64,000 nt of DNA from Lingula anatina. Its lineage: Eukaryota; Animalia; Brachiopoda. Positions within the stretch are counted from its first letter, which is position 1; each line of letters begins with the position of its first letter. The notes under the pieces were generated by a model. The model saw nothing but the letters and a program-made list of their open reading frames with translations, searched no databases and was not told the origin of the DNA. The stretch spans positions 17,604,587 through 17,668,586 of the forward strand of contig CM120648.1 in the NCBI GenBank assembly GCA_051362555.1, written 5' to 3'. The position numbers and the translations under genes are program-made. Below are positions 1 through 64,000 of the stretch, one piece after another.

Positions 1-55
1 GGTTTGTACAGAGAGGAGCATTAATGCAGTAGATTAGCAGCATGATAGAAGCATG

Positions 56-561
56 TATATTCTTCATAAAGTATCCTAAAAGAAAAGATGTCAGAGTGAT
101 CATCAAATATCAAATAAATAGTTTTTTTTATAGGGGAGTCATTGGGTGTTAAAATACAAATCCTTAATTTTTCTTATTTTTCATGTGTTTTTTTTTTCAC
201 ACAATTTCTTACCATCAAACTTTCAAATACTTTCAAAATATTCTTCATAAAGTATCCTCAAAGAAAAGATATCAGAATGATAATCAAATATCAAATAAAT
301 AGCTTTTTCATAGGGGAGTCCTTGGGTGGTAAAATACAAATCTTTAATTTTTAATTTTTATTTTTTCATAAAAAATGTTCACCTGCAAACTAAAAAAAGT
401 GCCAATGTGTCCTCCATTATGCATACTACAAGATCACAGTCATATACTCAAATTAAATGAGATTTATGAATTTATGTGGAAGGGGAGTCAAATTTTCATG
501 GGAGGAGTCAGATTTTCATTATGAAAATCTGACTGGGGGAGTCAGATTTTCATGTTACACC
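56..561. mobile_element. End of a non-autonomous DNA transposon-like repeat with GGGGAGTC sub-repeats; inverted copy at ~36272-36660
   Basis: Repeated ggggagtca motifs end in catgttacacc. The reverse-complement copy starts ggtgtaccatg...gactcccc at 36272. Confidence 0.6.
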
Positions 562-1047
562 GCTCCCTTGCTCCCTTTATCTCCACCTGGTCGAGTATAC
601 AATGTGTATGGAACATGCGGAAAAATCATTAGCGCAGTCTATCAGGTATATAATAATGATAGATTTAAAATGATATCTGCATATCAGGTGACCAAGGTGA
701 CCGATTATTCATAAATAATAATTTCTCCAGGTCCTGAATCTTTCACAGGCAGATTTCATTGACCATACCGATAGTCATAGCACAAATGATATTGCTTGTG
801 TAAAGCATTTGATAGCAAAGATATTTGAGGTAACATAAGACTTATTTATCCCAAGTGGAAGTAAAATATCAAGGGACCGGGCCTCAGAGGCCCGGTTTCC
901 AGGAAACGGGACTAACTTTTGGAAAAGTAAATTTCTACATATGGTGTAAATAATTTCAAAACTAATTATTTATCCATTGATCGGGTATAAGTTGCCAGAG
1001 GATTGCATGAAAGGAACAGGCTCAAACCCTGATGCGAACGAAGAGAG

Positions 1048-1312
1048 CCCGCACGAAAATGCAGTAGCATCGATATAGCAAAGAAACATTAACGCAGTAA
1101 TGGTGTGAAGCATATTTGCAGTAGAAATGCAGTATAGCCTACTGCAATTCTACTCCAAAAAGTGCATAGGTTTGTACCGAGAGGAGCATTAATGCAGTAG
1201 ATTAGCAGCATGATAGAAGCATGTTTTAAATATGCTAATTAGCTCCCAAAGCGAAGCAGGTTTGAAGCATGATTGCAGCATGACTGCAATATCTACTGCG
1301 TTTTCATGCGGG
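1048..1312. mobile_element. MITE with CCCGCA termini (EnSpm/CACTA-like class uncertain)
   Basis: TIR cccgcacgaaaatgcagtag...ctactgcgttttcatgcggg with AG on both flanks. A second copy is at 46034-46440 and a fragment at 1-55. Confidence 0.75.
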
Positions 1313-2367
1313 AGAGCAAAAGATACATGGGTCCGGGCCTGCGAGGCCCCTGAAAGGTGGATGAGGGTTAATGTTCGAACATGCCAACAGCAGGTGGAGT
1401 GAATAGATGGATCTTACATTTCTTACTGCTGGGTGTTAAGAAGCTAACTGATCAAATGTTTTAAAAGCTGCAATTGCATTTTAAAAACTAAAACAAAAAT
1501 CTCAAACAATTGGATTTTAATTTAAAAATTGTAGTCCTTAATTGGCTGACTTCAATATGAATGACACAGTTAACTATTGATGAAAGACAAGATAGTTTAT
1601 CCAGAGTTCCGGCTAGCTGTTATAAATGTGGTTGAAGGAGAGAGTATCAAACGTAGCAGCAATATGTATGTAGATAGCGTTTTAAAGAGTAAATAAAATT
1701 GTGCCTTTGTCATAGCATTGTTTAGATTATTACCAATGATTTGTAAGAATCAGCTAAAACCACAGCAGATATTCTCAACATCTAAATCGAAAATTTCAAA
1801 ATATACCAATGACAGGTAGTTTTCACCTAATATTGCAGTGTTTGTCCTACGAGAAAACTTAAGTCAAAGCAACTAAGTTTAGGTATCAGGTAAAAACCTA
1901 ATGTTATTCTGAGAACAAATAAAACAGATAAAGATTTAAAAGAAAAGTTCTAATTGAATATTGATCGGCATACAGTTTTTTGCTGTCTTTGATCACCTGC
2001 TCATGCTTTTGTATTTTCATATGTTGTTACTGTAAAGTAAGAGACCGTGAGAGTAAAGATATGTAGTTGGGTCTGCGAATGTGCACCTTATCAACAGATT
2101 ATATCTCGTATTTCGAATAATAGTGGCAATATATTTAATGAAGTAATCTCTGTCTAGTTGGGTTTACGTGATTCTAGATTTATACATGATGGACCAACTG
2201 TTTAAAAAAATACTCTAACCAATATGGTATCTTATTATTCAAATAAATTAAAGGGACAATAATTCTTCGTTTTGGAAAAAAAAAAAAGAATTTTCCAGGA
2301 GTAAACAACAATTTTCCCATACTCACCAATAGTAAATGAATCCATTTTTACATTCAAAGTAAGTCCC

Positions 2368-2368
<1 letters not shown>

Positions 2369-2426
<58 letters not shown>

Positions 2427-2427
2427 C
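2369..2427. repeat. Poly-T tract
   Basis: About 58 consecutive T. Confidence 0.95.
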
Positions 2428-2677
2428 TTAAAAGATTTTTGTTATTATCTCTTAAGGTCACAAACTCTTAAGAGATTATAACAGAATATAGCCACCAATG
2501 GAGGTCACGTGGTCTAAAGACTAAAGCTAAGATATCAGAATAATAGCTATAACTGCCATTTTTTGTGGTAAAACGGAATATATTATTTTCTTCACAATGT
2601 TTTTTTTGTGAAATATAGATCTCATACGAAGAGTTATTATCCCTTTAACCCCTAGACAAGTATAAATATATAAAATA

Positions 2678-5600
2678 TCAAACATACCCATATACGTGTA
2701 GGGATGTATGGCTTGTAACAGACACATGATGTGGTGTATTACTACTGAGAGCATTGTCCTGGACAATCACATGCTTCCGTGGCTTAGTACTGAAACCATT
2801 GTCCTGGACAGACACATGCTGTGGTGGCTTACTACTGAAGCCATTGTCCTGGACAGACACATGCTGTGGTGGCTTAGCACTGGAACCATTGTCATGGACA
2901 GACATATGCTGTGGTGGCTTAGTACTGGAACCATTATCTTGGACAGAGACATGCTGTGGTGGCTTACTACTGAAGCCATTGTCCTGGACAGACACATGCT
3001 GTGGTGTCTTAGTACTGTAACCATTGTCCTGGACAGACACATGCTGTGGTGGCTTCGTACTGGAATCATTGTCCTGGACAGACATATGCTGTGGTGGCTT
3101 ACTACTGGAACTATTGTCCCGGACAGACGCATGCTGTCGTGGCTTAGTACTGGAACTATTGTCCTGGATTGAGAAATGCTGTGGTGGTATACTACTGAAA
3201 CCATTGTAGTGGGCAGACACTTGCTGTGGTGGTTTACTACTGGAACTATGGTCCTGGACAGACACATGCTGTTGTGGCTTAGTAATGAAACCATTGTCCT
3301 GGACAGACACATGCTGTGGTGGCTTAGTACTGGAACCATTGTTCTGGACAGTCACATGCTGTGGTGGCTTACTACTTAATCCATTGTCCTGGACAGACAC
3401 ATGATGTGAAAGTTGACTACTGAAACCATTGACCTGGACAGACACATGTTGTGGTGGTTTACTACTGGAACCATTGTCCTGGACAGACACATGCTGTGGT
3501 GGCTTAGTACTGAAACCATTGTCCTGGACAGACACATGCTGTGGTGGCTTACTACTGGAATCATTGTCCTGGACAGATACATGTTGTGGTGGTTTACTAC
3601 TGGAATCATTGTCCTGGACAGACACATGCTGTGGTGGCTTACTACTGGAATCATTGTCCTGGACAGACACATGCTGTGGTGGTTTACTACTGGAATCATT
3701 GTCCTGGACAGACACATGCTGTGGTGGCTTACTACTGGAATCATTGTCCTGGACAGACACATGCTGTGGTGGTTTACTACTGGAATCATTGTCCTGGACA
3801 GACACATGCTGTGGTGGCTTACTACTGGAACCATTGTCCTGGACAGACACATGTTGTGGTGGCTTACTACTGGAACCATTGTACTGGACAGACACATGCT
3901 GTGGTGGCTTACTACTGGAACTATTGTCCTGGACAGACACATGTTGTGGTGGCTTACTACTGGAACCATTGTACTGGACAGACACATGCTGTGATGGCTT
4001 ACTACTGGAACCATTGTACTGGACAGACACATGCTGTGGTGGCTTACTACTGGAACTATTGTCCTGGACAGACACATGTTGTGGTGGCTTACTACTGGAA
4101 CCATTGTACTGGACAGACACATGCTGTGATGGCTTACTACTGGAACCATTGTACTGGACAGACACATGCTGTGGTGGCTTAGTAATGGAACTATTGTCAT
4201 GGAGAGACACATGCTGTGGTGGCTTAGTACTGGAACCATTGTCCTGGACAGACACAAGTTGTGGTGGCTTAGAACTGGAACCATTCTCTTGGACAGACAC
4301 ATGTTGTGGTGGCTCAGAACTGGAACCATTGTCCTGGACAGACACATGTTGTGGTGGCTTACTACTGAAACCATTGTCCTGGACAGACAAATGTTGTGGT
4401 GGTTTAATACTGGAACAATTGTACTGGACAGACACTTGTTGTGGTGGCTTACTATTGGAACCATTGTCCTGGACAGACACATGTTGTGGTGGCTTTCTAC
4501 TGAAACCATTGTACTGGACACACAATTGTTGTGGTGGCTTAGTACTGGAACCATTGTCCTGGACAGACACATGTTGTGGTGGCTTACTACTGGAACCATT
4601 GTCCTGGACAGACACATGTTGTGGTGTCTTACTACTGAAACCATTGTCCTGGACAGACACTTGTTGTGGTGGCTTACTACTGAAACCATTGTCCTGGACA
4701 GACACATGTTGTGGTGGTTTACTTCTGGAATCATTGTCCTGGACAGACACATGTTGTGATGGTTTACTACTGGAACCATTGTCCTGGACAGACACATGTT
4801 GTGATGGTTTACTACTGGAATCATTGTCCTGGACAGACACATGCTGTGGTGGCTTACTACTGGAATCATTGTCCTGGACAGACACATGTTGTGGTGGCTT
4901 ACTACTTGAACCATTGTACTGGACAGACACATGTTGTGGTGGCTTAGTACTGGAACCATTGTCCTGGACAGACACATGCTGTGATGGTTTACTACTGGAA
5001 CCATTGTACTGGACAGACACATGTTGTGATGGTTTACTACTGGAATCATTGTCCTGGACAGACACATGCTGTGGTGGCTTACTACTGGAACCATTGTCCT
5101 GGACAGACACATGCTGTGGTGGCTTACTTCTTAATCCATTGTCCTGGACAGACACATGCTGTGGTGGCTTACTACTTAATCCATTGTCGTGGACAGACAT
5201 ATGTTGTGGTGGCTTAGTACTGGAACTATTGTCATGGAGAGACACATGTTGTGGTGGCTTAGTACTATAACCATTGTCCTGGACAGACACAAGTTGTGGT
5301 GGCTTAGAACTGGAACCATTGTCTTGGACAGACACATGCTGTGGTGGCTTACTACTGAAACCATTGTCCTGGACAGACAAATGTTGTGGAGGTTTAATAC
5401 TGGAACCATTGTACTGGACAGACACATGTTGTGGTGGCTTACTACTGGAACCATTGTACTGGACAGACACATGCTGTGGTGGCTTACTACTGGAACCATT
5501 GTACTGGACAGACACATGCTGTGGTGGCTTACTACTGGAACCATTGTACTGGACAGACACATGCTGTGGTGGCTTACTACTGGAACCATTGTACTGGACA

Positions 5601-8115
5601 GACACATGCTGTGGTGGCTTAGAACTGGAATCCTTGTCCTGGACAGACACATGCTGTGGTGGCTTAGTACTGGAACCATTGTCCTGGACAGACACATGCT
5701 GTGGTGGCTTACTACTTAATCCATTGTCGTGGACAGACATATGTTGTGGTGGCTTAGTACTGGAACTATTGTCATGGAGAGACACATGTTGTGGTGGCTT
5801 AGTACTATAACCATTGTCCTGGACAGACACAAGTTGTGGTGGCTTGGAAGTGGAACCATTGTCCTGGACAGACACTTGTTGTGGTGGCTTACTACTGGAA
5901 CCATTGTCCTGGACAGACACATGTTGTGGTGGCTTACTACAGGAAACATTGGCCTGGACAGACACTTGTTGTGGTGGCTTACTACTGAAACCTTTGTCCT
6001 GGACAGACAGTTGTTGTGGTGGCTTACAACTGGAATCATTGTCCTGGACAGACACATGCTGTGGTGGCTTAGTACTGGAACCATTGTCATGGACAGACAC
6101 ATGCTGTTGTGGCTTACTACTGAAACCATTGTCCTGGACAGACACTTGTTGTGGTGGCTTACTACTGAAACCATTGTCCTGGACAGACACTTGTTGTGGT
6201 GGATTACAACTGGAACCAATGTCCTGGACAGACACATGCTGTGGTGGTTTACTACTGGAACCATTGTACTGGACAGACACATGCTGTGGTGGCTTACTAC
6301 TGGAACCATTGTCCTGGACAGACACATGCTGTGGTGGCTTACTACTGGAACCATTGTCCTGGACAGACACATGCTGTGTTTGCTTAGTACTGGAAGTATT
6401 GTCCTGGACAGACACATGCTGTGGTGTTTTACTACTGGAACCATTGTACTGGACAGACACATGCTGTGATGGTTTGCTACTGGAACCATTGTCCTGGACA
6501 GACACATGTGTTGATGGTTTACTACTGGAACCATTGTCCTGGACAGACACATGTTGTGGTGGTTTACTCCTGGAACCATTGTACTGGACATACACATGTT
6601 GTGGTGGCTTAGTACTTGAACCATTGTACTGGACATACACATGTTGTGGTGGCTTAGTACTGGAACCATTGTCCTGGACAGACACATGCTGTGGTGGCTT
6701 ACTTCTTAATCCATTGTCCTGGACAGACATATGTTGTGGTGGCTTAGTACTGGAACTATTGTCATGGAGAGACACATGTTGTGGTGGCTTAGTACTATAA
6801 CCATTGTCCTGGACAGACACAAGTTGTGGTGGCTTAGAACTGGAACCATTGTCTTGGACAGACACATGCTGTGGTGGCTTACTACTGAAACCATTGTCCT
6901 GGACAGACAAATGTTGTGGAGGTTTAATACTGGAACCATTGTACTGGACAGACACATGTTGTGGTGGCTTACTACTGGAACCATTGTACTGGACAGACAC
7001 ATGTTGTGGTGGCTTACTACTGGAACCATTGTCCTGGACAGACACATGTTGTGGTGGTTTACTACTGGAACCATTGTACTGGACAGACACATGCTGTGGT
7101 GGCTTACTACTGGAACCATTGTCCTGGACAGACACTTGTTGTGGTGGCTTACTACTGAAACCTTTGTCCTGGACAGACAGTTGTTGTGGTGGCTTACAAC
7201 TGGAATCATTGTCCTGGACAGACACATGCTGTGGTGGCTTAGTACTGGAACCATTGTCATGGACAGACACATGCTGTTGTGGCTTACTACTGGAACCATT
7301 GTCCTGGACAGACACATGCTGTGTTTGCTTAGTACTGGAAGTATTGTCCTGGACAGACACATGCTGTGGTGTTTTACTACTGGAACCATTGTACTGGACA
7401 GACACATGCTGTGGTGGCTTACTACTGGAACTATTGTCCTGGACAGACACAGGTTGTGGTGGCTTAGTACTGGAACCATCGTTTTGAAGAGACATTTGCA
7501 GTAAAACCTGAATAGACACATCCTTCAGTGGTCTACTACTGAAACCAATGTCCTGGACAGACACTTGCTCTGGTGCCGTACTGCCAGAACCATCATCTAA
7601 GATAAACTCAAGCCGTGACAGTTTTCTACTAGAACCATCGTTTTGAACAGACATTTGCAGTGAAACTTGCATAGACACATGCATTGGTGGCTTACTACTG
7701 GAACCATTGTCCTGGACAGACACATGTAGTGGTGGCTTACTACTGGAACCATTGTACTGGACAGACACATGTAGTGGTGGCTTAGTACTGGAACCATTGT
7801 ACTGGACAGACACATGTAGTGGTGGCTTACTACTGGAACCATTGTCCTGGACAGACACATGCTGTGGTGGCTTATTACTGGAACCATTGTACTGGACAGA
7901 CACATGCTGTGGTGGCTTACTACTGGAACTATTGTCCTGGACAGACACATGCTTTGGTGGGTCTCTACTTGAAACATTGTCCTGGACAAACACATGCTGT
8001 GAAAGCTTACTATTAGAACCATCGTTTAGATGAGTCATTTGTAATGTCCTTGCAATGGAACCATTTTCCCGGTCGCCCTGGCTGTCACCAGTGGTACTTT
8101 CTTCTCGTTTTGAGC
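2678..8115 (-). CDS. Exon 9 (giant tandem-repeat exon) of the chimeric IAP-derived gene; encodes ~118 copies of a 15-aa Ser/Pro/Gln/Val-rich repeat
   Basis: This is the only frame open across 5.4 kb (ORF 2678..8176). A minus-strand acceptor ctgttttattgtttatcag|GCTCA at 8116/8115 is phase 1 and matches the exon 8 donor. The exon ends at stop 2678 or at a possible donor TATGG|gtatgt at 2688/2687. Confidence 0.8.
2715..8030. repeat. 45-bp coding minisatellite, ~118 units, with higher-order block duplications
   Basis: Plus-strand consensus ccattgtcctggacagacacatgctgtggtggcttactactggaa is in register every 45 nt. Multi-unit variant blocks recur (e.g. ~5210-5420 vs ~6730-6950; ~5980-6120 vs ~7140-7280). 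Confidence 0.97.
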
Positions 8116-8213
8116 CTGATAAACAATAAAACAGTGTTATTAGGATGGATTGAACACCTACCAATTCTGTCTGCATGTATGCATATTTGGATAAGATAAT
8201 ACAATAGCATTAA

Positions 8214-8680
8214 CCCCATAGAGCCCGTCACCGCATATGTGCGGTTCAATTATCGCTTACGCCAAAAGCCCAGAACCGCATATGTGCGTATGTAGGAAAG
8301 ATCGGCTTCTGTACTCTTTTGTATCGTGAGTCATGAAATGATATATAGTTTAACATCCGGGTATGTTTCTTTTGTCTCATTGCCACCATTTTTAAGGGTG
8401 ATAGAAATATATATGAGCGAGAAAACGGCGATTTTCAAGACTTAGTTGGAAAAAGTAAAGTCAAGATGGCGACTCCTCGCTACGGTAGGGACCTGCGAAG
8501 GGTTATTGTTATTGAAATGATTGAAAACCCGGACTTTGATGAGATTTTTCGTGTAACAGTGGCATAGACAGTGACGATGATATTCATTTATTTATGATAT
8601 AAAGGACGATAGAAATATATATATGAGCGAGAAATCGGCGATTTTCTAGACTTAGCTGGAGAAAGTAAAATCAAAATGGC
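8214..8680 (+). mobile_element. 5' end of a piggyBac-like element (truncated)
   Basis: TTAA|CCCC start, subterminal repeats ccgcatatgtgcg, caagatggcg, and an internal direct duplication (~8400-8470 and ~8608-8680). No right end found. Confidence 0.45.
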
Positions 8681-9180
8681 AAACAAACAAACAGACAAAC
8701 AGGGGTGAAAACATTACCTCCCAGGCGGAGGTAGTACTCCAAACAGCTGATATAATCCGAGTCAACCAATTTTTTCTTCTATACAGATATTCCCTTAGGA
8801 TAAACTGAGATAACTTCCTCTCCTACGGAGATATCCTGTTAGCATAACTTATAATAACCTATGAGAATAACCTAAGGAAACATGTTCCTTTATAGAGATA
8901 GCCCATTAAGATAAACTTAAGAGATAACTTAGGATAATATGCTTTCTTATAGAGATAACAGAGAAAACAAATCATAAAAACTACTTGCACAAAGAGTACA
9001 AAATAATACAGTAACGGAAACGGTTAATCTATCGCGGGAGAAGTACGGGTAGGATCTAAAGAAAGAACATAAGTTCGAAATAGCAACTACTGGTTACTGT
9101 TAAATATTAAACTGTTAAATGTTTTAAACTGCATAAGGCACCGTTTAATGAAAGACGGGTTATCCTCACAGGGGCTCCCT

Positions 9181-9182
9181 AA

Positions 9183-9216
<34 letters not shown>
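9181..9216. repeat. (AAAT)n microsatellite
   Basis: Direct reading. Confidence 0.9.
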
Positions 9217-9217
<1 letters not shown>

Positions 9218-9549
9218 AAAAATCCAATTCACTGGCACTAGCCGTCAAATAGAATTTCGGTATATCAACAAATCTCGCTAATTGTCAAGATTGGTGTAAA
9301 AATTGCTCCGAAGGGGGAAAAAGCATGAAACTTAGCACAAATATTCTTTGGACTATGCTGATCATTTTCAAGGGTAGTGCCAAAAATGCCAAAGCATTGT
9401 TTAGCAACCGTTGCTAGGGAAATGATTTACCTTAGTAACAAGCTAATTGAACCTTTCTTGTCTAGTTTAAAATATTTAGAAAGGCTTTTATAATGTTTCA
9501 GGCCATCAGAACTCTCATTATATTAATTTTAGCCATTAAAATCCCAAAA

Positions 9550-10280
9550 TAAACAATTGCAACTATATATATATATCACAAATTCATAAAATAAGCGTAA
9601 GTATGGAATATCCTATTATTTATTCTGTATTGTAGCTTCTTCAGTTTCGTGTGATCTGATTCTTAAATGTTAGTTGCAAATTATCGGTACTCAATTTTCC
9701 CATTCACCTACACTATTTTAGTAATACTACATGGAGCTATGTGTAATTTCCTTCCAAGGAAGAGCTACCCATTCAGTTGGATATTGAATTAGTCCAAAAG
9801 TTCGTGTTAAGGTGGATTTTTGGTGAGTTCCTCTAGAGGAAGGAACTCTCAAATGTCATTTATAATATCATTGGTGTAAAAAAAAAACAGTTTTACACCA
9901 TATTTTATGAAAATAGTTTTTCCATTTCTTTCAATTTTTGAGTTCTGACACACTGGTTGTGATATGATTTCAACTGGGGTTAAACTGGGATTTTCCTGAA
10001 TTTCGCTCAAAGAATCAATAATGTTTTGCCAAAAGGGATTAGAAATTGCTTTCAATGTTTTTATTCCCCATTTTCTTACTCCCGATTTCTGAAAGTTCAC
10101 TGAGAAATGCGCGTTCCACTTACTCTTCTTTTCTTTTTTCAGGAAGTTTTTTTTATTTATTTTCTTTTCCAAATTTTAGGGCCTTGGTAAAAATTTTATT
10201 AGCGGTACCTTTTACCCCCAATTTTTGTAATCAGACGTCATCCTTGCTCATTTTATTTTATCTCTTCTCCCATTCCTGAT
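9550..10280 (-). mobile_element. Degenerate LINE (L1/Tx1-like) ORF2 C-terminal fragment
   Basis: ORF 9849..10172 has NPFWQNIIDSL...QPVCQNSKI...INDI, resembling the post-RT region of Tx1-like elements. Degenerate. Confidence 0.45.
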
Positions 10281-11577
10281 AAAGTTCAATACAATAGGCA
10301 TAGTTTTAAGTATGTATGGAGGGGAGGCTGTAAACGGAGTTTATATATGCATTTATATGCGTAATACTAAACAATTAAAGGGACAAAAAATAGGATTAAA
10401 AACGCATTTTTAGTGCATGGATTGCTTCTTATTTAACTTGTCTGAGAACAATTGCTATGGGTAAAGCATAAAATGGCAGGTAAATGGCCTTAATCAATAT
10501 CGAAAAAAGAATCATATTCACCGTCCACTTTCGAACCCCGGGCGTCAGCCATCTTGACACAGTTTGAAATAACGCGGCATCTCGACTCAGATATGAGATG
10601 TAAACAATGCAGACAGCATGTCTCACTCGACTGCGAAGGTGAGCGTGGGCGAGAAGAAGAGGAATTGTTCACAGAATCTTTGCAGGTAAGCGGGTTATAG
10701 TCACTATATGTGCTTTAAAATGGGAAGGTGGCAGGAAATAAAAATATCTAGCAGTGGAAGTTTAAAAGCGTAAATAACTGCTACATTTCCTCGGATAACG
10801 CACTCGCAGTCCCCAAACCACTCGCACTGCTTACTACGTAGTTACATGAAGCATGGTAGTGCACTTTGACCCTGAGGTATATAGTTCTGTAAACCAGGAG
10901 GAATACCGTTTTCTGCTCAATGTGGTCATCTACCAGTACTTGCAGACGAACCTCACACCATATTCCCGCAGGGGAATCCCATGAGATATACAATGTAACT
11001 CGAGTACTACATACTAGTTGAGATAGAGGGTGTTCTTTGTACAACACGTAACTCATTTGTTAATGTATTAATATTGTCAGATAAGATAAGATAAGAGTTT
11101 ATTTAGCCAATTATAACAAGGCAGCAAAGCTGTCAAATGTACAGACAAAAAACAGAAAATAGAGATGCAAAAAAGGTCATTTTGTCAATTTTGATGCAAT
11201 AATAAATAATGCTTATAATAGCACTGTCAGTCAACACTGAATTTTAATCATGCACAACAGGTAAAATGGTCAATAACATGAGCGGACCTAGAGATATTTT
11301 CTGACAGTATTCCAAAGTATCTATTTTGATCCATCCTCCATTTTGATGGTCTTCTAACAGAAAAAAAATAGACATCAATATAAACTTAATAACTGACTGT
11401 CTTCCGAAAGACCCAGAAGATGGTCTCAATTCACCCCTTCAATAAGATTACAGTTTCAGGACCATGAGAGTTCAAATTCACATGATGAAAATCTCATTCA
11501 AAATGATGACAGTGCATAAAATGATATTACATAAGTAACATAATGTTTAAAGACATAAAAAACAATACAACTGCTTA

Positions 11578-14500
11578 CAGTAGTAATAAAAATTAAGTTT
11601 CCGTTGTACGACGTTTTAAAAACGTCAGAAAGGTTTTAATCCCTATACTATGAATAGAAGGGGGCGGACAAACAATGGAGAGCCGTCTAATCCCTTCAAA
11701 ATTCGAACGCCAAAACACAATAGTTTAGACGTAATAACACACAATACCTTAGGCGAGTGAACCCCATGACGCCTGTTTCTGTGGTCCAGCGCGAGCGCGA
11801 CAATCCGCTGTGACTAGGTGTAATTAACAGCAGGATACATCAGCCAGAAAGTGCCCATTGTTTGTTGCGGCGATAGGATTATACTCCCGTGGCCACCTAT
11901 CCTTTTGTTCACTAGCTTGGCACACGCAGCTGATCATGTTTTAAGTGTTGCAAGAAAACTGCTAGTTTAATTTAGTATCAGTTTTTTAATTCAACATGAA
12001 GTGTTCTGTTGTCAAAAATTGAATTTGATAGACATGCATCAACATCGTACATCAGCATGATCAACAAATCACCCCGTCTCAAAAAGTTTAAAGATGCTGC
12101 GTACACAAATTTCCATCATCGCTACCTGTGTAAAAATACATTACTGTTTAGAGATAACAAAGAAAGAAACATCATTAAAACAATTTATTCACATTACAAG
12201 CTGGCGTGTTGCCTCAATTACTACATTAAGTTACATTTTATATAAAATAATAGAGCGAATCCGTAAAAGGATAATAATAGAAAGTCTTAATAAATAAATA
12301 AATAAACAGGCCCACAGCCAGGCGGAGTTCGGGAGGATCGAAAAAAAAACCCTTTTGCTTAAAAAAGGCCCACTCTGGGTAAAGTTTGACATAAGTACAT
12401 GGGGATTTTTCGGTAAAAGGTCCACTTTTTCAGAAAAAGACACTCCCCCTTTAAAATTGCTGGCTACGGGCTTGATAAATTAATAAATAAAAATGTTATT
12501 TAAAGAATAAAGTAAATAATTAGGTTACATTAAGAATCAAATAAAAAATAGATAAAAATTAGATGATTTAAATCATTAAATTAAATTAATAAATAATAAA
12601 TAAATTATGATTTAATAATTGAATTAATAAATCGCTGTGAAGAAATAATCATTGTCGCAGCTAACGCGGTGAGTGTCAACCCATTATCAGGGCCATAACT
12701 TATAACTCCTTGATTCAACGTACTTTCATAAACATGTAGTGTGACCACACTTTCAGCCACCCTCCTTGTTGCACGTTGCAAGCGATTTGTCTCATAACTA
12801 TGACAAGGCGTTCTTTTTTCTTGTTGTTGTTTAAAAACGGACAACTTTGTCAAGGCTAATTGCTTAGCTCCCTGCGCGTCATATGTACTTAGCTCTTTGC
12901 GCGACCTATGTAAACGCTAAGATATGAATGTTAGACCGGGTAGTTGATTGTTTTGCCCGGGCGCCGCACTTATGCTTTCCTACTAGAGCGATCTAGAACA
13001 AGTCGCTAGTTTGTTCTGTTTGTAACTGTAGCAAAATATGTTCGACATGCCGTTTCTGCACGACAGCCGGAGACACAGTAATTGTATAAGGCATGGTTTA
13101 AGCTTGTTCGAGAGATAATAACAGTCGCGTTTAACAAAAGATAGTAAGACCCCCTCCTCTTTAACTGATGTCACTGTTAATATTGACCGCACTTTCATAT
13201 ATTATGTAATACACTGTCAGACTTTCCCCTGTTGCACGTTGGCGTTGGATTGTACTTGTGCCTCTGTCAATGCACCTCATTTAGTTTAAATATTTTTACC
13301 GCATAAACCTTTGAGGTTAAGAGTTATTAGATTAGTAGTAGAAATAGGATGCTTAGACAAAAAGCTTCTAGTCAACTCGCTAAGACCTAGGGTGTGATGC
13401 TGCTATCATCCGAGGAAACACCTACACTGAATCCTCTACCTGAAGTCCCCCTAGCTGAAACAAAAAATGCCCCTTGAACCGGCCCATTTTTAAAGCGTCG
13501 AATCATTTTTGATATCATTGAGCGTTTAAGCGTAGGTTTATTCATCATGATCTATTTTGTAAACAATACTTGCCTAGATTTTACTTGGATTGATCATAGT
13601 CACTGTTTGGCTACTCGCCTATAATGCGTGCTGAATGACAGACAACTTTATCTGTGTTACTGTTTTTATGACCACGCTAAGTTAAAATAGAACGGTATCG
13701 GCGATTTAATCCATCCAACATATTTATATTTCTTCTTTTAAATCCAGGTTAACATCAAGTCAAAGCAAGCCTTGCAGATTGATTTTCACAATGCCCTGTG
13801 CTTTAGAGTCCCATGTTATACAATAAAATGAGTATGACCTGAGAGAAATATAAATATGAGGCCGTGTATGAAGATGTTTCAAATAATAAAAATCAAGAAT
13901 TTATACATGTTAGGTACATGCACATCACTTGATAAGTCATTTCACAAAAATGGCATCTAATTTTTCAGATAAACCCCCACTTTTATCGATCTCAACGCCT
14001 TGTCTGATGTTTACATGTAGGCGTATACTCCAATATTAAATGCGAACAATATCAATAGCGACTCGAGATCGTTGCCTGTTTTTCACACTTTAACACAAAC
14101 TCATGAAGGGTTAATAAAAGGATTCGCGTTGCGACATTCATCTCTTTCTTTCGAACAAGCAAATTAAGGGCTGACCCGAAGTGAGCTTTCATAACTAATT
14201 TCTCTTTGACTGTACAGGGGTATATTGTAATTACTCCACTTGGTCGCCTCCATTGTCTTGTAACATTGACAAAGAATATGTTTTCACACGCTAGTTTACA
14301 TAACTCCTTTGCCTTGTGTCTTTATCAAGGTTATAATCAGTTTGAATAGGTTGTCTTGCCTCACTTAAAAAGGGAGTTGTTCTTCACACTGGTTGTTGCC
14401 TACATTTGTGTAACTTATGCTAACCTACTTTGTACAAATATGGTTTTAATAAATCGCCAAAACTATGACACTAGTGAACATTGTGTATCAAACATTTTGA

Positions 14501-15157
14501 TACGATTAAATAGATGTGCAAGAAGGATTACGGAATGAGTTACTATTTACCCCCCCCCCCCCCCCCACGCGCCCTTCAAAAAATGCTCTTTTAATTTCGA
14601 AATGAATTTGTTTTTAACGCAAAGAAGTCCAATACCCCCTTCACGACTCAGTCATTGTACAGCATGTTATATTACTCTTTACACTTTTTATTTGACACTG
14701 TCTCTGTTTCTCTCCCCTTTTACTTTCTCTTGTTAGAAGGAGGGCAAATAATTAAGCATTCAAAATATGCATCACCAATCTTCAGAAAAGAATGAGTGAA
14801 TGAACCATTGGACTGGCCCACAACGTCCGACACAGCAGAATAAATTAAATAACAGCTTTCACAGATTTAACTGCATTTAGCTGTATAGCGCCACTATATA
14901 CCGGTACATAATCCGCTGCATGCGCGAAGCTGTTGAACAAAAGGATAGTTCTCTATGGAAGACCTTTTGTTTACATAAGTACTCTAAGAGGGCGTGCCTA
15001 ACCAGGCGACAAGAGGATTAGGCTAGTCACTATGTTCCGTCAAATTCGTTTAGCGACCCTATCATTATCACACTCCCTCTATTGTATTTTCTGACGTTAT
15101 AATTGTATCTAATCTTCTTACGTTAGATGGAATAAATGCACACATACATAATCTTAT
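11578..15157 (+). mobile_element. Diverged copy C of an unclassified ~4.2-kb interspersed repeat
   Basis: Collinear similarity to 24885-29261 (e.g. atagaagggggcggacaaacaatggag; gtcaaagcaagccttgcaga; cgcgaagctgttgaacaaaaggatagttc). The segment ~12900-13290 is inverted relative to copy A. Confidence 0.8.
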
Positions 15158-15261
15158 GACTGTATGTGGAAATACAGAAATGTCAGAGCCTCAGGCGGAT
15201 GAGAGTTAAAAGTCACAAATGCAAGTGTTTGAGAAAAATTTATAAGGGAAAACATAACAAA

Positions 15262-15450
15262 ACTAGAAAAGCGCTCCAAGAGTGCAGACCTCTGCCAAGG
15301 CAGCAATTGTTGATTTTTATTGATCATTGTCCTCTTTGGCCCACTTCTGACAGTTCCTGAAAATTTCAGCAAAATCGGTCCATAACTTTTTGAGTTATGT
15401 TGATGACAGACAAACAGGGGTGAAAATATAACCTCCTTGGCAGAGGTAAA
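15262..15450 (+). mobile_element. Short HINE/DINE-1-like element; further copy at 41267-41502 and a 3' fragment at 8681-8734
   Basis: actagaaaagc.ctcc..gag.gcaga.ctc.gccaagg ... acaggggtgaaaa.ataacctccttggc.gaggta, with a subterminal inverted repeat and a terminal hairpin. Confidence 0.7.
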
Positions 15451-15495
15451 TATAATTCCAATGAAGCTGCTATTCAAACTTTTAATCTTTGAGTT

Positions 15496-15497
<2 letters not shown>

Positions 15498-15569
<72 letters not shown>
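15498..15569. repeat. (TA)n microsatellite
   Basis: Direct reading; further (TA)n tracts at ~42356-42389 and ~59652-59706. Confidence 0.95.
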
Positions 15570-15576
<7 letters not shown>

Positions 15577-15749
15577 TTATTTGCAATATTAAACAAAATT
15601 TACCTGCATAATTATCACTGCTTCCTTATTATTAATCTAGCAGAGAGCTTAACCTTTGGGAGTTTACAGGGAAATATCAACAAGTGTGCTTTATGTAATC
15701 TCATTTAATGGCCTATTAAATAGGCCAAAATGACTTTATAACACTGAAA

Positions 15750-17390
15750 TTAGCTTTGTGATACCCAAGGGAAATTTACAGACTGACCCTCTCAAAGGTC
15801 TTTCAGGCCCATAAGTCACAACTTAAGAAAAGCACAAAACAATAATGCACAAAATAGGAGACTACCAATTCTGATGCAGTAATACATTATGTTTAACTGC
15901 ACAGTCAACATCAAATTTTAATTTTGCACAACAGGTAACACCGATGAAAGTAAAAGCATAAGGCTTCAGGCCCATCAGAGTTCAAGTTTATACTTAGAAA
16001 GTGCCAGAACGAGAACAATGAAAATTCACAAAATTGCATAAAATTCAATAATAAATGATAACCCAATTGACCTGGCAATCTAATTTGAACTGCATGCCAA
16101 TCCTAAAAATCATACTTATAAGTTAAATATAATAATAAGTAACACAGTTTTCTTTTCGTAATGTTTGCAGTAGCAGTGCAAAAAGATTATTGTCAATTTT
16201 GATGTAAAATTACATAATAAATTATAGAATAATTATCACCAATTTTTGATTATTGACTATAAATAGCATGGACATGTAGAAAATTTGATTACCATTCGGC
16301 TACATGTCCATAGGAGCTCAGAGTCCCACAATGAATATGCCAAAAAGATAATGAATATTTCACTAAAATGTATAACTTCCAGAAAAAGAAGCCAATTAGA
16401 CTGCTTTTCCAATTCGGGCTGCATTTTAGTCCTGTGTTTCTTTTTTGAAAGTTTGACAATCATAAGTAACACGGTTTTCCCATAATGGTCATCATGGCAG
16501 CAGCACCAAAAATTGTATTTTCTTCTATTTTGATGCAACATAACATAATGCTTAACGGCATAATGACCATCAATTTTTAAAAATAAAATATACGTGTCAT
16601 GGATTTTCAGAAAATGTGACTAGCATGGGTCTTCAAGCCCGTGGAGGTTCTAAGTCGCACCTTGAAAATGCCAATAAGAAAAAATTAAATGTTCACAAAA
16701 AACTGTTAAATTGCCAGAAAAATTTACCAAACAGACTGCATTGCCTACTGAAGCTGTATCTTAGACCCATGTTTCTTTCCTGTAAGTTTGAGAACAGTAA
16801 GTGACATGATTTCCCTTAAATGGTCATCATAGGAGCAGTGCCCAAAATAGGGGTTTCTTCAAATTTTGATGCAACATTACATAATATGTAACAGCATAAT
16901 GACCATCAAATTTTATTAATAAAATATTAGTAACATGGACATTCAGAAAACGTGACAAGCAAAAATCTTCAGGATCATGGAACTTCAAAGTCACACCTTG
17001 AAAATGCCAACATGTGAAAAATTAAATTTTCACAAAAAAACTGTTTAACTGCCAGAAAAAATTACCAAACAGACTGCACTGCCTACTAAAGCTGTATTTT
17101 AGTCCCATGTTTCTTTCCTGTAAGTTTGAAAACAGTAAGTGACATGGTTTTTCTTAAATGGTCATCATGGGAGCAGTGCCCAAAATAGGGGTTTCTTCAA
17201 ATTTTGATGCAATATTACATAATGTTTAACAGCATAATGACCATCAATTTTTAATCATAAAATATTAGTATCATGGATATTCAGAAAATGTGACTAGCAA
17301 AGGTCTGCAGGCTCATGGAACTTCAAAGTCACATCTTGAAAATGCCAAAATGTAAACAAGACAGCACTGTTCTTAAATGGGTTTATTTCC
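15750..17390. repeat. ~335-bp tandem repeat (about 5 units)
   Basis: ttttgatgcaa.att/aacataat recurs at ~15870, 16197, 16530, 16864 and 17202. Confidence 0.85.
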
Positions 17391-17398
17391 ATTTTTAA

Positions 17399-18429
17399 CC
17401 CTCAAGAGACCAAGCTATTTTGCTGACTGAAATGACCAAGTGGGGTCATCTATGACCCCATTGTGCTCTGTACAGGGATCCTTATTATTAAAGGCTGTTG
17501 AGGCTTTATCACACCCATACTACTCCCAGGATTTAAGACAAGTATTTTATAATGATCTAATGTAATAAGTATTTGGTAATAATACTTTTATTGCATGAAA
17601 TAACCAAGCACAGATTTTAAGAACAACATACACCGGTATTTAGACAGTCCTTGTCAGTTTCCACTTTCAGAAATATTTCTCTTTTTATTTGCCACACTAA
17701 ATGAAAAAAGTACATTACAAAATTACTTTTAGTAAAAATATTTTGATTTATGTTGAGATAGCATCCTGCTAACTTCAATAAGAATAATTAGCTGACTTGC
17801 TGAGTAGGGAATACCCTAATGCTGGTAAGGAAGTCATACTACTCAGAACACATTCAATCAACCTTCATGTATGTAATTACTACCACATCTGTGTATAAAA
17901 CAAAATCCACACAATTTGTTAATGTATGTATAATATGATATCGACAGAATTATTTAGATTTCCGAAATACCCGAAAATTGTAACCGTCAAAATGAGAGAC
18001 CCAGTTATGAGAACAAGTTCCAACAAAGCTACTGAAATTAGATTCAGCAATGCACTATTAGTAACACTTCAAGCACAATCTTCACAAACCACTTATTTGT
18101 GCCTATGTTTTGGGCACACTGGCTGGTTGCATGAAGCACATGTATGTGACATTTTCCTGTCAGTGTTGCGTGGGCAAACATTTGAATAAAATTTAAAAAC
18201 TAATATGTAAAAACCAATGCTTCTCTTTGGGGTCATAAATGACCCCACAAGAGTTTTTGATGTATACGCCACACTAATTGGTTGATCCCTACAAAAAACT
18301 GTGAAAGTGTGTAGGATTAGTAGACTGACAAACTCATGCAAGGAAAGAAAATTCGAATAAAAAATAAAGAGATGGCACATTAAATCATATGGCTGGGGTC
18401 GTAAATGACCCCACTCGGTCACTTGAGGG
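17399..18429 (-). mobile_element. Internally deleted piggyBac element retaining the C-terminal Cys-rich domain
   Basis: TTAA|CCCTCAAG...CTTGAGGG|TTAA with subterminal ggggtcat..atgacccc palindromes. The minus strand encodes VCPRNTDRKMSHTCASCNQPVCPKH, followed by CEDC. Confidence 0.88.
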
Positions 18430-18779
18430 TTAACATTTTTTTAACATAAAACAAAATGAACAGTTTGTTGCCATTTTTATATGACCAACTAAGAAAATTG
18501 ATGAGATGGGAAAAATATCAATAGAATAGTGTTAAATGTCCAATTTCCTCCATTCTGAGATTCTGAACATAGTGGATGATTGAATCTGACAAACTGCAAT
18601 GTATTAGTTTATTCCCATTTTTGACACTTTATTACACAATACACGATAATAAGTTTACCATCATTTTTACATAATCAATTAACAATATTGCAAAGATGCA
18701 GGAAATATCAAACAAACACTTTTACATATCTTATTAGTTAAATAATGAGACTGTTAACATGCCTAAGAATTGAATCTGA

Positions 18780-19410
18780 GGAAATGTGAAAAACAGCATA
18801 ACTTCTTAAATAAAGGCCCGATTATGCTGATTTTCGAACTCAGCCTGCGTTTTAGTCAGTTTGACTACACCTGTGAGTATAATGACAATTGGCCAATCTG
18901 TTTTTCTTATATTGTGTTATTAGTGTTGCATATATGCTGAAAAAAAGTGAAAAAACAGCGTAACTTCCCTAAAAATGACCCGATCATGCTGATTTTCGAA
19001 CTTGACCTGCAGATTATGAATATTCATCAGTTTTGTAAGTTTCAAGCCAAAAAGTAAAATGGTTTTCCACTTATTGTGTTATCGGTGCTGCATATATGCT
19101 GAAAAAAGGGTAAAAACAGCATAAATTCCCTAAAAATGACCCGATCATGCTGATTTTCGAACTTGACCTGCGTAATATGAATATTCATCAGTTTTGTAAG
19201 TTTCAAGCCAAAAAGTAAAATGCTTTTCCACTTATTGTGTTATCGGTGCTGCATATATGCTGAAAAAAGGGAAAAAACAGCATAAATTCCCTAAAAATGA
19301 CCCGATCATGCTGATTTTCGAACTTGGCCTGCGTATTATGAATATTCATCAGTTCTGCAAGTTTAAAGCCAAAAGCAAAAACGTTTTTCCATTTATCGTG
19401 TTATCGGTAA
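18780..19410. repeat. ~160-bp tandem repeat (about 4 units)
   Basis: gacccgatcatgctgattttcgaacttg recurs at ~18818, 18977, 19138 and 19299. Confidence 0.9.
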
Positions 19411-19416
19411 AAGTGC

Positions 19417-19448
<32 letters not shown>

Positions 19449-20949
19449 AGACGCAGATGATGGCTATATGTACAGACACATCTGTGTCTGTACATAAAAA
19501 TCGGAAATCATTTTAATTTTGGAGCAATATAAAGAGTAAAATAATAGAACAATACAATAAATAAATAAATATGAATATGATTATAAGGAATGAATATGAT
19601 TACAAGGAATGAATTTTTTAGCCTTTCAGAGGAGGAACTGGTTGATACACCCCTTCAAGCACGAAGGAGAGAACAGGTATGTTAATAATTTTAGCAATAC
19701 ACCAGGTAACAGGGGCGGATCCAGGATTATTTGAAGTGGGGGGGTGGGGGGGAGGGGGGGGGGGTCCGCGGATGCAAAGCCGACCATCTAGTTGCCGTGG
19801 GGTTCTGGGTCCGCTTAAAATTTTTGCTATTTTAGAGGGCGAACAGTGCCATTTGGTATGGTTTAGTACTATCGATTAGCTTGTCAAAATTCTAATTGCA
19901 AATGGGGAATATTAGTGTGATTTTTTTTTACATCAGTTCTTTAAAACCATGTGTCATTATGTTATTTCTTCTTGTGGCCTTTATGATCTAATGCAGCTAT
20001 AGCTATTTAAATTTAATTATTTTGTGCCATAATCAGACTAACTTCTTTATCAAAAGCTGGTTATCATGTAGTGATCATGCCCTCTAATTTGTTAATTTTT
20101 GTTAAAGAATAGTGCTGTTATGATAATATCAATACATTTTTTCTTTATAACCATTTTATGTAATTTTACTATTACAGTGCCTCAAGTTATATCTGGAAAA
20201 CTCAACACCAGGAAGCACTCCAATCTTACAATACTGCTTCACTTCAATGTCGGCGTGACAAGTTGTGCAAAAGACTGCTACAAAAAATGTGCACTAATGA
20301 CCACATAATCCACCACCTTTTACCAAAACTGAGTGAACAGTTTTATATTATAATGCCCACGTATTTTAAGTGCCAAGACTGAGATCACAGAGAGCCTCAA
20401 GGACTTTTATTTTCTGGGCATTGTCAACTCTTCAATAATTTAAGAATTTTGCCAAATACATCCAAAGATTCAATTCTCATGCAATTCTTGAAAACTTTTT
20501 TAGAATATATTTTAATGTCGAACATGTTTTTTCTAAGAACTAGGCCTTTAGTAAATTAACAACATGTACTATCCAACTGTTATTATTATTAACATATTGT
20601 TATGTACAAAGCATAAGCTGCAGTATCAATGTAACATTAACTGGGTAGAGATTATGAATTAAATAAAAGTTTAAATATTGAAACATCTTTTATTTATATT
20701 TCAAATATTTGGCAAAAATACAAGAATAAAGTTTGCTACATAAGTTTGGAATTTGGCCAAATCATCTTTATTATTACCTGTCACATGTAATGAATAAGAC
20801 ATACACAGATTTTGCAAGCTAGAATGCATAATTATTTTCGTACTTATTAATGCTTTCTTCATAAATAAGCCTTCCATTCAAGCATTCACAAACTTTCACA
20901 TTGTGCAGTACACTATAGTATGGTAACATTTTAGAGAGAGACTTATTAA

Positions 20950-23838
20950 CAGCCGGGCTATCATGTTAAGAGTCTGATGTACATGCAGACCCATGAGGAT
21001 TGCAGATCAACAAATTATCCCCCTCTCTGTCAGTGTATTGACTCACGTGAGCTGACACAAAAATCTCCATGCAAAGGGATGTGTCATGAGAAAGGACTAA
21101 CCCCACTTACACAAACATAAATTGTTTCATCAGAAGTTATTCACACATACTTTTCCAAGATGTGCAGGGAATAAATAGAAAGGTATAAATATTTCTTTAA
21201 AAAATACAGGCTTCCCTGCATGAATTCTAAATAATGGCTTTGTGGAGAATTGAATACAGGCACAAGTGTTCACTCAAACCATTTTTGTAGGTCTTAAAAG
21301 AAATGACATACAGTCACTTGCCAAATACAGAATTTTATGCTGGAACAAAGTCACAAAACTGCAACTGGTGATCTTACAAAATCTGACAACACACTGGTTT
21401 AAAATCAAGTTGAAGTCACAATATGCCACCAGTACCATATTCCATAATACATTTGATGTCATCTAGATTTAAGAAGTAAATGCTGGACCAAAATGGTTTA
21501 TTCTCAATATCAGGCATATGACTTAGTTTTGGGAGGAAAGACCACCTTGATTTCCAATCTGTCTGCATTATAGCATACATGTCAGTGCTAGATGGTTTGA
21601 AGTCAGCAGATTATGCTTTGTCACATTGGCAAGATGAGTTCACTGAATATATCCTGTAAGCAGCACTCGAAAGTCAGGAAAAGTCTCTCACTATCCAACT
21701 CGTCGCCACTTTGGACCCTCAAGAAAAGTTCCTCTTTTTTTGGTGGAGAGCCATGGAGTTCCTCTTCCATGTAAAAAACTCTTCTTCAGGACATCATACT
21801 GGCAGTTGTTCATAACCTTAAGGTCTAAAAAAGCAAATCAAAATAATAATAATCATAATAATAATTTATTAAGATTGCAACCCAGTGGGTTGAAGTTGTA
21901 CATAGTGTTAAGAAAATTATAATGAAAATAAAGTGAATATTTGCTTGAATAAAACTGAGTTAAAAGACTGCTAATTGAACTTTAAAATTATTGTACTTAG
22001 GATAAAAGACAACATAATACTATTGGAAATTTAAAAGTGCATATGGAATAAAAGAGCATCGGAATCTGTCGGTCTTAAATTGTGGCACTTTGTTACTATT
22101 GTTTGATCTTAAAAGACGATTGGATTGCTCAATAAAGATGTGATTCAGTTTGTCAGAGGATTCAGTTATTTTGTAAAAGAAAGTTTTGAACAGATCTCTT
22201 CATTTATCTAAAGTACACATATTTGCCAAGTTCAGGGTTTCATCATAGTGTAGGTCAGGGAAAATAATCTTCAAAGCACGAGTTTGGTCAGTCTCTAAGA
22301 GTTTGCATTGCTCTATAGTTAGTCCTGGATGCCACAACGGGCAGGCATATTCTATAATTCAGTGCACAATACTTTGGTAAAGCTTAGCTCGTTTCAGTTG
22401 ATGGAAGAAATAGAGTCTTGCATTATGTTTACATTATGTGTTGCCAATTTGGAAAAAAATTGATAAAAGAGAAATCATGCACCTATAATGCCTAATATAT
22501 GATGAGTGAATATCAGCTTATTAAAATTCTGCTTACTCTAAAGACATGTTTTAGTCCCATGTTGGATCATCAGGATCCTTTAATTCCCTCTTCTTCAGCA
22601 TCTTCCTCTTCTTCCATCTGCACTTCTTCCAGTTCAGGCATCCCATAGGAAAAAGTTACCTTGATACTGCAACCAAAAAAAAGCAACAGTACATAAAATT
22701 AAGATAATCAAGTTTGAGAAAAATCATGTAAAAACATAACTGAAATAAGTATAAAATTCAACTGAAATAAGTATAAATGCCATTTTTCTCAATATGATCA
22801 CCTTAAATTATCTATACTGTCATCTTCAACTGCACTAGTATTAACTACAACTTAATTTTGAAGTTTCTTGATCACTTCATATTGGTTTAATCTCCGAAAT
22901 ACTGGTTGGACTCTAAAGTTAAAATTGTATGATCTAATTTATTACTCTGGACTATTTATCCATTTACAGATGTACTAAACATAAACATGCAATATCCCCT
23001 TTCTGATTTATTTATTTATTTATTTTTAATGTAAAAAGGAAACTTAATTGCCTTAAGAATATAAAATCAAAATACTATTCAAAGATATTTTCTATTATAG
23101 TTGACATGCCATTTAAAACTGAGTTAAACTTATATACAATAACAGCTTCTGCAAATTCATTTTGGGATTAAGATGCCTAAAGAAATAGCATCTTGGTCAT
23201 ACGTCTTAATTACTGTGTTTTGTATGCCCAGATGTAAGAGGCACAAGAAATGTGCCCTCGGTAAGTCAACAATTCGCCCCGGCCATGGTAATGTACATGT
23301 AATGAAACCAGTATCTCCCACCATGTCCATTTCCATTTAAACTTTCTTTGCTGTATAAACTTACCCAAACCCTGTCAGAGTCGACATATGAGCAACACTT
23401 GTAATTCCTGTTATCGATACCACTCATATCGATTAGTTACAATTTCATGGCATATTTTGACAGACCAGCCTGACAATCGTTAAGAAATACAACGAACACA
23501 CGTAAATAAACATTAATATCTGTGCTTAATAAATATTTTGACTGGTGTCTTATCTCAAACATAATTGTACTGAGTAAATGGTACTCACAAATCCAGTAAA
23601 TACTTCGCGGCCAGGCGATCCTTCGTATCCATGGCCATCCATGCAAGCAGGTTAATTTTCATCTGCCTTCTTCCTCGCCGGTGTTTATTGTTTGCCTGTC
23701 GTACATTTGCTGATACACTGTTTTACGCGCATTTTATTTTTCTGGTGTTGACTTTTGTAAAGAGTGTTTCCATTTTCTTTTTGTTATCTTTCTTCCCTTC
23801 TTCGATGGAGTCTCAACTAATTCAGCCTCCTGTTCCAT
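20950..23838 (-). pseudogene. Degenerate spliced gene relic, possibly a Kolobok-type transposase
   Basis: ATG at 23838 (MEQEAELVETPSKKGRK...MYDRQTINTGEE...AAKYLLD|gtgagt). Further exon-like blocks at ~23363-23408, ~22540-22666 (acidic, DPDDPTW) and ~21600-21822 (ERLFLTFECCL). Contains stops and frameshifts. Family assignment is tentative. Confidence 0.4.
21990..22445 (-). mobile_element. CR1/L2-group LINE 3' fragment
   Basis: Minus strand reads ARLYFFHQLKRA...IEYACPLWHPGLT...RALKIIFPDLHYDETL, a typical post-RT motif. Confidence 0.7.
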
Positions 23839-23885
23839 GTGCTTTCCCGGCAGCTTGAACTATTTTTAACTAGGTCGCAATACGA

Positions 23886-23908
23886 GAATCTCGCGATATC
23901 CGGAAGTC
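23886..23908. promoter_or_regulatory. TCTCGCGA-type palindrome plus ETS CCGGAAGT upstream of the relic gene
   Basis: aatctcgcgatatccggaagt lies about 50 bp from ATG 23838. Confidence 0.35.
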
Positions 23909-24403
23909 TAGAGAGCTCAATGATGAAAATGGAGGTGGTTGTTGGTAAACCTCCGCTTAAGCGGAGGTTTTCTTTTTATTGTATTTTCCAAAAATGTTAC
24001 AGAGCGATGGCGAGTGCCGGGAATGATAGATTAAAGGTTGGTAAATCGCGGAAAAGTAGTGTTAACCTCGGGATAAATCAGGATAAATCAATTTTGGCGC
24101 GAAAATCCTCTTATGTGTCCTTTTAACCACTGCTGACTTCCTATCTTTCAAAGGTTTCTGTGAGACCAGATTTCCAAGATATTTTACTTTTTTCAATATT
24201 TTTCTAAAAAGTTTTTTCACATTGTTTTTATCAATTTCTCTTTTCTACCAAGTAGCTTAAATGCACTTCATGGCTCCATTTTAATTCTTTTTGTCAATTA
24301 ATGAGATTCAAAAGTTTTTGTTCACACCCAAAGGCCGTTAGATGCCATATCTTACTTCCACCAAGGCTGCTCTACAACAATATAAGGATATTCTTGCGAG
24401 ATG

Positions 24404-27400
24404 AACATATAACAGCGTTTTCACCTTATTAGACAGCATATTCCTGATAAACTGCTGTAAAGTATTCACATTAGTCATTTTCATATTTTGCGGATATAAG
24501 AAGTGCTCATGACAGGCACCGCGCGCCACAGGGGTCTCTGTAAACTTCTGCTGTGAACAGCAAGACATTGGTATGTGATAGTGACATACCAAGTGCTTGT
24601 ATAAGAAATCCGTTTGAAGCGTGCATAGCGCGAGAAATAAAAAGGTTGCTAAAGCACAGAACAATTAAATGTTTTATTTCTCAGTTTAAATATGTTACGC
24701 TGTACAACTTGACTTCACCTAAGTGTCCTAGCCTTGACTGCACTTTTTTCTTAGTAATAAAAGACTATACCAATGCTTTCGGACTCGGCTATGAATATTT
24801 GTGAAACAGACGCATTATATTTGTTTTAAAATCAAAGAAGTCAACAAAAACGTACCCAGCTTTATCTGGTGTATGGACAGGTACCAGTGGTCGGAATAAT
24901 TTTGTTTCCATTGTACACCGGTGTAACAACGTTCGAAATGTTTTAATCCCTATCTTGAGAATAGAAGGGGGCGGACAAACAATGGAGGGCCGTGTAAATC
25001 CCTTCAAAATTCGAACGCACAAACACAGTAGCTTAGGTGGAATAACACAATACTTAATACGAGTGAACCCCATGACGCCGGTTTCTGTGGCCCAGCGCGA
25101 GCTTGAAAATCCGCTGTAACTAGGTGTAATTAACAGCAGGATACATCAGACAGAAGGTCCCTATTGTTTGTTGTGGCGATAGGATTATAGCTTGAAGAGG
25201 CTAAACCCATGCTAAGGCATGCCACGCGAAGCGAACTGTCCTTTTGTTCACTAGTTTGACACGCGCAGCTGGTTTTTAGTGTTGCTAACATCCTATATGA
25301 AATTTCCGCAGTCAAAAATTGTACTAATTATTGTTTGTTTGGTTGAAATGCATGAGCGTCAGCATCAATCTGTCTCAAAAAATTCCTATTGCATTAATTT
25401 ATAAATATATAATTTATTTATGTACTTACGTTTTAATTTGAAATATCTGTATTCAAGCGTTCAAGTATTTATAAAACATGAATGATAATGAAAGAGGAAT
25501 AAGGAAATAACATATTATTTATATTATCCTTATATTATAATATTGAAATTAAATGAGGTGCATTGACATAGGCGCAATGACAATCCAACTACAACGTGCA
25601 ACAGGGGGAAGTCTGGCTGTATGATCATACAATATACGAAAGTACGGTCAATTAAAATTGTAAATCATCAGTTAAAGAGGAGGGGGTCTTACTATAGCTC
25701 GCTATCTATTGTTAAACCCGACTGTTATTATCTCTCGGACAAGCGTAAAGCATGCCTATACAATTACTGTGTCTCCGTCTGCCGTTCAGAAACACCATGT
25801 CGAACATATTTTGCTACAGTGAGAAACATGGTACACTAGCGACTTGTTTTAGATCACTCAAGAAAGGATGCATACGTGCGACACCAGAGGAAAAACAATC
25901 AAGTATGCATCTGATCCATTAATAGTAATTGCACAGTGCATGTTACTAGACCTTTGTCCTAACTCGGTAGTAAGGAATAGGATGTTTGGATAAAAAGCTT
26001 CTATTCAACTCGCTTAGACATAGGGCGTGATGCTATCATCCGATGAAACACGTAACTGAACCCTCTACCTGAACCTGAAGTCCCTTTAGCTGAAACAAAA
26101 ACTGCCCCTTGAACATGTCCATTTTTTAATCGTCAAATGATTTGTGATTTCATTGAACGTCTTTGATCGAAAGCTTTCAAGTGACAATAACCGAACCGTG
26201 TGTTGATTATTTATTAAAGCGTAATTAAGTTTATTCAACATTATCTATTTTGTAAACGATACTTGCCAAGATTGAGCTTGGATTGATCACCGTCACTATT
26301 TAGCTACTCGCCTATAATGCGTGCTGAACGACAGACAACTTAAAAATATTATCTGTGTAACTGTGCAAATGAACGCATTTAGTTAAAATATAACGAAGCC
26401 GGCATTTAATCCATCGAACATATTTATATTTGTTCTTTTAAAACCAGTGTAAGGTTAACGCCAAGTCAAAGCAAGCCTTGCAGACTGGTTTTGTTTAAAC
26501 TGTTGTGCATCAAGTAAAGCTAAGTAAAGCCTGTTTCTACTTCGCAGTGTTCATCCCAGCCATAAAACTGCATGTAGGATAATAAGACTCCGTAGACCTG
26601 TGCTTCAGGTTTCCAGGAGTCCCGTGTAACACAATAATATCGAAGGCCTGAGAGTAATACATATATGAGGCCGTGTATGAAAGATTTAACAAATTAGAAA
26701 TTCAAGAATTTAAACATGCCAGGTACATACACATCACTTAATAAGTCATTTCACAAAAATCGCATCTAATTGTTAAGATTAACCGTTACTTTTATCGATC
26801 TCATCCCATTGTCTCAACCACCTAAAAGAAATATAGAGAACATGAGGAAAAGTAACACGTTTACATGCAGGCGAAGGAGTTATACTTCAATATTAATCGC
26901 GAACAATATCAACAGCGACTAAAGACCGTTGCCTGTCTTTCACACTTTTACACAAACACACGAAGGTTTAATAAAGGGAGTCGCGGCGCGATATCTATCT
27001 CTTTCATTCGAACAAGCAAAGGGCTGACCCGAAGTAAGCTTTCTATACTAATGTCCTTTTTATTGTATATGTAATTACTCTACTTGCTCGCCTCCATTGT
27101 CTTGTAAAAGTGACAAAGAATGTATTGTATTCACACACGAGTTGAAAGAACTTTGCATAACTCCTTTGCCTTGTTGCATAATGTCTTTCTCAAGGTTATA
27201 ATCAGTGTGAAGAGGGTGTCTTGCCTCATTTAAAAAGGGTGTTGTCCTTCATACTGGTTGTTGCTTAACTTATGCTAATCTTAAACTTTTATGTACCAAT
27301 ATGGTTTTAATAAATCGCCAAAATTATGAATTTAATGAACATTGTGTATCAAACGTTTTGATACGATTTAAATAAATGGACGAGGAGGATTACGGTATTA

Positions 27401-30400
27401 GGTTCTATTTACCTCTGGCTTTAACTTCGCCCTGCTATATAAATGAACAAATGTTGCAGATCGTAACAAAAAACTTTCTTATAGTGTTTTATGACATATA
27501 TGATTTACACATTTGATAGTGAAACACTCCTCGACTTTAACGAATCACCTGATGTAAACTGTCTATCCGCGCTCCCCGAAAAAACTGTTTCTTTTAATTT
27601 TGAAATGAATTGCTTTTAAGGCAAAGAAGTCCATTAAACCCTTTAGTCTCAATATCATTGTACAGCATGTTGTAATCGATATTTAAAAAAGTTAATTTTT
27701 GTACTCCGCTTTCATCGAGGATACCTCAAGTTGAGGTTACAATTACGTCGCTCGCCTATGCTACTGGAATATATATTTAAGGACAAATTAAGCTTTGTAA
27801 AGTCCCTATTGTCACACACCATAGATACTTTATTTTGTCTTGAATGAAAAAATAGCCTCAAATTATCGTTTTGTGCTTAAACCTTTCATTACTTGAACCA
27901 AGGTCTGTACTATAGCTACCAAGACGTACATGCATCAAGTTGGGTCTGCTGGGGGAGGGGAGCATTTAAATGAAAAACGAGGAAGTCTACCTGCAAAAGC
28001 AGCAGCAGTGGTTTAAATAATCGCTATCTAGACTCCTTTTTCTTTGACAGCAACATAAAAAGTGTTTAGAGAGAAAGTCACACAAAAACCCGACATTGTT
28101 TTGTCTTCAGCATTTCCTCTTCCTTGTTATCTGCAATTACTATCGTCAATTAATGAAATCGAGAAAGCAATTAAGTGATGGCACATTGAATATAGTCACT
28201 TGGTGCATTTCGCTGAGTGTTTACAAGATCTAGCGACACATTTTATCGCCACGCGTTCTAGTTTGATTAGTTTAGAAAATTAAACAGTTACTCTGGCGGC
28301 TCTCCGTCATTGCTATGAATCAGACATCGAATTTAGTACAAAATATTAGTAAATTCAGAATTATTAGCTAAAACGTAAATTGCCCTAATTTGTCAGATAA
28401 TCAAAAATGCCGGTGATCCATGCGGAGGGTACGCTTTCCTGAAGGTAGTGGCGACGAACGGCGATGATATTTTTCTGAATAGTGAACCTTTATTAGTTAC
28501 GAAACGCCCCCTTTTCAACAGGCTTGTTTTATTAATTACTTCATGTCACAAAGTTAATTTATCCAGGCAAAACTTTATTCAAGGAAATAGTTTCACGAAA
28601 TGAACGAGAGTAAAATATAAGTCAGCACAAATATAAGGCATACAACAATGAGTCATGTTATGGATCATGTTATGGGCCATGTCGGATTATAATGGCATAC
28701 CTTGATGCAAAACAGTCTATCGTTTCTTCCACCGCGAGTCCCTTTATTTAATGTAATGTATTACTCATTACCCGTTCCATTTGACACTCTCTCTTTTTAT
28801 CTCCCTTCCCCTTTCTCTTGTTAGAAGGAGGGTAAATAATTAAGCACTCAAAATCTGCACCACCAATCTTCAGAAAAACATAAGTCAACGAACCAGTGGG
28901 CTGATCCTTTGAATCCAAAAACCTTTGAATCTCATTAATTGACAAAAAGAATTAAAATGGAGCCATGAAGTGCATTTAAGCTACTTGTAGTGTCACTACA
29001 TACATAATCAGCTGCACGCGCGAAGCTGTTGAACAAAAGGATAGTTCACTACGGGAGACCGTTTGTTTACATAAGTACTCTAAGGGGGCGTGGCTACCCA
29101 GGCGACCAGGGGATTAGGCTAGTTACTATATGCCGTCAACAATCGTTTAGCGACCCTATCATTATACACTCTTTCTATTGTATTTTCCACCACATTAATC
29201 GCAGTGTAATCTTCAAATGGTCCACGGGGTAAATGAACACATTCTTAATCCTAGTACGGTATGCATCCTTTCTTGAGTGATCTAAAACAAGTTGCTAGTG
29301 TACCATGTTTCTCGCTGTAGCAAAATATGTTCGACATGGTGTTTCTTAACGGCAGCCGGAGACACAGTAATTGTATAGGCATGCTTTAAGCTTGTTCGAG
29401 AGATAATAACAGTCGGGTTTAACAATAGATAGCGAGCTATAGTAAGACCCCCTCCTCTTTAACTGATGATTTACACTTTTAATTGACCGTACTTTCGTAT
29501 ATTGTATGATCATACAGCCAGACTTCCCCCTGTTGCACGTTGTAGTTGGATTGTCATTGCGCCTATGTCAATGCACCTCATTTAATTTCAATATTATAAT
29601 ATAAGCATAATATAAGTAATATGTTATTTCCTTATTCCTCTTTCATTATCATTCATGTTTTATAAATACTTGAACGCTTGAATGCAGATATTTCAAATTA
29701 AAACGTAAGTACATAAATAAATTATATATTTATAAATTAATGCAATAGGAATTTTTTGAGACAGATTGATGCTGACGCTCATGCATTTCAACCAAACAAA
29801 CAATAATTAGTGCAATTTTTGACTGCGGAAATTTCATATAGGATGTTAGCAACACTAAAAACCAGCTGCGCGTGCCAAACTAGTGAACAAAAGGACAGTT
29901 CGCTTCGCGTGGCACGCCTTAGCATGGGTTTAGCCTCTTCAAGCTATAATCCTATCGCCGCAACAAACAATAGGGACCTTCTGGCTGATGTATCCTGCTG
30001 TTAATTACACCTAGTTACAGCGGATTTTCACGCTCGCGCTGGGCCACAGAAACCGGCGTCATGGGGTTCACTCGTATTAAGTATTGTGTTATTCCACCTA
30101 AGCTATTGTGTTTGTGCGTTCGAATTTTGAAGGGATTTACACGGCCCTCCATTGTTTGTCCGCCCCCTTCTATTCTCAAGATAGGGATTAAAACATTTCG
30201 AACGTTGTTACACCGGTGTACAACGGAAACAAAATTATTCCGACCACTGGTACCTGTCCATACACCAGATAAAGCTGGGTACGTTTTTGTTGACTTCTTT
30301 GATTTTAAAACAAATATAATGCGTCTGTTTCACAAATATTCATAGCCGAGTCCGAAAGCATTGGTATAGTCTTTTATTACTAAGAAAAAAGTGCAGTCAA

Positions 30401-30730
30401 GGCTAGGACACTTAGGTGAAGTCAAGTTGTACAGCGTAACATATTTAAACTGAGAAATAAAACATTTAATTGTTCTGTGCTTTAGCAACCTTTTTATTTC
30501 TCGCGCTATGCACGCTTCAAACGGATTTCTTATACAAGCACTTGGTATGTCACTATCACATACCAATGTCTTGCTGTTCACAGCAGAAGTTTACAGAGAC
30601 CCCTGTGGCGCGCGGTGCCTGTCATGAGCACTTCTTATATCCGCAAAATATGAAAATGACTAATGTGAATACTTTACATCAGTTTATCAGGAATATTTTG
30701 TCTGATAAGGTGAAAACGCTGTTATATGTT
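24404..30730. repeat. 1,472-bp inverted duplication: arms 24404-25875 and 29259-30730
   Basis: The arms are near-perfect reverse complements, with mirrored ORFs (24789..25073 vs 30061..30345; 24553..24804 vs 30330..30581). Confidence 0.95.
24885..29261 (+). mobile_element. Copy A of the unclassified ~4.2-kb interspersed repeat
   Basis: Near-identical to 47157-51387 in opposite orientation. Subterminal inverted repeat ~25231-25271 vs ~29009-29050. No coding capacity recognised. Confidence 0.85.
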
Positions 30731-31264
30731 TTAATGTATTAAGACACAGCAATAGTGTCAATTTTATTTCTAGCATTAATTTAACATACATGTTAATAAC
30801 AACTGGTTGAATTAAAACATTCACTGGGCATGTGAATCATTATGAAGAAGTCTGTTTGTTATAAGCTTGGGGAATTTCCGATGAAAGATCATAATGCCAG
30901 AATACAATATAATGCATCCATAAGGTTTCGTGTTACGAACGCCACAGGGTTATTCTACTGTGCATGTGTTGACTTATGACCTTCTCCTTTTTGACCAGGC
31001 AACTTATGGATTATGCACATTTCATACAGTGGATATATATTTATTTCAATATGGTTTTATAATGACATTGAGGCTGACTTTCGAACTTGACCTGCATTTT
31101 CTTAATACTCATCATTATTTAAGTGTACTTATCGTGTTATCGCTGAAAGTGCAAGATGACGATGACAACAACAACAGCAATGTCAACAGAGGCAGGTGAC
31201 CGCTATATGACTAAATCTATACATAAAACTGAACTGTAAAGTAAAATCAATACATTTAACTCAC

Positions 31265-31363
31265 TTGGCACACTGTTTCTTTTTTTCATAATCCGTTGCT
31301 TTGCAGCATTTTCTATATTGTAATTATCCTTCCTGCATTTTGCATCATATTCAGATTTGTTAT
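31265..31363 (-). CDS. Exon 8 of the chimeric gene (DNKSEYDAKCRKDNYNIENAAKQRIMKKRNSVP); paralog of exon 4
   Basis: ttttgcag|AT...CCAA|gtgagt; 99 nt, phase 1-1, open. Confidence 0.72.
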
Positions 31364-31722
31364 CTGCAAAAATACGGGGAAACATTGAAATAGGTTTCTC
31401 ATTTACTTTTTTTAAATAATTGCAGTTCATATTGAAATTGATCAATGTTTTGCCATGCATGTTTCACACAATTTATATTTGCTAAGAGCAGACACTGCGT
31501 TGTTAACTTTACCATGTCAAACATATGTTTTAGACATACAGTGTTTTTATTTATTTTGACATAAAACTCACTCACGTATTTAATCTATAGCTCAATCCAC
31601 ACGTTTTGCAAGAGAAATTTATTCCTTATTGGCCTTTTTTTTTTTTTTTTTTTTTTTGTCACAAAGCTTGGGTGATAAAGTGAACTGCAAAAGTACTTGT
31701 TGGTGATCATGGCATGTATTAC

Positions 31723-31845
31723 CTTTGATGTTTTTCTTATCTGTAAAACTATTTTGGGCGTTTACGTATGATATCAAGAGGTCTCGTTCCTGCGGTTTTG
31801 TTTCAGTAACAAATCTGTCATATGTTCCCTTTTCCAGGCCCATAT
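31723..31845 (-). CDS. Exon 7 of the chimeric gene (DMGLEKGTYDRFVTETKPQERDLLISYVNAQNSFTDKKNIK)
   Basis: tttttcag|AT...AAAG|gtaata; 123 nt, phase 1-1, open. Confidence 0.72.
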
Positions 31846-31974
31846 CTGAAAAAGACACACAAAGCGGTATATAGGTGCTTGTGAGCCACATACACACCAA
31901 TGATATTTAATTCAAGGTACATGTATATCCAAGAGAAAACTAATCAACATCACTTAATTCATTTTAATACTCAC

Positions 31975-32066
31975 CCTCAGACTTGTAGTGGGGCTTTTTT
32001 AATTCTTTGATGTTATGCCCCTCGTGCACAACATAGTTGACTGGTTCCTCGTATTTCAAAAGGGTC
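31975..32066 (-). CDS. Exon 6 of the chimeric gene (TLLKYEEPVNYVVHEGHNIKELKKPHYKSE)
   Basis: gtctttcag|G...GAGG|gtgagt; 92 nt, phase 2-1, open and matched to the exon 5 donor phase. Confidence 0.7.
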
Positions 32067-32270
32067 CTGAAAGACATGGGCATGACATATGTGTCAGTAA
32101 AACACACAAACGAAAAGAAATTGAAAGCCAGCTACTGGAATGATGAAATGTAATTTATCATAATCAACTCTTGAAAAAATACTGCCTGTCATCTATGGTT
32201 CTTGATTTGCAAACGATATTTATACGTTCTTCTACAGGCAATAATTCGACAGAGTTTAAATCAAATATAC

Positions 32271-32385
32271 CCAAACAGGGGTTCCTGGGTTGGAGAAGGC
32301 ACCTGCTGTGGTGATTTAGTACCAACGCCCAGGACGTCACGTGTGCTTACATTAGTCCTCAACCTTCCGCCTGCTTCTTCGGAGC
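32271..32385 (-). CDS. Exon 5 of the chimeric gene (GSEEAGGRLRTNVSTRDVLGVGTKSPQQVPSPTQEPLFG); carries a single copy of the repeat unit
   Basis: attttccag|GC...TTTGG|gtatat; 115 nt, phase 1-2. GGTACTAAATCACCACAGCAGGTG resembles the repeat AGTACTAAGCCACCACAGCATGTG. Confidence 0.7.
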
Positions 32386-34240
32386 CTGGAAAATAATCAC
32401 AATATTCATAAATGAGTATTGAAAAAATATATTCGATGTCGGGGTATATTCTTATTCGGATGAGAGTATTTTGGGTAAAATTAAATTGTTTTTGTTATAT
32501 AAAACTTACTAATCTGCCACTAAAAATCACATTAAATTATACACACATGACGTTCTGGCCGTCGTTGGAGGGCCAAAAGAGGCATGGTTATCGTCAGGAT
32601 GGTCGTAGGATATTTTGGCGTCGCTTTGGACACCATCGTCACTAATTAATCTTGAAAATAATCAAAACAAAAGCACATGGGACGCACTTTAGGTTGGTGG
32701 CTCAAGGGAAGCAGAAAGGAGGCACAGGCACCATTTTGTTTGCAGAATGGATGCTTAATGATCGGCAGTGGCCTACAAATTATAGATGTCTTTTTCTAAT
32801 TTCAAACTGCTGTAATTTGTGTCTAAATTCTTGCACTGAACACTTTAAAAGTTAGTTATATACCACCCAACCCCTATCACATTTATGTACATTACGACAA
32901 CGTTGCCCGCAGGTTTAATTTTACTTTTGCGTGAAAGGTAGGCAACCGACCATCTTGCAAATTAAGGATATGATCGAGTAGTAGAACATAATCCTACATG
33001 GATTGTCCTTTGGCATACCCCAACACCACTTATGTTTGAGAGGAAGTGTATCTTTACCAAACAGCTACAAAAAAGGGACTTTTGACCCGCTGGATTGTGA
33101 GAAGGTAGGGTTGTGTCCTGAAAAGGAGTCGTAGGGTTAAACAACGCCATAACCACACAACCACATAGGCAAATTTGACTGGGAAAGGCACACTGAGCAA
33201 AACTACACCCCAAAAACATTTCTTAGAAACGTTTCGTTTGTAGAAAACATTTCGTGGCATAAATGTTTAGAAAACAACTGATAAGAAGTATTATCATATT
33301 TCTACCCCTTGTCAACAGAAAGCATTCTACTTAATTCATAATATTGGGCTTATCTTCTATAGCTGGTATCGGTTAACTGAAACTGTAGCGCAGAGCAATG
33401 CGTCCAAGTAATAGAAAGAAACTCAGGGAATACTGTCGAAAATATATTTGGGGACCAGGACCACCCGTTTACGTTTGAATATGATAATGCTTCTCCACGT
33501 ATAACCAATGCTAGCGTAGGCTGGTCATCCAAGTCAGAATCAGAGACACGTAAGTCCAACTGAATCCCTAGATCAGTACACCTTAGTACTTGAAGGATAA
33601 TGGATGAATGAGGTTCACAAAAATGATTACATATTATTTGTGCGCACTGTGTGAAACATCACTCCATATATGTTACTAAACTTGTTGAGCCCACGCACGT
33701 GTCAGGTTCCACTTTTAATCCGGAGAATTATGTTTTTAATATCCTGACCTTATTCTTTGTCAGTAAGATTTTGTAAATTAATGTCTGAAAAAAGCAAAAT
33801 AAATACGGTTTATACCATGATTTCACATGTCTGTATCACTTTACGCATTGCATTAGGGCGGACTTTTTTGGCTAGGGGAGTGCACAGCAAAATTCGAACG
33901 CTGTTCTAAATTCTTGTGACCGTTGTTACAGAATTCCATATATGCATACGGCTTGAACCTTTCAGTGCTAACCGAAGTAGAGTCGCTTTACGAATGCGGT
34001 GGTTAAGTTTTCTTATCATCCATACAGTGCGGTGAGACAGGAATGATAGTCCTAGGAATGGAAGACAGGGGTCCCATATGATTACTGAAGGTTATCGGAG
34101 CATTGGGGTATATGGGACGAATGTTACCTGTACAAAGTGATGGGAAGCGTAAGTCGGTTATTAGCGGACTATCATTTCTGTGACACATTATTGTTCAAAC
34201 TTGTTCGGTGAAGTTTAGGGAACAAACAAACTTATCTCAC

Positions 34241-34327
34241 CTGTCCCATTGTCTGTGTTCTTCATTCTTCGTTTTCTAATATTTTCTACATCACAAATAT
34301 CTTTCCTGACCTGTGCGTTATATTCAT
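34241..34327 (-). CDS. Exon 4 of the chimeric gene (DEYNAQVRKDICDVENIRKRRMKNTDNGT)
   Basis: ttttatttgcag|AT...ACAG|gtgaga; 87 nt, phase 1-1, open; similar to exon 8. Confidence 0.7.
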
Positions 34328-34876
34328 CTGCAAATAAAATGGTGACCGATGAAATATTATTTCTATGGTACCTAGTTTTCAGACAATCACATCTCATCTT
34401 CAAAAGCCCAAATCTTCAAAAGCCCATAGCCGTCTACCGTATTTTACATTTTTTTAAAGATACTCCAAAGAATCAGATCTGGATAAATGGCATTCTCACT
34501 GTCAATGTCATTTAAATGGGTTTATTCTTGAATAATTTTATTCCTTCACCTGATCATTATGACAAGGGAATATTTAATAAAGTCTTTATTTATTTTACTT
34601 TATTTACTCAACGTAGATTTGAGGTTAAATGTATCTTTCCCATGCCCCACATGCAACGAAAGCTTATAACCGGGAACAATATGAAACAGAGAAAAATATA
34701 TATTGTATGAAATAGAAGTAATTTTATCCAATCCTACCGTATCGATAGTCCATAAAGTTTGGCTGTAAAATTAACTTAGATATTAACATTCTATGCTAAT
34801 TCTATATTCTATATTTCTCTTTCTATATTTGCAAGTGTTATATGTTTGGAGTGTTATAAACCTCAAACACTCCAAA

Positions 34877-34940
34877 GTAATAATAATAATAAGAAGAAGA
34901 AGAAAATGAAGAAGAAGAAGAAGAAGAAGGAGGAGGAAGA
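34877..34940. repeat. (AAT)n-(AAG)n compound microsatellite
   Basis: Direct reading; it produces the poly-N/K/E stretch of ORF 34846..35310. Confidence 0.9.
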
Positions 34941-34999
34941 GGCCAAGAGCAGAAGGAGGAAGAGGCCTGGTTTAATTAGAACTGTCCTTCAAAATGACA

Positions 35000-35372
35000 A
35001 CCATAGGCCTGGACACTACCTGACATCAACAGAAGACCCACTCCTCCAACTAGTGAAACATCATGAGAAGAGAAAAAAGCTCTACTCGATCAAAAAGGAA
35101 GCCTCAAAATTCAAGCAGAAGCTGAAAATCCCAGAAATACCACCAACCGAGAATGAAGCGACAACAAAGTATGCCCGCAGAGTCAAACAGAAAGCAAAAC
35201 AACATGACCAGCTACAAATGCGGAAGACCCGGGAAGAAAAGCCAATACATTGGAAGTACCCAAAAAGGACCAAAGAGCCAGATGTAGACCAAGAAAAGAC
35301 CAACAAATAGCTCAAGACAAACGGACTAAAAGCTGAGACAGAAGGCCTGCTAATTGCTGCACAAGACCAGAG
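35000..35372 (+). mobile_element. R4/Dong-like non-LTR retrotransposon fragment
   Basis: KPIHWKYP...DVDQEKTNK*LKTNGLKAETEGLLIAAQDQS matches the LK.ETEG.I.AAQDQ motif of R4-clade elements. Confidence 0.7.
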
Positions 35373-36951
35373 TCCCTGTCTCGAAATAACGGGTCCCGGA
35401 ATCTATTTTCTGAAATATAGAGTCCCCCTAGACATTCTATTTTAGTACGGAAAGTCCTAGGACCCTACGTTTTAATACTGACAGTCCGCATTGAGGAGTA
35501 AAAATTAAAAATAGTATCCTTATAACATGCAATTTGAATATGATTTTGAACATGATGAAGAAAGATATGGAGTGAAAAACTATAAAGATTAAAGGTTAAA
35601 TAAGCATGATTACCCTCCGTAAAAAATTAAAGCGTACTATAAAATTGTACTGTTGGTATTTCATAAACTTTGATAGTGTACCTTTCGTGTACCTCCGATT
35701 TATTACTCTTATTTTTCACTTATAATTAACTAAAAAGTAAAATATTTAACCTATTGTTAACTCATTGTGTGTCATTCCGCAGAAAGATGTTTTATACACA
35801 CTGTTCTTTACATTTCATTTCTTTTTCATTTGAGGTTTTTCAAAGATGTTCCATTGCCTTGTGATCGTTTGGTCTATGACCCCTATACGAGTGACTTATT
35901 TGACTACCACTCATAAATATGTGTAAGCTAGTCATACACAATGCAGCGATGCTTTGCTGTGCAAAACGTTTCTTAAGTGTGTGACAGCTAGCGTTATACA
36001 GTGCATCAGTGTTAAGCTGTGCAAAATATGTTTTCTTGAAAAGGACAGAATTAATTTATTATTAAAGTGTCATTGAAAATATACTCATTTAATTTTGTTT
36101 TACAGTTTAAATAACTTATATTCAAATAAAAAAAATGACCTTTATATCAATGGAATCAACCCAAAAAGAATGTATTTCATGATTCTCAAGGTATAAATGG
36201 CTAGCTGCTCGCGATGCCCTACACTGTCACCATGGATTTTCAAGCAATACGGCTTTATTTACAAAATGCCAGGTGTACCATGAACATTTGACTCCCCTAA
36301 AATATGACTCCCCTTAATAGAAATCTGACTCCCCAGTCAAAATTTCATAATGAAAATCAGACTCCCCCGAGATAAATTTTGACCCGCACCCCCACAAAAC
36401 TCAATATTTGTTATTTTATTTGAGTATAAGACTTTTATCTTGAAGTATGCATAACGGAGGATATATTGACACTTTGTTAGTGCAGGTGTAAATTTTTCAT
36501 GAAAACAAAATTAAAAATATGTATTTTACCACCCAATGACTCCCTATGAAAAAGCTATATTCATTTGATATTTGGTGATCATTTCAACATTTTTCCTTTT
36601 AGTATACTTTATGAATAATATATTGGAAATATTTGAAAGTTCAATGTTAAAATATTTGGTGGAAAAAATCAGGAAAATATTCATTTTCATTTGTAACCAA
36701 GGGGAATCAAAATCCCACTGGCACAAGATTGCAGAGTTATTATCTTTTTTCATTAAATTATCCCCACTTTTCATTCAGTTTTTGAAAAAAAAATAATGGG
36801 AAAACAACAGCAAGTGTTTTGTTGGATTTGCTATAAATATAAAGAATTCAATAAAATATTTTCCTGATTTTTTAAAATTGCATTCATAAGCTAAATAGAG
36901 CAAATCAAAGTATGTGAAATGCCAACAATACTTATTTATAGTACGTTTTAA

Positions 36952-39900
36952 GTGTGTGTCCACGAGAAAACCAAACCAAATGTAGAAAATGCGGCAAGGT
37001 GGGGGTGAACGGATTTACATCATATTTGGTGTGTTTGAACCTTTATATGAACAATATCTGAGGCTGCAATATTTCCTGAAAAAAATCCCTACTTACAGAG
37101 ATATGGCCAGTGACAATTCGGGGGGTTTATCAACCAAAAATTCTTCTGAAAAACAGGGTTATATTGATTGGCCTTAAAGTTTATACAGGTGTCACCAAAT
37201 GATTTAGTTTGGTGATATATTATAACCTAAAGATAGGGGATTAAAATGATATACACTTTTTCCACTCTCTTTGTTTCCATGGTAACAAACCAAGCGTTTT
37301 TCTCAGGCCTACAAACCACATGCTTTGAACACCCCCCGTCTATTTTTGACAATATCTTCATCTTCACAGGTCTTTGGGGTAAAGCGTGTTCAGGACTAAC
37401 AGATAACTCATTAATCTATTTATACATGAAATCAAAACTTACTGCTGTTCTACAACTTGTCCGTTGTAACAGATAGAACATGACCTAATTTCTTCATTTT
37501 TCGTAAATATATCCGAACACGTATATCGGTGCACTGAACTTCAGCCATCTCTTTCAAGTCAACGAATGGTTTAAAACACTGTTAGTTGCACTTTTTATTT
37601 TCATTTTACCTATTCTAATTTTTTTCTGGTTAAAACAAGCATCTAACACATTTTAAAACCATGTGAAACTAATGTACTAACGTCAGAACAACACAACGTC
37701 ATTATCCAACATGGCGGAAATCGCAGACTGTTTGTTTACAAATCTTCCTCAACGAAGTCGTATATCATGTGGTTTATACTCTGTCTACAGATATAAAAAA
37801 ACATGTAGTGTATTGAAAAATTGCAACAGAGATATTAACAGTCATCTTCGTCGCGTTTACGTGAAGCAAAACAGCGTGAGTTACGAAAGCACACTGATTC
37901 TTGTCAGGTGTGAATTCTTTTGTATCCGATGACAGCAATTGGACTTTTTCAAGTATCTTTGGGAGAATAAATGGGTTACACCATGTGACCAGCACTGGGA
38001 TATGGGCTTGGTTTGTGCTGGAAACCATCCACACGGGAAAACGAGCCTATAACGAAATATGTCATGGGATTAACTTGCAGATGTCAGTGTAGACAAAAAG
38101 CCATTTGAATATACTGATGCCACTTGGTTCAGGTAAGAAACGGGTTTGTTTCTATTTTAATACAGGCTAAAATCCAGAAAAAAGTTCACTCAGAAAAATG
38201 ATCTAGGTGTAATTTTTTAATGGTAAACGCTCCATTTTTTTAAAAAGAAAAATGCCCCCTTTCAAATAATGAAATTGCAGCCTAAGGACCTGTGATAATT
38301 TTATCTTTTAAGCTATATTTGTGTGGGTATTTATGTAGGTTTAATGGTACTTGGGTAAAATAAATTTAAGGGTAACAATTGGAATTAGATTGGAGCTAGG
38401 GCTGGTCTTGGCAAAATTGCTAGGATCATCATAATTAATATTCGAAACCATGCCTTACTTATAAAACATGGACAAATGGGATAATAATTTATTTTTCATC
38501 AATGTATCAATTAACTTTCAGATAAGTGTTTTCATGTGTCTATAGTAAGCTATATTTATATTTCAGGCATATTTGAGAAGTGTTATTTGACACACAGTGA
38601 TCTTATGGTCAGCAAAAGAGTCCAAAGTCTTGCAGAAACTGAAACTAGCGTGGAAATGATGGCTGTTGTAAAAAGGCATGTATGTAAATGAAAGCCACAA
38701 TATAACAAATGCTGAGGAGATGCATGAGGCCCTAGTTTCTGCAGTTGGAGCCATTTTCTACATCCAGCTAGACAGACATCTTCCAAACCTGCGTGGACTG
38801 GAGTGTCCAATTACAACAATTTAGCTTTCTTGATTCCTACAACATGAGAAAAGGTGTCTTCCTTCCTTGAGCAGTTTTAACATGAGTGATACTGATGTTA
38901 AAGTTAATTTGGGTTTTTCTGAGGCAAATATGCCAACTGGGACTATACCAAGCAAGATCACAAACAGGGAAATTTTTTCTTGTCCAGAGAAGTTAACTCT
39001 GAAATCTTTTGCTACTAAGACTGAAGAGTATTTGTAAGGTCCTTTTTTAGACCACAGTTATGAAATGTGCCAAAAAAAAAAAACAGCTTTTGATCAAATT
39101 AAAGTCTAGTGGGCCAACAATCTGACTAAAGAAAAACTTAAAGCACATCAGCTGTGAGAGAACTCCACCCTCTTGAATATCTCACTGAGTTACACAATGG
39201 ATGAGCTTTAAAGTCATCTAAACCTTTGAAACTATATTCAAATAAAGTAAAGGAGTTTTTACTGAAGGAGTTTAGAAGGGCACAAGAAACAGGCCAGCAG
39301 AACCTAGCATTTGTGAGCATGAAGATGAGATTGAAATGTCAGTAAGGAGGGTTACAGACTATTCAGGAAGAAAAAATCGGCAGTTATTTTTGAATGTATT
39401 AAAAACTTTGATGTTATGAGCTGTAATGTTTGATACAAAACTGCAAAGGTGTTTCATAACACCAGGATATATTTTGCGGTTGTGTTAGTTTTGCTTTTTG
39501 AATAGAAAATTATCTTGTTTTGCTACATTATGATATAGTTTGTAATGATCACAACTAATGTTGCACTGCTTTGCATGTATTGCTATATTATAATTCTGTG
39601 ATTTTTTTTTTCTTTGTAATTATTCATCTGAGACAACAATAAACTAAATTGAATAATTTTTTAGTTACTGTATGCTCATAAATAGTCACCAAAAAGTGGT
39701 GTGGATGATTAAAAAAAAACTCTTGATAATTGAAAAGATTTGTTCTGACTTTGCTATCATAAATACTTTGGCATATCCTGATCTCTATATGATAAATATT
39801 GCACCAAAAAGAAATCGCTACTGAACTAAGATTTTAATTTGTATTCACCAAATTGATGATATTAAAAAATATATATATATATTAAAATTATCTTGTAAAC

Positions 39901-40725
39901 TCTCAAGTTAATTGCCAGTTCCATCCAAAGTAACAGAATCTATGATTTATTTCCTCTAAATTTTTTGTCCATATAAATTAAGAAGTCCATATATGGCAAT
40001 TTACAAATATGAAGCCCAGTGACCTTGACCTACTGACCTGATATTCATTAGTACACATCCACTTTCCATGTTCACCAGCCCTATTAATTTAGTAACATCA
40101 TTGTAGAGCAAAATGGTTTAATAAATTAATCAAACCTATCGTCTACATAGACTTGAATGAATCCACCATGATTTTTTGCCTTAAAAATGGCCAACTTTGG
40201 AGGTATTTTTCAGTACCTGTTTTAATACAGCAGTAACTTTTGAAACTTGATTTGGAATGACCCATATCTGCCTAAAATATTCATGCAGTTTTATAGCTGT
40301 AAACCTTGTGAAGATGGAGATATATGCAATTAAAGATGGTAGTATCAAAATTGGACTTTGGGGGGAGGGGTGTTATAAATGGGTGTGGCTCGCCCAAGCA
40401 GGGTCTTATCTGAATTCTACATATATCTGTGGCAAGCCAAATGATTGTTTTCAATGATTGTAAGGTCTAATATTTTTTAGTTTTCTCCATTTTTGTTTAA
40501 TTTACACAAAATATATCATTATTTTTCCAAGGTAAAAATGGAGTCTCAAAGAGGCTACATAAGCTATGACTTATAATAGGCTATAATTCTCTGAAGAAAG
40601 GATATTTTTGGGATTCCTTCCTAACTCATGAATAACTTCCTAATATGCCTCCATACAACAAATTTGGTTGAAATCCGCTGACCCCCACCTTGCCACCCTG
40701 GGCTGGTTCTCTCGTGGACAAGCTC
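36952..40725 (+). mobile_element. Degenerate Sola3-like DNA transposon
   Basis: TTAA on both flanks (36948-51 and 40726-29). TIRs tgtccacgaga.aacca...ggcaaggtgggggt...cggattt; the right end is CTC|TTAA. Internal remnants MAEIADC...CNRDINSHL...LILVR and HNITNAEEMHEALVS, WTGVSNYNN. Confidence 0.7.
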
Positions 40726-40732
40726 TTAAATT

Positions 40733-41177
40733 TTATGATGAATGGGACAATATCCCACAAAACAGAATTGCTACATGTGTTGAAGGCTTGGCGCGCCGTC
40801 TACAGGAGATAATTGCGGTACGCGGTAAACGCACACGCTATTAGGCACGTGACCTTTAACGACATCCTAATGCCAACTGTGTGTAAATTTGGTGACATTT
40901 GATGGCGTCTTTTTAATTTTAAAATAGACATTTCTTTATATCTGTGGAAATCACAGTGAAACATTGGATTTTAGGGGGTTCCTGTTATAAATTTGACTAA
41001 ATGGTATAAAATGTGCATATTTTCGCCACTATTTTGTATTTTCTGAACCATTAATCATGTTAGACAAAGTATCTGGAATAAAAGGCACCGTTTTTAACAA
41101 TTTATACCTGTGAGGTGATCATTTGTAAATATAAGTACATGGAAATGGGGGTGGGACAACCTTTTTGACCAATGTTG
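40733..41177 (+). mobile_element. 3' end of a Tc1/mariner element
   Basis: EWDNIPQNRIATCVEGLARRLQEIIAVRGKRTRY*, followed by a TIR ending ...gaccaatgttg|ta; same family as 42391-44034. Confidence 0.85.
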
Positions 41178-41266
41178 TATTGTAGATAATAAAATTAATC
41201 ATTATGCACTTTTGAATCCCAATTGATAAAAAAGTCCAATTTTGTGCACTGCCTTTGCAAGTACAT

Positions 41267-41502
41267 CTAGAAAAGCACTCCGAGAGCGCAGATCTCCGCC
41301 AAGGCAGCGATTTTTGATTATTATTCATTATTGATTGATTGTTCGGATCACCACCAAAAACTAATCATTTCTAACTTAACACATTTCTGACCTACCCTGA
41401 AAATTTCATCAAAATCGGACCAAAACTGTTTGAGTTATGATGATGACAAACAGACATACAGAAAGACAGGGGTGAAAACATAACCTCCTTGGCGGAGGTA
41501 AT
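41267..41502 (+). mobile_element. Short HINE/DINE-1-like element (second copy)
   Basis: Same ends as 15262-15450 (ctccgccaagg / ccttggcggagg). Confidence 0.7.
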
Positions 41503-41756
41503 GAAAGGAAAACTTTGTAAATTATTTTGTAACTTACAAGAATGAGCCTGAGTACAAACATATATTAGATTTTTTTGTGAATTTTTCATTTTTATTTTAC
41601 TCATACAGCACTTCAAATGTGTGGATATGAACTCTCAAAAGCTTCAAGTCTAATGCTAGCTACATATCCCTAATGTCCAAGTTTCCTGCATTGCATGATA
41701 AGAATTTGGTGCTGGATTTGCAGCTCAGCATAAGGCATTACTGCATTAAAATTTAC

Positions 41757-41788
<32 letters not shown>

Positions 41789-42010
41789 TCGGTAATTTTT
41801 CACATCATGGTATATTGGAACTGAAGCATCATTCAAGTTGCCGATCTTTTTACATGCGTGCTTCCTTAACATTTTGTAGGGCATGATTAAAATAAGTTAA
41901 CTTTCTGTTGAGTATTATGATTTATTGCATCGAAATTGGCGATGGAAGCTATTCTGTGCATCATTATTTGCAACTACAATTTATACGAAGTATCGTCAAC
42001 TCATGCCTAC

Positions 42011-42160
42011 CCTCTGGTCCTGTTGTGTTTCCTGGCACAGAAAGACTTTGTGTTTCTGGGACAGCAAGAGTTATGCCTGGCACTTCGTTGGTGATGTTCT
42101 CACTTCCCTGTCTGATGTTGGGCAGGCAGTTGGAAAGTTTTTCCTGCATTTGTTGGTCAC
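42011..42160 (-). CDS. Exon 3 of the chimeric gene; paralog of IAP exon 58005-57831 with a degenerate BIR C-terminal part
   Basis: tttattttag|GTGACCAA matches IAP tttattttag|GTGAACAA. Shared GAAGTGCCA.GC, CTCTTG...CAGAA.CACA and GGAAACA..ACAGG. 150 nt, phase 1-1, open (GDQQMQEKLSNCLPNIRQGSENITNEVPG...TGPE). Confidence 0.78.
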
Positions 42161-42352
42161 CTAAAATAAATGTTGTATGAAAACAGTTACCGTTATTTCA
42201 TTCACGTAACAATCCAAAGGTTTTGTTGGCTTTAAAGAAGTGAGAAGGCCATACTGCCTTGAAAATTTTGCTATAAATCAATTACTTTAGAAAACAAAAT
42301 CATGCAGCCCGTTATGTTGTGTCTATTTTCATGTTTGATGGGCTTATTTGAC

Positions 42353-42390
<38 letters not shown>

Positions 42391-42392
<2 letters not shown>

Positions 42393-44034
42393 ACATTGGT
42401 CAAAAGGTTGTCCCACCTCCATTTGCATGTACTTTTACTTACACATGATCACCTCACAGTTGTCAATTGTTAAAAAGAGTGTTTTTTTTTATTCCAGATA
42501 CCATGTCAAACGCGATTAATAGTTCAAAAAATACAAAATTGTAGTGAAAATATACACGTTTTATACCATTCAGTCAAATTTATAACATGTATCCTCTTAA
42601 ATCCAATGTTCCACTGTGATTTTTACAGATGTAAAGAAATGCCTATTAAATTAAAAAGAGGTCATCAAATGTCACCAAATTTACACACAATTAGTATGAG
42701 GGTGTGTTCGTTAAAAGTCACGTACCTTACAGCGTGTGCGTTGACCGCGTACTGCAATTTTCTCCTGTAAACGGCGCGACAAGCCTTCAACACGGTAGCA
42801 ATTCTGTTTTGTGGTATATTGTCCCATTCTTCTTAAAGAGCCTGGCGCAATTTGTCCAGATTATTTGGAAATGGATTCTCCTCTGTATTGCACACTTCAA
42901 TTCATGTCACTGTTGGTTAGTAAGGTTAATATCAGGGCTCAAAGATGGTCGTTCCATCCTTAAAGCATTGTGTTTTTGCAACAAATCACTTGCCAGACGA
43001 GAGGTGTGCTGTCATAATGAGGCCTGGAGTTAACCCCAAAGTCAGTTCTTGGAGATGGAGCAAGATATCAGCTGAGAATGCTACACTCAGTGATCCCACA
43101 GGTAGGCTACCTCAATCACTGGAAGGCAGATGGTTTTACTGCAGAATCAAGTTATTTATTGAATCCCATCGATGGTCAAATGAGGGTTCGTAGACATGTT
43201 GAAAAATGCCATTTGGAGATGTGCGTGCAGGATAATATCGCCTGATGTGTTAGATCAGTCCACATTTGGAGAACATTCCAAGCCCATGGTATTAGTACAT
43301 TGTTCCTTTGGAACAAAACGTAACTGGGGCATTTTACTGCAACATTCTCAACAAATAGCTCACTGCATTTGCAAGAGGTGACTTCAGGGATGCTACCAGC
43401 ATCATTGTGACAACGCAGTTGCTCACAGCTCTCGTCTGGCAAGCCATTTGTTGCAGAAAGACGGGGCTCTGAGGATGGGACAGCAGTTTTTGAGCCCTGA
43501 TTCTAATCCTACTGAGCACCTGTGGCATTAATTGGAATGAGCATTACACAGGAAAACCAATCTCCAGATAATCTGGTCCAATTCCGCTACGCTGTTTAAG
43601 AAGAATGGGATAATATCCCACAAAACAGAATTGCTACATGTGTTGAAGGCTTGGCGCGCCGTCTACAGGAGATAATTGCAGAACGCGGAAAACGCACACG
43701 CTATAAGGCACGTGAGCACACCCTAATGCTAATTGTGTGTAAATTTGGTGACATTTGATGGCGTCTTTTTAATGTTATAGACATTTCTTAACATCTGTGG
43801 AAAACACAGTGAAACATTGGATTTGGGGGAGGGGGGGGCTGTTATAAATTTGACTAAATGGTATAAAATGAGCATATTTTCGACACTTGTTTTTATTTTC
43901 TGAACCATTAATCATGTTAAACATCGTATCTGGAATAAAAAGCACCGTTTATAACAATTTACATATGTGAGGTGATCATTTGTGAATAAAAGTACGTTGA
44001 AATGGGGTTGGGACAACCTTTTTGACCAATGTTG
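42391..44034. mobile_element. Fold-back Tc1 (DD34E-type) element built from two inverted 3' ends
   Basis: Termini aacattggtcaaaaggttgtccca / tgggacaacctttttgaccaatgttg|TA. The right half encodes decayed VFTAESS, DNAVAHSSR, SPDSNPTEHLW and EEWDNIPQ. The left half is the reverse complement of the same C-terminal region. Confidence 0.8.
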
Positions 44035-44117
44035 TATATGCTTGCCCTTTTGTTTCGTCTATATGCTATATTTGAATAGAATAGGCTAAGCACACGTTAT
44101 GATACAGACAGACTTAC

Positions 44118-44196
44118 CTGGTTCCCAATCTAGTATCCAGTCTCCCTGGGGGGAATGGGCAGATGGTACACCCCTAGCATCCCCAGCATGATTCAT
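44118..44196 (-). CDS. Coding part of exon 2 of the chimeric gene (MNHAGDARGVPSAHSPQGDWILDWEP); whole exon 44377-44118
   Basis: Acceptor ttcag|CT at 44378/44377 and donor CCAG|gtaagt. Shares HAG, PQG and the terminal W-x-x-G|gt junction with IAP exon 58636-58269. The start codon choice is inferred. Confidence 0.65.
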
Positions 44197-45745
44197 TGTG
44201 CTGCTTCCCGGTGTCGTGGTTCCCGGGATGGCACCCTCAAGTGAGCTATTGACCAGTGACGTGCACTAAAATTATGAAATGAACAAGCATTGGTATACCA
44301 ATCCCCAGTGTTCCAACTTGCTAACACTAGTGTCTGAGAGAAGAAGGCAGGGACACTTATGACCAAGAAGGACATAGCTGAACGTATAATTTAGAAAAAA
44401 TTGAAAAAAAGAAAGAAAGAATTAAGAATCAACAGTACTGCTTATCTTTGTTTACAGGAGAAGAATCAATTTAATTCCAACAAGGGGTTGGGACAAATTT
44501 TGAGATGCCCATGCACGTCCCTGATAACAGGTCTTTCAATCACCAAAGTTTCAGCTTCACAAGGCTAATGGTCTACGAGGAGTTAACATAAAATACAGAG
44601 TGAAAAGATTCTACCACCCCAGGGAACGTCCAACCCCCTGTTGCACTAAAATCCGAAATGTCCAAGCAGTTTCCTAACATGCATTTTATTTCATTTTACA
44701 AATAATTTCAAGTGCCTTAGTATAGTAGTCTAGGGGGGAGAAAGCCGAAATGACAATTAGAAAAGAGTTCAGAAAAATTCCAAAATGCCTTTGCACATCC
44801 CTGTTAAAAAGTTTATAAATCACCAAATGTTCAACTTCCTTACTCTAATGGCCTGTGAGGAGACAGGTGAAATTAGAACGGAAATCAATTTAAAGAAGAG
44901 CAACCCAAAGAACAGAAAGTGTCAAAATTATTTGAAGCTTTGCAGGAAAAATCATTTTTTGTTTCTCTTGATCTTTAATAAGCCCCTAGTGGCCCCAGGT
45001 TAGGAGCTGCTCTTTGAAAATAACGCACAGGTACATTTTTTCCTGGGATATATATCGCCAGCGAGAGTGCGTATGATACACTCAAGACATAAGCTACCTG
45101 ATAGTTTAAGATAGGGCTTTTGTAACTAGTACTTGCATTGTTTATATTAGTTCTGTGAAAACAAACCAGAAGTGGTTTCAGAACAATGGTGCATATACAA
45201 TTGATACAAAAAATGTGCACATTCAGGTGACGTTAACCTACAATCGAATGGGATTTTCGATCATATTCACTTGGGTCGCTGGCTTACAAAATTGCTGCCT
45301 CTTCTTCCACTCTTTATACACTAGACACCCATGTGGCATCAAAGGGGAATGCGTAGTCTCGAGACTTCAGTTCACGCAAAAGCAATAAAGCACGTGCATT
45401 ATACTTCTACAGCTGTATACGCCCCTGCTAGTACGAATGTGGAAATTTTCCTAGGCAGTCAGCCAGCATTAGTTGGAATAAGCAAACACACCATTATTGA
45501 TTGTTTTGACGATGAAAAAGTCCCTCGTTGAACAGATGTCGCGGAGGCGTCAAACAAACATTGAGTTGGTCACTGTTTCTTGTGCATGCAGTCGAACTTA
45601 AGCGTCAAATCTTATCAAAGCGTCACTGTTACCGGTTTATTAACTTATGTTCTAGGTTGTTTCCGCTATCAGAACTACCCCACTTCAGTAACGTGTGAAA
45701 AAAAAATTCCCCATCTTTTAGATAAACATGCCATTGCTGGTAGAT

Positions 45746-45906
45746 CCGGTGTTCGGGGAAATCCCGGGTTTTACAGCTCTAGATCTGACATAATAGTCTG
45801 ACAATATGGGAATTTCCAACCCTGGACAGCCGGTGTTTGGGGAATTAACGGGTTTTGCAGCTCTAGATCTGACATAATAGTCTGACAGTATGGGAATTTC
45901 CAACCC
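45746..45906. repeat. 84-bp tandem duplication carrying NF-kB consensus sites (intron 1)
   Basis: Two copies of ccggtgtt..gggga...agctctagatctgacataatagtctgaca.tatgggaatttccaaccct. GGGAAATCCC at 45756; GGGAATTTCC at 45808 and 45892. Confidence 0.85.
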
Positions 45907-46033
45907 TACACCAAAGAGTGCCGTTTTCTACACAGATAAAGTGGTAAATGTAACACTATTTTAACATAGCTCCTAATAAGGTCAGTGCTGTGTATTAGTG
46001 TGCTATGGGACCCTAACCAGTCAATAAACACAG

Positions 46034-46440
46034 CCCGCACGAAAATGCAGTAGTATCGAAGTAGCAAAAAAGCATTAACGCAGTAGTGGTGTGGAGCATA
46101 TTTGCAATAGAAATGCAGCATAGCCTACTGCAATTCTACTCCAAAAAGTACATAGGTTTGTACAGAGAGGAGCATTAATGCAGTAGATAAGCCGCATGAT
46201 AGAAGCGTGTTTCAAATATGCAAATTAGCTCCCAAATCGAAGCAGGTTTGAAGCATGTTTGCAGTATGATTGCAGTAGTCTACTGCGGTTTGCAGTATGA
46301 TTGCAGTAGTCTACTGCGGTTTGCAGTATGATTGCAGTAGTCGACTGTGGTTTGCAGTATGATTGCAGTAGTCGACTGTGGTTTGCAGTATGATTGCAGT
46401 AGTCTACTGCGCTGGAGTATCTACTGCGTTTTCTTGCGGG
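46034..46440. mobile_element. Second copy of the CCCGCA MITE with an internal ~5x 30-bp expansion
   Basis: Same TIRs as 1048-1312; tandem gtttgcagtatgattgcagtagtc.actg.g at ~46257-46410. Confidence 0.8.
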
Positions 46441-46517
46441 CTAGGGGACAGGGGTACTGAACCAACCTACAACGTACAACGTATATAGACGACAGCGTGG
46501 AATCATGGTTGACTTAC

Positions 46518-46560
46518 CTTGTCTATTCCTTCTCAGCAAATGGCGGACCCGGAAGGTTTA
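46518..46560 (-). other. Putative non-coding first exon of the chimeric gene
   Basis: Consensus donor AAG|gtaagt at 46518/46517, immediately downstream of a cluster of regulatory motifs. The 5' boundary is unknown. Confidence 0.5.
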
Positions 46561-46810
46561 ATGAAAAGGGGATTTCCCTCCTGTATTGCTCCCTCACAAA
46601 TGATACACGTATTATGGGATTACAGGTGTGTATTATAGGTTAACTTCCAAATGCTGACAGTACGTCAATATAATCAGCACTATAGTGTAATCAGATAAGT
46701 GATACTATATACAGCTGTCGAGAACAATAGAGGGGATTTTTCTGACAGTAAGTCAATATAATCAGCTGATATCGTGTTATGGTGACGTGACATAAACATC
46801 ATGAGTCATG
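46548..46810. promoter_or_regulatory. Promoter-like module: ETS-like CCGGAAG, NF-kB site GGGGATTTCC (46568-46577), CRE-like TGACGT, AP-1 TGAGTCA (46802-46808)
   Basis: Motifs read directly from the sequence. The module 46684-46810 recurs at ~51408-51528 and, diverged, upstream of the IAP gene at ~60965-61080. Confidence 0.55.
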
Positions 46811-47156
46811 TCTATATCTGTTCTGCTGACATTAAGTGCTTTTATTTTAAAAAAAACGTGAGCCGTTTTCGCTTTCTTTTTATGTACTATATGCACGAAA
46901 CCTCAATAAAAGCTAACTAATAACCAAATGTACTAGTTCCTGCTTTGCTTTTAACAACATGTGATATCAGGATTTGAAATAGGTAATTTTACGTCTGTAT
47001 GGAATTTTCCAATAGGGCCCAAGAAGGTATAGGGTCCTATAGTGCATATTTATCCCACTCTGGCTCTACGAAATATTCTATCTGGCGTCTTTTAGGAAAC
47101 ACGTGTCCTCTAGGACGTCCGATGTATTTTCTATAGAGTCTCACAGAGTCCTGTAG

Positions 47157-50100
47157 TACCGTACTAGGATTAAGAATGTGTACATTTACCCCGTGGACCA
47201 TTTGAAGATTACACTGCGATTAATGCGGTGGAAAATACAATAGAGAGAGTGTATAATGATAGGGTCGCTAAACGATTGTTGACGGCATATAGTAACTAGC
47301 CTAATCCCCTGGTCGCCTGGGTAGCCACGCCCCCTTAGAGTACTTATGTAAACAAACGGTCTCCCGTAGCGAACTATCCTTTTGTTCAACAGCTTCGCGC
47401 GTGCAGCTGATTATGTATGTAGTGACACTATAGCTAACTGCATATAAATTTGTGCTAGCTGTTATTTGATTCATTCTGCTGTGTTGGATGTTTTGGATCA
47501 GCCCACTGGTTCGTTGACTTATGTTTTTCTGAAGATTGGTGGTGCAGATTTTGAGTGCTTAATTATTTACCCTCCTTCTAACAAGAGAAAGGGGAAGGGA
47601 GATAAAAAGAGAGAGAGTGTCAAATGAAACGGGTAATGAGTAATACGTTACATTGAATAAAGGGACTCGCGGTGGAAGAAACGATAGACTGTTTTGCATC
47701 AAGGTATGCCATTATAATCTGACATGGCCCATAACATGATCCATAACATGACTCATTGTTGTATGCCTTATATTTGTGCCGACTTATATTTTACTCTCGT
47801 TCATTTCGTGAAACTATTTCCTTGAATAAAGTTTTGCCTGTATAAATTAACTTTGTGACATGAAGTTATTAATAAAACGCGCCTGTTGAAAAGGGGGCTT
47901 TTCGTAACTAATAAAGGTTCACTATTCAGAAAAATATCGTCGCCGTTTGTCGCCGCTACCTTCAGGAAAGCGTACCCTCCGCGTGGATCACCGGCATTTT
48001 TGATTATCTGACAAATTAGGGCAATTTACGTTTAAGCTAATAATTCTGAATTTACTAATATTTTGGACTAAATTCGATGTCAGATTCATAGCAATGACGG
48101 AGAGCCGCCAGAGTAATTGTTTAATTTTCTAAACTAATCAAACTAGAACGCGTGGCGATAAAATGTGTTGCTAGATCTTGTAAACACTCAGCGAAATGCA
48201 CCTAGTGACTATATTTAATGTGCCGTCACTTAATTGCTTTCTCGATTTCATTAATTGACGATAGTAATTGCAGGTAACAAGGAAGAGGAAATGCTGAAGA
48301 CAAAACAACGTCGGGTCTTTCTCCCTAAACACTTTTTATGTTGCTGTCAAAGAAAAAGGAGTCTAGATAGCGATTATTTAAACCACTGCTGCTGCTTTTG
48401 CAGGTAGACTTCCTCGTTTATCATTTAAATGCTCCCCTCCCCCAGCAGACCCAACTTGATGCATGTACGTCTCGGTAGCTATAGTACAGATCTTGGTTCA
48501 AGTAATGAAAGGTTTAAGCACAAAACGATAATTTGAGGCTATTTTTTCATTCAAGACAAAATAAAGTATCCATGGTGTGTGACAATAGGGACTTTACAAA
48601 GCTTAATTTGTCCTTAAATATATATTTCAGTAGCATAGGCGAGCGACGTAATTGTTACCTCAACTTGAGGTATCCTCGATGAAAGCGGAGTACAAAAATT
48701 TACTTTTTTTTAATATCGATTACAACATGCTGTACAATGATATTGAGACTAAAGGGTTTAATGGACTTCTTTGCCTTAAAAGCAATTCATTTCAAAATTA
48801 AAAGAAACAGTTTTTTCGGGGAGTGCGGGTAGACAGTTTACGTCAGGTGATTCGTTAAAGTCGAGGAATGTTTCACTGTCAAATGTGTAAATCATATATG
48901 TCATAAAACACTATAAAATTTTTTTGTTACGATCTGCAACATTTGTTCATTTATATAGCAGGGCGAAGTTAAAGCCAGAGGTAAATAGAACTTAATACCG
49001 TAATCCTCCTCGTCCATTTATTTAAATCGTATCAAAACGATTGATACACAATGTTCATTAAATTCATAATTTTGGCGATTTATTAAAACCATATTGGTAC
49101 ATAAAAGTTTAAGATTAGCATAAGTTAAGCAACGACCAGTATGAAGAACAACACCCTTTTTAAATGAGGCAAGACACCCTCTTCACACTGATTATAACCT
49201 TGAGAAAGACATTATGCAACTTAAGGTAAAGGAGTTCTTTCATCTCGTGTGTGAATACAACACATTCTTTGTCACTTTTACAAGACAATGTAAAGACAAG
49301 ACAATACACAATAAAAAGGACATTAGTATAGAAAGCTTACTTCGGGTCAGCCCTTTGCTTGTTCGAATGAAAGAGATAGATATCGCGCCGCGACTCCCTT
49401 TATTAAACCTTCGTGTGTTTGTGTAAAAGTGTGAAAGACAGGCAACGGTCTTTAGTCGCTGTTGATATTGTTCGCGATTAATATTGAAGTGTTACTTTTC
49501 CTCATGTTCTCTATATTTCTTTTAGGTGGTTGAGACAATGGGATGAGATCGATAAAAGTGAAGGTTAATCTAAACAATTAGATGCGATTTTTGTGAAATG
49601 ACTTATTAAGTGATGTGCATGTACCTAGCATGTTTAAATTCTTGAATTTCTAATTTGTTAAATCTTTCATACACGGCCTCATATATGTATTACTCTCAGG
49701 CCTTCGATATTATTGTGTTACACGGGACTCCTGGAAACCTGAAGCACAGGTCTACGGAGTCTTGTTATCCTTCATGCAGTTTTATGGCTGGGATGAACAC
49801 TGCGAAGTAGAAACAGGCTTTACTTAGCTTTACTTGATGCACGACAGTTTAAACAAAACCAGTCTGCAAGGCTTGCTTTGATTTGGCGTTAACCTTACAC
49901 TGGTTTAAAAAGAACAAATATAAATATGTTCGATGGATTAAATGCCGGCTTTGTTATATTTTAACTAAATGCGTTCATTTGCACAGTTACACAGATAATA
50001 TTTTTAAGTTGTCTGTCGTTCAGCACGCATTATAGGCGAGTAGCTAAATAGTGACGGTGATCAATCCAAGCTCAATCTTGGCAAGTATTGTTTACAAAAT

Positions 50101-51387
50101 AGATCATGTTGAATAAACTTAATTACGCTTTAATAAATAATCAACACATGGTTCGGTTATTGTCACTTGAAAGCTTTCGATCAAAGACGTTCAGTTACGT
50201 GTTTCATCGGATGATAGCATCACGCCCTAGGTCTAAGCGAGTTGAATAGAAGCTTTTTATCCAAACATCCTATTCCTAACTACTGAGTTAGGACAAAGGT
50301 CTAGTAACATGCACTGTGCAATTACTATTAATGGATCAGACGCATACTTGATTGTTTTTCCTCTGGTGTCGCACGTATGCATCCTTTCTTGAGTGATCTA
50401 AAACAAGTCGCTAGTGTACCATGTTTCTCACTGTAGCAAAATACCTGTACGTTCGACATGGTGTTTCTGAACGGCAGCCGGAGACACAGTAATTGTATAG
50501 GCATGCTTTAAGCTTGTTCGAGAGACAATAACAGTCGGGTTTAACAATAGATAGCGACCATAGTAAGACCCCCTCCTATTTAACTGATGATTTACACTTT
50601 CGTATATTGTATGATCATACAGCCAGACTTCCCCCTGTTGCATGTTGTAGTTGGATTGTCATTGCGCCTATGTCAATGCACCTCATTTAATTTCAATATT
50701 ATAATATAAGCATAATATAAGTAATATGTTATTTCCTTATTCCTCTTTCATTATCATTCATGTTTTATAAATACTTGAACGCTTGAATGCAGATATTTCA
50801 AATTAAAACGTAAGTACATAAATAAATTATACATTTATAAATTAATGCAATAGGAATTTTTTGAGACAGATTGATGCTGACGCTCATGCATTTCAACCAA
50901 ACAAACAATAATTAGTTCAATTTTTGACTGCGGAAATTTCATATAGGATGAAATAACTGATAACAAATTTAACTAGCAGTTTGTTAGCAACACTAAAAAC
51001 CAGCTGCGCGTGCCAAACTAGTGAACAAAAGGACAGTTCGCTTCGCGTGGCACGCCTTAGCATGGGTTTAGCCTCTTCAAGCTATAATCCTATCGCCGCA
51101 ACAAACAATAGGGACCTTCTGGCTGATGTATCCTGCTGTTAATTACACCTAGTTACAGCGGATTGTCACGCTCGCGCTGGGCCATAGAAACCGGCGTCAT
51201 GGGGTTCACTCGTATTAAGTATTGTGTTATTCCACCTAAGCTATTGTGTTTGTGCGTTCGAATTTTGAAGGGATTTATACGGCCCTCCATTGTTTGTCCG
51301 CCCCCTTCTATTCACAAGATAGGGATTAAAACATTTCGAACGTGGTTACACCGGTGTACAACGGAAACAAAATTATTCCGACCACTG
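47157..51387 (-). mobile_element. Copy B of the unclassified ~4.2-kb interspersed repeat
   Basis: Reverse complement of copy A; termini ta|ccgtactagg...ccgaccactg|ta. Confidence 0.85.
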
Positions 51388-51724
51388 TAAGTACCAAGGA
51401 CGCGGTACAGTGTGATTAGTGATGCTATATACAGCTGTCGAACACAACAGAGGGGATTTTTCTGACAATAAGTCAATATAATCAGCTGATATCGTGTTAT
51501 GGCGACGTGACATAAACATCATGAGTCATTTTTTCATCTGCTCTCCTGTCATTCATTGCGTGTATTAACCAGTACTTTCATCGGACTTTGCTAAGAAAGA
51601 CGTTTATTTAGGAAAATTACAGTCTTACATATCGTGCCCACGATGTGAAAGATACAATAAATCTGAATGAACTCGGTAGAAACAAGGTGAGGCCAGTGAC
51701 CATTTTCGTGTCTTTATTGATATA

Positions 51725-52790
51725 TGAAATTCAATTTCAATTCAATTCAATTTATTTCTGTACTGGTACATAGATTGTCAATATTGTATTGTACAATATG
51801 ATATACTAATGACGATACAATACAGTTAGTGCATTACCATTTCTCTAGTTGGTATTATGTTGCCTAACCATTTGTGAAGGAAAAAATAATCTTTATATAA
51901 TGAACATACGTACTAGTAATATTACTCATAAAATATTCTATCTAAGCAATGAGATAAACCTTGGTGTGATTAAAAATTTACCATAAACATACTATAAACA
52001 TGTTACACAAAAGGATATGTGATATGTTTTAACTTAAAACCACAGTTACATAGCTGTTTACATGGCTGTTTAAGGCCAGTTTGATGGCATAGATAATTAC
52101 TATTAATGGCAATTACATAAGACAGATAAGTAAATAAGTTACACAGATATAAATATTGTGCCATGTTCAGTCCCACTGCCGAGTCACTTCTCACAACAGT
52201 GGGACCATACACTGACATTTTAAGGGATATGCTAAGAGTTACAAAGCAGAGCAACCACTTCATTTCTTTTCTTGAATGATTTGATTATAAAGTTGGAGAG
52301 GGACACTAAAGTATCTCTGTTGGCACTGTTAAATACATGGCATAATTGACTGTGTGGTGACCTTGTATCAGCTTTTAGGATTGAGGTTTTACTAAAAAAA
52401 GGTGACTCGGTCTGCTGTGTACATTGTGCATTGGAATATAAAATGGTATTCATCTTCAATTACCCCTTGGGTGCACAGGCGACAGATTCTGTCGCACCTT
52501 TCAGTTTTTGGCCTGGTGTGCAGCCCAGTTTCGATGTGGAGTTTATGGTCACTAAGACGTAGTTTAGCAAGGGTTGACAAGGTGTCATAATTTGTTATTT
52601 TATCAACATAAGTTGCCCTTTCACACTTTTGGTTAAGTATACGGAAGAGAGACAATTTACTGCTGGCTTGAAGTTTGCTATTGCATATTTGGGTAAAGTG
52701 GTCAGTTTGTCTTTGTTTGAAAATTGTGGTGAAGTTTTTTGGAGGTGACTGGCAAAGCCACACATCTCCAAGATCAAATGTGATATATGA
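51725..52790 (-). mobile_element. LINE 3' end with C-terminal CCHC zinc finger (RTEX-like)
   Basis: ORF 52392..52763 has LAKLRLSDHKLHIETG...RICRLC...EDEYHFIFQC..Y; (ATTGA)n-like tail at ~51725-51752. Confidence 0.75.
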
Positions 52791-55008
52791 AATAAAGGGT
52801 ACCGGAGAAGATCAGCATTGGTCAGAATTGTGCCTGAAGTGTGACGTGTAGTGGTGTTAGAAGCGAAGCTGAGTGGTCATTTTAACCTGGAGGTGAACGG
52901 AAGAGAAGACGTGTAGTCAGAGGAAAAAGTTTTCCAACCAACATGGTAAGATAAAACTTTTTCTTTACGCTTTTTGGGCAGAGAATACTTGTAGAAATAA
53001 TAGATGCATGATATGAAAACGTGACACGGAACTTGAAGGTGCAAGATCGTGCTTAATTTGCGGTCAACTTGTTTTGAAATACATGCTGCATCGACCGCCA
53101 GCGCGACAAAGAGCGTAAAGGGAAAATAATTCCTGGGAGTCTATAAATCGTTGTCATGTGGAAATTTGGCATTAATATAATCTGATATGTCCATATCTAA
53201 TTATTTTTGGGTGTTTTATGGTATGGGCCGCAATTATAACGATGTTATAGAGGTTTTGAAGGACCTTGTGAAAACCAGGAAGTAGTTCGTAACTAACAAC
53301 TGAATCGTACCGATCTCCGATTGCTGTGCAAAGATGTATCTTTTTTCAATATTTTGACGAATTTTTAGATCTTTATATGTCCATCTGACATGAAATTCCA
53401 CACATATGATCACACTATTATACATTTTACATCGGGGAAGGCGCTAATCAGTGACAAATGCCAAGACAAAGGTGACATTCTGACAGCCTCTTATCTGAGT
53501 TAAAAATCACTGACAACAGAGACTGGCAATCAATTTCCTCAGGCTGGCAATCATTAGCATCTAGAAATTGGTCATGTTATATCTTATCTACCTGTGAGAA
53601 TCGTTTTACCAACTGAGTATTGCATAATAGCGTCAATTATTAGTACTTAGAGCTAGACTTTATTACCTGTCAACTCACCTGAATTCTCTTTGAAATGTCT
53701 TGAAATGTACTAATTTATGTAACTTAAAAGCTTTTAGGGATACATGAGAAAATTTGATTGGAATATAAAATCCGAATAACTTAACTCTAATTATGACAGT
53801 GTTTAAACAATTTCATCATTTTTTTTTACACAAAAACATGTAGTAATTGTTTAATATAAATATAACATTTACTATATATTGAATCAACAATAATCAAAAC
53901 CCATGTATCTTAGAATGACAGCAAAACCATTACGGATGACAGAATACTTTTTCCTGTCACTAAGTATAGCCCCTCGCCACCACCACCCTGAAAATATATT
54001 CCTGAAATTACTTCCCTACATCACGCTTGATGTTCACTATCCACTGCTTTTTCAGTTTTTCATCTACTGGAAATGTATGGTGGGACAGCTTTGTTCCATC
54101 TTGGGAAAGTGGGCCTACACTGGGGCAAAGAGGCACACGACAGTTCCTGCGACTTTGTAAAATTAAAAGTAGCATAATTAATACTGACCAATTAATAACA
54201 AATGAGCCACTGCACAGCAATCAATGTGCAAGTCAAAACCATTTTGACAGGTACAGTATTTAGCTGTAAGATGCCATTAAATACCCGTCGCGTACTTGTG
54301 ATTTTTAGCTCAGATAAGAGGCTGTCACAATGTCACCTTTGTCTTGGCATTTGTCACTGATTTGTGCCTACCCCAGAGTAAAAGGTGTATTAGTGTGCTC
54401 ATATGTGTGGAATTTCATGTCAGATGGACATATGAAGATCTAAAAATTCGTCAAAATATTGAAAAAAGATACATCTTTGCACAGCAATCGGAGATCGGTA
54501 CGATTCAGTTGTTAGTTACGAACTACTTCCTGGTTTTCACAAGGTCCTTCAAGATCTCTATAACATCGTTATAATTGCAGCCCATACCATAAAACACCCA
54601 AAAATAATTAGATATGGACATATCAGATTATATTAATGCCAAATTTCCACATGACAACGATTTATAGACTCCCAGGAATTATTTTCCCTTTACGCTCTTT
54701 GTCGCGCTGGCGGTCGATGCAGCATGTATTTCAAAACAAGTTGACCGCAAATTAAGCACGATTTTGCACCTTCAAGTTCCGTGTCACCTTTTCATATTAT
54801 GCATCTATTATTTCTATAAGTATTCTCTGCCCAAAATGCGTAAAAAAAAGAGAGTTATCTTACCATGTTGTTTAGAAAACTTCTTTTTCCTCCGACTACA
54901 CGTCTTCTCTCCCGTTCACCTCCAGGTTAAAATGACCACTCAGCTTCGCTTCTAACACCACTACACGTCACTTCCGGGCACAATCAGTCTTCTCCGGTAC
55001 CCTTTATT
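52791..55008. mobile_element. Non-autonomous DNA transposon with ~715-bp TIRs and an internal THAP-domain fragment
   Basis: Arms 52791-53510 and 54298-55008 (aataaagggtaccggagaaga...) are inverted. Minus strand 54011-54155 encodes CRVPLC...SHHTFPVDEKLKKQWIVNIKRD (THAP N-terminal half). Confidence 0.85.
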
Positions 55009-55149
55009 ACGCACCATTAAAATGGCTTTGACTTATACTCAGTTTCTTTTAATCACCTGTTCTGTTCCTTCATCATCTCTGACATAACCCATATCCCATT
55101 CATATGCATGCTACACCAATAAAATGAAAATACTAATTTGAGAAAAAAG

Positions 55150-58100
55150 TATTCACGAAGTAAAAGATTGGACAATTTAAAAAAGGACGCCGTTAACTTT
55201 ATTTTGTCCTCAATGGTTTGCCTGCAGACGTTACAGTTTTGAAGCCCATCTGCGCATGAGACACACGGCAGCAAGGTGTCTGTACGGCAAAAATAATACG
55301 ACAGCTTCTTGCTCCATACATTTCTTACAGGTGTGCTTCTCTTTCAGTTTTTTTTTTTTTTTTTTTTTTTTTTTTGTTCTCTTCTTGCAGTGACTCGATT
55401 TCTGGAGAAAAATTGAAGAATTTTACTTAAAGTCAAGTTTATGTATGCTGGATGTTATATCCACAATGGGCACGGGTAACACTCGTTGTACGCTTAATAT
55501 ATTCTAACCACAAGTGAACATAAATAACTTAAACATGTACCTGTTCCCATCGCTCCTAGTGCTTCAGACATGCCTGGGTTTAGAGAATTCTGGCCAAGCT
55601 TCTCTTGGGGACTTACTGGCATCTCCGTCGAAGCCGCACCTTGCGCCATCTTCAAGTCCGTTCCATGCCCCATTTGCCGGTTCATCCCATTCTCAATATT
55701 CAAAACGGCATCCAGTAAACTTGCTGCACTGGGGAAATCGTCTCCGGTGTTCCGCAATCTTTGTTCGATCGCCTGACGCACTGTATCTCGACTGAAACCC
55801 ATATCTAATACTGCCTGAGCTACCGGGGTGTCCAGACGGGCTATGATCTCCCGGGCCCCTTCGTGGCGACTGCCAGGCGCACCTGCATATAAACACAGTT
55901 ATGGTCACGTGATGAGACCAAAAAACAACTTGTTAAGTGAATTGTCCAAGCTTATGTTGCTGCATGTCACGCCATGCTGAATGGCATGGACATATTTTGG
56001 GAGATCATAGACAGATAAGGGCCTCAAGTAATGATATCGAGTTTATAGACTGGTATCGTGTTGATAATTTTCTATGAAGACATGCAAGATGCAAGATAAA
56101 AGGATCTGAATACCCATGTAAATGAGAGATTGGAGCAACTGCTTTGAGATGATTTGCACAATTTTATATTAAAAAAGAGAATATAGACCAATGATACGAA
56201 TGAACTGAAATAATCGAGAGTTGGCTTATCTGAAACAAAATAATTACTTGCCGTCTGGGCTTTGTATTTGCACCTGTGCCTGAGGGGGGCTATATCTAAT
56301 AAAATAAATTAAATATGAGAAAGGATAATGAAACAATTATAACCAGTGGAAAAGAAGATGCTGCCAGAGGCAGTAAGTGACAGTTGCTGCCAGCAAAGTA
56401 AGCACCAACAGATGGTCCAGTGACCATATATACATGTACATGAACAAAGTGTACACGTTACTCAAGTTTCACATACCCCTACATTAACGTTCAATTCAGT
56501 GTTGCTTCGATAAAAAAAATATATATGTAACTGCTAAATAATTTGTTGTTACTATCTTCGTCATATAAAATGATGCGATTAACTGTGTTTACCGTGTTGT
56601 TTGGCGAATTATGTTTCTTTGTCTTTTGTATAAATGCGTCCCCCTTGCACTGGCGAACAAAGCCACAACGTGGGTAAGTAAGCGCATGCTCGACCCACGG
56701 ATCCTGTTAAGGGTACAAATGGCCCAATCCTCCGTCACAGTAGCAATACCTCACGTTGTTACTAGTGCCTGATATCAGCAAATATGAAAATTAAGGTTAT
56801 ACCGTTGCATTCCATAACTTCATTCCCCTTTATCGTACTACTGCTGAACAAATCAACATTACAAATACTCACAACAATTCAATTTATAGTTAATATATAC
56901 TAGTACGTGTCTCATTAAATAACCCCAAAAGACTGATGTGCACTTATTTCGTTAGACACTGCATCTATGGTAGTATTGTTATAAAATGGGGTGTGGAACC
57001 CGGTTTCAAAACTGAACATCAAAACTCGGCATTTTGACTAAATGTTCCGTTCCTTAGTTTACTAAAATTCTTCCTGGCTGGCTTGTGTATCATAAATAAT
57101 GTAAAAGGCCCTTTACTCGGTTTTATCTGTCTAAATTTTAACAACAAACTAGATATTTTATTTGCCTCGGGTGTTGCCTTAAACTGCTGTTTAAATGTCA
57201 CCAAAATAAAAATAAATATCAGTTATTAAGAATATAATCAGCATGCATATAGCTTCCTCGTATCAATTAACTTTAACAAAACATAATTTAATTCCCTTTT
57301 TTGTCACGAAATGTTTTAGATATCTCTGTGGTTTAGTTAAGCTTTAAGTACAACAGGATAGGTTTGACTCGATTTGTATGGGTATGATTAATTATAATCA
57401 AATACTTTAGATTATTAAATATTTTACTGGTACATTTAAATTTTAATTAAAATGGATATGTGTGTAAATGCCATGTATAAATACCAGTGTGAAAGAACCC
57501 TGCGTTGGCGAGAGGTTCTGGGCGCAGATTACGAGATGTCAGCGAGTTAACAAAGGACCGAACTCTGGCGTCTACTGTGAAAAATTCCATGTGTCTGGGT
57601 CCGTCTTGATTATGTCCAGCTGTGGCATCTAATGGAAAAGAACATGAATTTTTAATATCAACTTCATAAGTAAATCACATTTTAATTCATGTGATTTGCG
57701 ATATCACTTGTACACTACCGCTATATCTACACTACTTCAAAAACTTTTAACTGTTAGGTTTATTGTACTGCATATTTTAAAAGCTTTTGACAATAAATGA
57801 ATTGACAATAAATTGATAGCCAATGATTACTTTCTAACCCTGTCATGTTTCCTCCCACAAAAATTCTTCTGGCCCTGTGATTCTGAAACCCCAAGAGGAG
57901 TGGTTGCGACGCTTGGCACTTCCTAAGGGACGTTCCCAACGTCAAGTCCACAAAGTAAATGGCAAGACGGATTAACTCTGCGATGCGTCTGTGCTGGTTG
58001 TTCACCTAAAATAAACGTGAAGAGTATTCGTAAGTGCTTTAAATCTAAGTTTAATGTTCTTGAATGCTTTTCTTAAATCAGCATTTAGTTGACAAAGTGA

Positions 58101-58627
58101 TCTTAAAGCAGATCTGTCATTACAATGTTACATCTAACTTTGGAGGGTGCCTTTGGCAAGTTCTTGGATATTCACATCATATGTGTTATATTAAATGTTG
58201 ATAACGCCTCTTAGCGCAGAATACACGGGGATTGAATTGTGTTACTGCAAAGATAATATGAACCCTACCTTGTTACCAATTGCTTACTTCCAAACCACAA
58301 AAGGCACACTGTACCCGGTCCCCCGTGCCCATATAGTAGAAGCCAGCTCTGATCAAGTCTCTGGGTCGGACATTTGCTCCACTGGGCCAGTTACCGTTGG
58401 TGAAGGTGTCCATTCGGTTAGATTCGATCCTCATCGTTGAGGGTGCGGGTGGCCGTGTTCCCTGTGGAGCGGGCACCATTGATCCCAGCATGACCCACCG
58501 TCTGATTGTCCATATGGAGTTCCAACTTCACAATACAGGCCTTTGAACACCAGTTTTCCATTGACGTCGATAATATGTCTGGCGCCCAAGGGGGGCCATT
58601 GCCATTATTGCCCCTATTGTATGCCAT
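55150..58627 (-). pseudogene. Inhibitor of apoptosis (IAP/BIRC, BIR-BIR-UBA-RING) pseudogene
   Basis: Exons 58636-58269 (BIR: RMDTF..WP...LIRAGFYYMGTGDRVQCAFCG..W), 58005-57831 (HRRVNPSC), 57628-57485 (ARVRSF...LANAGFFHTG), 56768-56593 (YCDGGL...DPWVEHA..YPRC), 55882-55541 (UBA: LDMGFSRDTVRQAI) and 55401-~55190 (RING: CKKCME...CVSCADGLQNCNVCR). In-frame stops at 58273-75, 57923-25 and 56707-09, plus frameshifts. Confidence 0.9.
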
Positions 58628-58697
58628 CGGTGACTGCTGGAATTAACGGAACATTTGTTTGTGTCATTCATGCTATCAACAAATGATGTTACTTATA

Positions 58698-59382
58698 CCC
58701 CCATCACACTACAGGCGGAATGAGCAAGAATGCCGTCGCAAAGACAATTCTTTGTGCGTTCCTGGATATTCGAAGAGCATTCTAAAAATTCCGAGTGCGT
58801 TCCAACATTTTACCCATTCTTCTGGCCGGCCCAAATATTTTGCTCATAAAAAAAAAAAAAAAAAACTTTCGAAGTGCATTCCAAGTGGAAAATTATCGAA
58901 TGGCATTTGAATTGTAGGCCTATTCTAACTGCGTCATGACTGCGTTCTTAATATTCTCACGGCATTCCCACAACATTCCAAACATTCTGATCACATTCGA
59001 GGGAGAAACGAAATGGCAAGACACTTCAAATCCTGCTAGAATGAGCCAGAATGCAACTCGAATGCATCTCGATCCTATTTCAGCCAGCAATCGAAATACA
59101 CTCGTACGGCATTCGAAGTGTATTCTAAATATTCTGACTGCATTCTGATATTCTTAGTTTTCCAACTATATTCAAGCTGCATTTGAGAGTTAATACAACT
59201 GAAATGTGCACGAATCATGCCAGGCGGATTCAAGCGCATTCTGAGTATTCCATGCAGCGGCATTCTTACAAGAATTTAGGTCAATTTGAAATTTTCCCCG
59301 AATGTATTACAAATGTTTTTAATTTAGTTATTCCGGATGTTTCTGCTTGATTCTTCCTGATTCCTAATAAGTGTGTTGGGGG
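58698..59382. mobile_element. MITE-like element rich in GAATGC/GCATTC repeats in IAP intron 1
   Basis: Imperfect TIRs cccccatcacact...ggaat..g.aagaat / attctt.ctgattcc...agtgtgttggggg. Confidence 0.6.
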
Positions 59383-59649
59383 CTCTAGGATCAATTAAAA
59401 TATTATAATGATGTTCTCGTGTATGTATGACCAATCTAGGGTTGTAAAAATCAACATCACAAAAACATGCCCCAGATTTTAATTAAATCCCAGAGTCATA
59501 TTTTGGTTCCTTTACGACGTCATAATGCCAGATTAAGACGTCATAACGTCTACATAGCCTACAAAGCTCACGTTCAAAACAGAAAACAGTTTTGCAGGGT
59601 CGTTGAGGCTTCCCTAAAGGTGCTTAACTAGACTCTATCATTTGTATAG

Positions 59650-59709
<60 letters not shown>

Positions 59710-60128
59710 TAATACTTTGGATGAATTTATTTAGAAAACTAATTGACAAACCCTTCTTACCACTGACAAGAGTGCTGCGTCAACATTGGGTCAGGGTTAA
59801 AAGCCAGAAATCCAGAAATCTTCATCAAATAATTTTGAAAAAAAAAAACCCGTCGAGTCTCGAGATTTTCTAAGTTTACATTGAAGAGCACAAATTAAAA
59901 TATAACCTAAATGAGATACAATGTACATATTGACATCAACAATGGTCACCAAACAATTTTAGATATTAAATATAAAGCTGAGTCTAAATGACGGACTATT
60001 TCTATATAAATTAACTGGTTTTGCTTGCTGAAGGTCACTTCTTGGCTTAATGCCTGTATGCACTGAAAAGAAAATTAATAATCAGACTTTTTTTCCTCTG
60101 CGTCTGCTTATGTGAACATATACCTTAC

Positions 60129-60200
60129 CTGAGTATCGTAATTCGTACGAGTGAGCCTGGCGATTCCCTTCCATTTGTTTACCCATGTGCATTATTTTCT
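60129..60200 (-). other. Putative non-coding first exon of the IAP pseudogene
   Basis: Donor CAG|gtaagg at 60129/60128. It would splice to the acceptor ttaattccag| at 58637/58636, 9 nt before ATG 58627. Confidence 0.45.
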
Positions 60201-60735
60201 AACACGACTGACACTCATACCGCCATACCCCTCTAGGTGTGACATAGCCTATAGCCCGTGCGGTGTTAAACAGGTGTGTTAGTTTTCACCTGTGGTATAT
60301 TAGGGGGGATCAGGGTGTTCCAAATGGCATTTTTCCCCTCAAAAACACCAAACATTTCGGGGTTCTTTAACAGGTCCTGAACCCAGCCCAAACGCAAGGG
60401 TCGGTTTCGTAGCCAAGGCCTGTCATTTCTAAAAAAATAAAAATAAAAAAATGCCCCCGCCTTCGAGCAATCCTTGATCCGCCCCTGATATTGGTATTTA
60501 AAACGGTGATTATAAATAAATATTAGATTTAAAATATTAATCTGAGTATATTATTGGTGAAGGTCAATACTTGGCTAACGCGCACTCGTACGAGTGGGCC
60601 TGGCGATTCCCTTCCATTTCCTTACGTAAGTGCAATATTTTCTCACACGACACTCATGTCCCTCTAGGTGTCACACAGTCTGTAGCTTGTTTGGTGTTAA
60701 ACAGACGCGGAAGGAACCTGAGCAGTTTTCACCTG
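60135..60735. repeat. Direct duplication (~150 bp) in the IAP 5' region: ~60143-60292 and ~60586-60735
   Basis: Both copies share tcgtacgagtg.gcctggcgattcccttccattt, cctctaggtgt, ggtgttaaacag and agttttcacctg. Confidence 0.75.
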
Positions 60736-62440
60736 CATACTAAGATACACCCACGAAAGGACTGCACTTTTCAATAAGCTTGTTTATGATGCTTGGTTAT
60801 CCCCTTTTTTGTGAAAATTCCCAAACCTGTTTTAGTTTCCAATGGCTATTATGTTCTCAATGTGCAGGACAGAAAGGGGATTTTTTTCTATACATAGGAC
60901 AGGAGAATTTATTGTGGGGGTCTGGGATTTTTCTGACAGTTTGCCCTGCTTGTATACAAATATATATATAGTCGCCGAACACAAAAGAGGGGATTTTTCT
61001 GACAGTATATCAATATGAACATTTGATTCTGTGTTATCGTTATCCACTGGGCCAGCACAATGTCAGCATGACATCACGTCTATATATATATATCTGACCT
61101 CAGTTACTGCGTTTTACGTACACATGAACCTAGTAATTTTATCACTTTGCAATCACTATTTTTGGGTCTAAGCAGTATGGCAGAGGCCTAATCCCAATCC
61201 AGTTTACGTACTAACCAGCCTATACTATATCCGAATTAAGTCTTTGCATTATTAACCTCATAATGGACATGTTAATTGGTCAAGTAGTTTACAGGTGAGA
61301 TGCCAGATTGTTTGTATGACATGTGTAGTTAAATAGGGGATGTCATAGATCAAGACATATAGATTATACTTACAGGTGTGACAAATGAAATATAGTTGTA
61401 TTCATCTGAGGGTCATTTCTGAAGGGCACTGCATAAATATTTAAAGGGAAAGCATTCTAATTAATAATTTTAATACAGTGCAATAGGATCAATCAAAATA
61501 ATTTGATTAAAATATCTACTAAAGGAATGTTAATCAAATATGTAACAGTGAAAGATAGCAATGTTTCGCTTGTATAAATCTTTTAATAACCGGTCCCTTT
61601 TTTCTACTTTCACTTTGCACCCAGGCTGTGTTTTAACGTGGAAATTTTAAAAAATCTCGAATTTCAATGATCAACCACCTACTGCCTTAATCTTTTCCTT
61701 CGGCCCTTTGAATTAACGAACTTTTTTTTAATACAGATATCAAAACCACTAGCCTGCAAATAAATACGTCCAAGTTCTCCATCCATATACTGCGATATCT
61801 GTCCGATAGACATCAGCAGACTGTTGCCTGGTGAGTACTGTAGATGTTAAGCGTTTATTTAAATCGAACAGTTTAATACGATAGTTAATGTATACTAGCA
61901 CAGGCGACCACTGTTGTTGTTTTCATTTATCCTCATCTTAAGATAAATGCCCTTTCATTCCTGAGGATTATTATTATTATTGTTTTAATGTTTGACTTTT
62001 TCGGTAAGAAGGAATTCTTGTTTTCTTCCAGTTGACAGCATTAGGCTGTTAGGCCGACTACTCGTTTGTTGGGTATATGTATGTCCGCGAGCCAGCACCA
62101 GGTCTATTCGATGTATGTTGTGCATACTAGCAGACTTATAACAAATAAGGAACAGATGTTAAATCCCACTGAATGGTTTATAGCCAATATAAACATGCTA
62201 TATTTCACGTCTCAGTAGACATCGATAACACAGCATCAGGCACTAATGTTGACATACTATCAGAAAAACCCCCCCTTTTGTGTTAGACGGCTATGAATAG
62301 TATTTCCAAACGCACAGCTGACTTAGGTGCATTAAGCCTGTGTACCAATTACGTGTTGGACGCACGGTTTTTTAGGTTCCTTGCATCCGGTGTGAACGGA
62401 ATGCAGGTCCGCTTGGAACCTACGGACCACCGTTCCTTAA

Positions 62441-62662
62441 GCCCCCTTTACACTGGACGGCGTCATTTCTACGTCCTTTGGTACGGGCCCGTTTGAGAGT
62501 AAAAAAAATAAGAAAAATTTACGTGCCGAGAACTGGCCGATTATTAAGTATTTATTCTGCAACCAAAGCAATGCTTGTTCCTCCTTATTACGACCACAGC
62601 GATGCCAGTTTCATCTATATCACAAAGGACGCAGAAAGGACGTCGTCCAGTGTAAAGGGGGT
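62441..62662. mobile_element. MITE (PIF/Harbinger-like)
   Basis: TIRs gccccctttacactggacggcgtc / gacgtcgtccagtgtaaagggggt with TAA/TTT-rich flanks. Confidence 0.65.
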
Positions 62663-62877
62663 TTTAGGAACAGTAGTCCTAATGGGACCTGTATTCCTGA
62701 TATAAATATGGATAGGACTTCTATTCCTGGCAAACCTGCATTCCGTTTACTGGAGGTCCGCCCTATATTTATGTTCGTCCCTTTATATTACTACTAGGTG
62801 AAGACCATTGACATGAATAGTATGCTTAAGTGAGCATATACAATTACTCCGTAAAATCGTTGGTTTGCAGGTTCATC

Positions 62878-62975
62878 TCCCTGGCGTAGTGATTAGGCAG
62901 TGTAACAATGTGCGTCCATAACAGTATCTTAGAGTAATCTGATGGGAGTTCGAATCCCTCTAAAACTGAAGTTGC
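62878..62975 (+). mobile_element. tRNA-derived SINE-like head
   Basis: A-box-like tggcgtagtg and B-box-like gagttcgaatccc; no complete cloverleaf. Confidence 0.35.
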
Positions 62976-63135
62976 GTTTTTAACTTTTGCGTGATTTTTA
63001 TGCCTTTGTCATGTTTGCTGGTCATTTTACTTTGCCACGTCGGATAATTTTGATTGGTTACAGATGTCACGCGCTTTCTTGCACTACTTTACATACGCTC
63101 ACATTCTTTTTCCACACCCTCACTTGACATTGGAT

Positions 63136-63273
63136 ATGGAAGGGACGAGCAGCACCCGTGCTAGACCCAACATAGAGGTTATATTTCAGTATCTCCAAGA
63201 GGGCACATACCCGATAGGCACAACACCGACCCAGAAAAGAGTAAATCGAAGAACTAGCAAGTCGAATTATAAA
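63136..63273 (+). mobile_element. Ginger/GIN-type integrase N-terminal fragment with intron
   Basis: IFQYLQEGTYPIGTTPTQKRVNRRTSKSNYK|gtaag matches the YL..G.YP....KR..RR pattern upstream of the integrase zinc finger. Acceptor gacag| at ~63335. Confidence 0.5.
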
Positions 63274-64000
63274 GTAAGCTTTCATTTACAGTTAATTTTC
63301 ATAATGTTCAAAATAAAAATTATTTTCGTTGACAGAGGCCATTTTAGCTTACACACAGACATTCATTCCCGGGAATGACCTATGCTCCTGGAATAAGTGC
63401 CCGGGGGACTACAACTTCTGGTATTTAAGGTCCGGGGGGCTACAATTTTTGGGATTTTAGGTCCGGGGGAGTACTATCTCTAGGATTTTGAGTCCGAAAT
63501 TATTGATTTATATAAATAACTAGCATAATACTAACTTCATGTCATATGTCATTGAAAAGTAATATTTCCGCTGAAGCTCATACAGAGTGAGTTGTTAACT
63601 AAACAATCATGATCAAGTGTTCTTTTTTTTCAGTTTTGGATTTCCCAGGGAAATGTTAACTGACCAGGGAAGGGAGTTTAACAACAATTTGTTACATTCC
63701 ATAACCACACCCCTCCAAATTTAAACACAAGAGAACCACAGCTTACCATCCCCAATGCAATGGTATAGGCCTACATGTATGTAATGCCGTATATTGTCAC
63801 TCATTTTATCCCACAGTTTAGTTAAGGATTAGATTGGCTATTTAATATAATATATATACTATATCATATTATACAACTTATCAGTTTGGTGAAATGAGTA
63901 CATATTATTCTTTAATATTTATATATTGGATGAATTTTACGATTAATCCTTTTTTCTAGAACGTTTTAACAAACCCTTAAGGACATACTGTTAAAGTACC

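Follow-up and report, generated by a model that had tools for sequence, protein, structure and literature searches.

Surveys of the expanded IAP families of invertebrates count only genes that keep a BIR domain, so that domain-less copies are invisible to them. The accessible portion of one survey counts, for the brachiopod Lingula anatina, 14 proteins of the XIAP/DIAP2-like kind and describes loss of BIR or RING after duplication as common among protostomes (PMC13159474), and that of another presents the novel BIR types of the oyster as point variants retaining the domain (PMC8917759). BIR-less derivatives such as the gene described here lie outside both surveys, as far as these portions go. 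Human cIAP2, according to the accessible part of PMC2825243, is induced via proximal NF-kB sites. In the antifreeze glycoprotein (AFGP) type of gene origin, the 5' part of a parent gene is kept, the catalytic bulk is lost and a short internal sequence is amplified to a giant repeat. The RHIM/HET-s amyloid signalling motifs, with RHIM cores IQIG and VQVG, show tandem short Val/Gln-rich strands and a solenoid-like predicted fold in an immune-pathway setting (PMC4262963, accessible text).

We analysed a 64,000-nucleotide stretch of L. anatina DNA (the window) that holds a partial duplicate of an IAP gene, amplified internally, which is probably real and specific to its lineage, its expression and function being putative. 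The initial annotation had described eight coding exons (exons 2-9) on the minus strand with AG and GT boundaries, joined in phases 1,1,1,2,1,1,1 into one stop-free frame of 6,183 nt (about 2,060 aa), and we recovered the same boundaries, phases and frame, of 2,060 aa with a single terminal stop. The gene model and its neighbour comprise the following features.

55180..58636, minus strand: neighbouring BIR-BIR-UBA-RING IAP, a pseudogene on the same strand as the repeat gene
46518..46560, minus strand: putative non-coding exon 1, placed from sequence, with a GTAAGT donor at its end
44118..44265, minus strand: exon 2, with ATG at 44196 and a candidate acceptor before 44265
42011..42160, minus strand: exon 3, IAP BIR C-terminal half and linker
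34241..34327, minus strand: exon 4, paralog of exon 8, weakly hinting at the IAP exon that comes next
32271..32385, minus strand: exon 5, paralog of exon 9, with one proto-unit of the repeat, running from phase 1 to phase 2
31975..32066, minus strand: exon 6, placed from splice boundaries and frame
31723..31845, minus strand: exon 7, placed from splice boundaries and frame
31265..31363, minus strand: exon 8, paralog of exon 4, intron flanks included
2688..8115, minus strand: exon 9, a Ser/Gln/Val/Pro-rich repeat of 15 aa present in at least 114 units, with a phase-2 GTATGT donor at its end
2678..2687, minus strand: last codons and TGA of the earlier model, included only when the donor after 2688 goes unused

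The putative exon 1 had no counterpart in the IAP locus and no RNA support. Homology of exon 2 to IAP extends to 44259. No homology was found for exon 6 in Pfam, window DNA or IAP exons, or for exon 7 in Pfam, four candidate proteins or IAP exons. The repeat exon makes up 88% of the predicted protein, in which no signal peptide or hydrophobic stretch was detected. The last exon had been drawn to the stop at 2678; it probably ends instead at the donor after 2688, which is homologous to the exon 5 donor. Because that stop lies just past this donor, exon 9 may be non-terminal and the gene may extend past the left end of the window. An exon 6-like partner for the donor was not found in the window, nor was a canonical poly(A) signal ahead of an A57 tract.

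The initial annotation had regarded exons 2-3 as paralogous to the neighbouring IAP, which was confirmed for exon 3 and not for exon 2. Exon 3 (42160-42011) matched the neighbour's exon at 58005-57831 with a DNA score of 65, reached by 0/500 dinucleotide shuffles, and an nhmmer E of 2e-9, whereas exon 2 against the neighbour's exon at 58636-58269 was not significant (339/500 and 327/500 shuffles). An IAP origin of exon 2 was seen only against the intact Lingula protein P0002 (1/1000 shuffles; 38/1000 for P0001). Exons 2-4 follow residues 117-321 of P0002 in colinear order, at a score of 129 where the highest among 500 shuffles was 78, and the P0002-type likeness of the gene gave a BLASTP E of 7e-6 among 55 proteins. 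On these alignments, exons 2-3 are descended from an IAP gene. With the XIAP/BIRC7-like P0001 and P0002 the repeat gene shares a colinear inter-BIR linker, the BIR C-terminal half with its linker and the WEPG exon junction, with the same phase-1 intron there as in the neighbouring IAP; it also lies in tandem behind an IAP. Unlike P0001 and P0002, it lacks BIR, UBA and RING and consists mostly of a repeat exon.

The BIR domain is marked by three Cys and one His as zinc ligands. Relative to intact Lingula IAPs, about 70 codons of the BIR core are deleted in frame, so that in exon 2 the inter-BIR linker runs in frame into the BIR exon's WEPG end. In the alignment to P0002 the CxxC part is deleted, the zinc-binding His is lost and the last Cys is retained, and exon 3 has two further in-frame deletions (3 and 2 codons). 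No exon, scanned singly, gave a Pfam BIR match, and tblastn with P0001 and P0002 found UBA and RING only in the neighbour, in agreement, within the window, with the proposed loss of BIR, UBA and RING. The neighbour itself carries three stops (at about 58275, 57925 and 56709) and at least three frameshifts, in its first, second and last exons; it is less diverged than the repeat gene, yet has at least six lesions. Since exon 2 resembles an intact Lingula IAP more than it does this dead neighbour, the proposal of a tandem duplicate of the neighbouring IAP stands as to IAP descent and not as to parentage: the neighbour is a sister copy rather than a demonstrated parent.

The 45-nt array lies at 2718-8022 in about 118 copies, of which 114 units, 77 of them distinct, could be parsed, with a spacing of exactly 15 aa in 111/113 cases and 38 aa in the other 2. 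Among 176 inferred changes in the array, none creates a stop (5.9 expected), whereas the other five frames acquired 56 stop-making changes against 51.9 expected. Frameshifts were likewise absent. Seven repeat pairs, with 21 frameshifting indels per 257 substitutions, would predict about 14 of them, an expectation that may be too high because minisatellite turnover can purge indels. The deficit of stops and frameshifts is what a translated frame would leave, as the initial annotation had supposed. In the array dN/dS was about 0.9-1.2, with no amino-acid constraint seen; selection seems to keep length and frame rather than exact residues. These observations bear on the alternative that the locus is a silent or dying copy, once a gene and no longer expressed, with the array open because of recent expansion and any RNA coming from a paralog or another allele. 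Such a copy would accommodate a dN/dS near 1, the unpartnered donor at 2688, the A57 tract without its poly(A) signal and the death of the adjoining IAP, but not so readily the many distinct units free of stops and frameshifts when stops arose in the other frames as often as expected, or the intactness of every splice site.

The RNA data are also relevant to this alternative. We used 8 of 9 same-species raw-read runs, four on the exon 2-8 stretch and the other four on the exon 9 stretch; 6-26% of each run was read, species was taken from the run label, and neither stretch contains an expressed control gene. No predicted junction was seen in the 8 runs, a result that neither confirms nor refutes the junctions given the shallow sampling and unspecified tissues. 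In the first four runs, no predicted junction was among the 15 of 30 joints listed, depth was near 0 over exons 3 and 5-8 in 4/4, and the depth binned over exons 2 and 4 coincided with neighbouring dispersed repeats. In the other four, the unique head of exon 9 had no read and no joint in 4/4, and repeat-unit reads, of poly(A)-type RNA and not attributable to this copy, appeared in 1/4 (run X8). If coverage from this copy were even, about 7.6 X8 reads would be expected on its unique parts; moreover, the X8 reads look more uniform than the array (e.g., 49/55 vs 79/182 simulated at one site). The missing exon and junction reads, together with X8 reads that are missing from the unique head and lie nearer the consensus than reads simulated from this copy, speak for a silent copy; the small fraction of each run read, the unspecified tissues and the under-sampling by poly(A) libraries of regions over 5 kb away from the 3' end weaken that argument. 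Taken together, we regard a silent copy as rather improbable.

The initial annotation had joined novel exons and a repeat exon to the IAP-derived ones; these are no unrelated additions, since exons 4 and 8 are copies of each other, as are exons 5 and 9. When the 3' end of exon 5 was compared with 1,584 tiles of the window, it matched the end of exon 9 best (score 55; best outside exon 9, 34), and 0/1000 shuffles reached this score. The two exons have identical phases at both ends, and their likeness covers acceptor (6/1000), body and donor (0/1000). In a search with a repeat profile, exon 5 scored best of all sites beyond the array (E 0.016, the runner-up 2.2), and this proto-unit ties the giant exon 9 to the same gene. 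Exons 4 and 8 differ by indels of 9 and 3 nt that preserve the frame, and their differences are spread evenly over the three codon positions (9, 9, 10), again with no sign of amino-acid constraint. Exon 8 and the exon 4/8 profile matched the next IAP exon weakly (5/2000 and 24/3000 shuffles, in about 20 tests run), and the neighbour's third exon, in its proper frame, was not significant (576/2000 and 1111/2000). A UBA origin of exons 6-7 was rejected (178-1877 of 2000 shuffles), as was a BIR3 origin of exon 5 by shuffle test; retroposition, hinted at by the A57 tract, was rejected because introns are present.

The initial annotation had called the gene a chimera, and a chimeric duplicate has two genic donors in the definition of PMC3449122. 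In a true chimera, IAP exons 1-3 would have been fused to the 3' part of an unrelated gene supplying the exon 4-7 module, which was later duplicated and expanded. This is unlikely in our view: exons 5, 6 and 7 resemble mature exons with good splice sites and have no significant likeness to IAP proteins or neighbour DNA, but no second donor gene for exons 4-7 was found in the window or in protein databases, and the weak match of exon 8 and the exon 4/8 profile to the next IAP exon is as expected for a fast-diverged IAP. Given that hint and the duplicated module, a partial duplicate with internal amplification fits better. It is very doubtful that exon 9 is part of another transcript, one that has upstream exons of its own inside the 23-kb gap, while exons 2-8 end elsewhere, since exon pair 8-9 mirrors 4-5 with matching phases and the gap holds no other exon 4-, 6- or 7-like sequence, even though the gap is filled with repeats, the junction is unseen and X8 has repeat reads without reads on the exon 9 head.

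A single translated gene, a partial IAP duplicate with a deleted BIR core, a duplicated module and a repeat array, is the explanation we favour, with somewhat better than even confidence. The locus would record its path stepwise, as in-frame BIR deletion, exon-module duplication and more than 100-fold amplification of one unit. In the order we infer, duplication would have been followed by BIR deletion, then by module duplication, and finally by amplification of an exon 5-type unit through unequal exchange. The single-unit exon is preserved beside the expanded one, and the dead sister IAP serves as an internal control. All exons would be spliced into one mRNA encoding a predicted cytosolic repeat protein of about 220 kDa. 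If expressed and inducible, the gene would be a rare case in which a giant repeat protein can be traced back to a signalling gene, by a mechanism comparable to the one that turned trypsinogen into antifreeze glycoprotein; should it be silent, it is a curiosity of one lineage.

As in the AFGP type, part of one parent gene is retained, judging from the alignments, and the repeat appears to come from a short sequence inside the gene, the exon 5 proto-unit, whether or not this unit stems from the IAP parent. The locus differs in that its parent is a cytosolic apoptosis regulator, there is no signal peptide, the unit is 45 nt long and the unamplified proto-exon is still within the gene. With RHIM/HET-s the repeat shares tandem strands that are short and rich in Val/Gln, a solenoid-like fold as a low-confidence prediction and an immune-pathway setting. 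Compared with RHIM/HET-s, which have 1-3 copies in the accessible text of PMC4262963, there are more than 110 here, and the repeat protein has no death or kinase domain. RHIM identity was rejected by eye, the unit core being VQDNG or VQYNG without an IQIG/VQVG core, and extensin identity was rejected on a Pfam Extensin_1 score of 60.6 bits against a cut-off of 105 and the missing signal peptide. No protein relative of the exon 9 head was found among proteins of 996-3170 aa; phmmer with exon 9 residues 1-400 gave 53 matches (13-48% identity), none with the unit as dominant repeat or a shared N-terminus. None of four candidates (0/4) matched in the exon 7 protein search, an Atlas search returned nothing at >=0.9, and no metagenome contig matched the repeat pattern. 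Neither the repeat peptide nor a BIR-less IAP-derived repeat protein was found in print in a literature search reaching few subscription papers.

AlphaFold modelled one strand per unit (pLDDT 61, pTM 0.44); an antisense-frame control (pLDDT 44) had periodic strands too. Foldseek gave no match at E 0.001 for the repeat model, and the best fold match had Z 7.2 and an rmsd of 2.8 over 111 residues. A beta-solenoid fold would thus be a low-confidence model, and the product might act as a scaffold that is rod-like or stacks on itself, not as an inhibitor of caspases or a ubiquitin ligase. Induction by NF-kB under immune or stress challenge may be envisaged from the following features at the 5' end.

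46690..46850, minus strand: element of ~160 bp that carries a near-kB core and recurs at 51414-51566, at 60963-61107 and, inverted, at 62194-62306
46568..46578, no strand assigned: perfect NF-kB-type site just upstream of putative exon 1
45756..45901, no strand assigned: three further perfect kB-type sites, all in intron 1, of which two are copies lying in a tandem duplication of 84 bp

An NF-kB-inducible scaffold function is a doubtful reading. More doubtful still is one in which more than 110 units form a giant polymer, beta-solenoid or amyloid-like and inducible under NF-kB control, that serves brachiopod innate immunity while the unamplified ancestral exon persists in the gene. The claim that an IAP-type regulatory region was kept is supported in part, by the shared element and not by the proximal part (46690-46480), which had no counterpart upstream of the IAP (434/500 and 414/500 shuffles), and common promoter ancestry is ambiguous. 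The element occurs in four copies in the window, and the one at 46.7-46.85 kb agrees better with the 51.4-51.57 kb copy, at 93% over the core, than with that of the IAP, at 80%; it may be a shared regulatory module or a small dispersed repeat. The kB-type sites were called by the consensus motif. Four of the seven distinct perfect sites in the 64 kb fall within 830 bp at the 5' end, a clustering with P ~1e-4 for this fixed 5' place and 0.009 for anywhere.

The gene model proposed in the initial annotation was reproduced: its eight coding exons have AG/GT ends, join in phases 1,1,1,2,1,1,1 and encode 2,060 aa closed by a single terminal stop. Its numbering is kept, with a non-coding exon 1 and coding exons 2-9 on the minus strand throughout. 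On balance, we favor the reading that this repeat gene derives from an IAP, is confined to its lineage and is probably translated, its history being unusually easy to read; its expression, 3' end and function are putative. The predicted protein (221 kDa) contains no hydrophobic stretch and therefore would have no signal peptide or membrane segment, so that its 83 N-x-S/T sequons would go unused. Searches of protein databases and the Atlas found no true relatives, and the literature searches turned up neither this gene nor any IAP-derived repeat protein lacking a BIR.

The array of exon 9 (period 45, 2718-8022) was parsed into 114 units, 77 of them distinct, with a mean identity of 92.6% to their own consensus. 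A spanning tree connecting these distinct units gave 176 inferred changes, comprising 137 replacement, 39 silent and no nonsense changes, where 4.3-7.7 nonsense changes were expected depending on the spectrum (5.9 with a strand-symmetric one). With the strand-symmetric spectrum, the other five frames gave 56 nonsense changes versus 51.9 expected; these frames of exon 9 contain 11, 220, 30, 12 and 62 stops. Seven repeat pairs in the window carry 21 frameshifting indels per 257 substitutions, and therefore about 14 frameshifts were expected in the array, a figure that may be too high owing to tandem-array turnover; none was seen. The array dN/dS was 0.9-1.2. The frame has been kept; no constraint on the residues is visible. 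Within the array, several units at a time have been duplicated as blocks, and a pair of irregular 38-aa units close to the exon's head (7480-7700, minus strand) look like an older repeat type predating the 15-aa array.

Nine raw-read runs were labelled as the same species, and RNA was assessed in eight of them. Over 30800-46900, for which 6-25% of each of four runs was read, none of the predicted junctions appeared among the 15 of 30 joints listed; the bins covering exons 3 and 5-7 had depths of 0-0.26, and coverage sat on dispersed repeats. One such intronic repeat (37200-40500) had reads in all four runs and a recurrent GT-AG joint at 38127-38562 on the plus strand; it is a transcribed, spliced mobile element, with reads largely from other copies. 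Four other runs yielded no joints in 7470-9150, and in three of them (X3, X5 and X6) exon 9 received no reads. The fourth, X8, placed about 110 reads on repeat units (7641-7982); the unique parts, where even coverage from this copy would give about 7.6, received none. Reads simulated from the array reproduced the X8 depth shape, with fewer consensus letters than X8. The repeat unit is transcribed in one sample, and these reads may derive from the far part of the array (given 3' bias), from a different allele or from a different locus. The missing junction reads would suit a silent copy, and the kept frame argues for a translated one; we consider silence unlikely.

Within the favored IAP derivative, exon 3 matched an exon of the neighbouring IAP gene (58005-57831) from acceptor to donor (0/500 shuffles, E 2e-9). 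Exon 2, also claimed as a paralog, had no match in the neighbour's DNA (339/500 shuffles). Against two intact Lingula anatina XIAP/BIRC7-like proteins, exons 2 and 3 together scored 90 (P0002) and 80 (P0001; 0/1000 shuffles each), and exon 2 read from 44265 matched the linker at P0002 117-149 (1/1000 shuffles; 38/1000 for P0001). A single alignment took exons 2 to 4 along P0002 117-321 (score 129 versus a shuffle maximum of 78), with ~71 residues of the BIR core absent. Of the BIR zinc ligands, the CxxC has been deleted and the His is missing as well, so that no BIR would be able to fold in the predicted protein. Exons 4 and 8 hint at likeness to the next IAP exon (exon 8, 5/2000 shuffles; exon 4, 101/2000; jointly, 24/3000), weakly after about 20 tests, and showed none to the corresponding exon of the neighbour. 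The repeat gene descends from IAPs, yet falls outside them. Loss of domains from duplicated IAPs has precedent in protostomes (PMC13159474, PMC8917759).

Exons 5-7 showed no likeness to IAP sequence. The label of chimera requires a second donor, and none was found in the window or databases; we regard a true chimera as quite improbable. By the classes of PMC3449122, the gene is best described as a partial duplicate with internal amplification, the route taken by the antifreeze glycoprotein.

The internal architecture of this IAP derivative is new here. Exons 4 and 8 are paralogous, as are their flanks: the pair scored 100.5, where the highest of 1000 shuffles reached 50.5, and the two differ by one indel of 9 nt and one of 3 nt. 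Exons 5 and 9 are also paralogous: their acceptors are alike (6/1000 shuffles), a proto-unit in exon 5 is the top match of the repeat profile outside the array (E 0.016), and their donors match (0/1000 shuffles; tail alone 1/1000; top among 1,584 tiles). After 2688 comes a donor-like site in phase 2, the same as in exon 5. Exons 8-9 therefore mirror 4-5, which argues that exon 9 is part of the gene despite the 23-kb intron; that it belongs to a separate transcript, as the intron and the lack of joints might suggest, is very doubtful. The phase-2 donor also places the stop of the initial annotation, which is present in frame, inside what is probably an intron. Nothing resembling exon 6 or 7 was found in 1-2690, and so the gene would continue left of the window or end by donor read-through. 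An A57 tract lies at 2370-2426, with no AATAAA or ATTAAA ahead of it.

In an AlphaFold model of eight units, from a 25-row self-alignment, each unit formed a single strand of 7 residues (pLDDT 61, pTM 0.44). Its closest structural matches were beta-solenoids (SufB/D-type, Z 7.2, rmsd 2.8, 111 aligned; CsgA, Z 6.6, rmsd 9.1), with Z scores of a size often seen for models that have no match; Foldseek returned none. Periodic strands also appeared in a control built from an antisense frame (pLDDT 44). A beta-solenoid fold may serve as a lead only. The RHIM core, as given in PMC4262963, is absent from the repeat unit.

Upstream, the initial annotation had proposed a shared IAP-type promoter. A 160-bp element is indeed common to both genes, each of its four copies lying no more than about 5 kb upstream of one or the other; however, the proximal 200 bp of the repeat gene has no counterpart at the neighbour, and the core of its element is closer to the 51.5-kb copy (93%) than to the IAP copy (80%). 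The element may reflect shared promoter ancestry or be a small dispersed repeat. For the kB consensus, the window holds 11 perfect matches (7 distinct sites) versus 2.9 expected. Four distinct perfect sites cluster at the 5' end of the repeat gene, at window positions 45756-46578 (tandem pair counted once, P about 1e-4 at a fixed place, 0.009 anywhere), and the neighbour's upstream region has one-mismatch sites only. Two inverted copies of the element, 1.3 kb apart upstream of the neighbouring IAP (60955-62306), have a MITE-end-like arrangement, and a 130-bp direct duplication lies at 60143-60273 and 60586-60704.

The neighbour (55180-58636) has the domain order BIR-BIR-UBA-RING. Three stops interrupt its frame and three of its exons carry frameshifts, and it is therefore a pseudogene in this sequence. 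Of the claimed tandem IAP duplication, IAP descent stands, but nothing identifies this pseudogene as the parent. The sole two database candidates for its BIR were Lingula anatina IAPs (66-68% identity), and its UBA exon is ~69% identical to P0001. Its RING exon contains an A/T homopolymer of 28 nt (55348-55375), near which P0002 is Lys-rich. Directly behind this exon, 720-bp inverted repeats (93%; 52791-55008) flank what remains of a THAP domain (54011-54220; Pfam E 9e-5, narrowly missing the cut-off), likely a P-like DNA transposon.

Window GC is 37%, compared with 36.5% reported for L. anatina (bioRxiv 10.1101/2024.05.28.596352); together with the identities of the neighbour's BIR and UBA, this points to a lingulid brachiopod as the probable source. 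Further features are as follows.

Other sequence features of the window
47157-51387, 24404-30730, 11574-15166: roughly 4.2-kb repeat, three copies
52395-52811, minus strand: 139-aa frame
2370-2426, 31635-31659, 41757-41784, 55348-55375: long A/T homopolymers of 57, 25, 28 and 28 nt
40732-41180, 42392-42837, 43595-44037: roughly 450-bp element, three copies around exon 3

Scanned ORFs of the 4.2-kb repeat had no Pfam match. The sole Pfam match of the 139-aa frame was weak and unrelated; by eye, the frame resembles the zinc-knuckle C-terminus encoded by a non-LTR retrotransposon ORF. The middle copy of the 4.2-kb repeat has 1.47-kb arms, inverted repeats 98.5% identical, and a 1.65-kb unit (42386-44039) has two copies of the 450-bp element, inverted, as its ends.
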